Sequence record: PZ242158.1
Direction: 5' to 3' (one strand)
Length of the DNA stretch: 64,000 nucleotides
Source of the DNA: a phage
Positions within the stretch are counted from its first letter, which is position 1. Every line of letters begins with the position of its first letter. Below the pieces are notes generated by a model. That model searched no databases and was not told the DNA's origin. It saw nothing but the letters and a program-made list of their open reading frames with translations. Below are positions 1 through 64,000 of this stretch, piece by piece. A program made the translations under genes and the position numbers.

Positions 1-753
1 TACAAAGAACACTACCACAAAGGTGTTGTGTGGAGTCTATTTGACGGGTCTGGTGGTGCAGTTATTGACTGGGCGAAAGCTGGGTACCTGTGCCTGTGCT
101 TTAATGCAGAAGGTGCTGACCACGGCAGTTATGCAGAGGTGATAACCGATCATCCTAACATTCACTATGTGGATTATTGGATTGACCCATGGTTCCCTCA
201 GGAAACTTTTTGCATGTATCCAGCTCCAGACTTTATTCTTGCATTTCCTCCGTGCACGCATTTAGCGGTATCAGGTGCTGCACATTTTAAGAAAAAGCTG
301 GCTAAGGATCCTTTGATCCAAATTAATGCTGTAAAGGATGCTCGGGTTGCGGAAGAGTTGGGAGAGATTTACGATTGCCCGTGGCATGTAGAGAATCCTG
401 TAGGGGTTATGTCCACACTGTGGCGAAAACCTGATTACCGTTTTCATCCTTCGGATTATGGTGGGTATTTACCGGAGGATGATGTAAACCCCTGGTTTCC
501 TGAATTTATAGCTCCACGTGATGCCTATCCAAAAATAACTTGCGGCTGGATAGGCAATGGATTTATAATCCCGGCCACAAAACCTGTCCCGCAAATAGTT
601 GACGCGGTTAGCGGGTATTCCATGCAACACGCCAAGCTGGGTGGAAAGAGTGCAAGAACGAAGATGATCCGAAGCCTCACGCCACGTGGCTGGGCAAAAG
701 CCGTATTCTTAGCAAACGAGCCTGTAGTAAGGAGCAGAATTAATGGGAAGTAA
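1..753 (+). CDS. DNA (cytosine-5)-methyltransferase-like protein, 5'-truncated at window edge
   Basis: Frame open to position 1; motifs in C5-MTase order and spacing: SLFDGSGG (I), FPPC (IV, Gln replaced by Thr), VENPVG (VI). Short for a full C5-MTase. Confidence 0.45.
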   Translation, partial: YKEHYHKGVVWSLFDGSGGAVIDWAKAGYLCLCFNAEGADHGSYAEVITDHPNIHYVDYWIDPWFPQETFCMYPAPDFILAFPPCTHLAVSGAAHFKKKLAKDPLIQINAVKDARVAEELGEIYDCPWHVENPVGVMSTLWRKPDYRFHPSDYGGYLPEDDVNPWFPEFIAPRDAYPKITCGWIGNGFIIPATKPVPQIVDAVSGYSMQHAKLGGKSARTKMIRSLTPRGWAKAVFLANEPVVRSRINGK

Positions 754-2821
754 ATTTATGGCATCTGCATACAACCGTTTCGGTGAGCCAAACCCGAAAG
801 CAACTAAGTATAAAAGTGGGGGGAGTGTGAAACGAGACTATCGTGATGAAAAAGAGGTTGAAACTGTAGAGACTGTTTTAGAAAATACTAAAATCGTCCC
901 TGTCCCACAACAAAATATCGGTCTGATGGCTGCACAATATTTTGGTGTGCGATCAGCATTATCCCAAGAAGATGGTGTGACAGTCACTGCAACATATTTC
1001 CCATATTACGACCGCTACGGAAATCTGTCCGGTTTCAAAAAGCGTGACTGGACGATTCCTAAAGAGCAAAGAGGCCATTTCTCCGTTGTTGGCATAGTAA
1101 AGGCTAACTCTCAGATGTTTGGTCAAAAGCTGTGTGCATCTTCCAACAACCGTAAGCAGATTAACGTTTGTGAGGGAGAAGGTGATGTTATTGCAGCATG
1201 GCAGGCTGCATATCAGATACAAGTAAAAGGGATTCTCACCAACGCTAAAGCCCCGGCAAAGGTGAAACAGTGGGCTAAAGAGGTCCAGGACGGGATCGAT
1301 GCAGTTATCAACGGTGGCGATCTGGCAGGAAAACCATGCCTGCCTTTTGTTGGAATTAACTGTGGATGTGCAAACGCAGTAGATACTTTTGCAAACAATG
1401 AGAAGTTTATCCGTAGCTATGGAACAGTTGTGCTGGCAATGGATAACGATGCAGCTAACGAGGTAGAGAAGCAAAAACACGTCATTAAAGGTGTTGAGGC
1501 CACGCACAATATCGCAGCATTTTTGATGGCTGATAACGTTTACCACGTAGAATACCCTGGTGAAGTAAATGACCCTGACGGGGTAAAAGATATCCGTGAC
1601 ATGCTGAAGGCTAAAAAGCTGGAAGATATTGTCAACATGTTCCGGCACCCTGTTAAATATGTGCCTGATGCTGTGTCGGATTTAGAAGACTTCTCTATCG
1701 AGTCTTTGCGGAAAAAGACTTCCAACGGGGTAGATATCAGCGCAGAGTTCCCAAAACTGCAAAAAATGCTAAAAGGCTTGCACAAAGGGACACTCGTAAT
1801 GCTTACAGGGCCATCAGGGGGCGGTAAAACAACTGTAGCTAAAAAACTGGAACATTGTATTGCAAGATACCTAATGGACCCGACATGCCCGAAGGCTGAT
1901 GACTATGAAGAGGATGATCGTCTATGTATGATCCATCTTGAGGAGGACCCAGAGGAAGCAATTAACTCCTTGTATGCAAACCAGTTAGGGTTTGATGTTA
2001 AAGAGTTTGTTGAAGATCCTAGCCAGTTTTTAACTGATCAAGAACACGCAGAGATTCACCAATCATGGGCAAAAGCTGGAAAAATCAAAGTGTTCAAACA
2101 TTTCGGATCTATTCCGGTGGACGAGTTGATTACCAAGCTTAAGCAAATGGTTTGCCTGTACCATTGCCGTTATATTGTGCTGGATCACCTGTCCATGGTA
2201 ATTTCAGGGCTTAATGTTAAGGATGAGCGAAAAGAACTGGACATGGCTATGACTCAGCTGGCTGCGTTTTGTAAGCAGTTTAACGTGTTTATCTTGGTGA
2301 TCGCTCACCTCAAACGTACAGAGATTGTGCCTCCTAAGGACAAGGATGGTAACCCGTTACCTTTCTGGTATCCTGTGCGAAAAGAGAATTTGCGAGGATC
2401 GGCGGGGCTTGAACAGTTGAGTTGGGTAGTCATAGGTGTCGAGGCCGAAGAAATGGTGGATCGTTCTCGTGGACGTGTCCGTCTGGTAGGTCTTAAAAAC
2501 CGTCCAGCAAAAACTCTAGGTATTGCTGACACTTTGGTTATGGACCCGCACACAGGTAAGTTCCATGATGCCAGTAATTGGTACTGGGACAAAGAAATGC
2601 AAATGTTTACAGACGGAGAAGGTGGGGAGGTTGTTTGGAGACCTCAGGCTATGTTTGAGGATCAGGAGCATGCAGTTGTAGAAACACCTATGGGCAAGGT
2701 TGTGGCTGATAAGGTTGTAACTCCTACTGTTAAGCCTGTTGACACGCAGGAAGACCTCCAGTACGATGATCCATCCTCTGACCCGGTCCCTGGTTTTGAG
2801 GATGATGAAACGCCTTTTTAA
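743..2821 (+). CDS. DNA primase-helicase (T7 gp4-like, TOPRIM plus DnaB-family helicase)
   Basis: AGGAG RBS; TOPRIM-like CEGEGD and MDNDAAN motifs; Walker A GPSGGGKTT and Walker B IVLDHLS; acidic C-terminal tail ending DDETPF. Confidence 0.85.
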   Translation: MGSKFMASAYNRFGEPNPKATKYKSGGSVKRDYRDEKEVETVETVLENTKIVPVPQQNIGLMAAQYFGVRSALSQEDGVTVTATYFPYYDRYGNLSGFKKRDWTIPKEQRGHFSVVGIVKANSQMFGQKLCASSNNRKQINVCEGEGDVIAAWQAAYQIQVKGILTNAKAPAKVKQWAKEVQDGIDAVINGGDLAGKPCLPFVGINCGCANAVDTFANNEKFIRSYGTVVLAMDNDAANEVEKQKHVIKGVEATHNIAAFLMADNVYHVEYPGEVNDPDGVKDIRDMLKAKKLEDIVNMFRHPVKYVPDAVSDLEDFSIESLRKKTSNGVDISAEFPKLQKMLKGLHKGTLVMLTGPSGGGKTTVAKKLEHCIARYLMDPTCPKADDYEEDDRLCMIHLEEDPEEAINSLYANQLGFDVKEFVEDPSQFLTDQEHAEIHQSWAKAGKIKVFKHFGSIPVDELITKLKQMVCLYHCRYIVLDHLSMVISGLNVKDERKELDMAMTQLAAFCKQFNVFILVIAHLKRTEIVPPKDKDGNPLPFWYPVRKENLRGSAGLEQLSWVVIGVEAEEMVDRSRGRVRLVGLKNRPAKTLGIADTLVMDPHTGKFHDASNWYWDKEMQMFTDGEGGEVVWRPQAMFEDQEHAVVETPMGKVVADKVVTPTVKPVDTQEDLQYDDPSSDPVPGFEDDETPF

Positions 2822-2879
2822 TGTTTAACAAAGAGTGGGAGGGGTAGTACAACCGCCTCCCCTTTAAGGAGAACTGTAT

Positions 2880-5303
2880 ATGAGCATGTGGTCGTTCGAT
2901 TTTGAGTCATCCGGTTTGCTGGAAGACCCAGATCTTTATTATCACTGCGGCCTGTTTAAAGAGCTGAATAAGAACCGTTTTATGCTGTTCCTTCCTCTGA
3001 ATGACCGCACACACTACTCCGAGGAGGATATAGAGAAGGCCAAGAACTTTATTCTGGCAAAGAAAACTCTTTATAAGGATTTTGAAGTTCGCATAGCAGA
3101 TTTTTCGGAGTTGGAAGGTTGGCTTACAGGAAATTCCGACTGGTCACCAACAGCTTTGAACTGCCATAACTGCTACAGTTATGACTTTATGCTGATGGAG
3201 AGATTATCCGGTATTCATTTTGATATGTTCCGTGATCCTAAATGCATGGGGACTATCAACGACCACCAGGTTAACCTGTTTGATACGTTGGCTATGAGCC
3301 GAATCTTGTGGCCTGATCGCCCTTTACCAAAAGGTTGTCCGGACGCTGTATTCAACCCGGTTACTAAGAAAATGCAACCTGTTGGTCCTCACGGCCTTAT
3401 GGCATGGGGCTACGCCCTTGGTAACCAGAAAGTTCAAATTGATGACTGGCGCGATCTTCCGCTGTGGAAATATGTGGATCGTGTGTTCGAGGACGTTATC
3501 ATCCAGGAGTTGCTCTGGAAAGAGTTGGTAGCGGAATCAAAAGGTGTATTCTACGGCAAATCTGACATGCAGAACTTTATGTATGACCCTGCCAAAGAGA
3601 AGCCTAAAGGATTCAAGAAGATTACCTGGAAGAATGCATTACGCCGAGGCATGCTGCAGCATTTCCTGATGGAGCTGCAGGCTCGACAGGGTGTGTATTT
3701 CGACATAGATGGGGCTATTGCTTTACGTGACCGCTGCGATGCGTGGATGAAAGAGATCGCTGATCGTGTTGAACCACAACTTCCTTTAAAAGAGTTATCA
3801 ATGTCTCAGCGGCCTAAGTTCCCTGAAAAGCCGTTTAACCAGGATGGGACAATCTCCAATAATGGTTGGAAATGGTTAAAAGACAAGCTTGGCTACCCTG
3901 TGGACATGAGTGCTTTAGAATTCAAAGCTCCTCCTAAGCGAGCATTTACCTCCACAGGAGATGTCAGTAAGATGGGGATAAAATGGTGTGAAGAGATGGG
4001 CTGTAAAGACCCTGACAAGATGGCGGATTTCTTGAGGGGCTATATCAAGGGCACCTCCACACCACAACCTTTACCTAAAGAGCTAATGGATCAGGCAATA
4101 AGTGATCTACAGCAGAAGCGAATGCCTGACTGCAAGATACCTATGAAAATCAGTAATCAGGACGATATTAAGCGATACCTGATCAGTGCTGGTTGGCTTC
4201 CGACAATGTGGAGAACTAAGGATGTAACTAAAGACAGCAAGAAGAAAGCTCTACCTGATGCAGATGTTGATGCACGAGTGTATGCATATATGGACGAGCT
4301 TTTAGAGTCAGAGTATTGTGACCTAATTATCAACTTCTGGAACAAAACTGATGCTAAGTTCCAGACAACCGTGCACAAGTTCCGAAGCTTTCCTAACTCC
4401 GAAAGGATTAAAAAGGAAGTATTCGGGAAAATACGTAGAAAAGCTAGGGCACTTATTACTTCTCCGCAACTGAAAGATACGTTTGGACACCTATGCCCGA
4501 ATCTTGAAAAATTGAACGGAGAGATGGCTAAAGATATCGTCTTGTGGTTATCATTGCGAAACCGCAGATCGGTCCTTGATCCAATCAAGGAGGATAAGGT
4601 TGATACTGGTCTTCTTAATCACCCACGTTTGAAGATTGACCATAAGCTTCCTGCTAAAAGTTCTGGATTAACAAACACTTCCCGACAGAAACACAGTATT
4701 TGTGCAAACATGCCTAAACCATCTCCTAAAGTGGTTATGGGTAAAGAGATGCGTAGTCTGTGGGGTGTTCCTCCAGGATACTTTGAGATCGGTATTGACG
4801 GGTCCAACTTAGAGCAGCTTATCGGGGCTTGGGGTGCCTTTGAGTTCGACAACGGCCTGTATTACGATGTTGTAAGTAACGGGGACGCACACCAAAACAA
4901 TGCTGAGGCATATACAAAAGTAGCAGGTAGAGAGGTGTCTCGTAACGACGGTAAACCTATCACGTATGGGGTTATGTATGGGGCACAAAAAGATAAAGTT
5001 GCAGATATGCTGGACATCTCTCCAGAGTTGGGACAAAGGGTAATCGATGCACTCTGGGATGCCAACCCTGGTCTTAAGGGGCGTAAAGAAGATCTGGAGA
5101 AATTCTGGGAAGCAACGGGTAAGAAGTTTATCTACTCTTTTGATGGTCATGCTATCTGGACCCGATCTAAACACTCTTTACTTAATGCATACCAACAAAA
5201 TGGCGGCGCATCGTTGTGTGACTTAGTTGGGATACTCATGCACCATCAAATGGTGAAGCGTGGGTGGTACGATGAAGGTGTTCGTCGTATTATCTATTAC
5301 CAT
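2880..5303 (+). CDS. DNA polymerase, family A, exon 1
   Basis: AAGGAG RBS; exo motifs FDFESSG and HNCYSYD; motif B KPITYGVMYG; ORF stops one codon after the His where motif C (HDE) is expected. Confidence 0.8.
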
Positions 5304-6145
5304 AAATAACATTGTGGCTTCGTGCAGTGATGCACGTCGAAAACCTCTTTAATTGACGGGAAGGCTAAGTTGACTTTTACACCTAAACATGGTAAAAGCT
5401 CAATATGCTAATCCGCAGCGAAGACTAAAGGGGTGTAGTTAAAATGGCTAGATCAGTTGATTATCACGGATATACCGTGTTTGATGATGGAACAATACCT
5501 TTATCGAAACGTGATCATACAACAATGTTTTGTTTTGATAATGGTCGAGGTTACCTTTGCGTAACCATGTTCATCGAGGGGAAGCAGTGCACAAAAGGTG
5601 TCCACCACTTGGTTGCTGAATGCTTTGTATCAAACCCTGATCCTGAAAGGCTCACATGGGTGAACCATAAGGACGGAAACAAATACAACAATGCATACTG
5701 GAACCTTGAATGGACCACCCCTGGTGGAAATATCAAACACGCTTATGATAATGACCTCAGAGTAAGGCCAGTCGGTGAGTATAATGCCAACGCTGTACTG
5801 ACCGAGGATGAGGTAACGGAGATTTGCGAACTGTTACAGAGTGGTCTACGACAATGCGAGATTAGGGATCTTGGGTATCCTTATGAGACGGTCAGAGCCA
5901 TAAAGCAAAGAAGACAGTGGAAACATATCTCTAAAAACTACACCTGGTAGTAACGTTCAGAGACTATCGAAAGCATAGCGCCAACATAAATTGGTGCGAA
6001 GAAGCGAGTAGAGTAGGCCAGCAAGTGCGGTCGAAATGGGAGGTGCCTTGGTAACAAGGTAGTGAGATAGTCCGATCCATACAGGAAACTGTATGGCTGT
6101 GCACGTAATGGTGCGGGGTAGCTTAACGACCTACCTGAACTATTG
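5304..6145 (+). mobile_element. Group I intron in DNA polymerase gene, carrying an HNH homing endonuclease ORF
   Basis: 5' exon ends in U, intron ends in G; P-like AATTGACGGGAAGG (~5350), Q-like AATCCGCAGC (~5410), R-like GTTCAGAGACTA (~5955), S-like GAGATAGTCC (~6064); boundaries approximate. Confidence 0.7.
5444..5950 (+). CDS. HNH homing endonuclease (intron-encoded)
   Basis: HNH signature VNHKDGNKYNNAYWNLEW; C-terminal helix-turn-helix-like module; lies between Q and R elements of the intron. Confidence 0.8.
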   Translation: MARSVDYHGYTVFDDGTIPLSKRDHTTMFCFDNGRGYLCVTMFIEGKQCTKGVHHLVAECFVSNPDPERLTWVNHKDGNKYNNAYWNLEWTTPGGNIKHAYDNDLRVRPVGEYNANAVLTEDEVTEICELLQSGLRQCEIRDLGYPYETVRAIKQRRQWKHISKNYTW

Positions 6146-6499
6146 GATGAGTACCAACTTCAGGTCCCTGACACACCTAAGTATAAGACTGTGTACACCT
6201 TCGACACAATTGAAGAATTGGAAGCATTTAAGGCAGAGCAGGAGGCCAAACTTCATGTGTTCGACGGTCATAAGTACAAAAAGGCACGCAAGGATGAAAA
6301 CGGAAACGAAGTGGTTGACAGAGACGGAAACACGGTGTACGATCCTATCCTGAACGATGACGGAAAGCTTGAACTTATCTGGAGCCCTGTGGGTGAAATG
6401 GTGGTGCATTGCTTCTGGCAAGCTTCTAAAATGATGGGAGTCCCGTTCCAGATCACAGGTGAATACTTGTGTGGTCGTAACTGGGGTGATTGTCACTAA
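6146..6499 (+). CDS. DNA polymerase, family A, exon 2
   Basis: Begins DEYQLQV, completing motif C as YYH|DEY; ends GRNWGDCH, the canonical Pol A C-terminus; no RBS of its own; ORF-track start is a TTG at 6143. Confidence 0.7.
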   Translation, partial: DEYQLQVPDTPKYKTVYTFDTIEELEAFKAEQEAKLHVFDGHKYKKARKDENGNEVVDRDGNTVYDPILNDDGKLELIWSPVGEMVVHCFWQASKMMGVPFQITGEYLCGRNWGDCH

Positions 6500-6548
6500 T
6501 GTAAACTATCAACACATGGAAGTGTTGTTGAGCAAAGAGGAGACTTTT

Positions 6549-6866
6549 ATGGTAGTAGAACCAACAAAAACATTTACATCCATGACTATCCCTGTTATTA
6601 TGCAGGTGGAGTGTGTTCAGGTATCTCAAGTGTGGCCAGGCACTAAAATCCCAACAGGGCCTGATTTCTTTCAGGTTGGGAAAGTGTACAATGTCTGGAA
6701 AGCACCAGATTGTCACCCTTTCATTAAAGAGAAGGCACCAAATTGCTACCCTTTCATCAAAGATGACCGTGGAATGCTGTGGTATCTTGGAAATGACTTG
6801 ACACTGCACCTTGGGAATGCTATTATTGCAGTATTCAGACTTAACAAGAAGGAGACTGATCAATGA
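6549..6866 (+). CDS. hypothetical protein
   Basis: ORF-track ORF trimmed to Met with AAGAGGAG RBS; no recognisable domain. Confidence 0.5.
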   Translation: MVVEPTKTFTSMTIPVIMQVECVQVSQVWPGTKIPTGPDFFQVGKVYNVWKAPDCHPFIKEKAPNCYPFIKDDRGMLWYLGNDLTLHLGNAIIAVFRLNKKETDQ

Positions 6867-7090
6867 CGACTTTGGTTAAAGCTACCTTTGTAGAAGAAAA
6901 GATGACAGACCTGTCATTCTTTAAAGAAGGAAAGACCTACGAGGTTTATTACGATAAAGCTCGTGCAAACAAAATGATTAAAGACGAGGAAGGGGTTGCC
7001 TGGTATATCTCTCACCTGGCAAACGGTGAGTATCATATCTACGGAACCACTTTGCTTGCCAAGTTTGTAGTTGTTGAAGAGGACCTATGA
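6863..7090 (+). CDS. hypothetical protein
   Basis: ORF with start overlapping upstream stop (coupled); no recognisable domain. Confidence 0.5.
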   Translation: MTTLVKATFVEEKMTDLSFFKEGKTYEVYYDKARANKMIKDEEGVAWYISHLANGEYHIYGTTLLAKFVVVEEDL

Positions 7091-7281
7091 AAGTAAAGTA
7101 TCTGGCTGAGGGTATGAGTAGGTATTTCACCCTTGGTGAAGAATATTGGCCCTTTACAAGCAACGGCGATGTCTACGTGAAAGATAATTTCGGCACGCCG
7201 TGGTTTCTGCACCCTAATGGGCTGGGATACTCCATTTACTGCGGTGCAGTGAACAACACAACACTTGCAGAGTTTGTATAG
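7087..7281 (+). CDS. hypothetical protein
   Basis: Coupled ORF in same-strand array; no domain. Confidence 0.45.
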   Translation: MKVKYLAEGMSRYFTLGEEYWPFTSNGDVYVKDNFGTPWFLHPNGLGYSIYCGAVNNTTLAEFV

Positions 7282-7291
7282 AGGAGGTAGA

Positions 7292-7663
7292 ATGTTAGTA
7301 AAAGGTACCCACACAGTCAAACAACGTATTGAAGTTGAGATTGATGACTGCGAGCTGAAGCATATTTTACGGTCATGCTCCAACGTTTTGCTCCTTAGCA
7401 TTCTTCAGGAGCGAGCAGAGAACGAGTTCTTAAATGCACTGGCAGGCCGTCCTGGTGACTTCTGTGTGCGTAAGCGTGGTGACAACAAGTCATGGCTGTG
7501 GGAAATCGATGCCGACTGGGATTACCACAAAAATGAGGGTATAGATGAGCCTATTCGTGAATTGACAGACAAAGAGGTTCAGACGTACAATGAAGTTTGT
7601 CATTGGGCAACACGCCAACAAATCTACCTCGACCCTGTGTGGCTGATTGAAAATAGCCATTGA
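7292..7663 (+). CDS. hypothetical protein
   Basis: Start set at Met after GAGGAGG RBS (track ORF begins 7265); no domain. Confidence 0.5.
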   Translation: MLVKGTHTVKQRIEVEIDDCELKHILRSCSNVLLLSILQERAENEFLNALAGRPGDFCVRKRGDNKSWLWEIDADWDYHKNEGIDEPIRELTDKEVQTYNEVCHWATRQQIYLDPVWLIENSH

Positions 7664-7739
7664 CAAGAAGTAAGATTAGATATAAGATGCTTCACACAAA
7701 CAGAGCGTTGATTTTTAAATAACTAAGGAGACTGCCAAG

Positions 7740-7994
7740 ATGAAAATTACTTTGAAGCCAGAATGCGTTGCAAATGACCGAGCTTTTAAAGATTGCACAG
7801 TCGGTGCAATTTATGAAGCAGAGTTTTGTGAGAACCCTCTGGTAAAAGCCCTTCTGGAAGAAGGGGCCCCTTTATCACAAGAAGAGATTGATGAGCTGGA
7901 AAACTCAGCACAGTGCCTTACCTTTAAAGATGACGAAGGAGACTCTGTCTGGTGCACTGTTAATGAAGTAGTTTTTGTAAAACCTGAACATTAA
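7740..7994 (+). CDS. hypothetical protein (paralog pair with 8058..8330)
   Basis: AAGGAG RBS; shares KP-x-F-DCT and KDD-GD-C-T motifs with the next ORF. Confidence 0.55.
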   Translation: MKITLKPECVANDRAFKDCTVGAIYEAEFCENPLVKALLEEGAPLSQEEIDELENSAQCLTFKDDEGDSVWCTVNEVVFVKPEH

Positions 7995-7997
7995 TAC

Positions 7998-8026
7998 TTG
8001 ACAACAGTGATGGGGCCTAATATAAT
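7998..8026 (+). promoter_or_regulatory. sigma70-like promoter
   Basis: TTGACA, 17-bp spacer, TATAAT; upstream of the 8058 start. Confidence 0.5.
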
Positions 8027-8057
8027 GGCCCTATCAAAACGAAAGGGGACCACAGCA

Positions 8058-8330
8058 ATGACCAAACAATATCAACGAATTAAAGCCAAGGTTAAGCCAG
8101 ACTATCTGGAAAAGGACTCTGCTTTTCGGGACTGCACAGCTGACAAAGTTTACACAGGGGCCGTCCTGCTGAACGATGAATTTGAAGTATATGTTCTGGG
8201 TAAAGAGGCCACTATTAAGGACGACCAAGGAGATTATGTTTGCTGCACCACACGTGAGCTAGAAATCTTAGAATACTTCGGTGAAATCTTCACCTCTCTT
8301 GATGATTACTTAGACGACGAGGAAGCGTGA
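8058..8330 (+). CDS. hypothetical protein (paralog of 7740..7994)
   Basis: Start moved to internal Met after AAAGGGGA RBS and downstream of the promoter; paralogous motifs. Confidence 0.5.
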   Translation: MTKQYQRIKAKVKPDYLEKDSAFRDCTADKVYTGAVLLNDEFEVYVLGKEATIKDDQGDYVCCTTRELEILEYFGEIFTSLDDYLDDEEA

Positions 8331-8719
8331 TGAAAAATATTTGGGATATTGATATCTTTGAAGCCTCTAAGCTTGACGGTGCTGATGGAGTGATTATGGT
8401 GTCTGATGGCAAGGCAACACTAACTTCAGGAGATATCATCTATGCCTTGGACGAGCTGGCGCTTCTGAAATCTACCGGTAACACTTTAGAGGAGCGTCTT
8501 CAAGGCTTCGCCTTCAAAGAAGGCACAAATACAGCCATGATGTGCACCACACGGACAGTTCAGGTGGGTAACGGTGTCTATATGATCATTGCTGTGTGTC
8601 CTAAATTCAGCAACGTCAACAAAGATGATGCTGACGCTGTCAACGATGTGGTTGTTCTCTTCGTGGGTGACGCTATGGCAGACCTGATGAATGCAGGAGA
8701 AGCGGCAAATGAAGACTGA
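8327..8719 (+). CDS. hypothetical protein
   Basis: Coupled ORF; no domain. Confidence 0.5.
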   Translation: MMKNIWDIDIFEASKLDGADGVIMVSDGKATLTSGDIIYALDELALLKSTGNTLEERLQGFAFKEGTNTAMMCTTRTVQVGNGVYMIIAVCPKFSNVNKDDADAVNDVVVLFVGDAMADLMNAGEAANED

Positions 8720-9011
8720 AAACATTACCCCAGCAGGGTTCTTAAAAGTATACCGTGAACTGCTATATACTACAGAGGACAGTGTTCTAGAGTATCCAGA
8801 ATATCTTTTGCTGTATAAGTATCTACAGGAAGCTGGTGAAAATCTGCCAGTTAGTGCAGAAGGCGGTCCGAACTGGGTATACAGCGCATGGAGAAAGGTT
8901 GGCATTCTCCCAGATCCAGGTAAAGATATGGTAGTTTGGCAGCTTATCAACAACATCGGGATTCCAATCTTTGATGAAGCTGTTAAAATCTATTTTGAAC
9001 TTGACGATTAA
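8709..9011 (+). CDS. hypothetical protein
   Basis: Start set at second Met after AGGAGA RBS; no domain. Confidence 0.45.
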   Translation: MKTENITPAGFLKVYRELLYTTEDSVLEYPEYLLLYKYLQEAGENLPVSAEGGPNWVYSAWRKVGILPDPGKDMVVWQLINNIGIPIFDEAVKIYFELDD

Positions 9012-9028
9012 TATCAGGAGACCTTAAG

Positions 9029-9274
9029 ATGACTGAAGTAGTTGCTCGCGCAGGACAGAAAGTACGTTGTGTTGAAGTAGGTTTTGGTGGCAAAGGGTGT
9101 CAAAACTTGACTCAAGGTAAGGAATACGCTGTTATTTCTGGTGGTGGCGACGAAAGTATTGTGTTCGAGGGCCACATCCTGGATGCTGAAAACTTTGAAA
9201 TCTTTGACGACGATGGGGATCCGATCACCTGCCTGCTGGACGGGAATTGGGGAACTTTTGAAGTGATTGGCTAA
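9029..9274 (+). CDS. hypothetical protein
   Basis: GGAGA RBS; no domain. Confidence 0.5.
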   Translation: MTEVVARAGQKVRCVEVGFGGKGCQNLTQGKEYAVISGGGDESIVFEGHILDAENFEIFDDDGDPITCLLDGNWGTFEVIG

Positions 9275-9357
9275 CAAATATCTATTGTAATTTACAGAAG
9301 GGGATGCTAAAATAGTGTCTCCTTCTATGTTGTTCAAATAAAATCGGAGATTCCATA

Positions 9358-9723
9358 ATGGAACAAATGAACGATCAAGCGTCGGTTGCGATGAACGAGC
9401 AAGAACAACCTCAAGAATTTTTCTTAGGGTTAAGTAAAGATCAAGTGTCTCTTCTGCTAGTGCTTTCTTCTTTCATGGGAAGACTTCAGGAGCTTACACA
9501 ACAGCCAGAGGCTGAACAATTATTTCAGGCTCTGCGCGAAGAAGAAAAATATCGTCGTTTGGACTATGCCTTAGGTTGGGTAGCTCAACAACGAGATATG
9601 CTGATGGCTCTCTCTGGGACCACAAGTTTTGCAATGGGCCTGTTGGCTCAAGTTCAGGACAAATTAATTCAGGCAGGGTTTGCACACACGGCGAACACTA
9701 ACGAAGAACAAGGAGACAAATAA
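9358..9723 (+). CDS. hypothetical protein
   Basis: GGAGA RBS; no domain. Confidence 0.5.
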   Translation: MEQMNDQASVAMNEQEQPQEFFLGLSKDQVSLLLVLSSFMGRLQELTQQPEAEQLFQALREEEKYRRLDYALGWVAQQRDMLMALSGTTSFAMGLLAQVQDKLIQAGFAHTANTNEEQGDK

Positions 9724-10994
9724 TGAGCGTTATTCAACAATTCGCTAACCCGATGAATCCGCGTGAAACTGTTTTACTGGCTCACGGCATGATTAAACGT
9801 GTCAGCATCAAACCTATCAAAGGTGCTGATCCTACAACAGGTATTAAAACCACTGTGTGGCAAGGTAAGAAAATTGAATCCAGCCACACCATCTCTTTAC
9901 TGATTTCTGAACTGGATTCCTCTGATAACCTGCTTCAAGGTGGTGAAGAAGTTTGGATCAGTATGGGTGATAAGCTGCTTAAACCTGGTCATCAAGACTC
10001 TGTCTCTGTTAAAATTGATGACAAGTGGGAAACCGTAACGCCGGGATGGATCGTAAATATCCCTTTGAAGGCAAACGAGCATAACGGTAAGACCTATTAC
10101 AAAGGCTCACTGGCTAAGATGGTCAAACTGGGTGCAGGAGAGGCTCCAGCAGCGACTCAGCAGCAAAAACAGCAACAAGGTGCACAATCACAAGGTCAGA
10201 AGCAGAAACCCCAGCAGAATGCCAATCAGGACGTTTTACGCATCTATGGGGATGTGACTCAGATTGTTGGCAACGTGGTTACTGTAAATGACCACAAGAT
10301 TGGCGAAGGTGCTATGGTTGTAACTGATGAGCAGCTTAAAGACCTGGTGGTAGGTGGTCGTGTTGCAGCCATTGTTGACAAAGACACCGGAAACATTATC
10401 AGTGGTTTCAAAGCCTATCCACCTAAGGCAGAGAACGGCACTCAAGGCTCTGGTGGCAAGCGTAAATCCTCTTACGACCCTATTGGTGTAGAGACGGGGC
10501 ATAGCATCAATGCTTTGCAGATCATCCTGGATCGCGGGTTTAAGGTGGATGACCCACTAAGCGTGGCTAAAACACTGCACGTAGTCACCATTGAGCTTAA
10601 GAAAGAGTATGCTCAAGCCACCAACCGAACTGAAGATGAAGTAGGTGCCAGTGTCGGTAATGCGGTGTTGAACGCTTGTCGCCGTATTGACAAGAAAACG
10701 AAAGTTGATGATTTTGCAGCGGCAATTACTGCAGAAGCAAAAGATGTCTTGACTAATCTGGCTGAGCCGTTGTACGATTGGATCAAGAACGGTGCTGAGT
10801 CCACTGACCATCAAGAACCTCAAGCTGCCAAACAGGAAGCCGCTCCACAGCAAAACACTGTAGACGCTCCTCCTGTAAATGATGAGGAAGATGACCCGAT
10901 GGGTCAGAATCCGGCGCAGTATGACTTCTGTGATGACATACCTTTCGCTCCGGTAGGTTTGCAATATGGCAAAAGTAGAATCCACGCATTGTAA
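9723..10994 (+). CDS. putative single-stranded DNA-binding protein
   Basis: Gln/Gly-rich linker ([20 protein letters not shown]) and acidic C-terminal region containing DFCDDIPF, resembling the SSB C-terminal tail; located in the replication block. Confidence 0.45.
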
Positions 10995-11589
10995 GAGGTG
11001 CATCAAGTGCGGAGAGGTGAAAGACCTCTCCGAGTTCTACAAACACCCAAAGATGTCTGACGGTCATCTTAATAAGTGCAAAGAGTGTTGCAAGAAGGCC
11101 AGCAGGGAGGCTGACCAATTTTCCCACGACTCTTCAGAAAAAGGTGTAATACGCGTGCTGTACAAGGCTCAAAAGTGCAACAGCAAGCAAAGAGGTCACC
11201 CGCCTCCGACTTACACCAAAAAAGAGTTTAAGGAGTGGCTATACCTAAACGGTTACAAAGAGTTGTATGATCAGTGGGTAGCCAGCGGATACGACAAAAG
11301 GAAAAAGCCTTCTTGTGACAGGATAGATGATTTCAAAGGGTACTCTTTTGATAATATCCGTTTAACGACTTGGGGAGAAAATAAAGACAAGCAGACAGAG
11401 GATATTCTGTTGCATAGAAGCACCAGCGGTAGACGGTGTAAAAATGTAAGGAGGCTGGACATGAATGGCAACGTTCTTAAAGAATGGGTATCCCACAATT
11501 CTTGTAGAAGAGAAACCGGAATATGTGTTGATTACTACATTCATGAAAAAATTCCAGCCCCAGATGGATACCTCTATGAATACTTTTAG
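10966..11589 (+). CDS. putative HNH-like homing endonuclease with N-terminal zinc-binding motif
   Basis: CKRCIKCG...CKECC zinc-finger-like N-terminus; DRIDD...DNIRL...GEN resembles HNH_3 core with the first His replaced. Confidence 0.4.
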
Positions 11590-11604
11590 CACCTAACTAA
11601 CATA

Positions 11605-11633
11605 GCCCTGCCCGAAAGGGTGGGGCATTTTTG
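11605..11633 (+). terminator. rho-independent terminator
   Basis: GC stem GCCCTGCCC/GGGTGGGGC with GAAA loop followed by ATTTTT. Confidence 0.55.
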
Positions 11634-11651
11634 TATAAGGAGATCTGAAAA

Positions 11652-12068
11652 ATGACATTAGAAGATATCATTGTTAAACCTGAGAACTATGACCAATACA
11701 ACCTGTCAACTCAATCTGTAGACTTTGGATGCGCCACGGTCAGTGCGTGGCTGGTTAACGGAAAAGAGCTGGATAAATGCTTAGAAGCTCACATGTCTAT
11801 TAACAAGTTTCTGGATGAAAATACTCACTGGCTTGAGGGTGCAGGCGTATATGCTTCATGGTTGGAGAGTATGGGATTCGACTACCAATCTGAAGAGGGG
11901 TGGTGGAGCTATTTAGCTATCTGCCCAGAGACGCTGCAATGCTTCATGAAATATTCTGAAGATTTAGAGTATCGCGCTGTGGTTGACAGTGCTATTGCCC
12001 GTTATAGCCGTAAACCTTTTTCCCACGACATTAAAACTGTGGAAGAATTTGTTGAAGTTTTCTGTTGA
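11652..12068 (+). CDS. hypothetical protein
   Basis: AAGGAG RBS; no domain. Confidence 0.55.
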   Translation: MTLEDIIVKPENYDQYNLSTQSVDFGCATVSAWLVNGKELDKCLEAHMSINKFLDENTHWLEGAGVYASWLESMGFDYQSEEGWWSYLAICPETLQCFMKYSEDLEYRAVVDSAIARYSRKPFSHDIKTVEEFVEVFC

Positions 12069-12164
12069 CACAGGTTGAAAGGTGTGCAATTATAACTTCA
12101 TAGAACGGGAGGACGTGATGAACGAAGAAAACTGGGATGTATAACTAACAGGAGGCCACTGCCC

Positions 12165-12362
12165 ATGATTTATAGAATCCGTGTAAGAGAAGATGCACCA
12201 GGTTGTTACTTTGACTGGCGTGGGTGGTGGTTTCTCCACCCGATGGATGGACTCACAGATAGAATGCTGGATGCTGCCCTTTATACAGATACCGATATAG
12301 AATATAATCTCTATCTGAAGGATGGTATAGATAACGGTCTATTTGAAGCAATTCCTGTGTAA
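12165..12362 (+). CDS. hypothetical protein
   Basis: AGGAGG RBS; no domain. Confidence 0.5.
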   Translation: MIYRIRVREDAPGCYFDWRGWWFLHPMDGLTDRMLDAALYTDTDIEYNLYLKDGIDNGLFEAIPV

Positions 12363-12430
12363 GAAACTGTGATAGCCATGTTTTATGATCTTCCTGTAGC
12401 ACCACCACCTGTTGAACCCGGAGAACTAAG

Positions 12431-12856
12431 ATGATCTATGAAATGCCAAAACTGATTCGTGATGATGCCCAAAACGCTCACACCATTATTATGGGCAAAC
12501 GTATGGATATTATTTGTCATAAAGATTTCTGGGAAGGAAGTTACTTCACAGAGTATTTTGGTAAACTGGACAATGGTCTGCTGATCCAGTTCTACACCGA
12601 TGCGGAAAACAACATTCACTGGGAGTTCGAAACTGAAGATATCCATAAACTTTTCACCTTCCTCGGTATTAAGGTTGAGGCCAAGTTTGAAGAAGGTGAG
12701 TGCGACGATTGTGGATTCTATGAGGTAACAGATTTCTACCTTCCAAGTGGTAAAAATCTCTACTACGAAAGCCACTTCGGCAACTCAAATATGCCACAGG
12801 GTTGGGATGAGTTTTTGGAAATTGCAGAAGAGGAGCTGGAATACCGTGATTATTGA
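12431..12856 (+). CDS. hypothetical protein
   Basis: GGAGA RBS; no domain. Confidence 0.55.
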   Translation: MIYEMPKLIRDDAQNAHTIIMGKRMDIICHKDFWEGSYFTEYFGKLDNGLLIQFYTDAENNIHWEFETEDIHKLFTFLGIKVEAKFEEGECDDCGFYEVTDFYLPSGKNLYYESHFGNSNMPQGWDEFLEIAEEELEYRDY

Positions 12857-13304
12857 TACTGTAAAGGGAGATCTAATCTCCATTTTCAAGAAAGGGTCAG
12901 GCCACATGATCCACGGTTGTAACTGCTTTCACACAATGGGTGCAGGTATAGCGAAAGATATTGCCCGTGAGTTCCCTCAAGCACTGGCAGCCGACAAAGA
13001 GACTGCTTATGGTAATCTAGACAAGCTGGGTATGTTTTCTTGTTGGGAGCATTTTGCCAAGGCCAGGGTCGTATATGGAATCAACCTGTATACCCAGTTC
13101 TACCCAGGGCCCAATGCTGAATACTTCTCAATCATGAAAGGTTTTGAGCGAGTCAACGAGGTATTCAAAGGTATGTCATTGCCGTTCTACATTCCTAAAA
13201 TCGGATGCGGTATTGGAGGTCTAAAGTGGAAACATGTAGAAGATGTAATTAATCTTGCAACCACAGATATTGATGTGGTTGTAGTAGAGTACAAAAAGTG
13301 TTGA
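12846..13304 (+). CDS. macrodomain protein (TARG1/DarG-like ADP-ribose hydrolase fold)
   Basis: KGDLISI...HGCNCFHTMGAGIAKDIA matches the TARG1-type HCxS/N...MGAGIA motif; start taken as GTG after GGAG (track ORF begins 12747). Confidence 0.6.
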   Translation: MIIDTVKGDLISIFKKGSGHMIHGCNCFHTMGAGIAKDIAREFPQALAADKETAYGNLDKLGMFSCWEHFAKARVVYGINLYTQFYPGPNAEYFSIMKGFERVNEVFKGMSLPFYIPKIGCGIGGLKWKHVEDVINLATTDIDVVVVEYKKC

Positions 13305-13329
13305 CGACCATCTTCTGAGGTGATATAGT
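13301..13329 (+). promoter_or_regulatory. sigma70-like promoter
   Basis: TTGACG, 17 bp, TATAGT. Confidence 0.4.
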
Positions 13330-13555
13330 TTCCACAACAACTAAGAGAGGAGAGCACTGTGGAGACTAAAATCTTAATTCTTGCTGTGGTAGATACAACC
13401 GAAGGAGCTATATTCGAATCTGCAGGAGGGTATTTCTACCTACCATACGGAAAAAGAACTTCCGAGCCAAGTAAAGATTCAATCCTCAAAGTGTTCCCGT
13501 GTGCTTTCTGGCTGGAGATTTTGGTATAAGATTGCAGATGATTTGGGAGAGAATT

Positions 13556-13750
13556 ATGAGAAACAAGAAAGAACTTTACTCTGGTGAGTGGATCAACGAT
13601 CAACAGGTGGGAGAGGTAACCTGCTTCCGATGTTTTACCAGGTACAATCTTAAAACTGCACCAAAAAGTGTTCCAAAGACTGATGGTTATTATATAAAAG
13701 AACCTCATTGCCCAAAATGTAAATGCCGATTGTACTGGAGCAATCTGTAA
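13556..13750 (+). CDS. small zinc-ribbon protein
   Basis: Internal Met after GGGAGAG RBS; CFRC...CPKCKC motif. Confidence 0.5.
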   Translation: MRNKKELYSGEWINDQQVGEVTCFRCFTRYNLKTAPKSVPKTDGYYIKEPHCPKCKCRLYWSNL

Positions 13751-13754
13751 GAGG

Positions 13755-13782
13755 TTGACATCTGAAAACTGCAGTGTATAAT
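13755..13782 (+). promoter_or_regulatory. sigma70-like promoter
   Basis: TTGACA, 16 bp, TATAAT. Confidence 0.5.
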
Positions 13783-13813
13783 ATACGCATAAACTAACAG
13801 AGAGCGATGTATT

Positions 13814-14005
13814 ATGGTAATTTTTAACCGAGATGGTATCATAGTTAGACAGCACCCGTTCCTTGAATACTATCAAATTGAGCAATGGTGCTACGGGGAT
13901 TGCAGTCACTCCTATGGGCAAAGTTGGGGATACCGTACAGTTTTTGAATCCACAGACCTTGACAAAGTAAGACAGAAAGTTTTAGAACTTATTAACAACA
14001 AGTGA
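13814..14005 (+). CDS. hypothetical protein
   Basis: Short ORF downstream of promoter; no domain. Confidence 0.4.
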   Translation: MVIFNRDGIIVRQHPFLEYYQIEQWCYGDCSHSYGQSWGYRTVFESTDLDKVRQKVLELINNK

Positions 14006-14012
14006 GTATGAT

Positions 14013-14348
14013 ATGGTAACATTGGAAAGACGTAAAGCTATCGCCGCCACACTGGCAGACATCTTTTGGGATTGCAATTTAAAAGATACCCGATATTGTG
14101 GCGCATCTGTAGATGCATTATTCCCACGGCCCACTATTGTTGCAATGGGAAACCTGTCAAACGTGGTGTATGGAGCATGGGACAAAGAAGGTGGATTTTA
14201 TATCTGGCAACCTGACTACGGGACCTGGAAAGAGGTAAGGGGTGCGGATGACTTTGGGCCTGCAGTTGCCAAAACGATGGATGGCTGGCAAATTTATGTT
14301 GGAAATGACATGAAGCTGAAAGGCGAGATTGTTTACTGGTTACCTTAA
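14013..14348 (+). CDS. hypothetical protein
   Basis: ORF in early array; no domain. Confidence 0.5.
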   Translation: MVTLERRKAIAATLADIFWDCNLKDTRYCGASVDALFPRPTIVAMGNLSNVVYGAWDKEGGFYIWQPDYGTWKEVRGADDFGPAVAKTMDGWQIYVGNDMKLKGEIVYWLP

Positions 14349-14368
14349 GAAAGTGCAGGAGATAAAGT

Positions 14369-14614
14369 ATGAACAAAGGGTGGACATTTGTAGACGGCGT
14401 TGAAAACATGCCTCTAGGAAAGTATATTGTAGCCATGGCAGATGAGAATGGTAAGGTAGATTTCGGAGCTTGCGAGATTGTTCTTGCAGGATCTGGTGAC
14501 CATGTGCACAAAACTGGGATAATTAACGGTCATTTCTACTTTGATTACAACCCTGTTGTGGCGTATATGGCTATGCCAGAATTCGAGTTCCCAAAGGAGG
14601 GTGCGGATGTTTAA
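14369..14614 (+). CDS. hypothetical protein
   Basis: AGGAGA RBS; no domain. Confidence 0.5.
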   Translation: MNKGWTFVDGVENMPLGKYIVAMADENGKVDFGACEIVLAGSGDHVHKTGIINGHFYFDYNPVVAYMAMPEFEFPKEGADV

Positions 14615-14804
14615 GCTTAAATCTGCATGGAACATCGCTGTGGGAGACGAGATCCGCATCCCAGGCGGAAAGACAATCATGAAGATATCTCGTATCGAGT
14701 ACGAAGGTGATCGTGTATTCCACATCTTTGCAGAAGATGGTCGAGAAATTTATATACAGGCAGGTTCTCACATTTATATCCGTAAGAAAGGGGACGACAA
14801 ATGA
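14607..14804 (+). CDS. hypothetical protein
   Basis: Internal Met after AAGGAGGG RBS (track ORF begins 14541). Confidence 0.45.
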   Translation: MFKLKSAWNIAVGDEIRIPGGKTIMKISRIEYEGDRVFHIFAEDGREIYIQAGSHIYIRKKGDDK

Positions 14805-15130
14805 CAGAGATCATCATTTCAACTGCAGGGTATGTGTTCCTGACAATCATTGCACTGACTATTTTGGTTACAGTGTATGGGTTTGTTATCCTTCCTATCC
14901 TTGAGACATTTAGTTTGTGTCGGTGTTGGAGAAAAGCTTACGGGCCACAACCGTGGAAGGACTGGCCTCACCTGGTGCGCTTAGCGTTCTCTTATGCTTA
15001 CGATCACTCTAGCAGTGCATGCATAACCGGATACCACGCCCACAATTGGAGCTGGGAAGGGTTGAGGAAGTGGAATGTTACAAAGACTATACCTCTCCGC
15101 ATGTATAAACCTAAAAACAAAGATAGCTGA
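14801..15130 (+). CDS. membrane protein
   Basis: N-terminal hydrophobic span ISTAGYVFLTIIALTILVTVYGFVILPIL; coupled start. Confidence 0.5.
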   Translation: MTEIIISTAGYVFLTIIALTILVTVYGFVILPILETFSLCRCWRKAYGPQPWKDWPHLVRLAFSYAYDHSSSACITGYHAHNWSWEGLRKWNVTKTIPLRMYKPKNKDS

Positions 15131-15730
15131 TACTTGAAAATTTCTGGCATATCAAGTATAAGGGGGATTTCTAAAATGGATTTCCTCCTTTTTGATATTT
15201 CACCAGGCCAGATATTTTAAAATTCTTAGAAAATCAGAAAACGGATAGAAAACTAAAATGGATTTTTCAGGGTAGACACGATGAGCTGAGCCACTCATCC
15301 TATCGTTTGCGTCATATTCCGGGCTACCATTCCAGATTTTCCGCGTATGCTCACACCCTTCTACCAGAACTTTCCCACTCGCCCTTGGCCTTTTATGGCA
15401 ATAATCCAGCCACTATCTTGAAGTTGCGGTACAGCTCTCCAAGTACTCGATCTGTTTTTCGTTTCAAAGATTGAATTTTCTGAAAATTTTTCTCGATAAA
15501 TTTCTCAGTACTCGATCTGTTTTTCGTTTTCTGAATCGGATTTTCTGGAAATCGTTCCAGCTCTCGACCTGAAATTTTTGGGGACGAAATCGATTTTTCG
15601 TTTTCAGAAATGGATTTTTAAAATTTCTATATGGGAATATTTTATGGGATACTGTTTTATAGGAAATTGTTACGGAGGGTAATTAGCATGCTAATTAAAT
15701 TTATTAAATGCGAGGAGTTCTCATTTAGAA

Positions 15731-15807
15731 TTTTGAATGATAATCATTCTCGTTTGCAGAATAACGGGCAGGCCCGGTGATTGTCTCCCGGCCCCTGTTG
15801 CCCCGGC
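15731..15807 (+). repeat. conserved non-coding element, copy A (AATGATAAT...CCGGTGATTGTCTCCC)
   Basis: Shares extended similarity with copy B at 15861..15945 and an inverted copy at 24901..24948. Confidence 0.5.
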
Positions 15808-15860
15808 TTGTTATTATAGTATCACACAGGACAAAGAAAGCAAGGATTTTTTGCATAAAT

Positions 15861-15945
15861 TTTTAAATGATAATGATAACCGTTCTCATTTTATGCAGCG
15901 CCCATCCCCGGTGGTTGTCTCCCCCGTCACCGGTGCCTGCCGTCC
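15861..15945 (+). repeat. conserved non-coding element, copy B
   Basis: AATGATAATGATAAC...CCGGTGGTTGTCTCCCCCGTCACCGGTGCCTGCCGT; followed by ACCTGGCGGGGCC boxes near 15966 and 16032. Confidence 0.5.
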
Positions 15946-16406
15946 TTTCGATAGGCATATTGTGCCACCTGGCGGGGCCGCTGTCAACACTTCTTCAAAA
16001 ATTTTTTCTAACATAATGCACCAACCGCTGCAACCTGGCGGGGCCAGCCTGGCAGGACCTGACTGACCAGGTAGGAGAGAGTGAAAACTTGCAAACCTGG
16101 TAGGCCTATGCTACAGGGCAGGTAACAATTGAAGAGGAGGTACAAAAATGAAAAGTAATATAATCCCCTGGAAAATGTAGCGATCAACGCCGCTGAAGTT
16201 ATCACCCTGGTTGAAAAGGCTATGGCGGGAGCGTTGGAACATAAAGAAGAGTACGAAAAATGATGGTTAACCTGGCAGGGGCGGCGGCTGGAGAATTCTT
16301 CCCAAAAAATAATTCTAACTAATGGTTGACAGCTCGGAGAGTTCTGTTATTCTTATCCTCGCAAGGTGAACAACACCACACTAATTAACAGAGAGGATAA
16401 AAAATC

Positions 16407-16604
16407 ATGAACGCCTACGGAATTAAAGTACGTCGCAACACTCACCAGGCCGTCACCGATCAAATGGTTTGCCAGGTGGACGTAACCATCAACAACGGGC
16501 AAGGCCTTTATAAATTCCGTCGCGGTCAGAGCTATACCCGGCAACAGCTTAATCGTTGCGCCCTGACAAAAGGCCAGATCAACCACTGGTTTAATAAAAA
16601 ATAA
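16407..16604 (+). CDS. hypothetical protein
   Basis: AGAGGA RBS; no domain. Confidence 0.55.
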   Translation: MNAYGIKVRRNTHQAVTDQMVCQVDVTINNGQGLYKFRRGQSYTRQQLNRCALTKGQINHWFNKK

Positions 16605-16607
16605 GTA

Positions 16608-16636
16608 TTGACATATAGTCTGACACCAAATACACT
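16608..16636 (+). promoter_or_regulatory. sigma70-like promoter
   Basis: TTGACA, 17 bp, TACACT. Confidence 0.45.
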
Positions 16637-16668
16637 AAAAGCACAAAAGACACTAAGAGGATAAAATC

Positions 16669-17067
16669 ATGAAAACCACTACCTTTAATTTTGATAATGC
16701 GGACTTTTCTTTTTCTGATGTCAAGAACTGCCGCCGTGATCGTGGATTTTACAAGGCTTATAATCTGGTGGGCCTGGACGATGACAATAATTTGCACGAA
16801 GTAGCTGAGATCCGGTATTATGCCGCCGCCAGTGGTAACACTCACTACTGCGTGTTTTGGATTCACGACAACAAGAACAATAAGTACGGTTATACTGGCG
16901 GCAAGGCGAGCGGTCACGGTTACGATAAAGCTAACGCAGCACTTGAGAGCGCATTAAATGCTATGGGGATCACTGCCGACGGCTGGATCTACGAAGAAGA
17001 GTTTTTGTCGGCACTTGCTGACCACCTGGGCTATAAAAAGCACATTGTGACATGCGCCCACGAATAA
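16669..17067 (+). CDS. hypothetical protein
   Basis: AAGAGGA RBS; no domain. Confidence 0.6.
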   Translation: MKTTTFNFDNADFSFSDVKNCRRDRGFYKAYNLVGLDDDNNLHEVAEIRYYAAASGNTHYCVFWIHDNKNNKYGYTGGKASGHGYDKANAALESALNAMGITADGWIYEEEFLSALADHLGYKKHIVTCAHE

Positions 17068-17073
17068 AAATCA

Positions 17074-17101
17074 TTGACACGCTGCAAAATTTAAGTAAAC
17101 T
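17074..17101 (+). promoter_or_regulatory. sigma70-like promoter followed by 5'-UTR hairpin
   Basis: TTGACA, 16 bp, TAAACT; then GGCGGGAATGTTTCCCGCC stem-loop before the RBS. Confidence 0.5.
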
Positions 17102-17149
17102 AGACACAAAAGGCGGGAATGTTTCCCGCCAACACAAAGGAAAAAGATC

Positions 17150-17554
17150 ATGAATAAGAACGTACGCCGCATCATGAATGAACTGGCAAACGATGAAAAA
17201 ATTATTGACATGCATTTGATCAACATTTGCCGCCGTTGTGTAACATATAACAACCGCGCCGCAAAAGCGCGTGAGATGAACGCAAAAGGCACCTTAAAGC
17301 CATTCCAGGTGGTGGTAAAGGCCATTAAAGATGTAACTAATACGGCAAACCAGGTACAGGGGAGCACCAACGAGAGTACCAATATTGATCCGGCTTACAT
17401 CATGAAACGGATCCGGACCTGCAAGAACAAAGAGCAAGTGTATAATGTCATAGACTGGTTGGATTCTATGGGCGATGTGGTGTACAATAGATTCTCTGCA
17501 GCTATTGAGATCCAGCTTGACAGGTTAGACGGTAAAGTACTTAAAACTTACTAA
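17150..17554 (+). CDS. hypothetical protein
   Basis: AAAGGAAAAA RBS; no domain. Confidence 0.6.
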   Translation: MNKNVRRIMNELANDEKIIDMHLINICRRCVTYNNRAAKAREMNAKGTLKPFQVVVKAIKDVTNTANQVQGSTNESTNIDPAYIMKRIRTCKNKEQVYNVIDWLDSMGDVVYNRFSAAIEIQLDRLDGKVLKTY

Positions 17555-17555
17555 A

Positions 17556-17600
17556 TTTATTTTTAGATGGCCTTGACTCCAGGGCCATCAATAAAGTAAA
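17556..17600 (+). repeat. 44-bp conserved intergenic element, copy 1
   Basis: TTATTTTTAGATGGCCTTGACTCCAGGGCCATCAATAAAGTAAA right after a stop codon; 7-bp inverted repeat GATGGCC/GGCCATC. Confidence 0.6.
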
Positions 17601-17634
17601 TTAATCTCAGCTAAGCGAAAAAGGGGGCTTTAAG

Positions 17635-17754
17635 ATGAGCACTACACGCCAATACACAAAGGTAACTATTATCGCCTGCGTTGTCGGTTACATCCTGGCG
17701 CAAATGTTAATGAGCAGCGCTAACAGTTTTGCAAAATTTTTCTTAAATTTTTAA
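17635..17754 (+). CDS. small hydrophobic peptide (39 aa)
   Basis: AAGGGGG RBS; MSTTRQYTKVTIIACVVGYILAQMLM...; below the ORF-track size cutoff. Confidence 0.4.
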   Translation: MSTTRQYTKVTIIACVVGYILAQMLMSSANSFAKFFLNF

Positions 17755-17782
17755 TTGACAAGCTAACTTAGATTGATATACT
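17755..17782 (+). promoter_or_regulatory. sigma70-like promoter followed by 5'-UTR hairpin
   Basis: TTGACA, 16 bp, TATACT; then CGGGAAAACTTCCC stem-loop. Confidence 0.55.
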
Positions 17783-17833
17783 TAAACACGTAAACGGGAA
17801 AACTTCCCAGAGCACACAAAAGGAGAAAACACC

Positions 17834-18175
17834 ATGACTACTATGACCGCCGCAGAAAAAGCTATTCAGATCGCCGCACTGAAAAAACAGATCGCAGACC
17901 TTGAGAACAAGATCGATAACTTTGAAATCGACGAGGACAAGTACGACGAAAACTATGATGAATGGTTAGACGAGATCTACGGCGAAATTATGATCGGAAA
18001 CATTTCTTTTCTTCCGTCGCGTATCCTCAAGGAGCTAGATCCTATCGCTTACCGCTGCGGATTTAGCGACTACATCGACAGCCTGGATATTGAGGACGAT
18101 GAAGAATACCAGGAATTACAGACAGAGTTAGAAGAAGCAAAAGAAGAGCTTGCAGAACTGGAAGAAAACGAGTAA
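17834..18175 (+). CDS. acidic coiled-coil protein
   Basis: AAGGAGAAAA RBS; Asp/Glu-rich C-terminus. Confidence 0.6.
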   Translation: MTTMTAAEKAIQIAALKKQIADLENKIDNFEIDEDKYDENYDEWLDEIYGEIMIGNISFLPSRILKELDPIAYRCGFSDYIDSLDIEDDEEYQELQTELEEAKEELAELEENE

Positions 18176-18177
18176 GA

Positions 18178-18221
18178 TTATTTTTAGATGGCCTTGACTC
18201 CAGGGCCATCAATAAAGTAAA
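18178..18221 (+). repeat. 44-bp conserved intergenic element, copy 2
   Basis: Identical to copy 1, again directly after a stop codon. Confidence 0.6.
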
Positions 18222-18264
18222 CTTTATACTGTTAACACTGAACTAATGCATAGGAGTTAAAACC

Positions 18265-18510
18265 ATGGCAGCACTAATCACCAAATATTATGCCCCTACC
18301 AACACCAAAAGCGCCCGTATCATGGTAAAAGGCTTCGGACGTAAAAAGGTGTACACCTGGGATTATGCCTTAGACACGGAAGACAACTACACCAACGCGA
18401 TGACCGATTTTATTAATGATCTGAACACGCGGATCTTGACAAATTATAAAATTACCGATATTGCCTATATAGGGGAAGGCGGGATCTGTTTTGTCGGTAT
18501 CGTCAAATAA
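18265..18510 (+). CDS. hypothetical protein
   Basis: TAGGAG RBS; no domain. Confidence 0.6.
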   Translation: MAALITKYYAPTNTKSARIMVKGFGRKKVYTWDYALDTEDNYTNAMTDFINDLNTRILTNYKITDIAYIGEGGICFVGIVK

Positions 18511-18585
18511 GCTGTTTTTTCGGTGGTCCTGGTAGCAGGGCCATCTATAAAGATAGTTTATCAATACAATGAAAGGAGAAAGTAC

Positions 18586-18939
18586 ATGATCAGCGGGGCA
18601 AGTTTTATTATTGGCGCTATTGCTACGGCTTTAATTGTAAACAAGATCCAATCTAAAAACGAAAAAGATAGCAACGCCCTTACAGAATACCCGTTTTGGG
18701 TATTCAACGACAATGAAGACTATATTATCAAGTACAAGAATGAGAAGGGCGACCAGGTAACACCGCGACCGATCCCGGCTTACAAGATGCAAGAAACACT
18801 ATACCGCCTAAAGGCTGGAGGCGCAAAAATCGTAGACTTTTGGGGATACGATCACACAGATCAGGAAGTTATAAAGCGCCGTATCCGGGCTATTCAGGCC
18901 AATATTGAAGTTAGCAAGGGGGGAATATATGAAGATTAA
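18586..18939 (+). CDS. membrane-anchored protein
   Basis: Internal Met after AAGGAGAAAG RBS; N-terminal hydrophobic helix. Confidence 0.55.
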   Translation: MISGASFIIGAIATALIVNKIQSKNEKDSNALTEYPFWVFNDNEDYIIKYKNEKGDQVTPRPIPAYKMQETLYRLKAGGAKIVDFWGYDHTDQEVIKRRIRAIQANIEVSKGGIYED

Positions 18940-19126
18940 TTTTGAGAAGATTGTAAAGCGATCTCATGCTTCCGAAGAGCTGCCGGAACGCCGCCAGCGC
19001 AACAATAAACTGAATAAGCCAAAAAGATTTGGGAAGATCTGGCGAAATCATTATGATCGCAAATTACCGGGCCTGCTTTTGGAACGTGAACGACAGGCGG
19101 AACGATACCGCCACAAAGGCAAATAA
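18929..19126 (+). CDS. small basic protein
   Basis: Internal Met; Arg/Lys-rich. Confidence 0.45.
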   Translation: MKINFEKIVKRSHASEELPERRQRNNKLNKPKRFGKIWRNHYDRKLPGLLLERERQAERYRHKGK

Positions 19127-19134
19127 CAACCAAC

Positions 19135-19163
19135 GCCCCGCCATTGTGCGGGGCTTTTTATTT
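19135..19163 (+). terminator. rho-independent terminator
   Basis: GCCCCGC-CATTGT-GCGGGGC stem-loop followed by TTTTTATTT. Confidence 0.7.
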
Positions 19164-19307
19164 CTATCCTACGAATAGCGCCCCCGGTTGGCCCTGTAAG
19201 CGCCAAAAAGGCCCCACCTATGCAATCGCCCCCCTTTAACCTGAAAACATCGCTTAGGGCCGTTTTATGGCGTTAAAAATATCATTGACAGTGATTTTAT
19301 TTAAAGC

Positions 19308-19335
19308 TTGACATCTTAAACAGGTTAGCTATACT
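19308..19335 (+). promoter_or_regulatory. sigma70-like promoter
   Basis: TTGACA, 16 bp, TATACT. Confidence 0.55.
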
Positions 19336-19367
19336 AACCACATCAAAGAGAGAAAGGAGTAAACGCC

Positions 19368-19628
19368 ATGCGTAAATTAAAAAATTTTGATAAAGTTGAT
19401 GTTGTCCTGAATAATTTTTACTACTGCAACAACAAGGCCATTTGGTGGCGTGATAGTTCCACCGATAAAGTTAAAGCTCGCTTTCTCCAAGGGCACTGGC
19501 AAGGCCGTCCAGTGATTAAAATACTGGGGCAACTGGTAGCGTTTAAAAATTGCCGCCGTGTTGATGACGTTGAAGAGATCTTGAACATTTTACGCCACAA
19601 TAATTTAAAAAATAGTGTTGACAAGTAA
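19368..19628 (+). CDS. hypothetical protein
   Basis: AAAGGAG RBS; no domain. Confidence 0.55.
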   Translation: MRKLKNFDKVDVVLNNFYYCNNKAIWWRDSSTDKVKARFLQGHWQGRPVIKILGQLVAFKNCRRVDDVEEILNILRHNNLKNSVDK

Positions 19629-19645
19629 ATCTCGATAAGTATACT
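19618..19645 (+). promoter_or_regulatory. sigma70-like promoter followed by 5'-UTR hairpin
   Basis: TTGACA, 16 bp, TATACT; then GGCGGGAAAACTTCCCGCC stem-loop. Confidence 0.55.
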
Positions 19646-19702
19646 TAAACACACAGGCGGGAAAACTTCCCGCCACTAACAAAGAAAATAGGAGAAAATA
19701 TC

Positions 19703-20326
19703 ATGACCACCGTTAACATTACCACAGGTTACAATTTATCTTTCGACGTGCTGACCGACGAACAAAAAGAAAAAGCTATTGAAATGGTCCGCGAAAGAGA
19801 AGAACACAGCGGGGATAATTTTTTTGCAGAAAGTGTAATTGAACACTATAAAGAATATGTCTTTCCAGAGTACGGCCTTGAAGATACCGAAGTACGTTGG
19901 TCCGGCTTTTGGTGTCAAGGCGATGGCGCGTCAATCAGTGCTGAAAACGTGGATTTAGAAAAATTCTTGCGTAAAGTAAAGGCCCTGACCAAGTTCCGAT
20001 CAATTCGTCACTTGTTCGGCACAATGCACGATGGCGAGTTATCAGCCAGTGTTGAACGTATCCCGTTTAGCCATTATCATCACGAAAACACAATAGGAGG
20101 GTGCATCGATACTAATTGGCTAGACCTGACCACCAAGCAAGAGGACAAAGTTGAAGAGCTGGAAGAGCTGATCACCGAGACGGTACGGGAGCTATCCCGC
20201 AAGGTTTACGTAGACCTGGAGGAGGCCTATCTTGAACAGTTTACTACCGAAAACCTGATCGGCCTTATTGAAGCCAATGATTGGCGGTTTGATGTGGATG
20301 AATATGGGGAGATGAGTTTTTCATAA
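19703..20326 (+). CDS. hypothetical protein
   Basis: TAGGAGAAAA RBS; 207 aa; no confident domain. Confidence 0.6.
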   Translation: MTTVNITTGYNLSFDVLTDEQKEKAIEMVREREEHSGDNFFAESVIEHYKEYVFPEYGLEDTEVRWSGFWCQGDGASISAENVDLEKFLRKVKALTKFRSIRHLFGTMHDGELSASVERIPFSHYHHENTIGGCIDTNWLDLTTKQEDKVEELEELITETVRELSRKVYVDLEEAYLEQFTTENLIGLIEANDWRFDVDEYGEMSFS

Positions 20327-20416
20327 ATAAAGTGTTGCAATAATCTAAAAACCTGCTATATTAAAAACTCAAGGGGCGAGATGACTTGCCCCCCACAAAA
20401 CAAAGAGGAAAACATC

Positions 20417-20797
20417 ATGAAAAACACTACTAAAGCTATTGACACCGTTATGTTTAACCTGGTTACATTCCGTGAAGATATGAAAGATCTTCCACGTGAA
20501 ACAGTGTGCGACCATATCGAAAACTATCGCAAACTAATCAAAGAGTTGCCTTTAAAACGTGACCAGTACGCGGCTAACGCTATGCTTAACGCCATGATCA
20601 AAAAGATGATCCAGTGTGATTTAACTCTGGCCTATGATTATGCAGGCGGTCGTTTTGCAGTATACAATCAGCCCGTGCCCGGTATGAGCACCACCGAAGA
20701 ATTGCACGCGTTAAATCTGAAACAAGATGTATGGGATAACATGCCCCGCGTGGTGGTGTGGGCAGAAAGCGGAAAGATTTACGGCGATAATTTTTAA
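20417..20797 (+). CDS. hypothetical protein
   Basis: Internal Met after AAGAGGAAAACATC (track ORF begins 20381). Confidence 0.55.
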   Translation: MKNTTKAIDTVMFNLVTFREDMKDLPRETVCDHIENYRKLIKELPLKRDQYAANAMLNAMIKKMIQCDLTLAYDYAGGRFAVYNQPVPGMSTTEELHALNLKQDVWDNMPRVVVWAESGKIYGDNF

Positions 20798-20861
20798 TCA
20801 GGTAACAGGCGGCATATTTGCCGCCTTATTGTTAAACAGAACTGCAAAAGAGGTACATAGA

Positions 20862-21233
20862 ATGGAATTTATTATTTTGGCTGTAGTAGTTGCCTTGTTC
20901 AACGCCTGGATCGCTGGCAAGATGGGTAGATCCGCTTTTTTATGGTTTATTATATCTATTTTCCTGGGGGTGGTTGCAACTATTGTACTTGTTATCCTTG
21001 CAATTGTTGACAAGGGGAATAATAGAAAGGGTAAAGTATTTTCAGACCTGTACGACGCTCAAACATTTGTCAACGCCTACTACAGCGATCTTCCAGTCTC
21101 CCTACGTTGCAGCCTTGCACAACAGGTTTTCGATGAAGCTAAAACCAGAGATCACGCCCATGAGATTTGTTTAACTGAGGCGGATCGCCTATTTGAGAGG
21201 AATAGAAAATATGTGGACCAGCCGTTTAAATAA
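20862..21233 (+). CDS. membrane protein
   Basis: Internal Met after AAGAGG; two hydrophobic helices. Confidence 0.5.
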   Translation: MEFIILAVVVALFNAWIAGKMGRSAFLWFIISIFLGVVATIVLVILAIVDKGNNRKGKVFSDLYDAQTFVNAYYSDLPVSLRCSLAQQVFDEAKTRDHAHEICLTEADRLFERNRKYVDQPFK

Positions 21234-21432
21234 TGCCACGTTAATTAACCCCTTTAGTGAAGATTTGAAGCCAGCCGCCTGGCGGGATGGATTCAATAAC
21301 GAAAGCTTTATTTTCAGGCCTGATCTTAAGGAATTTTATAACAATGGATCGAACAACGACAGAGATAATTTTTCTTGTAATGTGCGTGGTGATAATACTC
21401 CTGGGAGCCATTGCAAACCACGTCACTGCTAA
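21211..21432 (+). CDS. hypothetical protein
   Basis: Met after AGAGGAATAGAAAAT; overlaps the upstream gene end; uncertain. Confidence 0.3.
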   Translation: MWTSRLNNATLINPFSEDLKPAAWRDGFNNESFIFRPDLKEFYNNGSNNDRDNFSCNVRGDNTPGSHCKPRHC

Positions 21433-21452
21433 CAGGAGGAAAGGGGGAGACG

Positions 21453-21572
21453 ATGACACCCAAGGATAAGCCCCGCACCGATAAGGCGCGCCGTGTTATG
21501 GTATGGCTTGAGATCATCGCCCTTGAAATATTGTTAGGCGTAGGGATGTATTTTATCGCTGTAAGTAATTGA
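21453..21572 (+). CDS. small hydrophobic peptide (39 aa)
   Basis: AAAGGGGGAGA RBS; MTPKDKPRTDKARRVMVWLEIIALEILLGVGMYFIAVSN; followed by terminator. Confidence 0.4.
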   Translation: MTPKDKPRTDKARRVMVWLEIIALEILLGVGMYFIAVSN

Positions 21573-21575
21573 TAA

Positions 21576-21615
21576 CGGCCCCGATCCCTGGGGCCTAACT
21601 TTTCAAATTTTTTTT
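21576..21615 (+). terminator. rho-independent terminator
   Basis: GGCCCC-GATCCCT-GGGGCC stem-loop followed by T-rich tract. Confidence 0.55.
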
Positions 21616-21713
21616 CTCCCTGAGTGTTGCAATCCGATCCAGAATATGGATAATAACAATCAACGGGGAGACACTCCCCACCGCATAGACAAAGTTCCAA
21701 AAGGAGAAACAAA

Positions 21714-21914
21714 ATGAGCAACAATATCCGCGTTATTAACTTCAAAAAAGAAGAAAAAATTGCCGTGCTGATTGACGGTCAAGAAATCTTTAAAGGTGAT
21801 TATGAAGATCATCAAACGGCGATTAGTATCACTCGCGTGATTGGTTACCATAATTTTTACCCTCAAGGCGCTGAGGCAGCAGTAAAACTAATTAAAGAGA
21901 TTGTAGGCCTGTAA
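21714..21914 (+). CDS. hypothetical protein
   Basis: AAAAGGAGAAACAAA RBS. Confidence 0.55.
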   Translation: MSNNIRVINFKKEEKIAVLIDGQEIFKGDYEDHQTAISITRVIGYHNFYPQGAEAAVKLIKEIVGL

Positions 21915-21916
21915 AA

Positions 21917-21961
21917 TTTATTTTTAGATGGCCTTGACTCCAGGGCCATCAATAAAGTAAA
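21917..21961 (+). repeat. 44-bp conserved intergenic element, copy 3
   Basis: Identical to copies at 17556 and 18178; directly after a stop codon. Confidence 0.6.
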
Positions 21962-22005
21962 TTTAAACCCTGTTAAAATAATCAGTGCAAAAAGGAGTAA
22001 TGATC

Positions 22006-22305
22006 ATGTTTATCCAGGCTAATAATCTTTATTTCTTTGATGGTCAGATCGTAGACGGCGTGGAGGTGGAAATCACCGGGTGCCCTGGCGGTCAGGTTAT
22101 GACTTTTCGGAATAATGCCTTTGATGATTCTCATATCGTTATGAGAATGGAAGTTAGTAAGCTGGATGACAAGAAAACACTCATTGATTATTCCGTGAAA
22201 GATCATCCAGACTACCACATGATCTATGGTGATTTGTGCATTGTTGACCGTGACAAGGTGGGCGGCATTGTGATCGCTATTGTGAACGATGTTTTCTCAA
22301 ACTAA
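22006..22305 (+). CDS. hypothetical protein
   Basis: Internal Met after AAAAGGAG RBS (track ORF begins 21985). Confidence 0.55.
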   Translation: MFIQANNLYFFDGQIVDGVEVEITGCPGGQVMTFRNNAFDDSHIVMRMEVSKLDDKKTLIDYSVKDHPDYHMIYGDLCIVDRDKVGGIVIAIVNDVFSN

Positions 22306-22322
22306 TTTCAGCAGGTGATTTT

Positions 22323-22673
22323 ATGAAAGTAAAACTATATTACCTTAATGAGCTTAACCCCCTTGCCCAGGTCCGCGCCCTGGCTAATACCTTGATTTGT
22401 GAGAAATCTGTATATTGTGTTGAGCTTAACTCCATGCGTGAACGTCTCAAAGGTGGTTACTTTGACATCCATGCTGCAATCAACGGCCTGAATATGGAAT
22501 TTATCCGCTTACGTAACAGCCGCCAGAATCTGGCAAGAATGGAACAAGATCCGGCCCACCTTCGTAAGCTGGTTATTGAAAATCATCTAATGTTTAATGC
22601 CGATGGTGATTATTACCATTTTCACCGTAAACGCTGGTACCGTAGCGGCAATATAGGAAAGAATGCAAAATAA
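22323..22673 (+). CDS. hypothetical protein
   Basis: ORF followed by terminator; no domain. Confidence 0.55.
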   Translation: MKVKLYYLNELNPLAQVRALANTLICEKSVYCVELNSMRERLKGGYFDIHAAINGLNMEFIRLRNSRQNLARMEQDPAHLRKLVIENHLMFNADGDYYHFHRKRWYRSGNIGKNAK

Positions 22674-22708
22674 GGCCCCTGGCAGGGCCTGCAGCGATAT
22701 AATCACAT

Positions 22709-22742
22709 AAAGGCTATGCGGTTGCATAGCCTTTATTATTTT
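22709..22742 (+). terminator. rho-independent terminator
   Basis: AGGCTATGC-GGTT-GCATAGCCT stem-loop followed by TTATTATTTT. Confidence 0.7.
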
Positions 22743-22879
22743 GGCGTTACAGCGGCCCCCAAGGCGCTTAAAAAATTTTTAAAGAAGTACTTGCATCAAG
22801 TCCTACAATATGGATAATAAAGGGTGTCGGGGGGCGGTGAGGCCTCCAATCATTAACCGGATAGATAGGAGTTAAAACC

Positions 22880-23164
22880 ATGGCTATTGTTACCGTTGGC
22901 GATGTAGTAGAAATGGAAGCCAAATACTTAAAAGCTGGTATGCATATCATACGGAATGATCAAGAATTGTTATTAACCATGGTTGAATATAATCCCGGTC
23001 AGGATTATCCAAGCATTGACTACTTTTTCCAGTATGTTGATGAAGAATTAAAAGAGGATGAGGCTTATCAGGGTGAATTTTGTAATTTCTTTTGCCCTGA
23101 TGAGGTTGTAAAAGTTATCTATCAACCTGGCGTACCTTTCCCGCTGCACGCTATCAACAAATAA
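22880..23164 (+). CDS. hypothetical protein
   Basis: TAGGAG RBS; followed by ACCTGGCGGGGCC box and GGGGCC-GAAAA-GGCCCC hairpin. Confidence 0.55.
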   Translation: MAIVTVGDVVEMEAKYLKAGMHIIRNDQELLLTMVEYNPGQDYPSIDYFFQYVDEELKEDEAYQGEFCNFFCPDEVVKVIYQPGVPFPLHAINK

Positions 23165-23219
23165 ACCTGGCGGGGCCGAAAAGGCCCCCAATTATGAAAA
23201 TAAAGAGAGGCAAATCATC

Positions 23220-23453
23220 ATGATGGAACAAATTAAACGCGCCGAGGCTATTAATGGCAACGTGATCTATTTTGTCAGCAAAAACGAAAAAGGCGTACCC
23301 TATGCGGCGGTAATAGTACAGCCTGACGGCGATTATTGGTGTACTGTGTACGGCGCTTATTCTTTTGGGCGTCCAGTGCATGATAAAATTTTGAAAGTAG
23401 CGAACCCTACCGGGAAAAATATCACAGCAGAAAAATTTTTTGAAAATAGTTGA
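23220..23453 (+). CDS. hypothetical protein
   Basis: AGAGAGG RBS. Confidence 0.55.
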   Translation: MMEQIKRAEAINGNVIYFVSKNEKGVPYAAVIVQPDGDYWCTVYGAYSFGRPVHDKILKVANPTGKNITAEKFFENS

Positions 23454-23476
23454 CATGACCATATAAGACTGTAGTA
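23449..23476 (+). promoter_or_regulatory. sigma70-like promoter
   Basis: TTGACA, 16 bp, TAGTAT; then GGGGC-AA-GCCCC hairpin. Confidence 0.5.
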
Positions 23477-23524
23477 TATAAATCAAAGGGGCAAGCCCCA
23501 CCAACCACAAAGAGGATAAAAATC

Positions 23525-23704
23525 ATGGCTATTATTGCAAAGACTGAGATCGTAGGCTTGGATTCTATTCTCCTCGCATATGAGGAAGCTATAGAAATGT
23601 ATGTGGTTTCCTATGGTGAGTATATCCGTGAATATAAATCTATTGATCTGGCTTTTGAATGTTATATTCGCCAGGTTAATAAAGCGTACGATGATTATCG
23701 TTAA
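23525..23704 (+). CDS. small protein (59 aa)
   Basis: AAAGAGGATAAAAATC RBS; below track cutoff. Confidence 0.45.
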   Translation: MAIIAKTEIVGLDSILLAYEEAIEMYVVSYGEYIREYKSIDLAFECYIRQVNKAYDDYR

Positions 23705-23794
23705 AATAGTTTGAAAACAAACAACCATCTTACAAAGCATAATACATAAGGCGGTGGAATGGTCCGCCACCTGGAACAAGAAGAGGAAAACAAA

Positions 23795-23899
23795 ATGAAA
23801 CAGAAATTAATTGATGCGGTGATCCTGGTTATTGCCCTGGGTATTGGCCTGATTGCAACCATGGCTAATGTGATCTTGTCTTCCAACGGTATCGGGTGA
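23795..23899 (+). CDS. small hydrophobic peptide (34 aa)
   Basis: AAGAGGAAAACAAA RBS; MKQKLIDAVILVIALGIGLIATMANVILSS. Confidence 0.4.
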   Translation: MKQKLIDAVILVIALGIGLIATMANVILSSNGIG

Positions 23900-23908
23900 G
23901 GTTGGCAA

Positions 23909-24124
23909 ATGATCACTAACAAAACAGGCAAAACGGAATTTTTACGCAACTTACAGATCGGCAAGCCTGAGATCTGGTATTGCACTAAAACACCACGTGA
24001 CGAAATGAAAGACTTCACCGCCACGCTGCAACGGGTAAAGATATCCATCACGCAGAAAAAGGCCTTGATAGTGGTGGAAGGTGAGATCCCTCAAACCGTT
24101 GTTATAGTTGAGCGTACAGCATAG
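23909..24124 (+). CDS. hypothetical protein
   Basis: ORF directly after upstream small gene. Confidence 0.5.
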   Translation: MITNKTGKTEFLRNLQIGKPEIWYCTKTPRDEMKDFTATLQRVKISITQKKALIVVEGEIPQTVVIVERTA

Positions 24125-24215
24125 TTTAATTTATACCGATACCCGAAAATTAACCAACAAAGCATAAACAGGCGGTTACCGCCGCCTTAAACGTAGCAGA
24201 AAGAGGATAGACACA

Positions 24216-24500
24216 ATGAAAAAGATGATCGCAGTGGTTGCCCTGGTTGTTGGACTTAATGCGCCTGTAATGGCTAAAGAGCTGGCAAAAGAGGTTGATC
24301 TAACGGATATCCATGCCGTCAATCAAATCGGGGTTACTTATCGCTTATGCCTTGCCGCTAAAACTTTTAATGACGGCACAACAGAGTACTACGGATTCGA
24401 GGGTATCCGGTGCGGTGAGCTTGCTCGCGACCTTAAGGAAGATCCAGACCTGGAAGATCTGCCCATCACCGTAAACGGTAAAGCTTACGTAAACCGTTAA
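24216..24500 (+). CDS. secreted or periplasmic protein
   Basis: AAAGAGGATAGACACA RBS; signal-peptide-like MKKMIAVVALVVGLNAPVMA. Confidence 0.55.
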   Translation: MKKMIAVVALVVGLNAPVMAKELAKEVDLTDIHAVNQIGVTYRLCLAAKTFNDGTTEYYGFEGIRCGELARDLKEDPDLEDLPITVNGKAYVNR

Positions 24501-24502
24501 CC

Positions 24503-24637
24503 ATGAGAAAGATAATCATCACCTTGGGGATTGTGGCGGGATCGCTGGCGCTCTTTCTCCTTATGGTTAGGTATGTGCTGATCGGTATTGTCCTGGTAGT
24601 CAGTGATCTATTGGAAACGGTTGGCACCTTGTTTTAA
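24503..24637 (+). CDS. small hydrophobic peptide (44 aa)
   Basis: Start 2 nt after upstream stop; hydrophobic throughout. Confidence 0.4.
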   Translation: MRKIIITLGIVAGSLALFLLMVRYVLIGIVLVVSDLLETVGTLF

Positions 24638-24649
24638 AGAGCGGTAAAA

Positions 24650-24841
24650 ATGAATATCGAACAAGTTAGAAAGGTATTGGCGGTACTGCGTTATCATAAT
24701 CATAGAAAGGTCATAGACGATCCTGATTATGTCGATTCAAGCCTGGAAGGGGATACACTACAAGCCATAAGTAATATGCAAGAATTGCTAAAGCGCATGA
24801 CAGAGAAAAACCGACCGGACTACATAGGCGAAAAAATATAA
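24650..24841 (+). CDS. hypothetical protein
   Basis: ORF followed by terminator. Confidence 0.5.
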   Translation: MNIEQVRKVLAVLRYHNHRKVIDDPDYVDSSLEGDTLQAISNMQELLKRMTEKNRPDYIGEKI

Positions 24842-24857
24842 TCCTTATAAACTACAA

Positions 24858-24887
24858 AACAGGGCTTGCAATGGTCCTGTTTTTTTG
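24858..24887 (+). terminator. rho-independent terminator
   Basis: AACAGG...CCTGTT stem followed by TTTTTTT. Confidence 0.55.
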
Positions 24888-24900
24888 TTATACTTGTTTC

Positions 24901-24948
24901 ACGGCAGGCACCTGGCGACGGGGGGAGACAATCACCGGGTGTGCCTGC
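24901..24948 (-). repeat. inverted copy of the CCGGTGATTGTCTCCC element
   Basis: Reverse complement closely matches copy B core at ~15905-15945. Confidence 0.5.
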
Positions 24949-24970
24949 TATATAAAAACTATAAAAACCG

Positions 24971-24999
24971 TTGACATCTGCCAGGTGCTGGGGTAGCAT
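24971..24999 (+). promoter_or_regulatory. sigma70-like promoter
   Basis: TTGACA, 17 bp, TAGCAT. Confidence 0.5.
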
Positions 25000-25054
25000 T
25001 TATCTCGAAGGGGGCAAAAGCGCCCACACAACAACCGGAAGAGAGGAAAACGCC

Positions 25055-25327
25055 ATGTTAAGCTGGATTAACCAAGAAGTTGAATCACGTTTTAATGCTA
25101 TTTGGGATCTCATCGAAAAAGAAGACGGCACATCAAGCCCCTACCTCAACAATTTGGAATTCCATTTTGTGGAAGCGATGAACGCAGAACATGATCACGA
25201 AGGTGGCGCGGATGAGTTCGCTAAAGGTTATGGCTTTAACAATGCCAACGAAATGATCGAGGCGGTAGTACTCCAGGCTGAGGAAGATTATCAATTAAAA
25301 ACGCTTGAATTCTGCCGCCGCAAGTAA
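25055..25327 (+). CDS. hypothetical protein
   Basis: Internal Met after AGAGAGGAAAACGCC (track ORF begins 24971). Confidence 0.5.
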   Translation: MLSWINQEVESRFNAIWDLIEKEDGTSSPYLNNLEFHFVEAMNAEHDHEGGADEFAKGYGFNNANEMIEAVVLQAEEDYQLKTLEFCRRK

Positions 25328-25389
25328 TAAGATAATGACACGGGCCAAAAGGCCCACTAAACAAAAACCACATAAAGAGGAAAAACATC

Positions 25390-25653
25390 ATGAAACGCCT
25401 TGATCAGCTCAAATTAGTTCAATATATGGCTTATCGTGTTCTTGAAGTCCAGAAAGGTAGCAAAAAAGAGGTTTGCGAGAAAGCTTATAAGATCTTCACT
25501 CGCAAAAAAGATGACTGGATGCTACGCCAGACCAAAAAGGCTGACATCTTGGGGTACCTGGAAGAAGAGATCCGACTTGAAGAGCAAGAAGAGATCCGCC
25601 GTAGTGAGGCAGATTATCAGGCAGCTTGGGAAAACTGGATGAGCAACAAATAA
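25390..25653 (+). CDS. hypothetical protein
   Basis: AAAGAGGAAAAACATC RBS. Confidence 0.55.
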   Translation: MKRLDQLKLVQYMAYRVLEVQKGSKKEVCEKAYKIFTRKKDDWMLRQTKKADILGYLEEEIRLEEQEEIRRSEADYQAAWENWMSNK

Positions 25654-25718
25654 TACAACAAGGTGCACGGTCAGGGGCTTAAAGCCCCTTGATCACATAA
25701 AAATTATGCTATCCCTGG

Positions 25719-25747
25719 TTGACAGGGATCGGCAGTTTTGCTATATT
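25719..25747 (+). promoter_or_regulatory. sigma70-like promoter
   Basis: TTGACA, 17 bp, TATATT. Confidence 0.55.
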
Positions 25748-25796
25748 CTTTTTTGAAGGGAAGTTGTAAGAAAATTAACTAAGAGGTAAAAACACC

Positions 25797-26216
25797 ATGA
25801 ACATTAAATCTAATAATCCGGCATATAGCTTTGATAACGCTTTTTGTCACGGTCCGGCGGCGAAAGGATTCGAAATCGATGGTAAACTAATTATTGTCAA
25901 TGTTGACGGGGAAGAGGTTGCAGTATATCCGGTGGCAGACGTAAAAAGCCGTTTACAATGCCGCATGGATGTTACCGCCTATCAGCTTGATCCGGTCCGC
26001 ATAGTTGCCCTGGTCCTGGAAGAAGAAATTAAAGCCATGCACCATAGCAACAGGTTTATTGGTGACGCTCAGGATAATATGAAGGTGTGCCGCCATAAAG
26101 TTAATGAAGTGCTTAAAGAGTACGGCTATAAAGATCTTATGATCAAACGTGATGAAAAATTCCGGTACCGTAACGACCTGGCAAATCGGATTTTTGAAAT
26201 ATACGAATCATTATAA
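25797..26216 (+). CDS. hypothetical protein
   Basis: AAGAGGTAAAAACACC RBS; last + strand gene before the non-coding switch. Confidence 0.55.
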   Translation: MNIKSNNPAYSFDNAFCHGPAAKGFEIDGKLIIVNVDGEEVAVYPVADVKSRLQCRMDVTAYQLDPVRIVALVLEEEIKAMHHSNRFIGDAQDNMKVCRHKVNEVLKEYGYKDLMIKRDEKFRYRNDLANRIFEIYESL

Positions 26217-26234
26217 TTTTTTAACTGAATTATC

Positions 26235-26259
26235 AAGGGGCTTAGGTCCCTTTCTTTTT
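26235..26259 (+). terminator. putative rho-independent terminator
   Basis: AAGGG...CCCTT stem followed by TCTTTTTG. Confidence 0.45.
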
Positions 26260-26859
26260 GTCTGCTCTTCCTCCCTACCATAAACGGCCCTACCTGGCAA
26301 GTGGAATAATTGACGAGCCATCAATCCCACACACTGTACAAATATACATGTAAAATAACTATTGCATAACCTTTCATTGTGTGGTAGCGGTGCTATTTTT
26401 ACCCGTTTTCCTTCCAAAATTGCACGTAATGCAGCTATTGCACAAAATTTAACCTGATGCGCATCTTCAATATCTTGTCAACAACTAAAAATCTTTATAA
26501 GTCATACACTTACACAAACCAAAAAGCGTGTTCTACGTGAAAAATCGAGTATAACTATAGCCGACAGATCTCAGAATTTACGTACGCTCACCATTCTATA
26601 GCCTGCTAAGTATTTATTCCGACCATAGAATAACAGAATAGTCAATACCTGCATAAAATAATTATTCGTTTAAATTGCATAACATAAATCAGCTCAGGTG
26701 TCAACATTTTTCGTAAACAGTCTGAAATTGTCACGGCAAGTTATCATAATCAGAGAAATCTTTAGTCGTCTAATGTTTACTGTACGTTACTATACTAACT
26801 GGAATCATTAGATGACTAATAGAAAGATAAGAAATAATTAACAATACAATTATTTTATC

Positions 26860-27045
26860 TGTAACAATAAGGCAACTATGCAAACGAATGGCATGGCGCG
26901 ACGGAGTCGCGACATAATATAAAAGCAGTAACCATCACCCCCGTGATAGTTTGTCTGCAATCTATTAATCAGATCATAGTTGCCTTGTATTTAGTTAATC
27001 ATGACATAACAAGCAAGGCAACTATAGATCTTCTAATAGTTGCCC
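26860..27045. repeat. iteron-like cluster (AGGCAACTAT / ATAGTTGCC in both orientations)
   Basis: At least four copies within ~180 bp plus duplicated ATGCAAACGAATGGCATGGC and palindrome CGCGACGGAGTCGCG in an AT-rich ORF-poor region. Confidence 0.5.
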
Positions 27046-27284
27046 TGCTTTTATATTATGTCATATATTATTAACTTGTTAATTGTTAGTCAGTCAAATC
27101 AACAGCGTTATCATTTCAGTCTTTATTGTTGTTGATCGTTATTGTTATCATGCAAACGAATGGCATGGCTTATCATCTCTGTATAAACAGTTTATGCGTG
27201 AACAGTGAGGCATGCAATAGTAACAATTGTTATTGTGTCATCATGTCAAGGGTAAAGTGTCATAGTATGTCAGACATGTTTTTC

Positions 27285-28277
27285 CCCTCTTTGTCAAGTG
27301 CTGCATGAAAAAATTTACAAGCTGGTATGGTAGCATTTTTGCGGCCTTGTTTACATTCAGGAGTGTATGTATAATCCTTGTTGTGTGGGCGTTTATACGT
27401 CTGGACGGTCAGAAGTCTGCAGGTTAATATCTAATCTATTGGCTGCTAACTATATCCCACACAAATGATAAGAAATATAATTGTTATATGCGTAAACTGT
27501 AACTCATGTTATCAATCCCTGTATGTATCGCCAGTGGTGCGCATAATGGGTATTATGTTAAATTGCCCGTAATGATAACAGTTCTCACAATGATAGGTAT
27601 TCTCATTCATCCACACAAAATAGGTTGCAAATGTTGTGCCACTGTGTGAACGGCCTGGCCTATTAATTTCTCTCACTGCCTCGATATTTGAGAATTGTTA
27701 TAAGAATGAGAAGTATCCATGTTTATATTACATCTACTTGGTTCAGAACCAAAATGCGCGAAAGCGTTTCACGATAACTAGCGACCACGGTCTGTTCCCT
27801 GGCGGCCATACGGCTTCTACTGAACGCAGCAGAGGGCGATAATCCCCTCTTTGTCAAGTGCTGCATGAAAAAATTTACAAGCTGGTATGGTAGCATTTTT
27901 GCGGCCTTGTTTACATTCAGGAGTGTATGTATAATCCTTGTTGTGTGGGCGTTTATACGTCTGGACGGTCAGAAGTCTGCAGGTTAATATCTAATCTATT
28001 GGCTGCTAACTATATCCCACACAAATGATAAGAAATATAATTGTTATATGCGTAAACTGTAACTCATGTTATCAATCCCTGTATGTATCGCCAGTGGTGC
28101 GCATAATGGGTATTATGTTAAATTGCCCGTAATGATAACAGTTCTCACAATGATAGGTATTCTCATTCATCCACACAAAATAGGTTGCAAATGTTGTGCC
28201 ACTGTGTGAACGGCCTGGCCTATTAATTTCTCTCACTGCCTCGATATTTGAGAATTGTTATAAGAATGAGAAGTATT
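27285..28277. repeat. tandem direct repeat: two near-identical ~430-bp copies (about 27285-27717 and 27845-28277) separated by ~128 bp
   Basis: Long stretches read identically at a ~560-bp offset; each copy contains promoter-like TTGTTT-17-TATAAT. Confidence 0.7.
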
Positions 28278-28410
28278 CCCATTCCGTCCGCCTGGCAGCG
28301 CTCCTGTAGGTCCTGCAAGGACTCTAGCTTTCAGCTAGACCCTTCGGGCCTCCCTACAGGTCAGGTCAAAATCGTGGTAGAATTGGGCCTATTCAGATAT
28401 TTCTGGCTGA

Positions 28411-28952
28411 CTCTTCAGGTCTGTGTGGGAAAAGCCAACCTCTCCGGCGGGGCAGGGGGAGGTCAATTAAAAAATTTACGTGGTGTATGAAGCGCTCTTC
28501 AGGTAAGGCAGGTATTATGGGATGAAACCCTCTTCAGGCAATGATATTTGTGGGTGTGATATTTGCTGGAAAGCCAGATATGACGGGACTCCCGGCGGGG
28601 CAGGGGTAGTACAGACAGGGAAAATATGAGAATGTAGTTGGGGAAATTGATCAGACAGGTAGAGTATGGAATATGTTACAAGTATGTTAAATATGGAGGT
28701 TGAATATCTGTAGGATTTGTGTGTAAAATCAAAGACTTAAGGGGTGTTGTGATATTTTCTATAAATAATTCAAGTTTAATAGGTGATATTTGTCTCTATC
28801 CGCTTTGTGTGGTAAACAGATTCAGATGAGATTGGTTTACAAGTGTATACATAATATACAAATTAAAGATACAAGAAACCCCCCATCCCCCTTCGGCTAC
28901 CATTCACCTTTTCCTCTGACTGGTACTTAAACACTTATTCAGACTCTTCAGG
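28411..28952. repeat. cluster of CTCTTCAGG boxes (4 copies; a 5th near 29594) and duplicated CCGGCGGGGCAGGGG
   Basis: 9-mer recurs at ~28411, 28495, 28530, 28944 within non-coding DNA; also long inverted repeat CCTGTAGG...CCTACAGG at ~28300-28360. Confidence 0.5.
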
Positions 28953-29304
28953 TTATCACCCATATATCATATGGCAGTGACTGGTGTCCTCCGGCCCCTC
29001 TTTCGTCACCCGTCCGCTTCGCCATGCTAATGCCATAGCCAATGGTTCGGTTGTTCACCCTGTTCACTCAGGTGTATCTCCATACCCCTTCAAACCGAAG
29101 AGAACAGAAAACCCGAATTACTCGGTAAAAGAAAAGAGAAGAACTTAATTTTATCAGGATAGGCAAGAATGTCAAGGCATGACTGCTCACTAAACAAGCA
29201 AACAGTCATGTGTGGGAGGTAAGTGATTGTGGTGGTGGGAAATTTAGTTGAAAGATGTGTTATAGGTGCGCTTCCAGCACTTTAGCCGGGCAGCTAATTG
29301 TGTG

Positions 29305-29520
29305 TCAGTCCAGTGGTTCATCACCTACTTCACTGAAATCAATGTTCATGGTCTCCTCCCAACCATCAATCTCAGCACCAGAGTAGAGATCTTTAGGACT
29401 TACTCCCAAAGCATCAGCAACAGAGTCCATATTTAACACCTCTGGCAGGTATGATTCATCGAATTCAAGGTAAATCAGGCCACGAGTGTTGTCAGCTCCA
29501 CCAAATATTTCTATCTTCAT
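29305..29520 (-). CDS. small acidic protein
   Basis: First gene of the minus-strand array; Asp/Glu-rich; no domain. Confidence 0.5.
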   Translation of the reverse strand: MKIEIFGGADNTRGLIYLEFDESYLPEVLNMDSVADALGVSPKDLYSGAEIDGWEETMNIDFSEVGDEPLD

Positions 29521-29641
29521 GAAATCTCCTCTGGAAATGAGAGTGTGAACAGGGTTTTATACGTTCCGATGCACAGGAATTATGCACGTTTGCCTCTTCA
29601 GGCCATGCTTTAGCATGAGGAACCTGTGTGGGCTCGGTGCT

Positions 29642-29854
29642 TCATAGTCTACCACCCCTGAACTCTTCGTGCTCAGGCATAATAGAGAACCAGATATCTA
29701 CGATGTCTTCCCACGTTAGGTCATCAGCCTCAGGATCTACCTGGAGCGAAGATGGAGAATCTTCAGAATCTAAGTTTTCCTCTTTCACTGGCTCAGCCAA
29801 GGGACATATAGTCACTCCTTTGGATGTCTCTTCAGATGCATGTGTGTTTATCAT
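29642..29854 (-). CDS. small acidic protein
   Basis: Start overlaps upstream stop (ATGA). Confidence 0.5.
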   Translation of the reverse strand: MINTHASEETSKGVTICPLAEPVKEENLDSEDSPSSLQVDPEADDLTWEDIVDIWFSIMPEHEEFRGGRL

Positions 29855-29940
29855 GTTCCACCCGTGAGTATTCCGGCAACAGCCGCTATGGACGTAATGA
29901 TCATCAGGATCACCACTAAAACTTCGGACAATGTTCTCAT
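29851..29940 (-). CDS. small hydrophobic peptide (29 aa)
   Basis: GGAG RBS; MRTLSEVLVVILMIITSIAAVAGILTGGT; stop overlaps next start. Confidence 0.4.
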   Translation of the reverse strand: MRTLSEVLVVILMIITSIAAVAGILTGGT

Positions 29941-30161
29941 TGTGTACTCCATATTCTACAAACTATGTGTGGATACTATCACTGGATCGGTAATGTGTCA
30001 ACAGAAACGCCGCGAGGGTTTGGTTAAAATCCGAGCGTATGGTGATTTGGGTCAAAACGGACGTGCGTTCTCGCTACGCTCGAAATATGGAGTTGTTTGT
30101 AGGGAGCTCTTAAACGCTCTGTAATGAGATTAACTGCCCAAGGTATGCAATCGTGCACCAG

Positions 30162-30189
30162 ATAAAGAAAAGGACGCCACAGAGCGTCC
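30162..30189 (-). terminator. rho-independent terminator
   Basis: GGACGC-TCTGTG-GCGTCC hairpin followed by TTTTCTTT on the minus strand. Confidence 0.6.
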
Positions 30190-30214
30190 TAGGTGTCTTA
30201 AATTTGATATTTTG

Positions 30215-30526
30215 CTATACCCACGAGGGCTTATCAAGGTTGGAGTAGCTGAAAGGTGTCAAAAGGTGACTGTCAAAATCTCTCAAACTATCCAAATCTT
30301 TTTCCTCGTCCTGACACCATCTGTGCCTACATTTGTTGTTGTAGTGCATGGAATGCATAGCGTTCTGCAACTTAACAGGCACAAGTGATTCAGGAGTAGA
30401 TAGTATTGTTGGGTATGCCAGAACCACCTCAAACAGTGGAAACACATCGAAACTAAAGTCTACCTCTGCAGAGGTTGATGGCATGTAGGAGTATTTAGCC
30501 GCCTTTGTAGACATAATCCACCTCAC
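30215..30526 (-). CDS. hypothetical protein
   Basis: ORF in minus array; no domain. Confidence 0.5.
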   Translation of the reverse strand: MRWIMSTKAAKYSYMPSTSAEVDFSFDVFPLFEVVLAYPTILSTPESLVPVKLQNAMHSMHYNNKCRHRWCQDEEKDLDSLRDFDSHLLTPFSYSNLDKPSWV

Positions 30527-30855
30527 ACAGGTTTGATAATACCTTCACCGAATAGCTCTTCGTATCTAATCTTGTCCGGATCCCACTCCTGGAGAATTTC
30601 GAAGACAATATCCAACCCAGGAACAATCACTTCTCCAGTGTCAAGCTTAGCAAGAACAAAACCGGAAGGTTGAATGGTTTCCCAGTTACGGCGATCAGAA
30701 TAAAATACTTCGAAAATATCACCAACCTCAATCCGTTTCTGTTGCTCAAGATGCTCAAGGTTCTCTTTCATACGGATGCAGCGTATTTTTCGTGCAGGCC
30801 ATAGACCACCTGCATCACGTTCATTCAATTCTTTTACAGTGATCGGTATACCCAT
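30523..30855 (-). CDS. hypothetical protein
   Basis: AAGGAG RBS; coupled to downstream gene. Confidence 0.5.
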   Translation of the reverse strand: MGIPITVKELNERDAGGLWPARKIRCIRMKENLEHLEQQKRIEVGDIFEVFYSDRRNWETIQPSGFVLAKLDTGEVIVPGLDIVFEILQEWDPDKIRYEELFGEGIIKPV

Positions 30856-30877
30856 CTCAAATCTCCTTCATAGATAG

Positions 30878-30900
30878 TAAAAGAGGGGCCCAAGCCCCTC
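30878..30900 (-). terminator. rho-independent terminator
   Basis: GAGGGGC-TTGG-GCCCCTC hairpin followed by TTTT on the minus strand. Confidence 0.6.
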
Positions 30901-30909
30901 TCTTTGTCA

Positions 30910-31215
30910 TTATTCTACAGAGCGTTTGAACAGAATGTCTGCCTCGGACATGTGCTCAACCTCTTCTTCGATTTTAGCTCGACGTTTTTCAGCCTCATAG
31001 CGAATATCGAACTCGGTAGCCACCAGAGATTTGATGAATTTAGGAGAATACAGGTGATCCTGCTTCTCAACGAGAATGATATCCTTAATGGCATCTTTCA
31101 GATCTTTAATCTGAAGTTGGAGTTCCACCAGTTCTTCGATTGTCTTGCGAAGGCGATCACGCTCTGCAGTGTCAGAAGGAAGAGAGGTGAACAGTTCAAC
31201 TTTAGATTTAGCCAT
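30910..31215 (-). CDS. coiled-coil protein
   Basis: Charged heptad-like sequence; no domain. Confidence 0.5.
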   Translation of the reverse strand: MAKSKVELFTSLPSDTAERDRLRKTIEELVELQLQIKDLKDAIKDIILVEKQDHLYSPKFIKSLVATEFDIRYEAEKRRAKIEEEVEHMSEADILFKRSVE

Positions 31216-31243
31216 AGTAAGAGTCTCCTTATGTTGTTTTAAA

Positions 31244-31495
31244 TTAACGTTCTACAAAAATATCGTTCAGTTCAATAACCAGGAATTTCTGGTCTTCACT
31301 GTCGTCTCGTGCCAGCACCTCACAGACGTATCGGTCATCTCCATCATCATCGCAGTCAAATACAAGACTGAGGACTTTATCATGGTAAACCTTCGCCACT
31401 ACCGCCTCGTAAGTATTGCCGATTGTGAATCCAAGATAATCTCCGATGCATTTGACAACAACATGGTCTCCAGCATTTAAGTCAATCTTCGTCAT
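31244..31495 (-). CDS. small acidic protein
   Basis: Internal Met after AAGGAG RBS (track ORF extends to 31561). Confidence 0.5.
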   Translation of the reverse strand: MTKIDLNAGDHVVVKCIGDYLGFTIGNTYEAVVAKVYHDKVLSLVFDCDDDGDDRYVCEVLARDDSEDQKFLVIELNDIFVER

Positions 31496-31650
31496 TACTG
31501 CGCTCCTTGGGTAATAATACTGTATGTAAAACTTTAACCAGAGATGTGAATAACGCCCCAAAACACACCGATAGCGCTAAAACAGACAAGGCCATCATTA
31601 AAGCTTCAGTAAAATCAGTCACCCCTCACCTCTTGTTAGTCACTATACTG

Positions 31651-31914
31651 TCATTTATCCTTGCCGTCAAGAACTTTTTTAAATCTTTCAGGGATATCGC
31701 CTGTTCTTAGATAGCTCATGACCTCACAAGGTTCCCACTTAAATTTCTTACAAAGCAGGGCGGCTGAGATTGTTTCATTGCGAAAAGAAAGGATATTAAT
31801 ATCCCATTCTGAGAACCCCAACTTCCGAAGGGTAGCTACAGAAATCCTCACCGCAACCCAGCAGCAAAAACATGCAACAAACGCCACTGCTATAACCCAC
31901 ATCAGGATGTTCAT
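31651..31914 (-). CDS. membrane protein
   Basis: N-terminal hydrophobic helix MNILMWVIAVAFVACFCCWVAV. Confidence 0.5.
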   Translation of the reverse strand: MNILMWVIAVAFVACFCCWVAVRISVATLRKLGFSEWDINILSFRNETISAALLCKKFKWEPCEVMSYLRTGDIPERFKKVLDGKDK

Positions 31915-31923
31915 ACAAGCACC

Positions 31924-32007
31924 TCACTGAAATACAAGACACAGTGTTAAGGTTACTGACCAGCAAATAATTAACAGTGCCGTTGCAACCTTGGCAAGAT
32001 TTATCAT
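31924..32007 (-). CDS. small hydrophobic peptide (27 aa)
   Basis: ATG overlaps upstream stop; MINLAKVATALLIICWSVTLTLCLVFQ. Confidence 0.35.
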   Translation of the reverse strand: MINLAKVATALLIICWSVTLTLCLVFQ

Positions 32008-32291
32008 AGTGCCTCTAAGATTTCATATCCTTCGGGTCGGAATACAAGCCACTCCGTGGCTCCGTTTGGTCGATACGCTTTATACAGAACAACCTGATCT
32101 CGGCACATGCACATAGCTACATAGTTTTCATCCACACCTGCAGCCTGCATTGCAGCTTCTTCTCCGGCAACTGCTTTGCTTACAACCTCCTTGGTAGGCA
32201 GGTGTGCGATCAGCTCGTCACCATCATTAATTCCAAAATGGCTGAGTTCTCCATTGGTATCTTTAATCTTAATCTTAACCAGATCTTTCAT
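32004..32291 (-). CDS. small acidic protein
   Basis: Coupled ORF; no domain. Confidence 0.5.
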   Translation of the reverse strand: MKDLVKIKIKDTNGELSHFGINDGDELIAHLPTKEVVSKAVAGEEAAMQAAGVDENYVAMCMCRDQVVLYKAYRPNGATEWLVFRPEGYEILEAL

Positions 32292-32620
32292 TAGTCTTCC
32301 TCCAGGTTCAAAGGCCCTAAGATTTCATATGCCAGATTAGAAGTTACCAGAGGGTCTTCTGCATCTTTAGTATTGTACCACCCGTGAATAACCAGAGTCC
32401 CACTTTGTTTCATGTCCAACTGGAGCTCTTCTGCCGTTTCCTCATCCAGCTCCAAGATTTCCATGAGGTATTTGATGTTAGGAAGGTATGCAGCTGTTAC
32501 AGTTCCCTCCACCAAACCTTCGGGCCAACCTACATCCGGATGACAAGTAGGAACCAAGTTGGTCAACTTAATGGTGTACGCTTTTTCTGCACGAGCCTTC
32601 AGTAACGGGTCAATCTTCAT
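32291..32620 (-). CDS. small acidic protein
   Basis: Coupled ORF; MKI N-terminus shared with neighbours. Confidence 0.5.
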   Translation of the reverse strand: MKIDPLLKARAEKAYTIKLTNLVPTCHPDVGWPEGLVEGTVTAAYLPNIKYLMEILELDEETAEELQLDMKQSGTLVIHGWYNTKDAEDPLVTSNLAYEILGPLNLEED

Positions 32621-32970
32621 TATTCGTCCTCCTCTTCGGTGCCTGCTTCCAGTAATAAGTTAAGAATATCTTCTGCACAAGGCTCATAGAACTCTTGGCC
32701 TTCATTATCGATGATTTTGTAGTCATCTCCACGAATAATTAGTGGATCACTCTCAAAATTATCGAGACCTTTAACAACGACAACACGATCGATTGCCATC
32801 ATTGTAAGAACTTTATCGACATCTTCCTCTGCTACACCATACTGCAGCAGAATGTCTTTAGTAGGAGGAACAGCATCCACCACAACACCGTTACCAAAAC
32901 CTTCCGGAAGTTTAGCTAAAATATCTTCCGGAACCACATTAACATCAAAACCAGTAATTTCTACTTTCAT
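32620..32970 (-). CDS. small acidic protein
   Basis: Coupled ORF; C-terminal EEEDE tail. Confidence 0.5.
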   Translation of the reverse strand: MKVEITGFDVNVVPEDILAKLPEGFGNGVVVDAVPPTKDILLQYGVAEEDVDKVLTMMAIDRVVVVKGLDNFESDPLIIRGDDYKIIDNEGQEFYEPCAEDILNLLLEAGTEEEDE

Positions 32971-33231
32971 TTACAGCACCTCTTCGTCAACTACTTCATA
33001 AAAATGGCCTGGGATTGCAATAGCGTTCTCACCTTCACCTACAAACACAGTTCCGTCAAGAATCAACATCATAAGAATTTCTGTAATATCCTCTTCCGGA
33101 ACGTTGCCAAAACCTTTAATCAGCTCGTAGGTTGGAATATTTACCTCTAAGATGTCACCATCTTTAGAACGGAAATCAACACCGTCCTGAATCTCTGCCG
33201 TTTCAAGGTTTTTCAATTTAATCTTCATCAA
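32971..33231 (-). CDS. small acidic protein
   Basis: Coupled ORF; MKIKL N-terminus. Confidence 0.5.
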   Translation of the reverse strand: MMKIKLKNLETAEIQDGVDFRSKDGDILEVNIPTYELIKGFGNVPEEDITEILMMLILDGTVFVGEGENAIAIPGHFYEVVDEEVL

Positions 33232-33307
33232 TCGGTCTCCTGTCTTGTTAAGATGAAGGTATTATTTCACACAGGGTTGGCGTTGTCAACACCTGTGTGC
33301 AAGAAAA

Positions 33308-33703
33308 TTACTGAAACAGTGCGGATAAATTACCTTCTGGTGGGAACTTATCTGCCAAAAACGGTGTTAGCACAGTAGCCTTCTGAAGATCTGGGGTCCA
33401 CTCGTTGTTCAGAACATCCCAGTAGTACGCAATGTTGCTGTGTGGGTGCCGCATTACGAACTTTTTCCCTTCGTAGTCATCTGAAACCTCTACAGAAGAA
33501 ATAACAACAGAATCTTCAAGGGTTTCTTCATAGAAAGATCCGCCTTCAAATTTCCAACGAGATGCAAGAGCCCCTGCCTTGAACGCTGCAGATAACGGAC
33601 TGTCGGCAAGAACATACATTTCTTGCACTCTGTCGCTGCGATCTTTGCTTCTTACGTTGTATACAGTATCTGAGCTATACTCAACACGGTATAGGCTTAC
33701 CAT
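33308..33703 (-). CDS. hypothetical protein, paralog family 2 (with 35510..35908)
   Basis: Shares F-V-HP-S...YW...WTP block with 35510..35908. Confidence 0.5.
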   Translation of the reverse strand: MVSLYRVEYSSDTVYNVRSKDRSDRVQEMYVLADSPLSAAFKAGALASRWKFEGGSFYEETLEDSVVISSVEVSDDYEGKKFVMRHPHSNIAYYWDVLNNEWTPDLQKATVLTPFLADKFPPEGNLSALFQ

Positions 33704-34035
33704 TACCGCACCTCCTCAATAACTTCCACATCTGAACCTACCACAAATGCAAAAGGACAGGTTTCATGAAAGACATCCGGATCGCCGCCAAGCTTGCTAA
33801 CAATCTCTCCACCACTAATAAACACAAGCTCACCGATATTCATCAGATTGCTGAAATAGTACCCATAATGATTAAAGAATGCAGCAGGGTCAGGTAGACT
33901 AGTAGCCTCAAGCACTACATCAGTTGAGGTTACTTTCTTATCATAACCTCTCGCCTTTTGAGATGCAAGATCTGCAGAATCCTCAGGCGACCGGAGATGC
34001 ACAGGAATTGTTTCACCAATAAAGCGTACTTTCAT
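33703..34035 (-). CDS. small acidic protein
   Basis: Internal Met MKVRFIG chosen (track ORF extends to 34062). Confidence 0.45.
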   Translation of the reverse strand: MKVRFIGETIPVHLRSPEDSADLASQKARGYDKKVTSTDVVLEATSLPDPAAFFNHYGYYFSNLMNIGELVFISGGEIVSKLGGDPDVFHETCPFAFVVGSDVEVIEEVR

Positions 34036-34039
34036 ATTA

Positions 34040-34303
34040 TCACCCAACAACCATAGCTTCAAAAGGGGTCATGAACGAATAAACGGCATCATCATCTGCT
34101 TCAGGGAATGCTCCCAAAGACTTCATGTCTGAGCCCTTGACAAATACAAGGTTTTGATCAAAAGCTTCTTGAGGATCAATCCGATACATATTTCGTAGAA
34201 TATCGCCTACCTCCTCATCAAGAGGTGAGTATGCTGTGCACGTTTTTCCGATCAAGCTTTGAGAATCAGGGTATCCACCTGAAGTTTTAAAATAAACAAT
34301 CAT
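34040..34303 (-). CDS. small acidic protein
   Basis: Contains VKGSDMKSLGAFPE, related to family 1 motif. Confidence 0.5.
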   Translation of the reverse strand: MIVYFKTSGGYPDSQSLIGKTCTAYSPLDEEVGDILRNMYRIDPQEAFDQNLVFVKGSDMKSLGAFPEADDDAVYSFMTPFEAMVVG

Positions 34304-34394
34304 ATAGTATCACCTCTGGTAAGAGATTGGGATTCCTTTCCCACAAATAATTACAAACCTTCCTTATCGAGGAAGTATGCTAATCCAAGCAGGA

Positions 34395-34664
34395 TTATTC
34401 CTCTACAATCTCATACACATCCGGAGTTACAATCAACTCTTCTCCGTTACCCGGTGCAACAAACACCACCATGCCTTCAGGTGTGTGCTTTTTAGCCATC
34501 TCGATAACATCTTCTCGCAGAGCTGGCTCCATCAGATCAAAACCTTCACCCAGGGCATCACGAACCACCTTCATATAGTCAACTGGTTGTGCTTCGACAA
34601 TCATACCTTCAACCAGTCCACAGTTTTTGTCTGCCAGCTCAGTTTTGAATAATTTAATTTTCAT
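34395..34664 (-). CDS. small acidic protein
   Basis: MKIKLF N-terminus; ends EIVEE. Confidence 0.5.
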   Translation of the reverse strand: MKIKLFKTELADKNCGLVEGMIVEAQPVDYMKVVRDALGEGFDLMEPALREDVIEMAKKHTPEGMVVFVAPGNGEELIVTPDVYEIVEE

Positions 34665-34690
34665 TTAGAGGTCTCCTCAATTATTTGATA

Positions 34691-34792
34691 TTAATAGCCG
34701 TAACCTAACACATTAACTACAACTGCGATTGCAAACATAATTTCAAAGCATGCAATCTCTACATTTGGGACTAATTTCTTGATCACACCCAT
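34691..34792 (-). CDS. small hydrophobic peptide (33 aa)
   Basis: GAGGTG RBS just downstream of HPF stop; MGVIKKLVPNVEIACFEIMFAIAVVVNVLGYGY. Confidence 0.35.
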   Translation of the reverse strand: MGVIKKLVPNVEIACFEIMFAIAVVVNVLGYGY

Positions 34793-34801
34793 TGTAGCAC
34801 C

Positions 34802-35119
34802 TCATTCTCTAAAGTCAATCTTTACTTTGCCTTTCCCCTTACCTTTCTTTCCACCGCATTTAGCCAGTTGACGTGCTGCAACATCTACCATACGGTCAGT
34901 TGCCTCGTAAGCATCACTGCCTTTAGCTTTGGCAATAACTTCTTTTCCAGAATTGTCAAAAATGAACGCCATAACTTCCTGGTGATCATTTTCAACTTTT
35001 ACACTCACACGTGCATAGTTGGCAGAGGGATGCAAACGCTCCAGCTTAGACATTTTGTGGGAAATGAAAGACACCATACCTTCAGTGATTTCTACGTTGC
35101 CAGTGATTTCAATTTGCAT
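34802..35119 (-). CDS. hpf: ribosome hibernation promoting factor homolog (HPF/RaiA family)
   Basis: MQIEITGNVEITE...KLERL...VSVKVE...GKEVIAKAKGSDAYEATDRMVDVAARQLAK aligns along its length with E. coli HPF/RaiA; Lys/Gly-rich C-terminal extension. Confidence 0.8.
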   Translation of the reverse strand: MQIEITGNVEITEGMVSFISHKMSKLERLHPSANYARVSVKVENDHQEVMAFIFDNSGKEVIAKAKGSDAYEATDRMVDVAARQLAKCGGKKGKGKGKVKIDFRE

Positions 35120-35130
35120 AACGTGTTCCT

Positions 35131-35157
35131 TTTAAAGAAGAGGGAACCAAACCCTCT
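35131..35157 (-). terminator. putative terminator or intergenic hairpin
   Basis: AGAGGG-TTTGGTT-CCCTCT hairpin upstream of the HPF RBS. Confidence 0.4.
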
Positions 35158-35201
35158 TTGAAAACAATGATACTAAATCTGAAGCGTTGTGTCAACAGTT
35201 T

Positions 35202-35492
35202 TTACAGATTGTTGTCGATAGTTTTTAAAATATCCACAGCAAGATCTGCCATTTTTCGAACATACTCTGCAAACTCAACAGGATCCTTGATCAAAGAATT
35301 CACAGGGTCGTACCCTAGAGCGTTCAAAATGGCTGCAGCATCTACAACCTTCTCATCATTTGCGAAGATCTCTCCGTCAAACTTGTAGGTCCATTTTGAG
35401 TCAACCTTAGCAGAGCAGGGTTTGTCCATGCTTGTTACACCATCGTCTTTAAACTCTCCTGCGTTATCAATATTTAGAATTAAATCCATCAT
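35202..35492 (-). CDS. small acidic protein
   Basis: Coupled ORF; no domain. Confidence 0.5.
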   Translation of the reverse strand: MMDLILNIDNAGEFKDDGVTSMDKPCSAKVDSKWTYKFDGEIFANDEKVVDAAAILNALGYDPVNSLIKDPVEFAEYVRKMADLAVDILKTIDNNL

Positions 35493-35509
35493 GGTGACAC
35501 CTCACTGTT

Positions 35510-35908
35510 TCAGTTTAGCTTTTCTTCAACAACCCCATAACTTGGGGCAGAGTCAAGAGCTTTCTGGTTTAAAAGTGGCGTAGCAGAATCTGCAAACGGT
35601 GTCCAAGTTTTTGTTCTGGCATTCCAGTAATGCTTCACTCTGGAATCTGGATGCACTATAACAAAAACTTTTTCACTTGTCAACACATTAATTTCTTCTA
35701 CACCCTTGCTGATAATTTCTCCGTCATAGCCCCCAGTCTGGTATCCTTCGTACCAGGTTCTTGCATAGGCATAGCCAGCCTGCCAGCATGCAGCCTCCTC
35801 CGAGGTGGAGACTACGTAGAAGTCTTTCTCAAATTCTGGAATACGCCCTTGCTTTACGCTCCAAGCCCCGCGAATTTTCATTGTAACTTTAAACAGTTTA
35901 TTTTTCAC
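35510..35908 (-). CDS. hypothetical protein, paralog family 2 (with 33308..33703)
   Basis: Shares FVIVHPDSRVKHYWNARTKTWTP block with 33308..33703. Confidence 0.5.
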   Translation of the reverse strand: MKNKLFKVTMKIRGAWSVKQGRIPEFEKDFYVVSTSEEAACWQAGYAYARTWYEGYQTGGYDGEIISKGVEEINVLTSEKVFVIVHPDSRVKHYWNARTKTWTPFADSATPLLNQKALDSAPSYGVVEEKLN

Positions 35909-35920
35909 AACGGTTACCCA

Positions 35921-36175
35921 TCACAGCTCTACAATATCTGCATCTGACCCTACCCCAAAGGCATAGTAGGACTCTTCCCCGAAATAATATTCAGGTGCAC
36001 CAGCGGTGATCAGGTCTGATCCCAAGATAAACACCACGTTGTGGCCTACATAACTGTGATGTTGCCGCACAGGATCATCCCACGGCAACCCTTCAAAGTA
36101 TACCGCAGGAACGACCTTTCCATTCAGGAAGGATTGTCCCAAGTAGACGTTAGAATCAAGAATTTTAACCTTCAT
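35921..36175 (-). CDS. small acidic protein, paralog family 1
   Basis: MKVKILDSNVYLGQ...GSDLITAGAPE matches family motif MKVKxLD...KGxDLxAAGA. Confidence 0.5.
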   Translation of the reverse strand: MKVKILDSNVYLGQSFLNGKVVPAVYFEGLPWDDPVRQHHSYVGHNVVFILGSDLITAGAPEYYFGEESYYAFGVGSDADIVEL

Positions 36176-36392
36176 GATCGTCCTCCACTACCTCTACATC
36201 CTCACCTAGGGCAAAGTTATAGGTCCACTGACTGTCAAAGCATTCCTGAGATGCACCAGCGGCAATAAGATCTGCTCCTTTTATTTTTAAAAGGTCAGGG
36301 TAATCTTCGTTAGGGACAGCAGTAAACACTTTTCCTACTAAAGGCTCCTGACCAATATAGAAGCTTGAATCTAAAACTTTAACTTTCATCAA
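36165..36392 (-). CDS. small acidic protein, paralog family 1
   Basis: MMKVKVLDSSFYIGQ...KGADLIAAGASQE. Confidence 0.5.
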   Translation of the reverse strand: MMKVKVLDSSFYIGQEPLVGKVFTAVPNEDYPDLLKIKGADLIAAGASQECFDSQWTYNFALGEDVEVVEDDHEG

Positions 36393-36676
36393 CGGTCTCC
36401 ATCAGGTGGTTGTGGGACGTAAACACTGTTACGAATATCGTCAGCAGTGTAGTAATAAGTGGTTCCAACCCTGTCTCGGGCTGCAATGTACTCTGCTATA
36501 CCAATAAGTGCCATTGATTTGGTGGCGTATCTTCCCAACTCGTTAGCTCCCCAGTAGAATTTAGACCAGTAGGGAATAAGACCGAACAAATATACCTTTT
36601 GACGAACTTCCCAGTAAGTGCCTTTTCCGACAAGTTTAAACTCTACTTCACTACTGTTAATCTTTTTCATTATCAA
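36389..36676 (-). CDS. hypothetical protein
   Basis: Coupled ORF. Confidence 0.5.
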   Translation of the reverse strand: MIMKKINSSEVEFKLVGKGTYWEVRQKVYLFGLIPYWSKFYWGANELGRYATKSMALIGIAEYIAARDRVGTTYYYTADDIRNSVYVPQPPDGDR

Positions 36677-36969
36677 TCTCCCTCTACCGTGGTCGGATTG
36701 TCAGTAAGAAATTGAGCATTGGCTGGAGGCACGCCTGACATTTTCCACACAACCATAAGTTTGTAACCAGGCACTCTATTAAGTGCAGATCGAGTAGAGT
36801 TTGTGCACGTATACTTTCGCTTTCCAAACCCGTTCTCCATCATAATCCAGTACCCAGTATCTTTGTCACCAGGTATCGGTAGACCACCTTCATCAACCCA
36901 CTGAATGGACCACGGCACGATGGCTACAGCTTTATATTTAAACTTTTTAAACCACTCAAAAAGTTTCAT
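36673..36969 (-). CDS. hypothetical protein
   Basis: Coupled ORF. Confidence 0.5.
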   Translation of the reverse strand: MKLFEWFKKFKYKAVAIVPWSIQWVDEGGLPIPGDKDTGYWIMMENGFGKRKYTCTNSTRSALNRVPGYKLMVVWKMSGVPPANAQFLTDNPTTVEGD

Positions 36970-37154
36970 AATTCAGCCTCGCTTGGCAACTCTTCTACCT
37001 TAACATGCCGAAAAGTGTTACCGTAATGGTTGATCCATGACATCAGCTCGCTTTCTTGCTCTTCCTCTGGGATGAACTCTCGAATGCTGACAAGTTTTAA
37101 GAAAACCCAATCACAATCTGCACCCATTCTACCAGACAGGCAATAGTGCTTCAT
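36966..37154 (-). CDS. hypothetical protein
   Basis: Coupled ORF. Confidence 0.45.
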   Translation of the reverse strand: MKHYCLSGRMGADCDWVFLKLVSIREFIPEEEQESELMSWINHYGNTFRHVKVEELPSEAEL

Positions 37155-37172
37155 AAAACCCTCCTGCCTGGT

Positions 37173-37367
37173 TTAGAATATTGCTTCTTCCATTGCGCCT
37201 GAGAGCAACAAAGAGGTGATCTGGCTAACATTCATCTCAGACTCTACTTCCTCCCCTTTGAAAGGTTCGCGGCAGAATAGGACTGTTTCAGGACTTTTAC
37301 TTCGAACAATATAATACAAATCATTCAATGTGTTGTAGTAATAAGTGTTAAAACGTAAGTTTTTCAT
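37173..37367 (-). CDS. hypothetical protein
   Basis: Short ORF in array. Confidence 0.45.
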   Translation of the reverse strand: MKNLRFNTYYYNTLNDLYYIVRSKSPETVLFCREPFKGEEVESEMNVSQITSLLLSGAMEEAIF

Positions 37368-37651
37368 TTTCTAGTCCCCTTCTTAGATTTTTGTGTAGAA
37401 ACGCTTTCTGCAATACGAGACAGACGTTCTTCTGAAGCCTTACCTACTCCAGGTTTTTTGAGTGGATTATCTTTATGACCACAATCCAACTGGATATTGG
37501 ATACCTCTCCAACTTTGTAAGTCAATTCTAGCAAAAGGTTGTCGTCCTTGTCAAATGTTTTTACGATAAATTTTTTATCGTTCTCCTGAACTTCATATCT
37601 GGTACCTGCAGTATACAGCATGGTGCCATCAGCATAGGATATCCAGATCAT
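37364..37651 (-). CDS. hypothetical protein
   Basis: Coupled ORF. Confidence 0.5.
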   Translation of the reverse strand: MIWISYADGTMLYTAGTRYEVQENDKKFIVKTFDKDDNLLLELTYKVGEVSNIQLDCGHKDNPLKKPGVGKASEERLSRIAESVSTQKSKKGTRK

Positions 37652-37995
37652 TGAGCCTCCTTTTGCTGCAACAGCATTAACTCTTTGTTAGAGATCTTTA
37701 CTGCTGTTTTTATTGTTCCATCTTCACGAAACCACGACCAGAACTCTACAGTGTCACCACTATCAAGTAAAGCATGCCCATGGTAAAAATCTTTGTCCTT
37801 AGACAGTTTCTCATCTATATCTGCATCAACACATTCGTGATCCATAGCATTTTGCCTGAACGCATCGGTTATGCCAATGCACGCCTTGCTCTCAAGACTG
37901 GTATATCCGATATCTTTTAATTCAGTTTCCCAAGTCCAGTACCCTATAAAAGCTAAAACAGCTACCCACAGTAATAACGTTTTAATCTTTGGCAT
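37648..37995 (-). CDS. secreted or membrane-anchored protein
   Basis: Signal-anchor-like MPKIKTLLLWVAVLAFIGYWTW. Confidence 0.5.
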   Translation of the reverse strand: MPKIKTLLLWVAVLAFIGYWTWETELKDIGYTSLESKACIGITDAFRQNAMDHECVDADIDEKLSKDKDFYHGHALLDSGDTVEFWSWFREDGTIKTAVKISNKELMLLQQKEAQ

Positions 37996-38057
37996 TCTCT
38001 CTACCTCTTTCTTAGTTTATTTCACTATGGCACATCCTTTGTGCCATATCTCAACTA

Positions 38058-38528
38058 CTACTTAAATAGTAGTTCAAAATAGTGCAAAATTAACAGAAGT
38101 TGAACTACACCTAGTGCAACGGCGAGTATGTTAATCTTAGAATCGAAAAACTTCTTAACTTTTACTCTAAAAGGTTCCTTAATGTCCTTTACGATCCTAT
38201 CTATAGATGACCTCATATCTCTGATTACCATCCTGAACATTAAAGACGGATGCTCCCCCATCTCTGTAACGGAATCGAAAACATACTCTCTTCGGTCATA
38301 AGGGCCGCCAGCTCTGCGTATTAACCTCTCCACAGAGACCTCGAACGTCACACCTGTAACGTAATCATCTATAACAAGTCGTGACGGGTCTTTACCTTTA
38401 CTATCAAGAGGTATCAAAGTTATCTTTCCAGATTTTGTTAAAATTTCCCCTTTTTCAAGCAAGGTGTACCAATGCTCTCTGCCAAGACTGTTGAGGCACG
38501 TTTTTACATATTTAACAAACATCGTCAC
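38058..38528 (-). CDS. membrane-anchored protein
   Basis: C-terminal hydrophobic helix LAVALGVVQLLLILHYF. Confidence 0.5.
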   Translation of the reverse strand: MTMFVKYVKTCLNSLGREHWYTLLEKGEILTKSGKITLIPLDSKGKDPSRLVIDDYVTGVTFEVSVERLIRRAGGPYDRREYVFDSVTEMGEHPSLMFRMVIRDMRSSIDRIVKDIKEPFRVKVKKFFDSKINILAVALGVVQLLLILHYFELLFK

Positions 38529-38728
38529 CCCTCACCGCACGTCTGATATAACCACTCTATAAAATCTTGATACCATTCGCCCTCTGAGCGCTCCGTAGGC
38601 CAATAATCTTCACCCTCTCGTGCATTAAAATCTGAGTATTCAACTTTCCACTCCTTTACCAGCTCGTGGAGAAGGTTTTCAGCCTGCTCTAAAGATTTAT
38701 TTTTTACCATTGCTGTCTCCTTTTTCAA
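38525..38728 (-). CDS. hypothetical protein
   Basis: TTG start in track; internal ATG with AAGGAG RBS also possible. Confidence 0.45.
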   Translation of the reverse strand: MKKETAMVKNKSLEQAENLLHELVKEWKVEYSDFNAREGEDYWPTERSEGEWYQDFIEWLYQTCGEG

Positions 38729-38929
38729 GATAGTTATACATCAGAACTGCACCACCTAAGATGGCTACCAGTAACAATATCCCAGATAGCATCTCAATAA
38801 ACATGGCTTGAAACACTGGAAGGTCTCCCTAAATTAACGCACCATTTTAAATACATGCTCTTTTCCCATAAAGGTGCCTGGCTAAGATCTGCGTAGAACG
38901 CAATCTCTTTAAGAACAGTATAGATAGTT

Positions 38930-39157
38930 TTAGGTGCGGTCTCCATCCCTACTCTCCTTCCTGATATTCTTGTAGTAATCAACTAGGCACATTATTACGA
39001 TGAAGATAACAACAGGCCAAAAAGGTGCAGCAGTGATGATGGTGATAAAATCATCAAACTTCACCCTTCGTCTGGACACGATGCATACACCTGTCAAGAA
39101 TACCGCTGTTATAACGGACATTACCAGGTAACCTATTAGCACAACATTTATACTCAT
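38930..39157 (-). CDS. membrane protein
   Basis: Two hydrophobic helices. Confidence 0.45.
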   Translation of the reverse strand: MSINVVLIGYLVMSVITAVFLTGVCIVSRRRVKFDDFITIITAAPFWPVVIFIVIMCLVDYYKNIRKESRDGDRT

Positions 39158-39187
39158 TGGTCCTCCCTTTGTAGGTTAAATTGTATA

Positions 39188-39721
39188 CTACAAATGGTCG
39201 CTGAGGGTGTCAAGAAAATTATCCCGTTCTTTCTCAGAGTTTTCATGTGTGTAGCTGAAAAACATATCGAGAATAACCTTATTGATATATTCCAGCTCCT
39301 CTGTGTTCAGATGCTTAGCAGGATCTACAATGACATCCCAAATATCATACAGACCACACTCATGATACCCATAACGCCACTCAATTGTCAAGCTGAGCGG
39401 CAAATCTTTACCTTCACAAACAACCTTCCATCTACATATGTTGGTATCTGGTCGTACCTGTGCACGGTACACCTGCACAAAATCCAATTTGAATTTGAGG
39501 TACTCGTCATACAATTTAAGCACAAAGCTCTCGATTTGTGGAGACACTTTTGCAGCAAACTGTGCGTATTTGTACTTGCACTGAATGATCTTTCTGCGTT
39601 TTGCAGTTAAATTTTTTGCCGCCAGTTGTTCTTCAGTGTATCTCCACCTACGATCAACAAACGCAACAGGGTCTTTGTCCCCATAGAGGTCTTCCCAGTT
39701 AATCAGAAGCATACCTGTCAC
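39188..39721 (-). CDS. hypothetical protein
   Basis: 177-aa ORF; no domain. Confidence 0.55.
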   Translation of the reverse strand: MTGMLLINWEDLYGDKDPVAFVDRRWRYTEEQLAAKNLTAKRRKIIQCKYKYAQFAAKVSPQIESFVLKLYDEYLKFKLDFVQVYRAQVRPDTNICRWKVVCEGKDLPLSLTIEWRYGYHECGLYDIWDVIVDPAKHLNTEELEYINKVILDMFFSYTHENSEKERDNFLDTLSDHL

Positions 39722-39951
39722 TCCTCCACAACTTCAAGGCCTTTACCGCCTCGCTCTGGCAGATTACTTAAAGATAGGTAATACATATAATCAGGAGAGA
39801 TCCTGCCAGACTCTGCACCTGCAGCTAGTAAATCCTTCCCTTTAACCAGGACAACATTCTCGTTTGCAGATAGCCGTTTTGCTTCCACAATTTTACCAAC
39901 ACAGTCAACCAAGGAAGGGTACCCTAAATCTGTAAGAAATTTAACTTTCAT
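39718..39951 (-). CDS. small acidic protein, paralog family 1
   Basis: MKVKFLTDLGYP...VKGKDLLAAGAESG. Confidence 0.5.
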   Translation of the reverse strand: MKVKFLTDLGYPSLVDCVGKIVEAKRLSANENVVLVKGKDLLAAGAESGRISPDYMYYLSLSNLPERGGKGLEVVEE

Positions 39952-39988
39952 GCTACCTCCTACCTACCGTCCCTGGTAAGATAAATTA

Positions 39989-40387
39989 TTACTGAACAGA
40001 GCGCGGTGCTGGGAAGGATAACTCTTCTAAAGAGAAGATTTCATTTCCTACCACCCAAGTTGCTGGGTCATCTGGATCAACAGGTTGGATAATCATTACC
40101 TCATCCGCCTCGCACACACGTTTCCCACCCATAGTAGCGTCAGCCACTAACATACGCGGCTCTTCAGAAATGCACAGGTAGCCACCTCGGCCCACTGTTC
40201 CTTCCACGGGATCCTGCCCTTTGACCACAATGAATACCTTCTCTCCTGTGGAGATATTACTTTTCACACTAACAGTTTGACCAACTTTAGATGTACCGAT
40301 CTTGGTGGCTTCAAACATTAAATCCCGAATTACTGTTGCATAGTTGCCGGACACTTTCTTACCTTCTTTAGTAATCTCAATCTTCAT
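39989..40387 (-). CDS. hypothetical protein
   Basis: MKIEITKEG N-terminus; no domain. Confidence 0.5.
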   Translation of the reverse strand: MKIEITKEGKKVSGNYATVIRDLMFEATKIGTSKVGQTVSVKSNISTGEKVFIVVKGQDPVEGTVGRGGYLCISEEPRMLVADATMGGKRVCEADEVMIIQPVDPDDPATWVVGNEIFSLEELSFPAPRSVQ

Positions 40388-40659
40388 AATCTAGGCTCCT
40401 TAAATGAATCTATGTAATCAATTAAATCCCAAGCATCGCGATGGGCTGTCAGAGGGTATACTTCTCCGAGAGGGATCATAGCAATAAGTCTATCAAAAAC
40501 CCAGTCTGGACGCAACATTTTATGGTGATATTCCCACTCACCTTCCACAGATTTTTTCTGAGTGATCAGGATCTCTGTGTAGTGTTTCGCCTGTCTTGAG
40601 TAGATTGAAAATGACTTGTACATAAATGACCCCCTCTTGTTGAAAACAACAATACACAA
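40384..40659 (-). CDS. hypothetical protein
   Basis: Coupled ORF. Confidence 0.5.
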   Translation of the reverse strand: MCIVVFNKRGSFMYKSFSIYSRQAKHYTEILITQKKSVEGEWEYHHKMLRPDWVFDRLIAMIPLGEVYPLTAHRDAWDLIDYIDSFKEPRL

Positions 40660-40974
40660 CTACCAGGTTACTGTCAAGTAGGCAACCGTATTATTTTTCT
40701 CTGGGGAGATGCCAACAACATCTACCTGCAGACCTCCTGCCCTTAAATCTCCAACAATGTGCGGGAAGTAATCTGAGAGATGCGAGGGCAGATTTATCGA
40801 AAATCCGCACCCCAGAAAGCCTGCTAACGCTTTATTTTGTATCTCCCCTACAATCGCATCATAAATGGAGTTAAGCTCGTCAGGGAGCGTTACAGGGCGT
40901 TTTAGCGCTAGCTGGTGTAATTTGTCCTTAGCACTCATTTTCATTTCAGGTCTACCTCTGGGGGTGCCAACCAC
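40660..40974 (-). CDS. hypothetical protein
   Basis: ORF in array. Confidence 0.5.
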   Translation of the reverse strand: MVGTPRGRPEMKMSAKDKLHQLALKRPVTLPDELNSIYDAIVGEIQNKALAGFLGCGFSINLPSHLSDYFPHIVGDLRAGGLQVDVVGISPEKNNTVAYLTVTW

Positions 40975-41474
40975 ATAAACGGCGGCAAGTCTAAACGGTT
41001 TTTCTTATCCCACACAAAATATGCATATGCTTGCCCGTCAGTTCTGCCGTTTGATTGAAATGATGGACGCTTAGATATTGTGATCACAGTAGTAGGTGCA
41101 TTATCAAGCCACCATTCAAATCTGGCTTTGCTTTCCAGAAAATTAAGACGCAAAAGCATAATAACTACGTCAGCATCTTTCAACGCCTTGTCTACAAACT
41201 CACGAGCCAGGCTGTATGGTGGGTTGGTGATAATACAGTCAACATGGTTGTATTCTGTATTCAGATAGTCAACACCTTCTTGTATTTCTCCCCATGCAGA
41301 TCCTAACGGCATACGGGAGTAGAACACACCTGAGGCACTATTCCTGCAAGGCTCTAAGTAGGTCCAGTCTTCTGGGAACGGAATAAGGTCATACAGCCCT
41401 TCTGCACACCACTCCGGTGTCACATACTCATCGTAGGCGTTACGTTGTTCATCAGGTTTTCTAGCACAAGTCAT
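40941..41474 (-). CDS. putative N6-adenine methyltransferase (short, gamma-class-like)
   Basis: YVTPEW (motif X-like), LEPCRNSASGVF (motif I-like), CIITNPPYS (motif IV NPPY); only 177 aa. Confidence 0.55.
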   Translation of the reverse strand: MTCARKPDEQRNAYDEYVTPEWCAEGLYDLIPFPEDWTYLEPCRNSASGVFYSRMPLGSAWGEIQEGVDYLNTEYNHVDCIITNPPYSLAREFVDKALKDADVVIMLLRLNFLESKARFEWWLDNAPTTVITISKRPSFQSNGRTDGQAYAYFVWDKKNRLDLPPFMWLAPPEVDLK

Positions 41475-41490
41475 GCAAATCTCCAGATCA

Positions 41491-41513
41491 TAAAAGCCCT
41501 CCGAAGAGGGCTT
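41491..41513 (-). terminator. intergenic hairpin, putative terminator
   Basis: AAGCCCTC-TTCG-GAGGGCTT hairpin downstream of the ClpP-like stop. Confidence 0.45.
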
Positions 41514-41525
41514 TAGAATTAATGT

Positions 41526-42575
41526 TTAAGCTTCTTCGACAATTCCTGCACCCAGGATTTTTTCATTGAGCTCTTTTGCTGTTTTAATAATATTGTCCAC
41601 AAGACGCTTGCGAGTCTTATCTTTCACCTTAACCTCTTCACCGCCGTTCAGAGTAGTCTTCAATTGAGACAGAATATCCTGAAGTTCAACGACAGAGAAT
41701 CTCTGCAGATCTTCTGAAGTAATCTCACCCAGGGCAATTCGGACGGTCTCGCCACTTTCCATCTGCAGATTCAGGAACACAGTGTGAACATCACCTTTCG
41801 AACCACCCGCTTTTGCAGATTCAACAGCATGAACTAACTCATCTAAAGATGTGCACTGATGAATCTCCGGAAGACCTGCTTCACCTAACACGCCTTCTTC
41901 ATCACCTTTTGCCAGAAGCTTTTTCGGTTTTTGTCCGTTCTGGATGCGTTGTATGTTGCCTTCATCCAGAATAATAGCTCCAGTGCGTGCTGCCAACTCT
42001 TCTCCGTCCAACCACACTTCGCCACCAGCTGTGATGGATGCGATCTCATCTTCTGTCAGCACCCCACCGTAGTATTTTTCGATCAGGTGTTCAAAACGTT
42101 TTTTCCAGTAGCTGACCTGAGTATTCATGTTAACACCGTTACCATAAGTGCCACCTTGATAGTAGTGGAACATAAATTCTGTGTCCGGAGCCACAGTGCG
42201 TTCTTTGCAACCAAGCCATAAGATTGTTCCAGCAGAGCAGCACATCCCTTCAGCATGTGCAACAACGCTTGCCTGAGACTCGCGGAATGCCTGCAGATAG
42301 GCCATTGCAATGTGCACGCAACCACCAGGGCTATTGATGATCACACGTATGCTTTCTTCCGGCTGAGCCATACGGATCGTCTGCAGACGAGACATATGAT
42401 CCTGCAGGTCCTCCAAATCGTCGATATAAAGAACGTGGTCAACAACAGGTGTTGGGTAGCTGTATGTTTCCATGATACCGCCCGGCATACCAAACATTTT
42501 ATTACTCATAGGTTCGAAACCGTTCTGTTTTTCTTTCATGCCGTGTACCATGGTGCTGCGAGGTGTTAAATTCAT
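41526..42575 (-). CDS. ClpP-like serine peptidase (S14 family) with C-terminal extension
   Basis: IINSPGGCVHIAMAYLQAF...VAHAEGMCCSAGTILWL...FMFHYYQG matches the ClpP fold with Ser and His positions; ~130-aa charged C-terminal extension. Confidence 0.7.
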   Translation of the reverse strand: MNLTPRSTMVHGMKEKQNGFEPMSNKMFGMPGGIMETYSYPTPVVDHVLYIDDLEDLQDHMSRLQTIRMAQPEESIRVIINSPGGCVHIAMAYLQAFRESQASVVAHAEGMCCSAGTILWLGCKERTVAPDTEFMFHYYQGGTYGNGVNMNTQVSYWKKRFEHLIEKYYGGVLTEDEIASITAGGEVWLDGEELAARTGAIILDEGNIQRIQNGQKPKKLLAKGDEEGVLGEAGLPEIHQCTSLDELVHAVESAKAGGSKGDVHTVFLNLQMESGETVRIALGEITSEDLQRFSVVELQDILSQLKTTLNGGEEVKVKDKTRKRLVDNIIKTAKELNEKILGAGIVEEA

Positions 42576-42635
42576 GAGAAATCCTTAATATTGGAAGTTG
42601 AAAGCTATTTATTTAAACCTGATTCACATTTACCT

Positions 42636-42947
42636 TTATTTAGCAATCACTATGGAGTACTTACGATTGTCAGAAGCATCACAACTCAGTGATTGCCAAT
42701 CTACCACATACCACGTATCATTGTCAACAATTACTTTATCGCCTGTTCTGTAGCAAGTGCTGCTTTCAATAATTCGAGACTCGATAAAGAATCTGTGTCG
42801 GCGCTCACGTAGCAACGCTAAGTTGATTATATTACCACCGCTGTCCTTGGTCCACACATTCTTGGATCCTTTATTTGCCAAAATTGTCTCACCGTTATAG
42901 ACAAATAGGCAGTATATTTTATTCAGTTTCTCTTGTATTGTAGCCAT
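42636..42947 (-). CDS. hypothetical protein
   Basis: Internal Met after AGAAGGA RBS (track ORF extends to 43070 and would overlap phoH). Confidence 0.5.
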   Translation of the reverse strand: MATIQEKLNKIYCLFVYNGETILANKGSKNVWTKDSGGNIINLALLRERRHRFFIESRIIESSTCYRTGDKVIVDNDTWYVVDWQSLSCDASDNRKYSIVIAK

Positions 42948-42975
42948 ACTGTCCTTCTCTTTGTTTTGTCCGATA

Positions 42976-43004
42976 ATAATATCTAAAGCTTGCCTATTTG
43001 TCAA
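42976..43004 (-). promoter_or_regulatory. sigma70-like promoter (minus strand)
   Basis: On the minus strand: TTGACA, 17 bp, TATTAT. Confidence 0.5.
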
Positions 43005-43048
43005 CAACTGTTTTAGATATTTAAGGGTGGAATAACCACCCTTCTGTA

Positions 43049-43837
43049 TTACTCGGAAACAGGGGTCCAAATATGATTTGCACGATCCTCAATAAGATTG
43101 AGTGCGATTTGACGACCCAACCCGGAACGAACGACATCGTCTGGACTATCAAAGCTGATCATTCCAACCTCAGGATCTGGATGACGAGTAAAGAAATCTG
43201 TCACCCATGCAAGGCCAGATTTACCAGGGATGTCACGTTGGCTATTATCACCCATAATTACAAGGGTGGCTTGATCAGAGATCCTTGTGATAATTGACAA
43301 CATTTCTTCAGGGTTAGTTTGCTGTGCCTCGTCAATCAGGACAAAGCATCGCTCATCGAAACTACGACCACGAATGCTTTCAACTTCACAAATCTCGATA
43401 CGACTGTTCTGACCGTCTCCCAGCATTGCGGCAAAAGCACCTTTGCCAACACGACGACAAATCGTGTCCATCATGCTTCGAAGATAGGGCCACAGTTTCT
43501 GCATTGCATTTCCGGGTTTAAATCCTGAAGTCTTTCCTGTCTGGACGTAAGGACGTGCAACAATGATCTTATCAATCTCGTTCTTACGCAGAAGATCACC
43601 TGCATATGCAGATGCCATAAATGTCTTACCGGATCCAAACACGCCGTTTACAATAATAATCTTACGTGACCCTAGATAATCAAGATACTTTTGCTGCTTC
43701 TTATTCATTGGTCGGAGAGCTGGAGCGGTGTGCTCTCTTTCGTCAGCAAATTTCTCAGCAGCCTTACGCAGGCGATCAGATTTGCGAGCCTCTCTAGCTT
43801 CATCACGCATGCGTTTTGTTTCTTTAGCTCGACCCAT
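43049..43837 (-). CDS. phoH: PhoH-like ATPase
   Basis: Walker A GVFGSGKTF and PhoH-family similarity through the core. Confidence 0.85.
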   Translation of the reverse strand: MGRAKETKRMRDEAREARKSDRLRKAAEKFADEREHTAPALRPMNKKQQKYLDYLGSRKIIIVNGVFGSGKTFMASAYAGDLLRKNEIDKIIVARPYVQTGKTSGFKPGNAMQKLWPYLRSMMDTICRRVGKGAFAAMLGDGQNSRIEICEVESIRGRSFDERCFVLIDEAQQTNPEEMLSIITRISDQATLVIMGDNSQRDIPGKSGLAWVTDFFTRHPDPEVGMISFDSPDDVVRSGLGRQIALNLIEDRANHIWTPVSE

Positions 43838-43875
43838 GTTGGGACTCCTTTCAGATTGAGATGTGCCAAGTACTT

Positions 43876-44226
43876 TTACTGCAACAGTTTTTCAATAGCC
43901 GCTTCCATGCTGCTTGCAACAGCCTGAACTCGGATATTCATCTCTTCTTGGTGGATCAGCTCCTTAAGCTCTTTAATGGTAAATTCTTTAGAGAAACCTT
44001 CCACCATAATCTTGTGCAAGGCTTCTTGCGTGTCTACTTGCAAGAACTTTTCCAGTTTGTTGGCAGAGGCTTCTAAATCAGCCCGAATACGAGGGTCATC
44101 TGTGCGATTCAGCATTAGGCGTAAGCCATCAAGATTAGTAGAAATAGCATCTGCATGTTGAGTAACTAACCGTGGCAAAATGAGGTCTACAAACTTATTA
44201 GCCAAATCGATACGTTCTTGTGTCAC
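43876..44226 (-). CDS. hypothetical protein
   Basis: GTG start overlapping upstream stop (GTGA). Confidence 0.5.
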   Translation of the reverse strand: MTQERIDLANKFVDLILPRLVTQHADAISTNLDGLRLMLNRTDDPRIRADLEASANKLEKFLQVDTQEALHKIMVEGFSKEFTIKELKELIHQEEMNIRVQAVASSMEAAIEKLLQ

Positions 44227-44336
44227 TGTTGCACCCCCTCTTCATCTTCATGATGTTTCTTTTCACGCTTGTGTTTTTTCTTAAGCTCAAGCGCAATCTC
44301 TTTCTTGTACGCCTTCTTCAAGGCTTTTTTAGCCAT
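44223..44336 (-). CDS. small basic protein (37 aa)
   Basis: GGAGGTG RBS; MAKKALKKAYKKEIALELKKKHKREKKHHEDEEGVQQ. Confidence 0.45.
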   Translation of the reverse strand: MAKKALKKAYKKEIALELKKKHKREKKHHEDEEGVQQ

Positions 44337-44367
44337 TTGGCACCTCCTCTGCTTTCATTTTACGATA

Positions 44368-44397
44368 ATTATACCTATCTAAACAAAGCTTTGTCAA
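44368..44397 (-). promoter_or_regulatory. sigma70-like promoter (minus strand)
   Basis: On the minus strand: TTGACA, 18 bp, TATAAT. Confidence 0.5.
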
Positions 44398-44400
44398 CAA

Positions 44401-44874
44401 CTAGTCTACCTGAACCCAACCGCCTGATACTTTTTTAAACATTCTTTGGTTATCACTGCCTCGGAACGGTTTCTTGGTTGGTAAATCTTTTACATACTTA
44501 CCGTCAATGATGATATCAGCCAGTTTAAGAACATCACTAGAGATATGGTCAAATGTGAACCCAGTATATACAAGAATAGTTTTCTTGTCACCAAATTTTT
44601 CCTTAATTTTCTCCATCAGGCTAATAATACCTGGCTCATTATAGTATGCTAAGGGTTCTCCACCCAGCAGAGAGATACCGCACACAGACGGGTTATCCAG
44701 ATCTGACAAGATTTTTTGCAAATCTTCTTCAGTGAACTCCCTCCCCTTATCTTTTGACCAAAATGCCTGATTAAAGCAACCAGGGCAAGCGTGTGGGCAC
44801 CCAGATACCCACAAGGCAGTTCTAATACCTGGCCCTTCTGTGTAAGATACTTCTGTGTATCCGACAATGTTCAT
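44401..44874 (-). CDS. nrdG: anaerobic ribonucleotide reductase activating protein (radical SAM)
   Basis: GCPHACPGC radical-SAM cysteine cluster near the N-terminus; size and position next to nrdD. Confidence 0.85.
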   Translation of the reverse strand: MNIVGYTEVSYTEGPGIRTALWVSGCPHACPGCFNQAFWSKDKGREFTEEDLQKILSDLDNPSVCGISLLGGEPLAYYNEPGIISLMEKIKEKFGDKKTILVYTGFTFDHISSDVLKLADIIIDGKYVKDLPTKKPFRGSDNQRMFKKVSGGWVQVD

Positions 44875-44987
44875 AGATACTCCGTATCACATTCAGGGCA
44901 ATGCCAAATAAAATCGTCCAGTGCCTTGCACCAACGAAGATTGCAACGACAACCACACTTGCAAATTTTATAAATGCCTGATGACAT
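44871..44987 (-). CDS. small Cys-rich zinc-ribbon-like protein (38 aa)
   Basis: AAGGAGGTG RBS; 8 Cys (CKCGCRC...CPEC); stop overlaps nrdG start (ATGA). Confidence 0.45.
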   Translation of the reverse strand: MSSGIYKICKCGCRCNLRWCKALDDFIWHCPECDTEYL

Positions 44988-45035
44988 GCTGCACCTCCTT
45001 TAGTTTATAACATGTTTAAAGGTTGATATATGGCT

Positions 45036-46028
45036 CTACAGGTTATTACCTGTCCTATGTTTACAACAAATCTCTCTATGCGCTGATTCTACCATACTGA
45101 ACACTTCAGGTCTGTAGTTAAAGAATTCGGTACTACCATCAAATTTTACAGGGAAGTTTATTTTATATTTACTGAAGGCTTTGTGCATAGATTTTTCTAC
45201 AGCCAGCATGTTTTCAGTTGATCCTTCCAACGTTTTCACTATGTGAAGATCGCGGATACCAGCTCCAGATCTTTGTGCACTTTTAAGTATCTGGTCTCTT
45301 CGCTTACTTTCATTATGACTGACCCCTATTTTCATAAATGTAGGTACTTCTGGATCATCAACCATAATGTAGAGTTTTCCGTTATCGTGTGATAAAAATC
45401 CTGTTTTAGCGCATCTAGGGCAAGCATGTCCCTGCTTAAGACTGCTTGGTACGGTTAACCATGTGTGGCTACAACCTTTACAGCAGCACAGGACTTTCTT
45501 ATCCCACCCAATAATTTCTTCCAATATCTCAACATAAGGATTTCTACTTCTTATGGACTCAACCCACTTTTCGTGTGGTGATGTTTTACTTTGTGAGATT
45601 CTTGACCCCTTGCAAACTGGACAACCTCTTTTCAAATTTATATGGTTATCAGGTGTCTGTGTAAAGTGATTTCCACAAGTGTTGCAGATTATTTCTACCC
45701 TGTCTTTGCAAGTCTTGTAGTATACGAGAGAGTAGTCATATTTATCTCCATGGATTTCTTTGGCCCTTTCTACAAATTTAAGACCTTTATTACACTTTGC
45801 AGCACGAGAAAGTTTTGCACAAAAAGGACAACCACGACCTTGCAAGTGTTTACAAGGTGCTTGCATAAAATCCCCATGGATTTGGCAGGTAATGCAAACC
45901 TTCGCATAGCAATCCACGTACACTGTTTTCGTGTAATCGTATTTATAACCGTGAATGATTTTCGCCTTCTCTATAAACTCTTCTGTTGATAATTTAGCCA
46001 TTTCTTGTTTCCTAACTTCCCTAAACAT
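45036..46028 (-). CDS. homing-endonuclease-like protein (repeated zinc-binding modules plus T5orf172/GIY-YIG-like C-terminal domain)
   Basis: Three repeats of HG-KYDYS...C..C...G.F...P..H...GCP.C; C-terminal GKLYIM...KIGVS block. Confidence 0.5.
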   Translation of the reverse strand: MFREVRKQEMAKLSTEEFIEKAKIIHGYKYDYTKTVYVDCYAKVCITCQIHGDFMQAPCKHLQGRGCPFCAKLSRAAKCNKGLKFVERAKEIHGDKYDYSLVYYKTCKDRVEIICNTCGNHFTQTPDNHINLKRGCPVCKGSRISQSKTSPHEKWVESIRSRNPYVEILEEIIGWDKKVLCCCKGCSHTWLTVPSSLKQGHACPRCAKTGFLSHDNGKLYIMVDDPEVPTFMKIGVSHNESKRRDQILKSAQRSGAGIRDLHIVKTLEGSTENMLAVEKSMHKAFSKYKINFPVKFDGSTEFFNYRPEVFSMVESAHREICCKHRTGNNL

Positions 46029-46065
46029 CTGTATAGTGCCACATCCTTGTGGCTTTTGTCAAGTA

Positions 46066-47328
46066 TCAGCAACCACAACTTCCGTAGTGCTTAACTCGCT
46101 CGATAACTTCCGCTTGCTTACCTTTATTGTAAGGACGGGAGTTAGGACTGGAAAGATATCCAGACACTCTTCGGATCACTGAGATATATTGTTCATCGTG
46201 GCATCCGCACGCAGGGCAGCAGAACCCTTTAGCTGTTGCACTGAACTCACCAGAGAAACCACACTTGAGACATTTATCCACAGGTTGGTTAATACCAAAA
46301 TACATAATATGTTTATACCCGAAGTCAACAAGAGCCTCTAAAGCATCCAGGTTGTTTTTCAGGTTAGGTGTCTCTACGTATCCAATGTTGCCACCAGAGG
46401 AGATCATAGCAAAACCTTCCTCATACTCCCACTTATCAAAAGGAGAGCTATTTATCCACACTGGCTGATGGAAACTGTTGGTGAGATATTCATGCTCGTG
46501 CTTCAACACTTCCGGGTATTCACGATCCAGACAGGTTGCAGCTTTATAGCATAGACTCTCAGAAGGAGTGCCGTACAAGCTAAATGCTAGTCTACTTTCC
46601 TTCTTGTATCGCTCACAAGCATCTCTCATGTGCTGAAGGATTCCAAGAGCTAAAGCCTTGTCACCCTCTCTGCCCAAAATCTGACAGGTTTCATACACAC
46701 CAATATACCCAATACTGATGGAAGCGTACCCGTCATAGAAGAGTTTATCAATACTCTCTTCAGGATCCAGGCGAGCAAGAGCGCCTTCACACCACATGAT
46801 GGGGTTCTGCCCTGCCTTTGTTCCTTTTAGACGGTTAACCCTTACAAGGTGAGCCTCATATGCAAGATCCAAGTATTCGTCAAGAACTGCAAAGAAATCA
46901 ACACCTTCCGTCTTAGCTTTTGCCGCAATCATTGGCAGGTTAAGGCTAACAACGCCTAAGTTAAATCTGCCAAGGTATTTCTCCTCGCCTGTTTCCAAGT
47001 CATTGTATTTGCTAAGAAAACTCCTGCAACCCATGCTAGTTACTTTGCCATCTGTCGAGCCTGTCACTTTTCTATTTAGTGGTACAGATACGAAGTCAGG
47101 ATAGATACGTTCTGCACAGCATTCCAGAGCTAATCGTTTCAAATCATAGTTAGGATCCCCAGGGTTCATGTTGACACCCTCTTCCAGGAAGAACAGCACT
47201 TTAGGGAACACAGGTGTGATACGTTCTTCACCAAGACCCATTTTGTGGACTTTCAAGTAATTTTTGGTAATCATTCTACCAAAGACCGAAGTGTCCAAAC
47301 CTAAACTTAATGTGATAAAAGGGGTTTG
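46066..47328 (-). CDS. nrdD: anaerobic ribonucleoside-triphosphate reductase, exon 2
   Basis: Begins QTPFITLSLGL (aligns to E. coli NrdD QTPFVTFGFGL); C-terminal zinc site CLKCGF...CPACGC and glycyl-radical region RRVSGYLS. Confidence 0.8.
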   Translation of the reverse strand, partial: QTPFITLSLGLDTSVFGRMITKNYLKVHKMGLGEERITPVFPKVLFFLEEGVNMNPGDPNYDLKRLALECCAERIYPDFVSVPLNRKVTGSTDGKVTSMGCRSFLSKYNDLETGEEKYLGRFNLGVVSLNLPMIAAKAKTEGVDFFAVLDEYLDLAYEAHLVRVNRLKGTKAGQNPIMWCEGALARLDPEESIDKLFYDGYASISIGYIGVYETCQILGREGDKALALGILQHMRDACERYKKESRLAFSLYGTPSESLCYKAATCLDREYPEVLKHEHEYLTNSFHQPVWINSSPFDKWEYEEGFAMISSGGNIGYVETPNLKNNLDALEALVDFGYKHIMYFGINQPVDKCLKCGFSGEFSATAKGFCCPACGCHDEQYISVIRRVSGYLSSPNSRPYNKGKQAEVIERVKHYGSCGC

Positions 47329-47585
47329 CGGTCCCCACCCTTATGTTTCCACAAGGCCAGACTATCTCTTGCCTGAAATCACACCGTGTGATTCTTAATC
47401 AGACCCCTGCGTTTCGGAATCTTCCATAATCCCTACACCAAAAGGTTAGTCGTTACAACCGCCTCACTCCTTGTGAAGCTAGTCACGGGATTGGCATAGC
47501 TTTCGCCTTAGCGTTCCCCGTTAGCCAGCGATCAGCTGACCCCTCATACTGAGGTTAGCAGAGTTTTAAAACGGCCAGTTTGTTA
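47329..47585 (-). other. ORF-less group I intron in nrdD (~257 nt)
   Basis: Exon 1 ends ...VNG then in-frame TAA; 5' exon ends in U, intron ends in G; guide GCCGUU pairs with exon AACGGU; P/Q/R/S-like elements present; boundaries approximate. Confidence 0.65.
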
Positions 47586-48446
47586 ACCGTTTACCGAGGT
47601 TAGTGTGTTGATCTGATAAAGCAACGTCTGCATGCTGTCAAACACGTCTTTATCTGTCATTTGCATTGCAACAGTTTCAGCATCCGGCAACCAATGTTCC
47701 TGGCAAAATTTAAGGTTCTTCTCATAGGTTGCTTCAGCATACTGTGCCAGATAATGATCAATATGGCTCATAGTCTGACCACCATATTGAGCACTAGCTA
47801 CCGCGCTAGAGATTTGACTAAGGATTGTTGTTGCAACCCCTATTGACTTCGGCTTACTGACATGGGCGTTGCCAATGTTGAATCCGTTTTCCAACATATC
47901 TGGATAATTTACCAAACAACAGTTTGTTAACGGACTGATCAAGTAGTCAAGATCATGCACATGGATGAAGCCTTTATTGTGCTCTTCTGAAACACGGTCT
48001 GGCAGGATCTGTGTTGATGCAAGGTGTTTGCTAAGGATGCCTGCAAGCAGGTCACGATGAGTGTGTACATGATTAGTGGGCTTATTTGCGTTTTCTTTTG
48101 TAAATTCATCACAAGTTCGATCCAAGAAGCCACTAATATCTGCAAGCAGTTTTCCACCTGCCTCTCTGTTATTATCTCTTGTCTGTCTATACTGGATGTA
48201 TTCTCTGGCTGCACATTTTAAACCCATATCCATAAGAGCATCTTCAACAAGGATATGGATATTTTTTACAGAGATCGTGCACTGGTCGGTTGGTAGATTG
48301 TTAGCAACAACTTCATTAACCGCGCAGGCGATCCGGTAAGCTTCTTCTTCAGTATGTCCAGACTCAAGTAAGGCGGACTCTGCCGCCTTGATCACCTTAA
48401 TTCCGTTATAGAACTCTTCTCTACCGTCCCGTTTTACAACTTTCAC
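47586..48446 (-). CDS. nrdD: anaerobic ribonucleoside-triphosphate reductase, exon 1
   Basis: ATP-cone-like N-terminus MKVVKRDGREEFY; ends ...NTLTSVNG where E. coli NrdD continues ANGQTPF. Confidence 0.8.
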
Positions 48447-48721
48447 TTTTTCTCTCCAAAACCATTCTTAACAAAAGAGATGAAATCGTCGGCACCGCCT
48501 ATATGGACACTTTCAAGATTGCTTTCTAAGAAGATCTGCGGCAACGTTCTGGGGACAATTGGACTGCACTTCTCAATAAGCTCTTCTTTTGTGTAGCCCT
48601 CGCCAAGTGTCTTATATACAAAAGGCAGACCTTTGCTGATTGCAAATTCTTTTGCTCTGACACAATGTGGGCAGTTATCCTTACCGTAAATGATGATGAA
48701 AAAAGATTTTTCGCAGCTCAT
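48443..48721 (-). CDS. glutaredoxin
   Basis: CPHC active site, TLPQIF and GGADD glutaredoxin-fold motifs. Confidence 0.75.
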   Translation of the reverse strand: MSCEKSFFIIIYGKDNCPHCVRAKEFAISKGLPFVYKTLGEGYTKEELIEKCSPIVPRTLPQIFLESNLESVHIGGADDFISFVKNGFGEKK

Positions 48722-48724
48722 ATA

Positions 48725-49813
48725 TTAAAACTCCCAAATTTCTTCTTCAGCGTCGTTAACAGTTGTGTTGACGCGGTAGTCAGTGTTCGACATTTCTTGG
48801 TTCGCCGTCTGTTGTAATGAAGGTTTCATCCACACCTGCATAAACGGTAGCGGGTCCTTTGTTGGCGGCACAAAGTCTTTGTCGATGTCGTAGTAATCAT
48901 AAATCGGTGAGCAGTTATAGTCAACCCACTCTTTAAGCAACGGTGAGTTAAGACCTATAATCGCTCTTCCTTCGCTGAAAATATAGTCACTCCAACCGTA
49001 CTCTTTGGTTCGTACTTCATCAAGAATCTCTTTTAACTCCCCCTTTATCTCAAGGAAGCTTTTCTCCCATGCGGGATCATTAAGCAAGATATCAATGATG
49101 GCAAAATCACCTTTCGAATGTAGCATTTCGTCAAGCATGATTTTTTGAACAAGCTGCGCCACCTGAACAAAGATACCCTGTTCAGCTACTGCGAAAGTGC
49201 ATGCAAAACTTGCAATAAACTCAATACTTTCCAGAGCTAAAAGCGCAAAAAGCGCTCTAAGAATGCATTTCCGCACAATATCTTCTTCAACACTAGAAGG
49301 ATCCAGGCGGTATTTTGCACCAATAACCTCAAGCTCTTGCATGTATTTGACAATAACGCCGGATCTGCTCAGAACGTTTTGGTTTTCCTGAATCTCTTCT
49401 ATAATCTCACGGGCATTGGGGAGGCATTGTCTAACAATCTCTGAGTAAGTTAGTGCGTGAAGAACTTCAATCTCTGACTGTTTCATCAATAGAGTGAAAA
49501 GCTCACTATTAGTGATGAATGGTGAAAAGAGGCAGATGATAGATCTTGCCGCAACGCTATCAGCCTCCCATTGCCACATCAAGGTCTGCACCATCACGTC
49601 ATAAGTTGACTTTGAGCATGTTACAAAATCTGAAATAGATTGCGACAAATCCACTTCATCCTCTGCCCAATCTTGCTCTTTTTGTTTTTTGTATAGTTCA
49701 AACAGTTGTGGATATTTTTTGTTGATAGAGTCGTACATACCCATTTGCTGTCCCAGAAACAGCGGATAGTCACCAGTTTTATGAGCGGTGTTCTCAGCAT
49801 TAAATACAGCCAT
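48725..49813 (-). CDS. nrdB: ribonucleotide reductase small subunit
   Basis: Ferritin-like R2 sequence; start set at Met after AGAGGTAG RBS (track ORF extends to 49873). Confidence 0.85.
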   Translation of the reverse strand: MAVFNAENTAHKTGDYPLFLGQQMGMYDSINKKYPQLFELYKKQKEQDWAEDEVDLSQSISDFVTCSKSTYDVMVQTLMWQWEADSVAARSIICLFSPFITNSELFTLLMKQSEIEVLHALTYSEIVRQCLPNAREIIEEIQENQNVLSRSGVIVKYMQELEVIGAKYRLDPSSVEEDIVRKCILRALFALLALESIEFIASFACTFAVAEQGIFVQVAQLVQKIMLDEMLHSKGDFAIIDILLNDPAWEKSFLEIKGELKEILDEVRTKEYGWSDYIFSEGRAIIGLNSPLLKEWVDYNCSPIYDYYDIDKDFVPPTKDPLPFMQVWMKPSLQQTANQEMSNTDYRVNTTVNDAEEEIWEF

Positions 49814-49830
49814 TATTCTACCTCTAAAAT

Positions 49831-49844
49831 GGGGCCGAAGCCCC
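49831..49844 (-). other. intergenic GC hairpin with tetraloop between nrdA and nrdB
   Basis: GGGGC-TTCG-GCCCC on the minus strand. Confidence 0.4.
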
Positions 49845-49851
49845 TTTAAAA

Positions 49852-52167
49852 TTATAGTGCACAGCTTTCGCAATACGGATCTTCAACTGAACTATCTGCA
49901 ATCAAAGGATAGTTCTTTCTGGTTTCATCTTCAGCCTGTTTCTTGGCATGAAGTTCCTCTGCCAAGGAGTCACCAGCACCAACCCTAGAGTTTAAATAAT
50001 ACCATGTCTTCATCCCGAATTTAGTGGCACGGATAAGGTACCCTAACTGCTCCTTCATTGAAATTTTACCATCTTTCAACTTGGTGTAGTCTATGTATAA
50101 ATCCGCGCTGATTGCCTGACCTGTGAATTTTTGAATCACGGCATACATATCGATCATGTCGTTAGTATCAACGTCCCAAGCCGAGGTGTAATACTCTTTC
50201 AACTCATCATAGTCAGGAACGATAAACAGCACCTGCCCTTGTGGCGACTTTTTAAAGATAATGTGCTCACGGACAGGATAAACCCCGTTAGTGGTGTTTG
50301 TTGCCAGCGAAGAGCTTTCATTAGGCATATATGCTTCAAGAACGCTATTACGTAGCCCACCATTCTCAATGATTTCTTTACGTAACCCTTCCCAATCCTG
50401 TTTAAGAGAAGGATCTTTCACCACGCTATCGACCTCTTTGTTATAGGTGTCGATTGGTAACCAACCTTCTGGATATTTTGTTTTATGCATCCACTCGCAG
50501 ACACCACGCTCTTTTGCCAACCGTAAACTTGCCTTATGCAAGCTGTAGCTGTGAAGTTCTGCAAGATCGTGAACGAGCTGTTTACTTTCAGGAGACCCGT
50601 AAGTAACCTTGTGGCTGGCAATAAAATGTGCAACATTGGTAAGGCCAACCCCGATGGATCTGCGTTTTTTAACTGTGCTTTCCATATTTTCATACGGATA
50701 TGTCATGATTTCCATAACATTGTCAATCATAAGCACCGTATAGTATGCAACATCCTCATACTCCTCTGGAGTAACCCTCCCAGCTACAAGAGATGACAGG
50801 AAGCACAATGCAACCTCTCCATCATCAGCATCGTACTTGAAGATATTACGCATATCTGAATAGCCTTTTGTCGGGAGGGCTATTTCTGCACACAGGTTGC
50901 TTGAATAGATCACATCTTTAAAAGGTGTATGTCTATTCATCTCATCTGTCCAGTATACGTACAGCCTTCCCACCTCAGTGCGCTGCGTGATCAGTTCAAC
51001 AGCAAGATCTCTAGCTCGGATCCATGTTTTAGGAATACTGTCATCTTTAGCAATACGATCAACCTCTGCATCAAACTCCTCCATAGACATGGTGAAGATA
51101 CCCTCATGCAGTTGAGGCGCGTGCTTATAAGAAACAAGCATCCAATCTAAATTCTTAGCCACACGGTTGATAAACGACCTATTAATACCGATAGAGTAGT
51201 CCATGGTGTTGATTCTTTTTGAAGCAACAGTCATAGGGTTTCTCAAACGGATTAGCTCATCAATCTGCGGGTCCAGTGCAAGGAATGATACTGTTGCAGA
51301 ACCACCACGTGATTGTTGTCTGTTCTCCTTAACCCCAGCATCAATACCTCGATAATATGGAATCTTACCCATATGTTTAATAGTGTTACCACGAACACCA
51401 TCGCCTGCAGATCTTGAGGATAAGTAGTAGCCGATACCTGCTTGATTAACCGTCATTGTGTACGCAACTTCACGTGCCACACCAATAGATTTTGCTGTAT
51501 CGTCAGCTTTTATTACACAACAAGATGCATACCCTGTCTTACCTGTGCGCAGCCCGTTTAAGTACGGTGTCGGGGCATTGATCTTTAAGTCGGACAGATA
51601 AGTGTATAATTTTACAACATCGTTGATACGACGTTCTTTCGGCATATTCTTCATGACAGCCATTGCTATCCCCATAAACATCATCTGGGGAGATTCAAAC
51701 AAGGTGTCTTTAAGAGTATCCTTGATCCCATATTTGTCGCGAAACTGTTTAAGGACTGCATAGCCATAACCGAGATCTTTACTGTGGTCAATAACAGCGT
51801 CTAAAGTGTTTAGCTCGGTAAAGCTATAGCCCATATCCTCCCAATACCCTTTCTCAACCATGGTATTGTAAAATGATGGTAAGGAAGGGATCTTTGTAAA
51901 CCCTCCAAAAGCCTCTTTATAAATCTGACCAATAAGAACACGACCCGCCATACGGGAATGTGCTTCGTCTTTACGGCTAACACAGGAGTCTATGATAGCT
52001 TGGTTAACTTCTTTGGTTGTACATCCATCATACAGTCGTTTGTATGCATCCAGTGCAATGTGTGACCAATTGCCGTTACCGTCGTCACCGAAAATAGCTG
52101 CCTTATTTAAACGTTCTGGATCGAATGCCACTTCACATCCGTTGCTTTTAATTACCTTGGTGATCAA
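49852..52167 (-). CDS. nrdA: ribonucleotide reductase large subunit (class Ia)
   Basis: 771 aa with N-terminal ATP-cone; SSNLCAEIALPT active-site region; C-terminal Cys pair ...YCESCAL. Confidence 0.9.
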   Translation of the reverse strand: MITKVIKSNGCEVAFDPERLNKAAIFGDDGNGNWSHIALDAYKRLYDGCTTKEVNQAIIDSCVSRKDEAHSRMAGRVLIGQIYKEAFGGFTKIPSLPSFYNTMVEKGYWEDMGYSFTELNTLDAVIDHSKDLGYGYAVLKQFRDKYGIKDTLKDTLFESPQMMFMGIAMAVMKNMPKERRINDVVKLYTYLSDLKINAPTPYLNGLRTGKTGYASCCVIKADDTAKSIGVAREVAYTMTVNQAGIGYYLSSRSAGDGVRGNTIKHMGKIPYYRGIDAGVKENRQQSRGGSATVSFLALDPQIDELIRLRNPMTVASKRINTMDYSIGINRSFINRVAKNLDWMLVSYKHAPQLHEGIFTMSMEEFDAEVDRIAKDDSIPKTWIRARDLAVELITQRTEVGRLYVYWTDEMNRHTPFKDVIYSSNLCAEIALPTKGYSDMRNIFKYDADDGEVALCFLSSLVAGRVTPEEYEDVAYYTVLMIDNVMEIMTYPYENMESTVKKRRSIGVGLTNVAHFIASHKVTYGSPESKQLVHDLAELHSYSLHKASLRLAKERGVCEWMHKTKYPEGWLPIDTYNKEVDSVVKDPSLKQDWEGLRKEIIENGGLRNSVLEAYMPNESSSLATNTTNGVYPVREHIIFKKSPQGQVLFIVPDYDELKEYYTSAWDVDTNDMIDMYAVIQKFTGQAISADLYIDYTKLKDGKISMKEQLGYLIRATKFGMKTWYYLNSRVGAGDSLAEELHAKKQAEDETRKNYPLIADSSVEDPYCESCAL

Positions 52168-52472
52168 TTTGCTTCCTCCACTTCATTAACGTATTTATCA
52201 AGGCAGGTATCAGTATCTTGCTGGATAAAGGTATCCTCTTCTACAGAGATATTTATAATTTTACCTGTATACTCGTCATAATAAACATCATCATACATTT
52301 TAATATCGTTTGTCAGGCCGTTGAACCAAAGCCAACCAACATACTCTGCCCGACTTGCAAAACCAAGATCCTTCCACTTGGAGTTATGACTCATCTTCAC
52401 CACCTTAGCTTTCAATACCGAATAATTTTTCCAGGCGATGCAGATCTTCAAAATTGAAAGGTTCATCAACAA
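52164..52472 (-). CDS. hypothetical protein
   Basis: Coupled ORF. Confidence 0.45.
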   Translation of the reverse strand: MLMNLSILKICIAWKNYSVLKAKVVKMSHNSKWKDLGFASRAEYVGWLWFNGLTNDIKMYDDVYYDEYTGKIINISVEEDTFIQQDTDTCLDKYVNEVEEAN

Positions 52473-52905
52473 TATGAATATCTTCAGCCTTTTCAGATTG
52501 TTTTGTATACTTTCTTACATTAACACGATCCTCTACAGGGATATCATACGGAAGATCTTGAACAAGCATTGCCTCACCGGGTGCTTTATCTACATCTAAA
52601 ATATCTACACCGTTATACATTTGCGGGTATCTAAAGTCTGCACGCATGACACCAGCAAATACATCTGCCTTTCGATAATGTGTTGGCTTATTTTTGCATC
52701 GAACGTTTTTTCCACGAAGAACATCAATACTTTTTAAATCAAACCCTACGGCAAAGAGTGCAGCTCGGAGACCGTTTCGTGTGCGAACGTTAAACCCGGG
52801 AACGGTAGATAGGAAATCCAAAGTAACTGAAATAAATGTCTTTTTAGGAATCATAACATTACTCATATCTGTCTCCATTTCTGGCTCACCAACAAAGTGA
52901 GCCAT
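52405..52905 (-). CDS. hypothetical protein
   Basis: ORF-track coordinates; true start probably internal. Confidence 0.45.
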   Translation of the reverse strand: MAHFVGEPEMETDMSNVMIPKKTFISVTLDFLSTVPGFNVRTRNGLRAALFAVGFDLKSIDVLRGKNVRCKNKPTHYRKADVFAGVMRADFRYPQMYNGVDILDVDKAPGEAMLVQDLPYDIPVEDRVNVRKYTKQSEKAEDIHIVDEPFNFEDLHRLEKLFGIES

Positions 52906-52964
52906 TATTATAGATTATCTAATACTATTAGTCAACACAAAAGTTACCTATCGCTGTGATAGGA

Positions 52965-53948
52965 TTAACCTTTCACGAAGTGGTTATTAAGCAGTTGTCT
53001 GTGCTGAACCCACCCACAAAAGTTGGCAGACCAGAATTTACCATCACGGTCTTGATGGGTTACACCTTCCTGCCAAGTACTGATGTCTTGTGTGATTTCA
53101 CATGAAGACAGGTAGTAGTTTAAACGTTCCATTGCGTTATCGTGATCCATAGGTGTTGCCTGGTGCTCGTAAGGGCTTGCATGAATACGATCCCCACCAA
53201 TCAATTTTTTAGCCACACTATCTGCCTTTTCAAACGTGCTGTCAATATTTCGATAAGATACTTGTGCACAGCAACTAGCACTGATAGACAGAGCTTCTTT
53301 AGTATCGAGAATGCAGAGCTTTCCTTCTGTGTCACGTACAGCGTAGTTAAACTCTCCGTCCAAATAAACGTGCTCTACATATGGGGTGTGCCATTGACCC
53401 GGTTTAAGGATTTCAGGAGTGCTATTCTCAAGAGCCTCCCACATACAATTAGCTAACATCTGAATCGTAGGATCCGCATCGTGCCAGCAACGGAGGTGGA
53501 AAAAATTATTCCACTCGGTGCTTGTTACAACTGTTTTCATGCGCTGGAACGGCTCCACTAAGCGGTTACATACTTGCTTATGGTAACCAGCAAGGGCGAA
53601 CTTCTCTGCATGCCAAGCGGCGTTTTTTGCAGCTTCTTTCCAAAACTCTTCAGGAGTTAGCTCCATGTCAGTGTACTCTACACGGATCTTTTGATCGTGT
53701 TCCCCACCATCTTCCATTCCTCGCTTATTTACACCGAAGCGAACTGGCATTGCCGGATTCTCCACAATCTGTTGCAGCATCTTGCCGACAGGTACTGCAC
53801 GGGAAGACATGGCGTTTCGGCTGAACACTCGGTGCGTCATAAGCTCTGAGTGAATAATTCGAGGATACTCTAGTTCAAAAGTGGTGATACGCTTACCTTT
53901 CTCGGAAATGCTGTCAGCAATAATCTTTGCAGTGCACAGTTTTAGCAT
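52965..53948 (-). CDS. thyX: flavin-dependent thymidylate synthase
   Basis: ThyX signature THRVFSRNAMSSRAVP (RHR...S.R-type motif). Confidence 0.85.
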   Translation of the reverse strand: MLKLCTAKIIADSISEKGKRITTFELEYPRIIHSELMTHRVFSRNAMSSRAVPVGKMLQQIVENPAMPVRFGVNKRGMEDGGEHDQKIRVEYTDMELTPEEFWKEAAKNAAWHAEKFALAGYHKQVCNRLVEPFQRMKTVVTSTEWNNFFHLRCWHDADPTIQMLANCMWEALENSTPEILKPGQWHTPYVEHVYLDGEFNYAVRDTEGKLCILDTKEALSISASCCAQVSYRNIDSTFEKADSVAKKLIGGDRIHASPYEHQATPMDHDNAMERLNYYLSSCEITQDISTWQEGVTHQDRDGKFWSANFCGWVQHRQLLNNHFVKG

Positions 53949-54148
53949 TATTTAGCTCTCCTTGTTTTAATTTTGGAAATTTCGTCTGGGTTTATGTTGG
54001 CCTTAAATGCAAGGTATCTGTTGAACATGTCAGAGCACATATCTTGGGTGATCCTAGAGGCATACACTAGCTTACCTCCTAGATCATACACCTCTAGCCA
54101 GTCACCGTATCTGACTACAGGATCGCCACCTTTAGAACATCTGCCCAT
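53948..54148 (-). CDS. hypothetical protein
   Basis: Coupled ORF. Confidence 0.45.
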   Translation of the reverse strand: MGRCSKGGDPVVRYGDWLEVYDLGGKLVYASRITQDMCSDMFNRYLAFKANINPDEISKIKTRRAK

Positions 54149-54149
54149 T

Positions 54150-54743
54150 TCAAATACCTTCTAAAAATTTTCCTATTTTATACCAGCTATTAGCGGTATA
54201 GTCAACACTGACCTTTAACTCCTCGAATTGCTCATAAGGCGTATCTTTTAGGATTTTAATAACTTCAGGTCGTGAAGCGAATTGGTTCAGGTATTCATGC
54301 CTGTCGTCAATTATAACATCTACAGCCACATTCCCTTTGAAATGTGTGGCGTAGAAGCCGTGGCCCTGGGTGTGATCGTCCAGATCCATAAAATCACCGG
54401 TCCAACGCTTTAAGAACCTTGATTTAGATGCAAGGTGACCTTTCTTGCATACCGAGATAAATGCAAGCTTGTGACCACGAGCCACCAAATCTTTCATAAC
54501 CTCAATAGCCCCCTCTTCAGGCTTAAGGAAGTCGTAGAGGAACGGATCACTCCAGAAATCAAAAGGTCCTATGATGTTTTCTTTGGGGCGATCAGGCCAA
54601 TACTTTGACAGATCGTAATACATCAGCCCATTAGAAGGTTTAACGACTGTCTTACTGGCTGGACCATACAAACGCTCCAACCACTCCCACCATGCTGTTC
54701 CTGAATCTACCAGTGTCAAATCTACATCAATTCCGATTAACAT
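54150..54743 (-). CDS. HAD-superfamily phosphatase, putative 5'-deoxynucleotidase
   Basis: N-terminal DxDxT motif (IGIDVDLTLVD); nucleotide-metabolism context. Confidence 0.55.
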   Translation of the reverse strand: MLIGIDVDLTLVDSGTAWWEWLERLYGPASKTVVKPSNGLMYYDLSKYWPDRPKENIIGPFDFWSDPFLYDFLKPEEGAIEVMKDLVARGHKLAFISVCKKGHLASKSRFLKRWTGDFMDLDDHTQGHGFYATHFKGNVAVDVIIDDRHEYLNQFASRPEVIKILKDTPYEQFEELKVSVDYTANSWYKIGKFLEGI

Positions 54744-55354
54744 TCTTCTTGGGCCTCTTTAGCATCAATATACTTGCACACAATCTCCGATGCACATTCC
54801 CAAGGTGCACCTTCAGGATTTACAACATCGAACTCAATCCCTTTTATTCCGTTCTTTTCCAGACTTAGATAGGTTCTGGAATCATTTCCCCAGTCATATC
54901 CGACACGGTGAATACGGAACAACAACAGATCTCCACCTGTGCTGTATGCGTACTCACTAAGGCATGCCAGCTCCTCTTTGAATCCACCATCGGAGTAAAC
55001 AACAACCCCTTTACCTTTAGGGAAATCTTTCTTCAAGGATGTGACTGCGGCCTTACCGAAAGCATCTTCACCAAAGATAGGTTTAATCAGATTTTCACTA
55101 CAATGGATCATCCACTCTCGCGGAGAAACATGCTTACCGTCTATCATTAAGAAAGGGCAAGGCTCTTCTTTGTAGTGGCGGTCATAAAGTGCATTCCAGA
55201 GTTGAGGAGTTACACCAGCTGCCTTAATTGCCACGCTGAAGAGCATCTCCTTAACCTCACGATGGTGTGAGTTAGGAATAGCTTCCAACAAGAGATCTGC
55301 AATGTGATCCTTACCACTACTAGGTGGGGCGTTAAGAACAATAATATCCATCAA
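54737..55354 (-). CDS. putative deoxynucleoside monophosphate kinase
   Basis: P-loop-like NAPPSSGKDHIADLL resembling T4 gp1 SGVKRSGKDTTADFI; context. Confidence 0.45.
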   Translation of the reverse strand: MMDIIVLNAPPSSGKDHIADLLLEAIPNSHHREVKEMLFSVAIKAAGVTPQLWNALYDRHYKEEPCPFLMIDGKHVSPREWMIHCSENLIKPIFGEDAFGKAAVTSLKKDFPKGKGVVVYSDGGFKEELACLSEYAYSTGGDLLLFRIHRVGYDWGNDSRTYLSLEKNGIKGIEFDVVNPEGAPWECASEIVCKYIDAKEAQEEC

Positions 55355-55554
55355 AAACCTCCGTGGTATTCTTCAACTGCATCAATAATACTTTTACACT
55401 TATCTACCAGCTCGTTAGCCACTACAGCATCGTCTTCCCAAACAGCCTCTTCAATCTGATCAAGCAATGATCGCATCTTATCCATCATTTCTGGGATAAA
55501 GTTTTCTGAAAAGCTGTCTGGAACTGTTAACTTTAGTGTCATTGCGGTCTCCAA
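55351..55554 (-). CDS. hypothetical protein
   Basis: Coupled ORF. Confidence 0.45.
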   Translation of the reverse strand: METAMTLKLTVPDSFSENFIPEMMDKMRSLLDQIEEAVWEDDAVVANELVDKCKSIIDAVEEYHGGF

Positions 55555-55569
55555 TCATACTATGCGTTA

Positions 55570-56028
55570 TTAGAAGTTTGTTTTTACACGTCCCTTTTCA
55601 TCTACCTCATTGTTAGCTAAAAGCGTTACAAAGTCTGTGAAACGGACATGAAGAACTCTTTTCTTGTCAAGGTATCCTAAAGCCACCCCTGAAAAATTTA
55701 GCATCAAGGGGGCTAAAGAAGCTCTGGCACTGAAATGCTGTTGTTCTACTCTTCCTACACCCTTAGTGTAGGATGGGTTAAGATTGTAAGTTCTGAATCC
55801 CAGTTTTGTTGGAGCTTTAGAATTAAAAACAACTTTATAGCGTTTCTTACTCAACTTATGCTCCAGGATAAGAATTCCCTTATCACCCTTGATAAGTTGA
55901 AAATCTGTAAAGTGCTCTTTTAAGACGAAAGGTAGTGCCAGTCCCATAGCCTGGCCTCTTTGTACCGCTGTCTCACCAAAAGCTTTTGCATCAGTAAGTT
56001 CTTTGGTCAAGTCTATGCTTTTGATCAT
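55570..56028 (-). CDS. hypothetical protein
   Basis: ORF; no domain. Confidence 0.45.
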   Translation of the reverse strand: MIKSIDLTKELTDAKAFGETAVQRGQAMGLALPFVLKEHFTDFQLIKGDKGILILEHKLSKKRYKVVFNSKAPTKLGFRTYNLNPSYTKGVGRVEQQHFSARASLAPLMLNFSGVALGYLDKKRVLHVRFTDFVTLLANNEVDEKGRVKTNF

Positions 56029-56809
56029 ACCGGGTCTCCAAAATGTATTGTAGTTCTTTCTTGCCTATACTCTTCATTCCAGCAGTCTTACCTGCTTCTT
56101 CTTGAAAAGAAGAATAGCATTCAGCAAACACTCTGTCAACACCGTCAACTAAAGATTTTATGAAATATGTAGATTCTTCAGATTTTGGATCATCATCACC
56201 CAATACTTTTCCAGCGTTATACCCAACACGTCTTACACAGAAGTCGTAGTCATCCGGTGTGCTAAAAGAAAATAACTTATTCTCTCCAATATCTACAGGA
56301 TCCCTATTGCACGCCTTTTTCTCCCAAATTTGGAAAACACATGGCACGTCATAAGGTTTGCCATTAAGTAAAAACGAGTTCTTAGGGCACCTTTCGCTGT
56401 AGACAAGGTGCATAGACATGTCCAGTTTGTTTGAAAAAAATATTTTTTCAAATGTCCGTGGCAAGATGAAGGCTATAGCCCCGCCAAGCTCTAGCAATGA
56501 TGCACAATGGTTAAAGAATTTGCAAGCTAAAGATGAATTCTTACCAAACGGTGGGTTACCTATGAAGACATCTGCCTTGGGGTGCACCTCCAAGAAGTTT
56601 GCCTGAATGCACGGTGTTGGTCCTTCAAATTCAGGATCTGGTACTAAATCGTACGACAGTATCTCTGAAAATAGTTTTGAAAAAGAACCTCTTCCAGCAG
56701 AAGGCTCAACGTATGCACAATTCCCATACTTATCTTTTACTTTACCAACAAGATATTCTGCATACTCAGGGTTTGTGTAATATTTGTCGTTGGACTCTTT
56801 CTTACTCAA
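55991..56809 (-). CDS. N6-adenine DNA methyltransferase (gamma-class)
   Basis: YYTNPEYAEYL (motif X), YVEPSAGRGSF (motif I), FIGNPPFG (motif IV); TTG start after GGAGG. Confidence 0.7.
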   Translation of the reverse strand: MSKKESNDKYYTNPEYAEYLVGKVKDKYGNCAYVEPSAGRGSFSKLFSEILSYDLVPDPEFEGPTPCIQANFLEVHPKADVFIGNPPFGKNSSLACKFFNHCASLLELGGAIAFILPRTFEKIFFSNKLDMSMHLVYSERCPKNSFLLNGKPYDVPCVFQIWEKKACNRDPVDIGENKLFSFSTPDDYDFCVRRVGYNAGKVLGDDDPKSEESTYFIKSLVDGVDRVFAECYSSFQEEAGKTAGMKSIGKKELQYILETRYDQKHRLDQRTY

Positions 56810-56816
56810 AGTGCCT

Positions 56817-56846
56817 CCAAAAGGAAAAGGGAGGCTTGCGCCTCCC
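56817..56846 (-). terminator. rho-independent terminator
   Basis: GGGAGGC-GCAA-GCCTCCC hairpin followed by TTTTCCTTTT on the minus strand. Confidence 0.6.
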
Positions 56847-56854
56847 TATACTTG

Positions 56855-57838
56855 TTAGATTATCTGAATCAGGGTGTTTTTCATCTCTTCTCTGGTACGG
56901 ATGTTGTTACGATCACGAACAACAGATCCACAACCTTCACAGCGGTATGTTTTAAATGCACTCAGCTGAGTATATGCCAAAGCTTCTTCCTCGTGAAGGT
57001 GTTCTCCACCACAGCGTGGGCAACGAACCTTTGGCTCCTCGTCCTGGTAGTACAATGACATGTTTGGGTGCTGCTTAGCAAACGGGCGAGCCAGCAAATA
57101 CAGTCCTTCCAGAGACAGGATATCACCAACATTATACTCCCGCATCTGTTTAAATGCCTCAAGATCACCATGGACACACTTGATCCACATTTCAAATGTG
57201 TGATCAATCAGTTTCTGTCGGGCCAGTTGGAAGTATTTGCATGCATACTCCAAAGTGTTTGCATTCAAACGAAATGCCTTTTTGATCATTTTAAGGGTGT
57301 CAACATCTTTGTAGGGGCTTGTTGGAGGCAACCCGTGAAATGCAAATCGTTGGTTGGCCCACCCGCAGTCAAAACCTGAATTGTGGGCTACTGCGACATC
57401 GCATTTATCCAGATAATACCACAAATCCTGAATCAATTCGAGATCATTGTGAATATCCTCATCCCACATTTTGTAATCTGGAAGAGCGCAATCAACCACA
57501 CTAGGGCTGTCTAACCACTTACCTGCGAAAGTTAGCATATAGGGCATAACTTCAATACCACAGGTTTGAATGTTGGTCTTATAGTGCCCAAAGAACCAGC
57601 CGTTTGTTGGGGATGTCTCTGTATCATACACCCAAACTTTAGCACCTTTGTGCTCTTCAAGGAAGCGCTCCGTTGCCTCTCCTACAATCTCTGACATATT
57701 CTCTTGTGCACGTCTAAGCTGTAGTCGGATCCAGCTCTCACGTGACTCACGGCCTAAAAATTCACGAGCAATTTGTCTATTAGTGTATCCCTGTTGCTTT
57801 AGTGTTAAAATTTGCTCAAGAGTTAACTTTGTCATCAT
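56855..57838 (-). CDS. DEDDh 3'-5' exonuclease with N-terminal helix-turn-helix
   Basis: Exo I VYDTETS, Exo II AHNSGFDCGW, Exo III CVHGDLEAF; N-terminal LTLKQQGYTNRQIAREF HTH; C-terminal CPRCGG...CEGCG zinc ribbon. Confidence 0.7.
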   Translation of the reverse strand: MMTKLTLEQILTLKQQGYTNRQIAREFLGRESRESWIRLQLRRAQENMSEIVGEATERFLEEHKGAKVWVYDTETSPTNGWFFGHYKTNIQTCGIEVMPYMLTFAGKWLDSPSVVDCALPDYKMWDEDIHNDLELIQDLWYYLDKCDVAVAHNSGFDCGWANQRFAFHGLPPTSPYKDVDTLKMIKKAFRLNANTLEYACKYFQLARQKLIDHTFEMWIKCVHGDLEAFKQMREYNVGDILSLEGLYLLARPFAKQHPNMSLYYQDEEPKVRCPRCGGEHLHEEEALAYTQLSAFKTYRCEGCGSVVRDRNNIRTREEMKNTLIQII

Positions 57839-57850
57839 CGTTAAGATTCC

Positions 57851-58072
57851 TTAGTAAAACTGAAGAATGTCTTTTAAAGCGAAGTCACGATATTCGCCCT
57901 TGTCTACATCGAAGGCACGCATCAACCACTGCTCTTCTTTATGATACTCTGTAGAGCCAAACCATAAATTAGGCTCAGTAACGCAGCGATCTGCAACAAC
58001 ACCTTTCCAGTTACGGTATTTCATCCTGATCAGGACTGAGTCGCAAGGATTGAATACCTTTTTCATCCCCAT
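57851..58072 (-). CDS. hypothetical protein
   Basis: Short ORF. Confidence 0.4.
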   Translation of the reverse strand: MGMKKVFNPCDSVLIRMKYRNWKGVVADRCVTEPNLWFGSTEYHKEEQWLMRAFDVDKGEYRDFALKDILQFY

Positions 58073-58616
58073 AGAAATCTCTCTCCTCAGTTTTCTTTAT
58101 AAACTCTTGCATGTAGAACTCAATAGCCTCATGCTTGGTGCACTCCGGATCAATGACAAGATTGAGATCTGATTCTGCTCGTGCAATAATCGTAGCTTTA
58201 GAGCATCTCCTCAAGAACTTTGTCATATCATCTCTGTAGTTTTTGTGGAGCGGGAAGTCGCTGTAGTCTTTCTCCAAATAGTCAGCCATCCGGCGCAACG
58301 CCTCTGATAAACTGCAATCTGTATACTCGTTACAGTATTTCATCCAGTATTTAAGCACATACCCCTCAAAGGTATTAGTGCATTGAGACAAAACACCCCT
58401 GCAACGACCAGTCAGATGATCATGATCTAAACAAGGCTTACGAAGTGGCTCGCACAAGATCGGATCAAGACCATCCTGCTCCTCTGACAATTCTTTTCGA
58501 AAGTTGGCTATGTCCTTAGAATCTTTTAACCACCCGTTATGAACTGGGGCTTTGACAGCTTTCTTTCTTATTTTACGCTTTGCGATAATCCCTCCAGATG
58601 AGCCCTGCCTATCCAA
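58011..58616 (-). CDS. endonuclease VII-like Holliday junction resolvase
   Basis: C..C...DHDH...G.CRGVL..C motif as in T4 endonuclease VII; start uncertain. Confidence 0.75.
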   Translation of the reverse strand: MDRQGSSGGIIAKRKIRKKAVKAPVHNGWLKDSKDIANFRKELSEEQDGLDPILCEPLRKPCLDHDHLTGRCRGVLSQCTNTFEGYVLKYWMKYCNEYTDCSLSEALRRMADYLEKDYSDFPLHKNYRDDMTKFLRRCSKATIIARAESDLNLVIDPECTKHEAIEFYMQEFIKKTEERDFYGDEKGIQSLRLSPDQDEIP

Positions 58617-59197
58617 TAAGCATCTGCGAGATCGGCCTTACCTTGTACCAAATTGATCCCGTCTAGGAACCCAGGTTCAGATACTTCGCAGGCCTTAACC
58701 ATCAACTTTTTATCCATTGTAACAGGTTTCTTCACAGTATGCTCTTTACCTGTCTTTTTGTCAAGCTTTTTCTTCTCCTCAAAAGCAAGTTCTTCAGGAA
58801 GATGACTACGAGCAAACTTTTTGGCAGTTGTTGGTGTCACTGTGTGGACCTTAAACAGGCCGTCATTTTCACAATCAGCTAAGGCATCCCAAAGCATAAT
58901 TTCAAGACCGTAAAACAACCCAGCCAGTTCACGTGTGGCATCCCCGCGTGATCCAAAGGAAAGCCCTTCCATAACCACGGTGTCAACGTGATGCGTGTGG
59001 ATATAATATCTGACCTGTTTGCAGATCCAGTCAATACGCTCAGCAGCTGTTGCAAAAGAAACCGTCCCTGGTTTCTTCTCTTTTGCAGATGAGCTTTGAG
59101 TTCGTAACACAACCTTATGAACAGGCTTTCCATCGTCCCATACAACGCAAGCTGTGTGTGTCAACGACTGGTCTATGGATAATAGACGCTCTCTCAT
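58568..59197 (-). CDS. RuvC-like resolvase
   Basis: LLSIDQSLTHTACVV N-terminal RNase H-fold motif, VVMEGLSF, C-terminal ADLADAYWIGRAHL. Confidence 0.6.
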   Translation of the reverse strand: MRERLLSIDQSLTHTACVVWDDGKPVHKVVLRTQSSSAKEKKPGTVSFATAAERIDWICKQVRYYIHTHHVDTVVMEGLSFGSRGDATRELAGLFYGLEIMLWDALADCENDGLFKVHTVTPTTAKKFARSHLPEELAFEEKKKLDKKTGKEHTVKKPVTMDKKLMVKACEVSEPGFLDGINLVQGKADLADAYWIGRAHLEGLSQSVK

Positions 59198-59529
59198 GCT
59201 TCCTCATCCTCCTCTCCTTCATCAGGAGCATAAGCCTTATCTTTGAACAAGACGAGAGAGCAAAGCTTAACATCTGTTTCCACACTGGTGAACATGCATA
59301 ACCGCTCGCCCTCAATCAGCTCACAATCCTCTTTTAAAACAGCAGACCATACACGGTCATCTGCGTAATCATCCGTGTACAGGATGTATGAAATGGTGTC
59401 ATCTTCATACAACCGCCACATACCTGTGGCAACAATAAATGTATTTTTTGTTTTAATGGCCCCTGTTGTATGATCATCCTCAAAAACAGCTTCCATGATT
59501 GCATTATCTACAGAATTTTTAGTCATCAA
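59194..59529 (-). CDS. hypothetical protein
   Basis: Coupled ORF. Confidence 0.45.
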   Translation of the reverse strand: MMTKNSVDNAIMEAVFEDDHTTGAIKTKNTFIVATGMWRLYEDDTISYILYTDDYADDRVWSAVLKEDCELIEGERLCMFTSVETDVKLCSLVLFKDKAYAPDEGEEDEEA

Positions 59530-60665
59530 ATTGCTCCAACATTTCTAAGAACGTTAACAAGTTTTGTTTGATCATTGAATGTTCGCTTCATATACAAACA
59601 GTCAAAAATTATACTCATCCATTGACCTACGGAAATTCTACGATCAACACCATTGAAGTCAGTATACTTAACAACACCTTTCGGGAACCACTTCTTGTAC
59701 TGATCAATAATAGCCACCCACATCTCCTTTGGAGTGCTGCACTGAGACAGTAGGTAGAATGCTGAGGCATCCCCGAACTTACCCTTACCGATAAGTCCTT
59801 GATACGGCTTGATATTGTCAGCAGAGTCACCACACAGCATTTGGTATCCGAAGAACAGCATTCCGTAACCACCAACCTCTCCATTAGGCTTCATGAAGAT
59901 GTTCCCCATACCGTTATCGATCAGCATAGGGGTTTCCCTTACAAAATCTCCCTTATCGTTTCGCATGGGATCGAACACAAGCCCCGGTAGTGTTCTTTGG
60001 TCCTTATCAATAGAGATAATAAACTTGTTGAACTTACCTGTTTTTTGGTAGTGGTTCCAACCTTCAAATTGCTGAATAGCTAACCAGTCGTCAGCCTCGA
60101 TACCGTTGATCACTTGAGCATTATACTGCTTTTGGAGATACTGTCTTGCATCTCCAAGCAGCAGTGGTCGAAGAGTATTGTTACGGTTGGCCTTGTATCT
60201 TTCCGGCATTGGAAGATCTAGTCTGAAGTTACCTGTGCCTCCCAACACCCCGACACATCGCTCTTCCGGAATACCCAGATAGTTAAGAACTGCATTAGCT
60301 TTACACTTAATTGTGTGTAAGCAGTTCTCTACAGGATCAGGGGTTTGGATATCCAAGACATCGAAATCTTCGCGTGTCCACGGAATAAACTCCTTTCCAG
60401 CCTTTTTACATGCGGCTTCACGGTTGGTATTCTCAGCTTTTAACCAACCACCAACGGTGTTCTTCTGCCTCCCCCAGAACTCTGTTCGTGTTTTAAACAT
60501 CTTCTTGCGTCCGGAGGCTTTGTGTGTTACCTCAATTGTCCTTTTTTCACAACTTGCCGCAGCTTGATATGCAACCTGGTCGAAGTCATAATAAACTATA
60601 GCGTCAGGTTCGAGAAGATCAGCAAGACAATCTACAGATTCAATAAGTGGATATTCTCTACTCAA
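59526..60665 (-). CDS. 5'-3' exonuclease / flap endonuclease (T4 RNase H-like)
   Basis: GIEADDWLAIQQ and CGDSADNIKP FEN-family motifs; N-terminal YYDFDQVAY. Confidence 0.75.
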   Translation of the reverse strand: MSREYPLIESVDCLADLLEPDAIVYYDFDQVAYQAAASCEKRTIEVTHKASGRKKMFKTRTEFWGRQKNTVGGWLKAENTNREAACKKAGKEFIPWTREDFDVLDIQTPDPVENCLHTIKCKANAVLNYLGIPEERCVGVLGGTGNFRLDLPMPERYKANRNNTLRPLLLGDARQYLQKQYNAQVINGIEADDWLAIQQFEGWNHYQKTGKFNKFIISIDKDQRTLPGLVFDPMRNDKGDFVRETPMLIDNGMGNIFMKPNGEVGGYGMLFFGYQMLCGDSADNIKPYQGLIGKGKFGDASAFYLLSQCSTPKEMWVAIIDQYKKWFPKGVVKYTDFNGVDRRISVGQWMSIIFDCLYMKRTFNDQTKLVNVLRNVGAI

Positions 60666-60966
60666 AGTCCCTCCTGTTAGTTACTCTGCAAGATGGTTGG
60701 ATGCTGTAATGAAATGCATCATCACTTTCTGCAATAAGTGACTCAACATCCCAATACTTTTCAAAAAGGAACGGATTAGACCCCCAGTGGTGGGTTATTT
60801 TCATCAAGGAGTCTGGTATCAGATAGCCACAGATCTTAATTACATCGCCAGGTTGAATTGTGTTTTCATGAAGGTTGCTTGCCTTCTTCAGAATCATACC
60901 TTTGTGATTCTCATTTGCATACAACTGGACGATATCTTTATCTTCAACAATAAAAATTTTAAGCAT
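60658..60966 (-). CDS. hypothetical protein
   Basis: ORF; no domain. Confidence 0.45.
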   Translation of the reverse strand: MLKIFIVEDKDIVQLYANENHKGMILKKASNLHENTIQPGDVIKICGYLIPDSLMKITHHWGSNPFLFEKYWDVESLIAESDDAFHYSIQPSCRVTNRRDFE

Positions 60967-61025
60967 ACCTAGTTCTCCTAGTTAATAAATAGTTAACTGA
61001 TAATATCAGATCAGAGACTCATTTG

Positions 61026-61319
61026 TCAAGACTTTTTAGTCTTTCTTGGAGAGCTTTTTGTTGATCTTTTTCTTTTGTGGTAAATTCCAAGTGCAGCATT
61101 TTCTTGGGCACACGTTTTAACGGTTTTTAGATCAGAGCTTTCAGCTTTAGGTAGATTAAGCTCCCACCAACCCAACCAGTAAAGCTCTGATTCCGACAGC
61201 TGCTCAGATTCAGACTTCCGATACAAGGCTTGCATACCTCTGATGATATCGTCCAGAGGTGTATCGAATACAAAAGCTGTCTTATCAAATTTCTCTTTTG
61301 CAGGTTTCTTAGCCATCAA
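61026..61319 (-). CDS. hypothetical protein
   Basis: Basic C-terminus; no domain. Confidence 0.45.
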   Translation of the reverse strand: MMAKKPAKEKFDKTAFVFDTPLDDIIRGMQALYRKSESEQLSESELYWLGWWELNLPKAESSDLKTVKTCAQENAALGIYHKRKRSTKSSPRKTKKS

Positions 61320-61773
61320 GGTAACCCTCTATCCACGAAAAGTCAGTCTTCCATTCTGGAACTTTACTAAGCTCACGCCACTCTGCAAAGCAGTCTCGGT
61401 AATAGGCCTCTGCCATACCCTTGGTGATCTTATTCACCTTAGCCAACTGATTAACTGCCTGAGCATACTTTCCACGGATATTTGCTAACCCAGGATGCAC
61501 AGATGTGTGACAATCTGGGCACAACGCTATCAGTCCGACAAGCCGGATCACTCCCTCTTCGAAAGTGTAAAGTTCATGACACTCCACTGGATGTTTGCTG
61601 CCTTTACCTCCGCACACCTCACAAGTGTAGTTGGCTTCTCTGTAACACTTCTTACGGATCTTATCCCACTCACTCTTCTTCACAGCGTTTCGGAGGTTAT
61701 TATACCAAGCTGTTTCTGGGATCAGTTGCACAATAAGCCTGCGTTCAGACTTCATTAAACGTCCGTCTTCCAC
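61309..61773 (-). CDS. HNH-type zinc-binding endonuclease
   Basis: CEVCGG...HPVECHEL...CPDCH pattern. Confidence 0.55.
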   Translation of the reverse strand: MEDGRLMKSERRLIVQLIPETAWYNNLRNAVKKSEWDKIRKKCYREANYTCEVCGGKGSKHPVECHELYTFEEGVIRLVGLIALCPDCHTSVHPGLANIRGKYAQAVNQLAKVNKITKGMAEAYYRDCFAEWRELSKVPEWKTDFSWIEGYLDG

Positions 61774-61782
61774 GTATCCTCC

Positions 61783-61989
61783 TCATTCAAAGAAATGGGT
61801 GCGAGGGCAGGAACCTGCCTCACCTTGTTTCACAAGCTCGTAGAGCTCACCTTGGCTTGTCTCATAAAGGCAAATACGTTTACCATTGTCCCGATATACA
61901 TCGACAAGATACGCTGTTTCACCTGCAAACACGACACCACAGGACAGACATGCTGCCATGAACAAAATTGCCAACAGAAAATCTTTCAT
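61783..61989 (-). CDS. small secreted protein
   Basis: Signal-peptide-like MKDFLLAILFMAACLSCGVVFA. Confidence 0.45.
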   Translation of the reverse strand: MKDFLLAILFMAACLSCGVVFAGETAYLVDVYRDNGKRICLYETSQGELYELVKQGEAGSCPRTHFFE

Positions 61990-62052
61990 GGTTAAACCCT
62001 CCTAAACATTTTATGAGGTAACAATACCACGTCCGTGTGGTTATGTCAATGA

Positions 62053-62814
62053 TCAATCCTCAACACAAGGTCTTGGATAGCCTCTGGATAACTTCCACTC
62101 AGTTAGTGACATCCCTCCGTAGAGACAGTTTACTTCCCAAGACTTTCTTGCACAAACTGCCTCCCACCACGGATTTAGCCACTTCCTGTCGTTGAAGCAT
62201 CTTAAGTTTCTTCCTTTGTTATCTCGTGCCCTCCAACAGGTATCTTTCTTAGACCAATCAATACCTGGCAGGATATTATTCTTGTGCGGGTTTGGAACTA
62301 TCTTTAAAGCCTCTTCCGGGTTGGCTATTGACCATTCAACCCTAGACTTAGCCTCTTCGAAAGTGTCAAAATCTCCCAACCTAACATTTACCCTATTTAT
62401 CCTTCTACTTGCCCTCCACTTACCCTCTCTTTTCAGCCATACCACACCAGTCACTGTAGAGGTGTTATTGCTTTGCACATTTTCCAAGGCTCTCTTACAG
62501 TAGTTATCCCAAGGCTTCAACATTTGAAGGTTTTCTATCTTGTCTACAGGCACTCCGTTAGTAGAATTTTTCTTAGAGACGATATGATCGATATGCCAAG
62601 TATCTGTGACACATCCGTAAAACATGTCAAAAATTTCCCTATGTCTGCCACGTTTAACATTTGTCAGCTTATTGTACACTTGGAAATATCCAGTCTTTTT
62701 GTTGTAGTGTCCAGCCCTATTTCCATTCCTACTGTAGCCAGGTTTCCAAAAGATTAGATCACCATCCTTGTACCAATAAGGATAGTGATCATTAAAAAAG
62801 AAATGTATCTTCAT
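62053..62814 (-). CDS. HNH homing endonuclease with AP2-type DNA-binding domain
   Basis: WHIDHIVSKKNSTNG...NLQML HNH core; AP2-like GVVWLKREGKWRASRRINRVNVRLGDFDTFEEA. Confidence 0.75.
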   Translation of the reverse strand: MKIHFFFNDHYPYWYKDGDLIFWKPGYSRNGNRAGHYNKKTGYFQVYNKLTNVKRGRHREIFDMFYGCVTDTWHIDHIVSKKNSTNGVPVDKIENLQMLKPWDNYCKRALENVQSNNTSTVTGVVWLKREGKWRASRRINRVNVRLGDFDTFEEAKSRVEWSIANPEEALKIVPNPHKNNILPGIDWSKKDTCWRARDNKGRNLRCFNDRKWLNPWWEAVCARKSWEVNCLYGGMSLTEWKLSRGYPRPCVED

Positions 62815-62868
62815 ATCTCAACACACCTCTGGTGTAGAAAGGTAGGCGAGTGGCCTACCTTTTGATCA

Positions 62869-63366
62869 TTAATCCAGAACAACACCTCCAAACTCTACAA
62901 ATTTCTTAAGCAACTTGTCAATGGTTTTTGGATTTTGGTCGTACTGGTTGTATGGGAACGAAGCCCAAATATTTGAGGTCTTACGTATAGCAGATTTAAT
63001 ATGACCGTTATCTATGTCTTCAAGTGCTTTACGTTCCCTGATCAACTGGATTGCCCACTTATCCTGGCTATCTGGTCCAAAATCCGGCAACTTAAGCTGT
63101 TTTTTGTAGTGTTCCCAGTATTTGACAAGAAATTGATATTTACCGCAGGCTGTAGTTCTTTGCCCTTTTGAGTTAAACACTTTACCAGGGCGACCGTTTG
63201 CAAAAGGGTGCGTAGAAAAATCTGTAAAGATTTCAGGTTTTCCGTCCATCCCGTATGCTACAACATCGTATCCTCCACATTTGGTGGCAGGGTGGGTTGT
63301 TGTTCCCTCTGCCCAGCCAATAAGATCCAAGAAAGCTTTTCGTTGAACATTTTTATCAAGTTTCAT
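62869..63366 (-). CDS. endolysin (lambda R-like lytic transglycosylase)
   Basis: QRKAFLDLIGWAEGT...GYDV...FTD...HP...YQFL..YW..YKKQL aligns along its length with lambda R. Confidence 0.85.
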   Translation of the reverse strand: MKLDKNVQRKAFLDLIGWAEGTTTHPATKCGGYDVVAYGMDGKPEIFTDFSTHPFANGRPGKVFNSKGQRTTACGKYQFLVKYWEHYKKQLKLPDFGPDSQDKWAIQLIRERKALEDIDNGHIKSAIRKTSNIWASFPYNQYDQNPKTIDKLLKKFVEFGGVVLD

Positions 63367-63493
63367 TTTTCATACTCTCCAGTTTACTCATAACTAACCA
63401 GATCAACAACACTACACAGTGTGGTTGTTATGTAGGTACCAATTGAAAAACCATCATTCGATTGGCTACCGTTACCTACTAAACCTTCCTACA

Positions 63494-64000
63494 TCATTCC
63501 AGAACCTCCCAAGTGTCTGGGTCAACATTTCGGACGCAGATACCGACAGGGAATTGGTAGTTGTTGTCTTCTGTCCTTGATTGATATTTGAAGGTGACAA
63601 ACTTGCCGATCATTTCCTGCATCCTGTCATAGCTACGCTCCTCGTGCGTGCCTTTCATCTTCATTTTAACAATAACACCTTCCTTGTCAACACAGATAAG
63701 AACACCTTCATCATTCTTATCTTTCTCAACGTCAATAACTTTCACCTCTGCGTCGTTGAACTTTTTCCATTTCAATGCTTCAGATGTTCGCTGACCGTAC
63801 TCGTATTTACCGCAGAAATTACGCATGATAGTACCTTCATATCCTTCGGACATGAATATACCAACAGATTCTTCGCAATGATCAACTGTGTACGCAAGCT
63901 CTGCGTCAACAACCTTGATATGGTCAAGCATCAGAGTGGTAACGGTATCCTCTGCATCCATAAGATCCTTGCAGCGTCCAGACTCTGTTTCTGGATCCCA
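63494..64000 (-). CDS. ATP-dependent DNA ligase, C-terminal part (5' end beyond window)
   Basis: EGYEGTIMRNF...GQRTSEALKWKKF resembles ligase motifs IV-V; frame open to the window end. Confidence 0.65.
   Translation of the reverse strand, partial: WDPETESGRCKDLMDAEDTVTTLMLDHIKVVDAELAYTVDHCEESVGIFMSEGYEGTIMRNFCGKYEYGQRTSEALKWKKFNDAEVKVIDVEKDKNDEGVLICVDKEGVIVKMKMKGTHEERSYDRMQEMIGKFVTFKYQSRTEDNNYQFPVGICVRNVDPDTWEVLE

What the first reader, a model, noticed from the sequence alone, without database searches (positions are those of the whole stretch)
17635..44336. Micro-ORFs below the 60-aa cutoff with strong RBSs and translational coupling
Hand translation finds 27-59-aa genes with good RBSs, mostly single-helix hydrophobic peptides (17635, 21453, 23795, 24503, 29851, 31924, 34691), plus a 59-aa protein at 23525 and a 37-aa basic peptide at 44223. 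Several overlap neighbours by ATGA. Such peptides often modulate membrane proteins, lysis timing or host transporters and are routinely missed in annotation.
Basis: seen in the sequence. Interest (0 to 1): 0.4.

Follow-up and report, generated by a model that had tools for sequence, protein, structure and literature searches.

The report
Small conserved genes in rV5-like phage
The nine tiny open reading frames are real, evolutionarily conserved genes of an rV5-like E. coli phage, mostly single-helix membrane peptides. Eight are already catalogued as hypothetical proteins, only one 27-codon gene looks unannotated, and none has a known function.

Summary
The window is an rV5-like E. coli myophage (Vequintavirus), 99.5% identical to rV5_ev156. 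All nine micro-ORFs exist at the stated coordinates.

- **RBS and coupling:** eight have Shine-Dalgarno pairing typical of this phage's long genes. The 24503 ORF has none and starts 2 nt after the upstream stop. Three share 4-nt overlaps with neighbours.
- **Membrane character:** seven carry a TM-like helix, against 5 of 80 control small ORFs.
- **Conservation:** across up to 28 related loci, each ORF stays intact in all or all but one haplotype, whereas 18 of 20 control ORFs are broken. Synonymous changes are in excess (omega 0.05-0.6).
- **Weakest cases:** 34691 and, until extra loci were added, 31924.
- **"Routinely missed" is mostly wrong:** seven were annotated in phage rV5 itself (five as "membrane protein, 1 TMD"). 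Eight hit full-length PHROG families and seven exact sequences are in public databases. Annotation is patchy for 24503 and 29851.
- **The exception:** the 27-aa ORF at 31924-32007 is annotated nowhere I looked and is absent from PHROGs.
- **Function:** unknown. There are no Pfam or NCBIfam matches. The 59-aa protein folds confidently (four strands plus a helix) with no solved relative.

This is ordinary, already-known biology with one small addition.

The parts
17635..17754 (+). 39-aa single-TM micro-protein, corresponding to rV5 gp193 'membrane protein'. It lies between a weak sigma70-like site (17573-17602) and a strong one (17755-17782).
   Evidence: phrog_16391, E = 5e-30, full length. Intact in 9/9 haplotypes, omega 0.14-0.23, p about 3e-6. 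SD -10.7. KD maximum 1.90. rV5 Table S3. Promoter scan.
21453..21572 (+). 39-aa micro-protein with a basic N-terminus and one TM that contains two conserved Glu (LEIIALEIL). It corresponds to rV5 gp181. It is the last gene before a terminator-like hairpin (21577-21595), downstream of a 2-TM protein (20862-21233) that one record calls 'putative holin'.
   Evidence: phrog_13629, E = 7e-32. Intact in 12/12, omega 0.24-0.26, p about 1e-4. SD -10.7. Seen on 154 contigs..
23525..23704 (+). 59-aa acidic soluble protein, corresponding to rV5 gp174. It is the first gene after a sigma70-like site at 23450-23477.
   Evidence: phrog_9374, E = 7e-39. Omega 0.05-0.08, p = 2e-9. 33 clusters, all 57-60 aa, in Vequinta-, Stephanstirm- and roughly 350-kb jumbo phages. 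AF2 pLDDT 95.5, four strands plus a helix. No PDB match. Only uncharacterised phage proteins match in BFVD.
23795..23899 (+). 34-aa single-TM micro-protein with the conserved C-terminal motif ATMAN(M/V)ILSS(N/H)GIG. It corresponds to rV5 gp173, which is annotated there in a 46-aa form starting at the equivalent of 23759.
   Evidence: phrog_14631, E = 2e-22, 34-aa profile. Homologues in phAPEC8, a Justusliebigvirus and two metagenome contigs. 14 unique sequences, omega 0.48, p = 2e-4.
24503..24637 (+). 44-aa very hydrophobic peptide, either one long helix or a two-helix hairpin. It has no SD and starts 2 nt after the stop of 24216-24500, which encodes a 94-aa protein with a signal-peptide-like N-terminus. 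It corresponds to rV5 gp170.
   Evidence: phrog_16005, E = 7e-24. SD +0.6. Intact 43-44-aa ORF in 15 unique sequences, including phAPEC8-type phages and a relative at 70% nt identity. Omega 0.60, p = 0.012. Cleanly deleted in LL12, A147 and C14. Sub-threshold DUF7396 hit.
29851..29940 (-). 29-aa single-TM micro-protein. It is the first gene after a sigma70-like site (30001-29973), and its stop overlaps the start of 29642-29854 (ATGA).
   Evidence: phrog_34195, E = 4e-21, matching residues 5-33 of the 33-aa form, so the start is 29940. SD -5.9 against +0.5 for 29952. Omega 0.10-0.37, p = 0.001-0.002. One relative (L007) has a 3' frameshift giving 35 aa. Annotated in phage Murica.
31924..32007 (-). 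27-aa single-TM micro-protein filling the 89-nt gap between 32004-32291 and 31651-31914. Its start overlaps the upstream stop (ATGA). It is not annotated in any record examined.
   Evidence: No PHROG hit and not in the 15-billion-protein collection. tblastn finds it full length in 118 phage records, and nothing is annotated under it in rV5. 13 unique sequences are all intact. ATG/GTG and TGA/TAA vary but the frame is kept. Omega 0.46, p = 0.005, while the other two frames have omega above 1.1. Divergent relatives L005 and L026 keep a 27-codon hydrophobic ORF in the same slot.
34691..34792 (-). 33-aa single-TM micro-protein between the phage HPF (ribosome hibernation factor) gene 34802-35119 and 34395-34664. 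It corresponds to rV5 gp145 'membrane protein'.
   Evidence: phrog_15151, E = 4e-26. Seen on 753 contigs. SD GAGGTG, -6.9. The C-terminal 23 residues are invariant in every sequenced relative except one I18S variant (L015), including a relative at 87% nt identity. L018 lost the ATG but gained an ATG two codons downstream. Omega 0.45-0.47, p = 0.045-0.17. No significant RNA fold.
44223..44336 (-). 37-aa Lys-rich basic peptide with an acidic tail, between nrdG (44401-44874) and 43876-44226. Its stop overlaps the next gene's GTG (GTGA). It corresponds to rV5 gp118.
   Evidence: phrog_7670, E = 2e-20. SD AGGAGGT, -13.3. Omega 0.05, p = 2e-7. Only one 50%-identity cluster among 1.84 billion proteins.
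38697..38816 (-). Not in the finding: a 39-aa single-TM micro-gene with a GTG start here and ATG in some relatives. It corresponds to rV5 gp131 'membrane protein'.
   Evidence: intact in 7/8 haplotypes, omega 0.07, p = 3e-9. Table S3.
31482..31622 (-). Not in the finding: a 46-aa single-TM micro-gene with a GTG start here and ATG in relatives. It corresponds to rV5 gp156 'membrane protein'.
   Evidence: intact in 9/10 haplotypes, omega 0.22, p = 3e-5..
44871..44987 (-). Not in the finding: a 38-aa Cys-rich micro-gene (CxCxC...CPxC). Its stop overlaps the nrdG start (ATGA).
   Evidence: SD AAGGAGG, -12.9; intact in 6/6 haplotypes, omega 0.09, p = 8e-6.

Best explanation
The nine ORFs are bona fide translated micro-protein genes. 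They belong to the "small-ORF arrays" of an rV5-like (Vequintavirus) E. coli phage. These arrays sit between the replication and nucleotide-metabolism modules and carry many sigma70-type promoter-like sites.

**What they encode**
- Seven encode peptides of 27-44 aa that are essentially one transmembrane helix. 24503 may form a two-helix hairpin.
- Most have a short basic N-terminus, which predicts an N-in orientation in the host inner membrane.
- One (23525) is a compact soluble acidic domain of four strands plus a helix.
- One (44223) is a Lys-rich basic peptide.

**How they are translated**
- Most use their own Shine-Dalgarno sequence.
- 24503, 29851, 31924 and 44223 also have stop/start proximity or a 4-nt overlap with a neighbouring gene.

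**Shown here:** the ORFs exist, are kept open, and evolve under purifying selection at the amino-acid level.

**Inferred, not shown:** the peptides insert into the inner membrane during infection. There they would act by binding larger membrane proteins of the host or of the phage. Candidate partners are neighbouring genes: the 2-TM protein upstream of 21453, the signal-peptide protein upstream of 24503, and the N-terminal-TM protein downstream of 31924. The outcome would be accessory and conditionally dispensable, such as host takeover, exclusion or envelope modulation, rather than a core function.
For: **Identity of the phage.** The region is 99.5% identical to rV5_ev156, with 237 related phage records.

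**ORF retention.** Every candidate is intact in all or all but one unique haplotype, across up to 28 related loci. By contrast, 18/20 antisense, alternative-frame or gap control ORFs of 20-53 aa are broken in relatives, with omega of 0.7-1.5 wherever enough substitutions were available to estimate it. A 40-aa hydrophobic ORF in the non-coding gap is frameshifted in all 17 relatives.

**Excess of synonymous change in the proposed frame only.**
- 17635: omega 0.23, p = 5e-6.
- 21453: omega 0.26, p = 8e-5.
- 23525: omega 0.08, p = 2e-9.
- 23795: omega 0.48, p = 2e-4.
- 24503: omega 0.60, p = 0.012.
- 29851: omega 0.37, p = 0.002.
- 31924: omega 0.46, p = 0.005.
- 44223: omega 0.05, p = 2e-7.

**Deep conservation.** 23795 and 24503 are kept in phAPEC8-type phages of another subfamily. 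23525 occurs in jumbo phages.

**Compensating changes.**
- A start-codon shift in 34691.
- ATG/GTG and TGA/TAA swaps in 31924.
- The upstream stop is re-positioned but stays adjacent to the 24503 start.

**Expression signals.** SD energies are like those of long genes for 8/9. Promoter- and terminator-like sites bracket several of them.

**TM enrichment.** 7/9 against 5/80 controls.

**Accessory nature.** 24503 is cleanly deleted in three relatives. 29851 has a frameshifted C-terminus in one. 23795 exists as two allele types.
Against: - There is no direct evidence of translation, membrane insertion or any partner. The only proteomics found for this phage group was on virions (PMC3606486).
- Constraint is modest for 24503, 23795, 31924 and 34691 (omega 0.45-0.6). 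For 34691 the test is not significant in one version (p = 0.17).
- The substitution counts treat distinct codon variants as independent events and ignore recombination, so the p-values are approximate.
- A sigma70-like site (34818-34791) overlaps the 34691 start codon. From that promoter the ORF would lie in a 5' leader.
- No family membership gives functional information.
Confidence: 0.8

Rival explanations
1. For the least constrained ORFs (24503, 31924, 34691), what is selected is the act of translation rather than the peptide. They would be short relay or leader ORFs that pass ribosomes from the upstream gene to the downstream gene, or tune its expression. Their hydrophobic products would be incidental.
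For: - 31924 overlaps the upstream stop by ATGA and ends 9 nt before the next ATG, with that gene's SD inside its 3' end.
- 24503 has no SD and starts 2 nt after the upstream stop.
- 34691 lies 9 nt after the HPF gene, and a promoter-like site overlaps its start.
- Omega is only 0.45-0.6.
Against: - Amino-acid motifs are conserved well beyond what an open frame needs. 24503 keeps MV(R/E/K)(Y/H)VLI..VL.VSDL across two subfamilies. 34691 keeps its C-terminal 23 residues essentially invariant.
- Hydrophobic TM character is retained in the divergent 31924 homologue, at only about 37% identity by my hand alignment.
- Synonymous excess is specific to the proposed frame.
- 24503 can be deleted cleanly with its downstream gene kept, so it is not needed as a relay.
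Confidence: 0.12
2. The hydrophobic peptides are lysis-system components or membrane-damaging effectors that set lysis timing. Candidates would be antiholin- or holin-like proteins, spanin-like proteins, or type I-toxin-like pore formers.
For: - 21453 is the last gene of a unit containing a 2-TM protein (20862-21233) that the WalterGehring record calls "putative holin", and a terminator-like hairpin follows it.
- The sizes and single TM resemble type I toxins (from general knowledge).
Against: - The rV5 paper's own candidate holin (gp129) is a different gene, separate from the lysin gene gp89. None of the nine sits beside either gene in its gene table.
- There are no Pfam or NCBIfam hits to holin, spanin or type I toxin families.
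- None has a lipobox Cys. The LPAM_1 hit for 24503 is sub-threshold.
- The nine are scattered over 27 kb on both strands, not in a cassette.
Confidence: 0.1
3. The ORFs are chance open frames in intergenic spacers. Their conservation would reflect promoters, terminators, RBSs or simply recent common ancestry.
For: - The spacers do carry promoter- and terminator-like sites.
- Many relatives are more than 95% identical, which makes ORF retention uninformative among them.
Against: - The more divergent relatives (70-87% nt identity) still keep every ORF that is present.
- Control ORFs in the same spacers are broken.
- Substitutions concentrate at third codon positions of the proposed frame.
- Gap-filling ORFs with an SD occur 7:0 on the sense against the antisense strand.
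Confidence: 0.03

Closest known systems
Phage rV5 gene products gp193, gp181, gp174, gp173, gp170, gp145 and gp118 (Kropinski et al. 2013, PMC3606486, Table S3), and the matching PHROGs 16391, 13629, 9374, 14631, 16005, 15151, 7670 and 34195
   Same: They have the same sizes, order and neighbours. The PHROG matches are full length (E from 1e-20 to 1e-39). Five are already labelled "membrane protein, 1 TMD".
   Different: Nothing of substance differs; these are the same genes in a near-identical phage. gp173 is annotated in a longer 46-aa form. The 29-aa gene is absent from the rV5 table but is annotated in phage Murica. The 27-aa gene at 31924 has no counterpart in the rV5 table or in PHROGs.
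Bacterial small inner-membrane regulators (MgrB, AcrZ, KdpF, MgtS, CydX, PmrR), from general knowledge
   Same: They are 27-49 aa, are essentially one TM helix, and act (in the bacterial cases) by binding a larger membrane protein. Conserved polar or acidic residues lie inside the helix in 21453 and 34691.
   Different: There is no sequence relationship (no NCBIfam or Pfam hit). These are phage-encoded, and no partner is known. This is an analogy for mechanism only.
Small phage-encoded host-takeover and exclusion proteins (for example T4 Imm/Sp and Stp, lambda Kil, T7 gp0.4), from general knowledge
   Same: They are short accessory proteins, often dispensable and variably present among relatives, encoded in arrays of small genes that carry host-type promoter-like sites.
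   Different: No homology was detected, and the timing of expression was not measured here.
Pfam DUF7396 (for 24503 only)
   Same: It is a roughly 46-aa hydrophobic family. Three variants align end to end (residues 2-43 to profile positions 3-44).
   Different: The scores are 13-17.7 bits against a gathering threshold of 27. The window's own copy gives no hit. The family's function is unknown anyway.

Membership tests
PHROG families 16391, 13629, 9374, 14631, 16005, 34195, 15151, 7670 | Significant full-length match to the family profile | tested here: met
   E from 2e-20 to 7e-39. Alignments cover the whole peptide and the whole profile, except 1-37 of 46 for phrog_7670 and residues 5-33 for the 33-aa form of 29851. 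The 31924 peptide has no hit.
rV5 small-ORF-region genes (orthologues of gp193/181/174/173/170/145/118) | Same length and same position relative to conserved neighbours in the rV5 genome | tested here: met
   Table S3 lengths and order match the window's gene order. The exact 23525 sequence carries rV5-era accession ABI79239.1. A rV5 homologue of 24503 was retrieved (P0073).
Protein-coding gene (general) | ORF retention and excess synonymous substitution in the proposed frame across diverged relatives | tested here: met
   It is weakest for 34691 (p = 0.045-0.17), and was weak for 31924 before the extra loci were added (p = 0.06, then 0.005).
Protein-coding gene (general) | Direct evidence of translation (ribosome footprints or a detected peptide) | not testable with these tools
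   No Ribo-seq or infected-cell proteomics for a Vequintavirus was found.
Holin / antiholin / spanin | Match to a holin or spanin family, or a lipobox for o-spanins | tested here: not met
   No Pfam or NCBIfam hit. None has a lipobox Cys.
Holin / antiholin / spanin | Location in a lysis cassette next to the endolysin | tested here: inconclusive
   In the rV5 gene table neither the lysin gene (gp89) nor that paper's candidate holin (gp129) is next to a counterpart of any of the nine. I did not map the lysin gene in this window. Only 21453 is near a 2-TM protein that one record calls "putative holin".
Type I toxin peptides (Hok, Ldr, TisB, Ibs, ShoB) | Family profile match | tested here: not met
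   No NCBIfam or Pfam hit at E up to 1. No Rfam antitoxin RNA family was found in the window.
Bacterial small membrane regulators (MgrB, AcrZ, KdpF and others) | Family profile match | tested here: not met
   No NCBIfam or Pfam hit. The resemblance is in size and architecture only.
Pfam DUF7396 (24503) | Score at or above the gathering threshold (27 bits) | tested here: not met
   The best score is 17.7 bits, for a relative. The window's copy gives none.

The most novel reading that the evidence does not exclude
The 27-codon ORF at 31924-32007 would be a genuine, previously unannotated membrane micro-protein. It is conserved in at least 118 rV5-like genomes and lies below the roughly 90-nt minimum length that I recall for common gene callers. 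More broadly, the dozen or so single-helix peptides of this phage would form a toolkit, each docking onto a different host inner-membrane protein. That would make rV5-like phages a rich source of natural peptide modulators of E. coli membrane machinery.
Probability: 0.25. Interest if true: 0.5.

Novelty: already known. Interest (0 to 1): 0.2.

Why it matters
**For annotation.** This is a clean demonstration that sub-60-aa genes in phage small-ORF arrays can be validated by comparative genomics alone.
- Annotation of these genes is inconsistent between records. In seven annotated relatives, 17635 is called in 4, 24503 in 2 of 5 that carry it, 29851 in 1, and 31924 in none.
- From memory, a 90-nt minimum gene length in common callers would hide a gene like 31924.

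**For biology.** The genes have been known as hypotheticals since the rV5 genome paper, and nothing here reveals their function. The result therefore mainly tells the next reader not to treat them as a discovery.

**Best experimental handles.**
- The conserved acidic pairs inside the TM helices of 21453 and 34691.
- The invariant C-terminal motif of 23795.
- The confidently folded, widely transferred 59-aa protein at 23525.

Tried and rejected
- **IMG/VR scans** with two neighbouring proteins gave only one full-length relative.
- **The metagenome scan** added 8 loci.
- **Homologue searches.** The search for homologous proteins refuses queries under 40 aa, so only 24503, 23525 and a neighbour of 31924 could be searched.
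- **Exhaustive HMMER search with 44223** found only its own cluster.
- **Family libraries.** Pfam and NCBIfam gave nothing usable. Pfam on 17 neighbouring proteins identified only HPF and NrdG.
- **RNA-element reading of 34691.** No Rfam family is present in the window. The fold z-score is -0.8. The low divergence of its 3' part is within the range of neighbouring 30-nt bins. Rejected.
- **Paralogy among the micro-proteins.** There are no significant pairwise matches; the best is 21453 against 34691 at E = 0.14 in a ten-sequence search. Rejected.
- **Fold search of 23525** against the PDB gave no match with E below 1.
- **Literature searches** found no transcriptome, Ribo-seq or infected-cell proteome for this phage group.
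- **A first, stricter SD pattern match** missed the GGGGG-type sites of 17635 and 21453. I replaced it with duplex energies.
- **One search was an empty script.** One control (gp130-like) was run one base out of frame and should be ignored.

Full report
**What the window is.** The 17-26.5 kb stretch is 99.5% identical to Escherichia phage rV5_ev156, and 237 phage records match it, almost all Vequintavirus. Genes run on the plus strand up to about 26.2 kb and on the minus strand from about 29.3 kb, converging on an ORF-free 3-kb stretch. [quoted passage not shown]

**Checking the observation.**
- All nine ORFs are present.
- Five are plus-strand genes at the stated starts.
- The other four coordinates (29851, 31924, 34691, 44223) are the stop ends of minus-strand genes whose starts are 29940, 32007, 34792 and 44336.
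- Lengths are 39, 39, 59, 34, 44, 29, 27, 33 and 37 aa.
- For 29851, the 29-aa form from ATG 29940 is the real one. It has an SD and the 29952 start does not, and the PHROG profile is 29 residues long.

**Ribosome-binding sites.**
- Duplex energies with the 16S 3' tail are -10.7, -10.7 and -13.3 kcal/mol for 17635, 21453 and 44336.
- They are -5.8 to -6.9 for 23525, 23795, 29940, 32007 and 34792.
- The median is -7.1 for this window's long genes, and the mean is -2.2 for all ATGs.
- The exception is 24503 (+0.6), whose ATG follows the upstream stop by 2 nt.

**Overlaps and hydrophobicity.**
- Four-base overlaps exist for 29851 (ATGA with the next start), 31924 (ATGA with the previous stop) and 44223 (GTGA with the next start).
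- Seven peptides have a TM-like 19-mer.
- That compares with 5 of 80 control small ORFs and 7 of 115 longer genes.

**Are they genes?** I collected 28 related loci.
- Sources: annotated phage records, IMG/VR, metagenomes and Logan/ENA contigs.
- Every candidate is intact in all or all but one distinct haplotype.
- 18 of 20 control ORFs of similar size (antisense, other frames, other spacers) are broken in relatives. Their omega is about 0.7-1.5 wherever enough substitutions exist to estimate it.
- A hydrophobic 40-aa ORF in the non-coding gap is frameshifted in all 17 relatives.

**Substitution counts in the proposed frame.**

| ORF | omega | p |
|---|---|---|
| 17635 | 0.23 | 5e-6 |
| 21453 | 0.26 | 8e-5 |
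| 23525 | 0.08 | 2e-9 |
| 23795 | 0.48 | 2e-4 |
| 24503 | 0.60 | 0.012 |
| 29851 | 0.37 | 0.002 |
| 31924 | 0.46 | 0.005 |
| 34691 | 0.47 | 0.17 (0.045 in the nucleotide-alignment version) |
| 44223 | 0.05 | 2e-7 |

The other two frames give omega of about 1 or more. These p-values are approximate, because distinct codon variants are treated as independent events.

**Qualitative support.**
- 23795 and 24503 are retained in phAPEC8-type phages of another subfamily and in a relative at 70% nt identity.
- The upstream stop next to 24503 changes form (TAA, TAG, or TGA within ATGA) but stays adjacent to the start.
- One relative of 34691 lost the ATG and gained an ATG two codons downstream.
- In 31924, ATG/GTG and TGA/TAA interchange while the 27 codons stay open. 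Two divergent relatives carry a 27-codon hydrophobic ORF in the same slot with a GTGA overlap.

**Are they "routinely missed"? Mostly not.**
- rV5's own gene table lists gp193 (39 aa, membrane protein, 1 TMD), gp181 (39 aa, membrane), gp174 (59 aa), gp173 (46-aa form, membrane), gp170 (44 aa, membrane), gp145 (33 aa, membrane) and gp118 (37 aa, pI 9.8) in the right places.
- Eight of nine match full-length PHROG families of unknown function.
- Seven exact sequences are in public protein databases, some on hundreds of contigs.
- Across seven annotated relatives, 21453, 23525, 34691 and 44223 are nearly always called and 17635 and 23795 are often called. 24503 is called in 2 of the 5 that carry it, 29851 in 1, and 31924 never.
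- The 31924 peptide is absent from PHROGs and from the 15-billion-protein collection.
- tblastn nevertheless finds it full length in 118 phage records, with nothing annotated under it in rV5.
- At 84 nt including the stop, it is below the roughly 90-nt floor that I recall for common gene callers.

Three more micro-genes show clear coding signatures:
- 38697-38816(-), 39 aa, TM, corresponding to rV5 gp131, omega 0.07.
- 31482-31622(-), 46 aa, TM, corresponding to rV5 gp156, omega 0.22. It also lies inside the range.
- 44871-44987(-), 38 aa, Cys-rich, omega 0.09. It lies just beyond the range.

**What do they do?** Nothing informative came from Pfam, NCBIfam or the neighbouring genes.
- 44223 is confined to this phage group.
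- 23525 is the most tractable. It forms 33 clusters, all 57-60 aa and at least 71% identical, spread across Vequinta-, Stephanstirm- and roughly 350-kb jumbo coliphages.
- Its AF2 model is confident (pLDDT 95.5, four strands plus a C-terminal helix).
- It has no solved relative, and only uncharacterised phage proteins match in BFVD.

**Context clues for the membrane peptides.**
- 21453 ends a unit that contains a 2-TM protein and is followed by a terminator-like hairpin.
- 24503 is coupled to a protein with a signal-peptide-like N-terminus, and it is cleanly deleted in three relatives.
- 31924 precedes a protein with an N-terminal TM helix.
- 29851 and 23525 are the first genes after sigma70-like sites.

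**Most likely mechanism, by analogy only.** The peptides probably insert into the inner membrane and bind larger host or phage membrane proteins as dispensable accessory factors. Translation-only "relay" ORFs and lysis-timing peptides remain possible for some of them.

**Verdict.** They are already-known hypothetical proteins of a well-sequenced phage genus. The only addition is one probable unannotated 27-aa gene.

Noticed in passing
window 26217-29304: A 3-kb ORF-free stretch lies where the two gene blocks converge; the rV5 paper calls it "non-coding". It is as conserved as coding DNA (86-97% identity in relatives, including the most divergent one). No Rfam family or tRNA was found in it.
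   Followed up: partly
window 27283-27716 and 27843-28276: A perfect 434-bp direct repeat (560-bp spacing) sits inside the non-coding stretch. All 17 relatives that have this segment carry a single copy. It is either a recent duplication in this genome or an assembly artefact.
   Followed up: partly
window 44871-44987 (-): A 38-aa Cys-rich micro-gene (MSSGIYKICKCGCRCNLRWCKALDDFIWHCPECDTEYL) that looks zinc-ribbon-like. It has a strong SD, its stop overlaps the nrdG start by ATGA, and omega is 0.09. It is not in the finding, and the exact sequence is not in the protein collection.
   Followed up: partly
window 38697-38816 (-) and 31482-31622 (-): Two further single-TM micro-genes (39 and 46 aa) lie inside the finding's range but were not listed, probably because they start with GTG here. 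Both are under strong purifying selection and correspond to rV5 gp131 and gp156.
   Followed up: yes
window 24885-24974 (+): A 29-aa TTG-initiated ORF between a terminator-like hairpin and a promoter-like site is intact in 8/8 haplotypes, with omega 0.29 and p = 0.007. It is annotated in phage WalterGehring (bas51_0130). It is the one control that behaved like a gene, and this is unexplained.
   Followed up: no
window 21453-21572 and 34691-34792: Both TM peptides carry two conserved Glu five residues apart inside or at the edge of the helix (LEIIALEIL and VEIACFEIM). The pair is not significantly similar overall.
   Followed up: partly
window 23795-23899; loci L004, L015, L012, L017, L024: The 34-aa gene exists as two allele types that share only the C-terminal motif. 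Some Vequintavirus-like contigs carry the phAPEC8-type allele, which suggests exchange between subfamilies.
   Followed up: no
window 34791-34818 (-): A sigma70-like site (TTGACT-16-TACAAT with an upstream TG) has a -10 hexamer that overlaps the ATG of the 33-aa gene. Transcripts from it would begin inside that ORF.
   Followed up: no
loci L007-L010, L015, L017 (GenBank MG0656xx): Unannotated, UNVERIFIED records named "Campylobacter phage" are 93-96% identical to this E. coli rV5-like phage across the whole region. They are probably mislabelled or co-isolated coliphages.
   Followed up: no

Follow-up and report, generated by a model that had tools for sequence, protein, structure and literature searches.

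Two side-by-side copies of the Vequintavirus direct terminal repeat, joined through a nanopore adapter, in the interior of a phage sequence

The window analysed here, a stretch of 64,000 nucleotides from phage sequence record PZ242158.1, contains an exact direct repeat of 434 bp (27283-27716 = 27843-28276, offset 560 bp), the two copies being separated by a spacer of 126 bp (27717-27842). By comparison with related phages, the repeated unit is the core of the published direct terminal repeat (DTR) of the genus Vequintavirus, ~460 bp in length. The spacer is derived from an Oxford Nanopore rapid-barcoding adapter, i.e. it is contamination, and the tandem arrangement of the two copies is technical, with no biological structure behind it. 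This reading as a whole is very probable; within it, a linear contig would have possessed both DTR copies and, at its right end, the 126 bp adapter, and was then probably treated as circular. The terminal repeat of the phage is the one known from its genus, and it adds nothing new on the mechanism. The DTR of the genus is published, and the value of the observation lies in the correction of a record.

Sequence identity between the two copies breaks off sharply at both ends of the 434 bp repeat. The spacer has a GC content of 49%, compared with 38% in the repeat and 43% in the whole window. The original prediction had described identical segments of ~430 bp with a gap of ~128 bp, and these estimates agree well with the measured 434 bp and 126 bp. 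Tandem Repeats Finder, applied to the window, does not report the 434 bp repeat because its period of 560 bp exceeds the 500 bp limit of the program. The ~4 kb surrounding the repeat (26216-30215) are poor in open reading frames; no ORF of at least 100 aa is found in this zone. To the left, the zone is bordered by a plus-strand gene arm with a DnaB-like helicase and a family A DNA polymerase, to the right by a minus-strand arm with ribonucleotide reductases, PhoH and a Thy1-like protein. Both arms are transcribed inward, towards the ORF-poor zone, in which the GC skew turns. Positions of the features belonging to the repeat and its spacer are listed in Table 1.

Table 1. Features of the repeat, its spacer and its left flank (positions in the 64,000-nucleotide window)
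Feature	Position	Strand	Description
Short TGTCA-repeat array	27236..27272	+	Ends exactly at the left DTR boundary; candidate terminase recognition element
Right-terminal DTR copy	27273..27716	+	Natural left boundary 27272/27273; lacks the last 16 nt (TCCCATTCCGTCCGCC) of the ~460 bp repeat; from the Gotham alignment
Promoter-like site TTGTTT-17-TATAAT	27347..27375	+	Read from the sequence; points inward from the left genome end
Technical insert, noisy adapter copy	27717..27842	-	Leader, barcode flank, barcode 08, Mu right end, then ~16 garbled nt beside the repeat
Exact Mu right-end (MuA transposase binding) 21-mer	27757..27777	+	CGCGAAAGCGTTTCACGATAA; used in nanopore rapid kits
Putative barcode 08 core	27789..27801	-	CAGGGAACAGACC in the window versus CAGGGAACAAACC in the barcode, 12/13
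Left-terminal DTR copy	27843..28292	+	Lacks the first 10 nt (GACATGTTTT); natural right boundary between ...CCGTCCGCC and TGGCAGC at 28292/28293; from the Gotham alignment
Promoter-like site, second occurrence	27907..27935	+	As above

One of the genes in the window, nrdD (anaerobic ribonucleotide reductase, 46066-48446, minus strand), is split into two ORFs. The N-terminal ORF covers positions 1-154 of the Pfam NRDD model and includes an ATP-cone, the C-terminal ORF covers positions 172-562 and includes the glycyl-radical domain. The gap between them (candidate intron 47339-47595) yields a full-length Rfam group I intron match below threshold (29.3 bits, gathering threshold 50; E 1.6e-5 in a 601 nt search), and probably represents a group I intron that lacks an ORF, as is the case in T4 nrdD. 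Directly downstream of the split nrdD, a free-standing ORF (45036-46028, minus strand) possesses T5orf172 and DUF4379 (treble-clef zinc finger) domains and looks like a homing-endonuclease-type gene.

Region 26200-30300 of the window has matches with 92-97% identity in 122 phage records, almost all from rV5-like E. coli phages (genus Vequintavirus). The window phage belongs to this genus on the basis of this similarity. Matched spans in the relatives comprise ~3.5 kb for the 4.1 kb query, i.e. they are shorter by about one repeat period. Direct comparison with nomine, navn and rV5_ev147 reveals the left flank, a single copy of the unit and the right flank, with no trace of a second copy or of the spacer in these three genomes. 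Used as a query, the 434 bp unit has a near-full-length match in 118 of 120 records, at 127 places in total; most records therefore carry a single copy. One copy per genome circle is what is expected of a DTR in a collapsed assembly or at a concatemer junction. Approximately 18 records deposited as "Campylobacter phage" (MG0656xx, with Campylobacter jejuni as host) share 94% identity with the window phage across the region, which points to mislabelled or contaminating phages in this submission.

Several relatives possess the unit at both ends of their records. In the Gotham record, a repeat_region of 459 bp is annotated at 1-459 and again at 136567-137025, at both record ends, and the two copies are identical to one another. 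For EdH4 and HdK5, terminal redundancies of 458 bp have been published (Korf et al., PMC6563267). The unit occurs at two places per record, one at each end, in EdH4, HdK5, ECP2309 and Gotham, and these four records start exactly at the right DTR boundary. Two further records have an end at the left DTR boundary, 10 nt to the left of the exact repeat: Pr121LW begins there and ECP2303 ends there. Six records of independent isolates thus agree on fixed boundaries, and the copies in the window match them on their natural sides. Short "repeat_region" features of ~35 bp in Danish wastewater phages were also considered as marks of terminal repeats and rejected, being merely short internal repeats.

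Aligned to the window, the Gotham DTR begins at 27273, 10 nt to the left of copy 1 and inside the native left flank, and stops at 28292, 16 nt to the right of copy 2 and inside the native right flank. From the extent of this alignment it follows that copy 1 lacks the last 16 nt of the DTR and copy 2 its first 10 nt. Both ends of the virion DNA would accordingly carry the DTR sequence in direct orientation, as judged from the 458/459 bp repeats of the relatives, and the two copies in the window flank a read or contig end that is marked by the adapter. Among the options listed in the original prediction was terminal-redundancy or packaging-related sequence collapsed in assembly. The unit is indeed the DTR and its side-by-side layout is technical, but nothing has been collapsed: both copies were kept and became joined via an untrimmed adapter, which the original prediction had not recognised as such.

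A contig assembled from a circular or circularly permuted genome, with ends that overlap arbitrarily, are joined by adapter and have no relation to the physical ends of the DNA, would produce a similar picture. Contig-end overlaps are common in long-read assemblies, and the adapter marks a contig or read end in exactly this place. However, if a run-off loss of 10-16 nt is allowed for, the boundaries of the copies are the DTR boundaries seen in at least six independent relatives, and they also agree with the published 458/459 bp repeats and with a fixed packaging start. An arbitrary overlap would not hit both boundaries and is therefore very improbable.

A technical origin is indicated by the spacer itself. 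Its reverse complement aligns collinearly with a rapid-barcoding adapter composed of leader, barcode flank, barcode 08 and Mu end (75/111 positions). The alignment score of 31 compares with 11.2 +/- 2.8 in 1000 shuffles (~7 SD), and with 10.5 for the plus orientation. The Mu right-end 50-mer matches at 40 of 50 positions, including an exact 21-mer. The leader AATGTACTTCGTTCAGTTACG is matched at 14/21 positions and the barcode flank GCTTGGGTGTTTAACC at just 7/16, both in the correct order and on the correct strand. The match to barcode 08 is noisy and no more than suggestive (14/24 overall, with a core of 12/13); barcode 08 is the best of 12 barcodes tried, with a score reached by 5 of 5000 shuffles. 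The adapter copy as a whole has ~68% identity, corresponding to raw-read quality, and ~16 nt beside copy 1 fit neither the adapter nor the expected end of the repeat. No adapter-like site is present elsewhere in the window.

The full adapter layout (leader, flank, barcode and Mu end) is presumably the one given above, which in part follows the adapter list of Porechop. Its individual parts are confirmed in papers and in other public records, e.g. by an intact adapter inside PQ065999. The sequence of the Mu-end oligonucleotide is printed in PMC5517011 and that of barcode 08 in PMC5534310, and rapid-barcoding kits use a MuA transposome with a cargo carrying the barcode flank GCTTGGGTGTTTAACC (bioRxiv 10.64898/2026.04.18.719403). 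The exact 21-mer matches only phages Mu and SfMu, close to their extreme right ends (at a distance of 20-40 nt), and two unrelated phage records, where it forms the first 21 nt of one and lies ~150 nt before the end of the other. Remnants of rapid adapters were observed in other phage and plasmid records as well, mostly at or near the record ends (PQ621707.1, 1-80; PQ065999.1, ~41950-42060; NZ_CP109282.1, 171921-171948; CP042611.1, 3023-3050). In Proteus phage PM1, the adapter lies within a CDS annotated as "hypothetical protein".

None of 120 relatives contains the spacer, a search with it in 5,426 complete E. coli genomes is blank, and the exact junction between repeat and spacer is not found in IMG/VR. 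Among plasmids, the Mu-end part alone is matched, and two of the three matches are near record ends. A host or plasmid origin of the spacer was considered and rejected on these results, the E. coli genomes being blank and the plasmids matching the Mu-end part only.

The same evidence bears on a genuine tandem duplication of the type A-B-A, with a 126 bp filler or mobile insert that contains Mu-end-like sequence. The sequence as it stands does have this structure, and Shigella phage CM1 likewise possesses two adjoining internal copies of the unit. A biological tandem duplication is expected to have a junction of native DNA, whereas the spacer is adapter-like and occurs neither in relatives nor in hosts; beyond the Mu end, it includes a leader and a probable nanopore barcode. 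Moreover, the boundaries of the copies lie 10 and 16 nt short of the DTR ends, and the CM1 copies lack a spacer and end at the DTR boundary, as would two terminal copies retained in a rotated record. A genuine duplication is consequently very improbable.

The likely course of events starts from the DNA in the virion, which would be linear, with an exact DTR of ~460 bp at each end, and would have been sequenced from an Oxford Nanopore rapid-barcoding (MuA transposase) library. In such a library, the reads would possess the adapter at their 5' end only and run off the natural DNA ends at their 3' end. Nanopore reads running off a DNA end lose 10-20 bp (bioRxiv 10.64898/2026.04.18.719403), and such a loss would explain the 16 nt missing at the right terminus and the 10 nt missing at the left. 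The linear contig would have retained both terminal copies, each 10-16 nt short. A transposase would not be expected to place its adapter precisely at a physical end of the DNA, and for this reason either a near-end read or a chimeric read is needed as the source of the adapter. In the first case, a minus-strand read starting within ~20 nt of the right terminus would have left its untrimmed adapter on the end of the contig; an assembler would tend to choose such a read because the adapter overhang extends the contig furthest. A chimeric read may alternatively have supplied the adapter. The adapter would have stayed at raw-read quality because polishing reads would not map to it. Finally, the linear contig would have been taken as circular, either because it was rotated or because a record labelled circular was read through its ends, and this treatment would bring the right end, the adapter and the left end next to one another inside the sequence. 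We infer this order of assembly events from the layout of the junction.

The remaining explanation, with duplicated promoter or ncRNA units or protein-binding (enhancer- or partition-like) units kept in two copies under selection, draws on the TATAAT box and weak -35 element present in each copy and on the enrichment of promoter-like sites in the surrounding 4 kb (25, compared with 11.9 +/- 3.7 expected). The original prediction had described a strong promoter-like site. The motif TTGTTT-17-TATAAT does exist in each copy, but it is not strong: TTGTTT agrees with the -35 consensus at only 3 of 6 positions, and the site consequently falls below the threshold of a consensus scan. Rfam yields no match, neither in the whole window at gathering thresholds nor in 26200-30300 at E<=1, and no tRNA or tmRNA genes are found. 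The idea of an ncRNA unit was dropped on these grounds. A potential hairpin at 28303-28362, just past the right repeat boundary, does not reach significance (z = -1.7). The promoter, ncRNA, enhancer and partition readings find no support: the relatives have one copy per genome circle, the search for RNA families is blank even at permissive thresholds, the -35 element is weak, and the second copy in the window is accounted for by the adapter junction. Functional units in two selected copies are scarcely credible.

As the DTR of this phage, the unit would work in the manner known from T7-type phages, by analogy with which its biology is described here. Concatemers would contain one DTR copy per junction; terminase would cut at two fixed boundaries, the second copy being made during packaging. 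Re-synthesis in packaging would keep the two copies perfectly identical without a recent duplication. The proposal of a recent duplication or an active homogenisation, made earlier from the perfect identity, may thus be retained solely in this sense, i.e. as re-synthesis at each round of packaging in a T7-type cycle, and not otherwise. After injection, the repeats would let genomes concatenate for replication.

The left DTR boundary is preceded by an array of TGTCA/TGTAA repeats spaced ~8-14 nt apart. In rV5_ev147 (4018-4180 of the compared stretch) the array has an additional 161 nt, and in CM1 it falls inside a 523 bp repeat (2428-2490 of the compared stretch). In the window it ends exactly at the left boundary, and it is a candidate recognition element of the terminase. 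It is possible, at rather long odds, that all parts of a wider biological reading hold: the artefact marks the ends of the phage DNA to within 10-16 nt, the array may set the left cut, and the promoter-like site could drive the first transcription after injection. If the array were a terminase element that sets the left cut, the Vequintaviruses would form a natural series on how short terminal repeats are measured.

Further short repeats were observed on both sides of the DTR. An iteron-like cluster (26860-27170), 100-400 bp from the terminal repeat, contains the 10-mer AGGCAACTAT four times in alternating orientation. Across the window, this 10-mer has 11 matches (4.6 expected), three exact ones of which are located in the cluster. 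The cluster is framed by an exact 20-mer, ATGCAAACGAATGGCATGGC, with copies 272 nt apart, and it could be a candidate protein-binding site for replication or packaging. In the ORF-poor zone to the right of the DTR, CTCTTCAGG is present five times within 1.2 kb (28411-29602, plus strand) and eight times in the whole window (1.2 expected). CGGCGGGGCAGGGG occurs in two copies, at 28445 and 28593. No Rfam match is found in the repeat region 28411-29602.

With regard to curation, the interior of the sequence includes 126 bp of adapter, which is of non-biological origin, as well as a duplicated DTR. Both need to be taken out, or re-annotated as genome ends, before repeats, promoters or gene content are analysed. 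More generally, where exact repeats in a phage assembly enclose a short segment of unusual composition, a comparison with sequencing adapters is advisable.

The closest known systems are the DTRs of other Vequintaviruses (Gotham 459 bp, EdH4 and HdK5 458 bp), which are 94-97% identical to the repeat in the window. They occupy the same place, an ORF-poor zone between two gene arms transcribed inward, and possess the same boundaries (GACA.GTTTTTC... on the left, ...CCGTCCGCC on the right). Unlike these DTRs, which are located at the record ends, the copies in the window are internal, lie side by side with adapter between them and are short of 10 and 16 nt.

Shigella phage CM1 (MK962749.1) contains an exact internal tandem of two 523 bp copies with the same right boundary as in the window. 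It differs in the lack of a spacer and in a repeat that reaches 63 nt further to the left and takes in the TGTCA array. The CM1 tandem fits two terminal copies retained in a rotated record, and its left extension suggests either a longer DTR or an overlap that was defined differently.

The spacer itself has its counterparts in other records. Streptococcus phage record PQ621707 displays, from position 1, the reverse-complement Mu end, barcode 08 and the flank, i.e. the arrangement of the spacer. The same order of Mu right end and barcode flank occurs at the start of PQ621707.1 and near the end of PQ065999.1, with barcode 08 also in the former. The adapter remnants of these two records are nearly exact and located at or near the record ends, whereas the copy in the window has ~68% identity and is internal.

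Phages of the T7, T3, SP6 and N4 class possess short, exact, non-permuted terminal repeats with fixed ends, which are non-coding, contain promoter-like sites and occur once per concatemer junction. The DTR of the window phage shares these traits, and the T7-type repeat is its likely working model by analogy. In length, ~460 bp in the window compare with ~160-230 bp in T7 and T3, and the mechanism in rV5-like myoviruses would correspond to theirs by analogy.

Follow-up and report, generated by a model that had tools for sequence, protein, structure and literature searches.

The DNA analyzed here, referred to as the window, is the 64,000-nucleotide stretch of record PZ242158.1, and all positions are window positions. 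Over the 3.1 kb around the region of interest it is 92-98% identical to 122 phage records, nearly all of them Vequintavirus, and on nucleotide similarity the phage is a Vequintavirus, an rV5-like myovirus of E. coli. Phages of the rV5 type are common broad-host-range coliphages and are in use for typing and in therapy cocktails. Nineteen records labeled 'Campylobacter phage' (MG0656xx) are 91-98% identical to E. coli vequintaviruses over the region; their host label is doubtful, and both of the two that we examined are marked UNVERIFIED. In the ORF map of the window, plus-strand genes stop at 26216 and minus-strand genes end at 29305. The ORF-free gap between these convergent gene blocks (26217-29304) contains the genome terminus and is documented by ORF maps, by the annotations of relatives and by two publications (PMC3606486, PMC6658697). 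Annotated relatives share the convergent gene layout around it, and the genome map in the rV5 paper draws the gap as a 'non-coding' box between genes 163 and 164 (PMC3606486). A search for a host origin of the region gave no match among 5,426 E. coli genomes. Positions 28280-29300 are the first kilobase of unique DNA inside the terminal repeat (DTR), reaching the stop codon of the last leftward gene; placed against the mapped repeat, the region is the gene-free subterminal arm of the Vequintavirus chromosome, running from 29305 to 28292|28293.

Three papers, one of them PMC6658697, give the terminal redundancy of vequintaviruses as non-permuted and 458-459 bp long, and a non-coding gap with a 458-459-bp redundancy is described for rV5, LL12, EdH4/HdK5 and Gotham. 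We placed the DTR boundaries by mapping the 459-bp PhageTerm repeat of LL12 onto the window. This yielded a right-end copy at 27273-27716 on the plus strand, corresponding to LL12 DTR positions 1-443 at 93.7% identity with the last 16 bp replaced by adapter, and a left-end copy at 27843-28292, also on the plus strand, corresponding to positions 11-459 with the first 10 bp missing. The two contain an exact 434-bp duplicate (27283-27716 and 27843-28276) whose copies stand 126 bp apart. The 126-bp spacer (27717-27842), an adapter remnant that joins both physical ends, had no match in the phage records or E. coli genomes searched and aligns over 37 nt to the Mu transposon-end oligo of transposase library kits; its ends resemble what we take to be a nanopore adapter sequence. 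Relatives carry one DTR copy without the spacer, and the spacer edges lie no more than 10-16 bp off the boundaries given by the LL12 mapping. Given that adapter lies between two DTR copies, the source assembly ran across both physical ends, and the extra 560 bp that it contains are artefactual.

The terminal base of the bov11CS3 record aligns to 28293, and the inner DTR boundary, 28292|28293, is by alignment the terminase cut site. The DTR begins, when read on the minus strand, with GGCGGACGG in the window (28280-28292) and with GACGGACAG in the Klebsiella phage KPP-1 (extracted segment 3810-3830), so that GNCGGAC is common to both at the cut site. The block TGTGCTAGACGGACA around the DTR start is invariant in four Mydovirus and Seunavirus genomes and may represent a conserved terminase cut site. 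With the LL12 repeat mapping to both ends and an adjacent non-coding arm, the phage is by alignment to be placed with those that have T7-type short-DTR ends. The original prediction, made from the letters of the window, had offered a packaging or terminase site as one role for this region, which is reasonable as the region adjoins the genome terminus. It had also offered a regulator-binding region for the minus-strand operon; here the geometry is unfavorable, since the arm lies 3' of both convergent gene blocks and is therefore not an upstream control region of that operon.

The stretch that directly adjoins the DTR, 28293-29304, holds no conserved ORF and no PHROG match. None of the 8 ORFs tested in the region matched a PHROG, indels in relatives break its reading frames, and a 54-aa ORF shows 1 synonymous against 4 non-synonymous changes (manual codon assignment). 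A protein-coding gene is not supported, given these frame-breaking indels, the lack of a family match and the lack of synonymous bias, which upholds the earlier description of the region as non-coding and motif-dense. APCEc02 annotates two tiny ORFs at ~28374-28640 (record segment 2398-2671), one of them as 'structural protein'; these overlap the boxes described below, have poor start sites, are not conserved and are probably gene-caller noise. Searches of the whole 64 kb for structured RNAs gave no Rfam match at the gathering score and only four chance-level matches at E <= 10, none of them inside the region, so the covariance-model search that had been proposed came back empty for the region even at that threshold. 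ARAGORN found no tRNA or tmRNA.

Five copies of the 9-mer CTCTTCAGG lie within 28411-29602 (at 28411, 28495, 28530, 28944 and 29594), all on the plus strand. The window as a whole holds 8 copies, every one on the plus strand, compared with 0.47 +/- 0.67 in shuffles, and five copies are indeed far above chance, as had been claimed, with ~0.5 expected per whole window. The remaining three (46756, 53646 and 54513) read CCT GAA GAG (Pro-Glu-Glu) in frame within minus-strand ORFs and look like coding background. In one relative, with a complete genome of 134,946 bp, the count is 7, and 5 of these fall within the same 1.2-kb cluster. All five boxes are kept in 17 relatives, where mismatches occupy 3 of 765 box cells compared with 103 of 3162 cells in the +/-20-nt flanks. 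Counting variable columns is the fairer measure, being less inflated by the shared ancestry of the relatives, and it gives 3/36 in boxes versus 37/146 in flanks.

As features of the arm we read the boxes on the minus strand. Box 1 (28411-28419) sits within the 17-mer GACCTGAAGAGTCAGCC (28405-28421), which matches KPP-1 3498-3514 at 16/17 positions and is preceded on the minus strand by CCACACA at 28422-28428. CCACACA itself is frequent throughout the gap and its edges, with 10 copies (repeat counted once) on both strands in the ~3 kb from 26327 to 29972 and 14 in the other 60 kb. Boxes 2 and 3 (28495-28503 and 28530-28538) both lie inside the 20-nt repeat TTRCCTGAAGAGSGYTTCAT at a 35-bp spacing that is constant in relatives; the spacing between boxes 1 and 2 shifts by 18-76 bp. 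Box 4 (28944-28952) is inside a near-invariant block, and box 5 (29594-29602), with the 12-mer palindrome ATGCTAAAGCAT (29605-29616) beside it, is intergenic, between the last two minus-strand genes. Several readings of the box were considered and dropped. Relatives do not conserve the promoter-like hexamers that surround boxes 3 and 5, and the boxes were not retained as -35 elements or plain promoter parts. By eye, a hammerhead core (CUGANGA) or an anticodon loop lacked supporting helices and any model match. KOPS (GGGNAGGG) showed no enrichment, with 7 in the window against 4.84 expected. An 87-aa protein encoded on the plus strand at 25390-25653 is labeled 'DNA translocase FtsK' in relatives; it has no Pfam FtsK domain, and the label looks unfounded. 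Farther along, 30910-31215 (minus strand) encodes a 101-aa protein of PHROG 639, 'transcriptional regulator', with relatives at 42-58% identity in five other genera, and this protein is a candidate reader of the conserved DNA motifs.

One way to read the array is as a packaging signal, in which the boxes and the invariant block would bind the small terminase subunit or another maturation protein and so position the DTR cut, on a model like cosB of lambda or pacL/pacR of SPP1. We regard this as possible, although unlikely. Conserved, co-oriented short boxes in a region that adjoins the cut site are what it calls for, and these short elements are found again beside the DTR of KPP-1, a phage of another genus with unrelated flanking genes, where the cut-site sequence GNCGGAC is shared and packaging is T7-type by PhageTerm. 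The spatial arrangement fits it poorly, however: the boxes spread over 1.2 kb, the spacing of the first two drifts, variability within the arm peaks in the 100 bp adjoining the cut, the invariant block stands 600-950 bp away from the cut, and no box is present on the opposite side of the DTR. Since box 5 sits in a genuine intergenic spacer of the leftward operon, a role in transcription or at the RNA level fits better than a purely terminus-bound one.

Between the last leftward gene and the boxes nearest the terminus lies a putative sigma-70 promoter, TTGACA - 16 nt - TG-n-TAAAAT (TGaTAAAAT), on the minus strand at 29175-29148, which matches the consensus at 11/12 positions and has an extended -10. 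It points toward the terminus and is the last of the minus-strand series, with no gene behind it. Promoter-like sites of at least 11/12 number 19 in the 64-kb window compared with 1.6 in shuffles; the 8 plus-strand sites all precede 26216 and the 11 minus-strand sites all lie at 29175 or beyond, so that 19/19 are co-oriented with local genes. This census supports the rV5 paper, in whose view much of the genome is served by the host polymerase. The most divergent relative, an IMG/VR contig, keeps both promoter hexamers unchanged while its spacer carries 9 substitutions and has grown from 16 to 18 nt. Hexamers, spacing, conservation and orientation all agree with a sigma-70 promoter.

The predicted transcription start (~29141) coincides with the start of the near-invariant block, a stretch of ~250 nt at 28885-29141 that would form a leader or ncRNA on the minus strand and that holds box 4. 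Its identity per 50 bp is 0.98-1.0 in the 17 relatives compared with 0.81-0.99 in flanking genes, and 83 of 118 records reach at least 99% identity over it. The 101-aa protein is identical in ~115 records with synonymous change in its gene, and the block is conserved more than that gene. The few substitutions in the block are confined to predicted loops, and one abolishes the AUG of the only short ORF with a plausible ribosome-binding site, a start lost in 4 relatives. A weak hairpin with a U-run occurs only 16-40 nt past the predicted start, we found no terminator at the 3' edge of the block, and the stretch that follows (28620-28880) is AT-rich and more variable.

These features invite the reading that the block is the gene of a trans-acting regulatory RNA, a phage small RNA that would act on host or phage targets and whose location at the terminus would be incidental. 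The credible promoter directly upstream, nucleotide invariance above that of coding DNA with no conserved ORF, and the confinement of rare substitutions to predicted loops agree with such a gene, yet fold z-scores are not significant (for 28870-29141, -0.70 on the minus and -0.41 on the plus strand; sub-blocks, -1.8 to +1.2), Rfam offers no match, there is no clear 3' terminator, and searches found no DNA homolog outside the genus for either the arm or the block. The relatives, moreover, are too similar over the block for a covariation test. We consider a regulatory RNA gene of this kind doubtful. The ncRNA genes of the original prediction are plausible in one place, 28885-29141 on the minus strand; the structured-RNA part of that proposal finds no support from Rfam, tRNA searches or folding.

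A replication origin, at which the promoter transcript would form an R-loop in AT- or G-rich DNA and prime synthesis as at T4 and ColE1 origins, would draw on the same order of promoter, conserved block and AT-rich 28620-28880, and the plus strand is G-rich at 28400-28800 (GC skew +0.40). Over that interval, though, the transcript from this promoter would be C-rich rather than G-rich, which disfavors stable R-loops; DnaA and IHF sites are not enriched and the arm has no iterons. Host-factor sites in the 2.5-kb gap are at background density (Chi 0, DnaA-like 1, IHF-like 1, Fur 7-1-7 0). We judge an origin here to be very improbable.

Toward the cut site the arm contains two modules, each combining a box with a GC-rich element followed by (U)UGGCUUU(U)CC. 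The GC-rich 15-mer CCGGCGGGGCAGGGG is duplicated, as had been noticed at the outset, with copies at 28444 and 28592; copy 2 is conserved, and copy 1 varies with its GC hairpin kept. Module 1 (28429-28464, minus strand) holds copy 1 and consists of a GC hairpin, kept in relatives, followed by UUGGCUUUUCC, a terminator-like arrangement. Its stem alternates between GACCUC/GAGGUU and CCCCUCC/GGAGGGG among relatives, with dG of -8 to -16 kcal/mol on the minus strand. Combining a GC stem, compensating changes and a U-run on the minus strand, module 1 is reasonably read as a putative intrinsic terminator for leftward transcription. Module 2 (28586-28609, minus strand) has a degenerate GC box, CCGGCGGGGCAGGGG copy 2, followed by CUGGCUUUCC; it is 98% conserved and its hairpin is weak (-7 to -9 kcal/mol).

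The long hairpin singled out by the original prediction lies closest to the cut, in a hypervariable insertion/deletion site at 28297-28362. It is a stable branched structure on the plus strand (dG -29.5 kcal/mol, z = -3.9), so the stability of the predicted fold holds; the outer 8-bp stem of the long inverted repeat, however, is private to this phage, and conservation across the hairpin is 37%. In relatives that share the insert, two copies of CCTGTAGG form a direct repeat on either side of it; the insert is absent from other relatives. Positions 28306-28360 and 28460 are indel hot spots, with hairpin-forming inserts of 18-76 bp that differ among relatives. On its other arm the gap has further inverted repeats: 26830-27090 contains nested inverted repeats with an 18-nt perfect pair (26911-26928 and 27045-27062) and four copies of ATAGTTGCC arranged as two inverted pairs.

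Closer inspection of other genera revealed the same layout in DNA that does not align to the window. KPP-1 (Mydovirus), for which T7-type packaging has been reported by PhageTerm, has a 514-bp repeat at 116,316-116,829 within a 1.8-kb gene-free gap between convergent genes, and the Seunavirus phages PVP-SE1, 4MG and GAP31 have matching gaps at 70-77% identity to KPP-1. The proteins flanking these gaps are unrelated to those of the window, and the 101-aa gene was tried and rejected as a synteny anchor, gene order being different. Short elements recur nonetheless, namely the 17-mer (16/17), GCCTCTTCAGG, TGTTATTGTGTC, a similar C-rich/GGAGGG hairpin and the palindrome ATGCTAAAGCAT, the last in the gaps of both KPP-1 and PVP-SE1. 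All four phages have a conserved promoter aimed at the DTR, and the 17-mer is part of it (TTGACC-17-TATTCT, as in KPP-1, or TATGCT); in the window the -35 of the 17-mer has decayed to CAGACC. In KPP-1, GAP31 and 4MG, CCTGAAG(A/T)G occupies the loops of terminator hairpins and also the promoter spacer immediately after the -35, and PVP-SE1 carries the terminator-loop form. In these genera CCTGAAGAG forms the loop of the terminator GGGAGCCTGAAGAGGCTCC-TTTTCTTTT and, in cassettes that separate small genes, it also comes after the -35 of the next promoter. Because CCTGAAG as a bare 7-mer occurs commonly in the coding DNA of these phages, and the CCTGAAG part of the DTR-facing promoter spacer is replaced in 4MG and PVP-SE1, the cross-genus case rests on the longer matches and the shared layout. 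Scanning IMG/VR with the 17-mer returned 26 matches, about chance by a rough estimate and only one from a relative, and an IMG/VR search through the flanking proteins retrieved only 3 relative loci. As further observations on these gaps, CACACAA, similar to CCACACA, precedes terminator hairpins, and KPP-1, PVP-SE1, 4MG and GAP31 share a 21-nt inverted pair 164 nt apart whose complementarity is kept through between-genus changes; with TGATAAnnnTTATCA palindromes this pair (extracted segment 4639-4960) is comparable to window 26830-27090.

The occurrence of the same motifs in ordinary terminator-promoter cassettes between small genes could mean that the arm has no function, and consists of what remains of small early genes, since lost, and of their intergenic cassettes, retained by chance or linkage. 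The degenerate look of module 2 and of the 17-mer would suit such an origin. Neutral decay is contradicted by the conservation pattern, however, with boxes conserved above their flanks and a non-coding block more conserved than the neighboring genes in 118 genomes, and we find this explanation scarcely credible.

Our preferred reading, which we hold tentatively, makes the arm a gene-free transcription unit and a zone of cis signals directed at the genome end. Read on the minus strand, its elements come in the order promoter, invariant block, AT-rich spacer, modules, the conserved short elements CCACACA and the 17-mer GACCTGAAGAGTCAGCC, variable insert and cut site. Host RNA polymerase would start at the promoter at 29175-29148, transcribe the ~250-nt invariant leader, the AT-rich variable stretch and the two modules of CCTGAAGAG box and GC hairpin, and terminate at 28464-28429, where the hairpin and U-tract lie ~140 bp short of the terminase cut site. 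Co-oriented and sequence-specific, the CCTGAAGAG boxes would act as signals for a factor working on DNA or on nascent RNA. The product of such a unit would be a non-coding RNA, and the unit would also stop leftward-operon transcription from crossing the terminus; it might assist in processing the ends, a part that transcription signals play at the concatemer junction of T7.

We favor this transcription-unit reading because the promoter keeps its hexamers across a diverged spacer and combines an 11/12 match with the TG, because the invariant block begins at the predicted start and exceeds in conservation the gene of an invariant protein, and because the boxes are co-oriented and conserved above their flanks. 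The compensating changes that preserve the module 1 hairpin, with its U-tract on the minus strand, add to this, as do the layout and DTR-facing promoter shared by KPP-1, PVP-SE1, 4MG and GAP31. It is weakened by the missing terminator at the 3' edge of the block and the weak hairpin and U-run so soon after the start, by the poor module 2 hairpin, the decayed -35 of the 17-mer and the replaced spacer in 4MG and PVP-SE1, and by the unconserved promoter hexamers at boxes 3 and 5. For a plain leader, 250 nt of invariance with no detectable stable fold is unusual. Transcript data for any vequintavirus were not found in the literature searched.

A bolder proposal is that the ~250-nt block represents a new class of phage ncRNA, or that the CCTGAAGAG boxes are polar signals for a machine entering from the chromosome end, which could be a packaging motor, a nuclease or a polymerase. 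We see this as a long shot; if true, the arm would be a dedicated end-control module common to the Vequintavirinae. The gap and the repeat are already published; the passages and literature searches covered here yielded no account of boxes, promoter, invariant block or cross-genus elements. Five boxes, one covarying hairpin, one promoter and a 250-nt block are here located beside the cut site as elements under selection. This list narrows where a packaging signal or a new phage RNA could be sought, and the 250-nt block, conserved beyond the surrounding genes, is the unexplained part most worth experiment.

In kind, the arm is another example of repeat-rich, gene-free DNA beside short terminal repeats, as in T7. 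The T7 ends comprise a 160-bp terminal repeat, flanking short-repeat arrays (SRL/SRR), the phiOR promoter and a pause site at the concatemer junction, and the two systems share a short DTR, gene-free flanks with short-repeat arrays, a promoter facing the repeat and a pause or termination signal before the cut. They differ in that there is no sequence similarity, a host sigma-70 promoter replaces the phage RNA polymerase promoter, and the vequintavirus flanks measure ~1 kb and lie between convergent operons; a link between transcription and maturation would hold here by analogy. The lambda cosB R-sites and the SPP1 pacL/pacR boxes are terminase recognition arrays, which the arm resembles in having several short co-oriented boxes near a terminase cut site, and from which it departs in the spread of its boxes over 1.2 kb, their variable spacing and the hypervariable DNA nearest the cut. 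As RNA, the box (CCUGAAGAGG) resembles the loop and stem-closing pairs of the lambda nut boxB hairpin (GCCCUGAAGAAGGGC), and in KPP-1, 4MG and GAP31 it makes a 7-bp hairpin, GGAGCCU-GAAG-AGGCUCC. Among the 5 window copies, boxes 3 and 5 alone form at least 3 bp (3-4), the loop has 4 nt rather than 5, and a lambda-type nut site was rejected on reading the sequence, the 5-bp stem and GNRNA pentaloop not being present at every copy. Module 1, with its GC stem and U-tract, is like E. coli Rho-independent terminators, and the 11/12 match with TG makes the window's promoter like those read by E. coli sigma-70; unlike the usual E. coli promoter/terminator pairs, these two bracket no gene.

Follow-up and report, generated by a model that had tools for sequence, protein, structure and literature searches.

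The 64,000-nt stretch of DNA that we analyzed (sequence record PZ242158.1; hereafter the window) belongs to an rV5-like coliphage (a Vequintavirus, and so a myophage) with 98.8% identity to phage A51.2. At the far end of its leftward gene arm, 38 short co-oriented genes form a block at positions 29305..40660 on the minus strand, about 91% of which is coding. The first-pass annotation had described a dense minus-strand array of about 35 small genes here, and this description was borne out. Upstream of the block lie genes for ligase, exonuclease, ThyX, RNR, PhoH, ClpP and a methyltransferase. The starts of the block genes were picked by Shine-Dalgarno match and agree with the annotation of phages Murica, rV5 and FV3; the block corresponds to ORFs 125–163 in rV5, and in Murica and FV3 its products are labelled hypothetical. 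The encoded proteins are 29–174 aa long, with a median of 89 aa (calculated for 37 genes, excluding a 46-aa gene that was added afterwards). Within the block, 14–15 junctions overlap, typed as five ATGA, four TAATG/TGATG and five longer overlaps, and when the two upstream genes are included, 22 of 39 junctions measure 10 nt or less. This tight packing suggests translational coupling of the genes within each unit.

All 37 block ORFs scanned belong to PHROG families, 34 of them to families of unknown function, and a single block protein, g34802, has a Pfam match. This protein (34802..35119, minus strand, 105 aa) is a homolog of the short HPF/RaiA-type ribosome hibernation factors (PF02482, E = 1.8e-12; score 48.3 bits, where 23.7 is the Pfam cut-off), so that the HPF gene reported earlier as embedded in the block is indeed present. 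E. coli-type HPF chains match residues 1–89 end to end (E = 5e-12; PDB 2rql_A). The phage protein differs from bacterial short HPF in carrying a basic Gly/Lys-rich tail, KCGGKKGKGKGKVK, outside this match, and in being encoded by a phage gene with its own promoter-like site. Another gene with a predicted function is g30910 (30910..31215, minus strand, 101 aa), which belongs to a predicted transcriptional regulator family (phrog_639, E = 1e-21) and is one of the best-conserved genes in the block, with a dN/dS of 0.01 and 86% identity in L012, a divergent relative. For g38058, existing annotation suggests a possible virion structural protein, so that a host-directed role need not apply to every gene of the block.

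The earlier description of the block as one operon did not hold. Six near-consensus sigma70-like promoters, all on the minus strand, were located at intergenic gaps. The first (TTGACA-17-TATTGT, 40649..40677) marks the upstream edge of the block, and the second (TTGACA-17-TAGTAT, 39185..39213) precedes g38930; L012 carries a similar site at this position. The third (TTGACA-17-TATCAT, 35167..35195) precedes the HPF gene, is the annotated promoter P144 of rV5 and is followed by a 5'-UTR hairpin; the fourth (TTGACA-17-AATAAT, 33261..33289) precedes a tandem array of paralogs described below and is the annotated promoter P150 of rV5. For both, L012 has similar sites at the corresponding positions. 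The fifth (TTGACG-17-TATAGT, 31642..31670) lies upstream of the 46-aa membrane-type ORF (31482-31622, minus strand), and the sixth (TTGACA-17-TAGTAT, 29973..30001) lies within a 274-nt gap before g29851. Two terminators were also found inside the block, namely a GC-rich hairpin between g30910 and g30523 (30880..30905, unstranded), annotated as Rho-independent in rV5 and Murica, and an intrinsic terminator after g30215 (30171..30190, minus strand), which is also in the Murica annotation. Because at least six promoter-like sites at gaps are combined with two internal terminators, the block is, as read from these predicted signals, several transcription units and not a single operon. In total, 11 sites on the minus strand agree with the consensus at 10 or more of its 12 positions, and the six at intergenic gaps fall in about 10% of the block. 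Consensus sigma70-like sites are nevertheless common throughout the window, some of them within genes, and across the whole window they run in the direction of the genes for 22 of the 26 located below 28.6 kb and for 26 of the 32 located beyond it.

About a third of the block genes belong to three paralog families. Family 1, which had been proposed with g35921, g36165, g39718 and the related g34040, is real and has five members. Within a set of 39 proteins, g35921 and g36165 match each other at E = 8e-15, g39718 joins at 8e-8 and g34040 at about 4e-4 to 3e-3. Three of the members, g39718 (39718..39951, 77 aa), g36165 (36165..36389, 74 aa) and g35921 (35921..36175, 84 aa), all on the minus strand, match phrog_5009, a family of unknown function, at E = 1e-32 to 1e-38. 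The last two are in tandem with an 11-nt overlap; g39718 has an ortholog with 74% identity in L012, where g35921 is reduced to a 44-aa remnant. The divergent g34040 (34040..34303, minus strand, 87 aa) contains an insertion. It matches g39718 and g36165 at 4e-4 with phmmer, phrog_5009 at 1.2e-4 and the Family 1 HMM at 1.5e-20, a model that includes g34040 itself; in PHROGs it is placed in its own phrog_13920. The fifth member, g33703 (33703..34035, minus strand, 110 aa), had been overlooked. It has an N-terminal extension, its homology lies in the C-terminal half (E = 4e-5 to g35921), and PHROGs assigns it to a separate single-lineage family. The rest of the window contained no extra copies of Family 1.

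Family 2 consists of g33308 (33308..33703, 131 aa) and g35510 (35510..35908, 132 aa), both on the minus strand, and stands as previously proposed, with 28% identity over 112 aa (E = 6e-11). Both match phrog_7379, a family of unknown function, at E = 1e-66 to 1e-74; their paralogy, like that of the three phrog_5009 members of Family 1, was therefore already implicit in PHROGs. Each Family 2 gene lies directly downstream of a Family 1 pair, g36165-g35921 for g35510 and g34040-g33703 for g33308, so that the order F1-F1-F2 occurs twice. The HPF gene sits between these two groups, with a Family 3 gene immediately downstream. In L012, g35921 and g35510 have been lost together. Given the repeated order and this joint loss, it is conceivable, though doubtful, that proteins of Families 1 and 2 function in adjacent pairs.

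The shared MKIK/MKVE N-termini pointed out in the first-pass annotation proved to mark a true third family of five genes. In a leave-one-out HMM test, each Family 3 member ranked first (E = 1e-3 to 2.5e-6). Four of them, g32971, g32620, g32291 and g32004, form a tandem array (32004..33228, minus strand) with abutting or 1-nt overlapping junctions, and all four are retained in L012. The fifth is g34395 (34395..34664, minus strand, 89 aa; leave-one-out E = 3.6e-5). The label "sigma 54 modulation factor" given to g34395 in some GenBank records is without support; the protein has no Pfam match. The candidate g29305 ranked seventh in the same test (E = 2) and was rejected. In PHROGs, the five Family 3 genes are distributed over separate families, each confined to a single lineage. 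The wider family links, and the common fold described next, thus appear only in the present analysis.

An AlphaFold2 model of the Family 1 protein g36165 shows a barrel of five strands that can be superposed on SH3, KOW or PsaE domains, with identities of only 4–25% in the Family 1 match list, and the model of g32971 from Family 3 (pLDDT 80) is an SH3-like barrel that differs from others in having two helices inserted between strands 2 and 3. Among the fold matches are the KOW domains of Spt5 and of ribosomal eL6, as well as a phage protein that is L21e-like; the resemblance is at the level of the fold, and sequence searches found no relation of the families to SH3-like folds or SH3 families. 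Families 1 and 3 were reciprocal best hhalign matches among 22 profiles (P = 0.001–0.002), with their N-termini aligned in register. Based on these two models, each built from five sequences, and the weak profile match, Families 1 and 3 (10 genes) probably constitute one superfamily of predicted SH3-like small beta-barrels. Distant relatives of these families in unrelated phages also form local multi-copy arrays, and one viral contig (L004) carries five copies around its DNA polymerase gene. It is conceivable, if rather doubtful, that these proteins together form a phage-wide superfamily of free-standing SH3-like barrels that were duplicated in tandem into binders of different targets. If true, this would be a previously unrecognized modular "adaptor" system by which phages engage host proteins.

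We further examined the composition of the block proteins. The description of these proteins as acidic is correct for 21 of 38, whose pI is below 5, and for the block as a whole, which is skewed in this direction (55%, against 29% of the other small proteins in the window; Fisher p = 0.017). It fails for the seven basic proteins (pI above 8) and for the ten with a pI between 5 and 8. A TM-like hydrophobic segment was found in seven of the 38. The charge density of DNA mimics is approached by g32620 (−21 over 116 aa), g29305 (−15 over 71 aa) and g29642 (−14 over 70 aa), each with a pI of about 4.05. It is not approached by most members of Families 1 and 2 (pI 4.1–7.8), and Family 1 is mildly acidic, with net charges of −1 to −10.

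Comparison with five relatives gave dN/dS values of 0.00–0.39 across all 39 genes tested, which indicates that the block genes are translated and real; values for family members were 0.04–0.17, with g33308 at 0.04. Unrelated folds or untranslated ORFs had been named at the outset as grounds for abandoning the paralog families; neither counts against them. A block of this kind occurs throughout the rV5-like E. coli phages. Among 123 matching records, 116 covered at least 80% of the block. The families are near-universal in the genus, where the family members tested are at least 90% identical (118 records), so the paralogs, earlier called diversified, have diverged only over deep time. In L012, block proteins are 28–88% identical, all five Family 3 orthologs and four Family 1 orthologs are retained, and g35510 is missing. 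By sequence comparison, the three lineage-restricted families (12 genes) are old local duplications that predate the split from L012. Strong conservation across the genus, together with low dN/dS, is also compatible with housekeeping functions that serve the phage itself.

Part of the block is dispensable, as shown by a natural 3.72-kb deletion (35596..39315) in the viable phage EduardKellenberger (Bas59), which was delimited from blastn breakpoints and a fusion-ORF annotation. It removes 13 whole genes, two Family 1 genes and g38058 among them, together with part of g39188 and most of g35510. Phage V18 carries further deletions in the block.

Taken together, we favor the interpretation, at a probability of roughly 0.6, that the block is a conserved, partly dispensable accessory region that is read by host RNA polymerase and encodes small proteins that bind to host factors. 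The setting fits a region of non-essential accessory genes in its sigma70-like promoters, its small genes, its position downstream of a replication and nucleotide-metabolism module and its dispensability. Host RNA polymerase would transcribe the block, probably early in infection. Because our literature search found no transcript time course for any Vequintavirus, the early timing is based on promoter consensus only. The soluble, mostly acidic small proteins would then bind or inhibit host (or phage) proteins one-to-one and adjust host physiology, while the HPF homolog may act on ribosomes and the seven proteins in which a hydrophobic segment was found may act at the membrane. The paralogs would have diverged toward different binding partners.

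The block had also been viewed as a host-takeover and anti-defense arsenal, in which small acidic paralogs inhibit bacterial immunity, some of them as DNA mimics directed against restriction enzymes or other defense proteins that bind DNA. Duplicated binder families are a known pattern among anti-defense genes. The proteins are small and acid-skewed, three of them reach a mimic-like charge density, part of the block can be lost on a laboratory host without restriction, and genes have turned over relative to L012. However, nothing links the families to mimics or anti-defense, and we consider this explanation unlikely. Like Ocr, ArdA and Arn, the block proteins are small, and a few of them share a very acidic composition. 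Comparison with Ocr, ArdA, KlcA and Arn by sequence or fold found no similarity; searches of Pfam, NCBIfam and PDB likewise matched the paralogs neither to Ocr, ArdA and KlcA nor to any further family. Purifying selection and near-invariance within the genus are not what an arms race would be expected to leave behind. In the BASEL study, moreover, Vequintavirinae were "exceptionally susceptible" to RM systems, seemingly without effective protection, and were commonly targeted by Abi systems (PMC8594841), and this susceptibility to RM argues against working Ocr-like mimics.

We give still less weight to two other explanations. The families might be chaperone- or scaffold-like factors for phage replication or assembly rather than host-directed proteins, an idea consistent with strong purifying selection, with the adjoining replication and nucleotide-metabolism genes, with the possible virion protein g38058 and with the Family 1 relatives flanking the DNA polymerase gene in L004. 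It is made very improbable by the viability of EduardKellenberger without 13 whole block genes and by the loss of g35921 and g35510 in L012. Equally hard to sustain is a translation-takeover module, in which SH3/KOW-like barrels around HPF act on ribosomes or associated factors and the center of the block is a translation-control unit instead of a mixture of effectors: HPF does lie amid Family 1–3 genes with its own promoter-like site, and the fold matches do include ribosomal and KOW domains, but the family members are acidic (pI 4.05–5.4), unlike RNA-binding ribosomal barrels, and in unrelated viral contigs the Family 1 relatives lie around a DNA polymerase gene, where no HPF gene was seen close by.

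Read as a partly dispensable accessory region, the block is nothing out of the ordinary among large lytic phages. The early regions of T4 and T5's pre-early genes are likewise dense in short genes that are tightly joined and for the most part unannotated, and the early regions of both phages have many co-directional consensus sigma70-type promoters, an acidic bias and single genes that are dispensable in the laboratory. The block contains no homolog of any characterized early protein of T4, T5 or T7, and it differs from the T4 and T5 early regions in that about one third of its genes derive from three local paralog families.

The minus-strand array of small genes at 29305-40660 (hereafter, the block; 11.4 kb) shared 98.8% identity with Escherichia phage A51.2 and matched 123 phage records, 116 of which covered at least 80% of its length. 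Nearly all of these records belonged to Vequintavirus, the rV5-like myophages, and rV5 itself carries ORFs 125-163 in the same stretch. The block also showed about 98% identity to 18 GenBank records (MG0656xx) titled "Campylobacter phage" with C. jejuni as host; this host is doubtful, with contamination or mislabelling the likely explanation. Throughout the window, GC skew tracked the gene strand, which was plus up to about 28.5 kb and minus between 29.3 and 64 kb. Minus-strand genes upstream of the block include those for ligase, exonuclease, EndoVII, a DNA polymerase subunit, Dam and ThyX, as well as RNR of both the aerobic and the anaerobic type, PhoH, a ClpP-like protease and a small DNA methyltransferase. 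This places the block at the distal end of an arm of replication and nucleotide-metabolism genes. Just outside the block, where the two gene arms meet in an AT-rich region with few ORFs, we observed a perfect 434-bp direct repeat (27283-27716 and 27843-28276, copies 126 bp apart); a genuine duplication, a regulatory or origin-like element and a misassembly are all possible explanations.

We counted 38 minus-strand genes in the block, choosing starts by their Shine-Dalgarno match, and these starts were consistent with the annotations of Murica, rV5 and FV3. The count includes a 46-aa ORF (31482-31622) annotated in rV5, FV3, ECP26 and NHEP1; the other 37 genes encode 29-174 aa (median 89). Coding sequence occupied about 91% of the block, 14 internal junctions overlapped (five ATGA, four TAATG/TGATG and five longer), and 22 of 39 junctions, two upstream genes included, were 10 nt or shorter. 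These values bear out the dense array of small genes described in the first-pass annotation. Its portrayal of the products as small acidic proteins held in part: pI values below 5 were more frequent among block proteins than among the other small proteins of the window (55% versus 29%; Fisher p=0.017), but only 21 of the 38 fell in this range, with 10 between 5 and 8 and seven above 8, and seven proteins carried a strongly hydrophobic, transmembrane-like segment. Acidity is thus a tendency rather than a rule, and "operon of acidic proteins" overstates the case. The seven transmembrane-like proteins (29851-29940, 31482-31622, 31651-31914, 34691-34792, 38058-38522, 38697-38816 and 38930-39157), four of them just 29-46 aa long, are a small membrane protein set separate from the acidic soluble ones. 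Among all block proteins, only the homolog of HPF/RaiA-type ribosome hibernation factors (HPF; 34802-35119) exceeded a Pfam threshold, and NCBIfam gave no match for ten representative proteins; searches of the window returned no Rfam match and no tRNA.

To assess coding status, we calculated dN/dS for 39 genes (37 of the 38 block genes, g40660 and the methyltransferase gene; genes are named by their lower window coordinate) against Aya, rV5, ECP26, FV3 and NHEP1. Pooled values ranged from 0.00 to 0.39 across all 39 genes, and from 0.04 to 0.17 for members of the paralog families described below. Since dN/dS was well below 1 for every gene tested, the ORFs are translated and under purifying selection; spurious ORFs are ruled out, and so is the alternative raised with the first-pass annotation, that they are untranslated. 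One of the best-conserved genes was g30910 (30910-31215; dN/dS 0.01), with 86% identity in a divergent metagenomic relative (L012). It is a member of phrog_639, "transcriptional regulator", with a sub-threshold GapR-like DNA-binding match (E=0.04), and may be a regulator of the block. In the rV5 reference (DQ832317.1, 4219-4489), the g32004 ortholog is broken and annotated as overlapping ORFs 153 and 154, reflecting either a frameshift or a sequencing error.

Transcription of the block as one operon, as had been proposed, is ruled out by internal promoter-like sites and terminators. Six near-consensus sigma70-like sites, each with a TTGACA box that is perfect or nearly so, were located at intergenic gaps (40677, 39213, 35195, 33289, 31670 and 30001), which account for only about 10% of the block. 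Two of the six correspond to the annotated rV5 promoters P144 and P150, and L012 has similar sites at three of these positions. Two hairpin terminators (30880-30905 and 30171-30190) lie within the block, and another just upstream of the methyltransferase gene. Sigma70-like sites with 10 or more of the 12 consensus positions matched were largely co-directional with the genes across the whole window (below 28.6 kb, 22 of 26 lay on the plus strand; above it, 26 of 32 lay on the minus strand), a pattern that fits transcription of the block by the host polymerase. Our literature searches found no Vequintavirus transcriptome. The HPF leader (35120-35201) contains P144, then a hairpin (AGAGGG-N7-CCCTCT), then TCTTT, all before the ribosome-binding site, an arrangement suggestive of an attenuator or of a 5' stem-loop that stabilises the RNA. 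A 9-bp stem was also present in the gap at 37996-38057.

To define paralogy, we combined all-against-all BLASTP and phmmer searches, PHROGs and leave-one-out profiles. The paralogous families reported earlier were recovered and extended to three, comprising 12 of the 38 genes. Family 1 consists of g39718, g36165, g35921, g34040 and the C-terminal half of g33703 (g35921/g36165, E=8e-15, others weaker; phrog_5009 for three of them), and Family 2 of g35510 and g33308 (E=6e-11; phrog_7379 for both). Family 3, which corresponds to the "MKIK/MKVE" group of the first-pass annotation, comprises the contiguous array g32004, g32291, g32620 and g32971 together with g34395 (leave-one-out rank 1, E from 1e-3 to 2.5e-6); the same profile test excluded g29305. 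The rest of the window held no extra copies of the families. These results add to the earlier observation a third family, one further Family 1 member and a fold that is probably shared between families; PHROGs already covered part of the paralogy. Several GenBank records label g34395 (34395-34664) a "sigma 54 modulation factor", which gives those records two such genes; g34395 has no Pfam match and no relationship to HPF, so the label was probably transferred in error from the neighbouring gene.

When divergent orthologs were added to the alignments and the resulting profiles were compared with one another, Families 1 and 3 were reciprocal best matches among 22 profiles (P=0.001-0.002), with their N-termini aligned in register. 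Both are predicted to form SH3-like small beta-barrels, and we are moderately confident that these 10 genes, of the 38 in the block, belong to one SH3-like superfamily. Such a fold says little about function. Foldseek comparison with viral models matched solely uncharacterised small phage proteins, and none of the three families had sequence relatives in the PDB.

In tblastn searches of 50,697 phage records, the three families were confined to Vequintavirus; the matches came from 118 records and, with one exception, reached at least 90% identity. For Families 1 and 2, a word-indexed search of 5.8 billion proteins returned nothing beyond close relatives. A profile searched exhaustively against 1.84 billion representative proteins gave just 24 Family 1 matches at E<=1e-3, mostly 63-107 aa long. 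Two of these, proteins of 3,600-4,400 aa with haemagglutinin-like Gly/Ala/Val-rich repeats, were taken as compositional false positives. Some distant matches sit in unrelated viral contigs and are multi-copy there too, one contig carrying five Family 1 relatives around a family-A DNA polymerase gene. L012 retains the gene order of the block (identities: ClpP 69%, PhoH 74%, block proteins 28-88%). Its Family 3 is complete, with five genes, and its Family 1 has four; at 7923-8693, a 44-aa remnant is all that is left of g35921, and an unrelated 96-aa gene takes the place of g35510. It follows that the duplications are old and that individual copies can disappear. L012 also has an extra 98-aa gene (10802-11098) matching Pfam PF27050 (Phage_P22_Y8K6), downstream of the P150-equivalent promoter-like site and between the Family 2 gene and the Family 3 array.

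Both Family 2 genes lie directly downstream of a Family 1 pair (33308-34303 and 35510-36389), so that the order F1-F1-F2 occurs twice in the direction of transcription (g36165-g35921-g35510 and g34040-g33703-g33308). This adjacency and the joint loss of g35921 and g35510 in L012 hint at functional pairing or an old cassette duplication. Duplication of the cassette as a unit was not established, the closest Family 1 pair being the tandem g36165/g35921 rather than positional counterparts.

Natural deletions bear on whether the block is required. EduardKellenberger (MZ501061.1), a viable BASEL phage, lacks 35596-39315 (3.72 kb), with 13 whole genes gone and g39188 fused to g35510; the aligned segments overlap by 15 bp at the breakpoint. 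The fusion ORF is annotated "putative glycosidase" in that record. Phage V18 has three smaller deletions, and together these cases indicate that a large part of the block can be lost without preventing growth on laboratory E. coli.

The best-supported reading is that the block is a host-polymerase-transcribed, partly dispensable accessory region, whose small soluble proteins would most likely bind host (or phage) macromolecules. The same region includes the HPF homolog, which probably acts on ribosomes, and the small membrane proteins. A translation-control module around HPF is possible but weaker, as are phage-internal helper proteins. The proposal of DNA mimics or an anti-defence arsenal has no positive support, although the proteins may still counter some defence systems: neither family membership nor fold connects them to known mimics or anti-defence proteins, the genes are under purifying selection and hardly vary across the genus, and the BASEL study describes Vequintavirinae as exceptionally susceptible to restriction-modification systems and commonly hit by Abi systems (PMC8594841). 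Literature searches returned nothing relevant on Vequintavirus anti-defence genes or phage HPF function.

The earlier observation was thus largely right, apart from its functional interpretation. rV5-like phages are among the most often isolated coliphages and are phage therapy candidates, and about 11 kb of their genome is without assigned function. This stretch now has a cleaner map of 38 genes, several transcription units, three families and a probable SH3-like fold for 10 genes, in which a natural deletion delimits a dispensable 3.7-kb core. The map also advises caution, as composition alone is no ground for DNA-mimic or anti-defence labels. The products of the block already appear as hypothetical proteins in over 100 records; the block is a new, better-described example of a familiar type of phage region, one expected in a large lytic phage.
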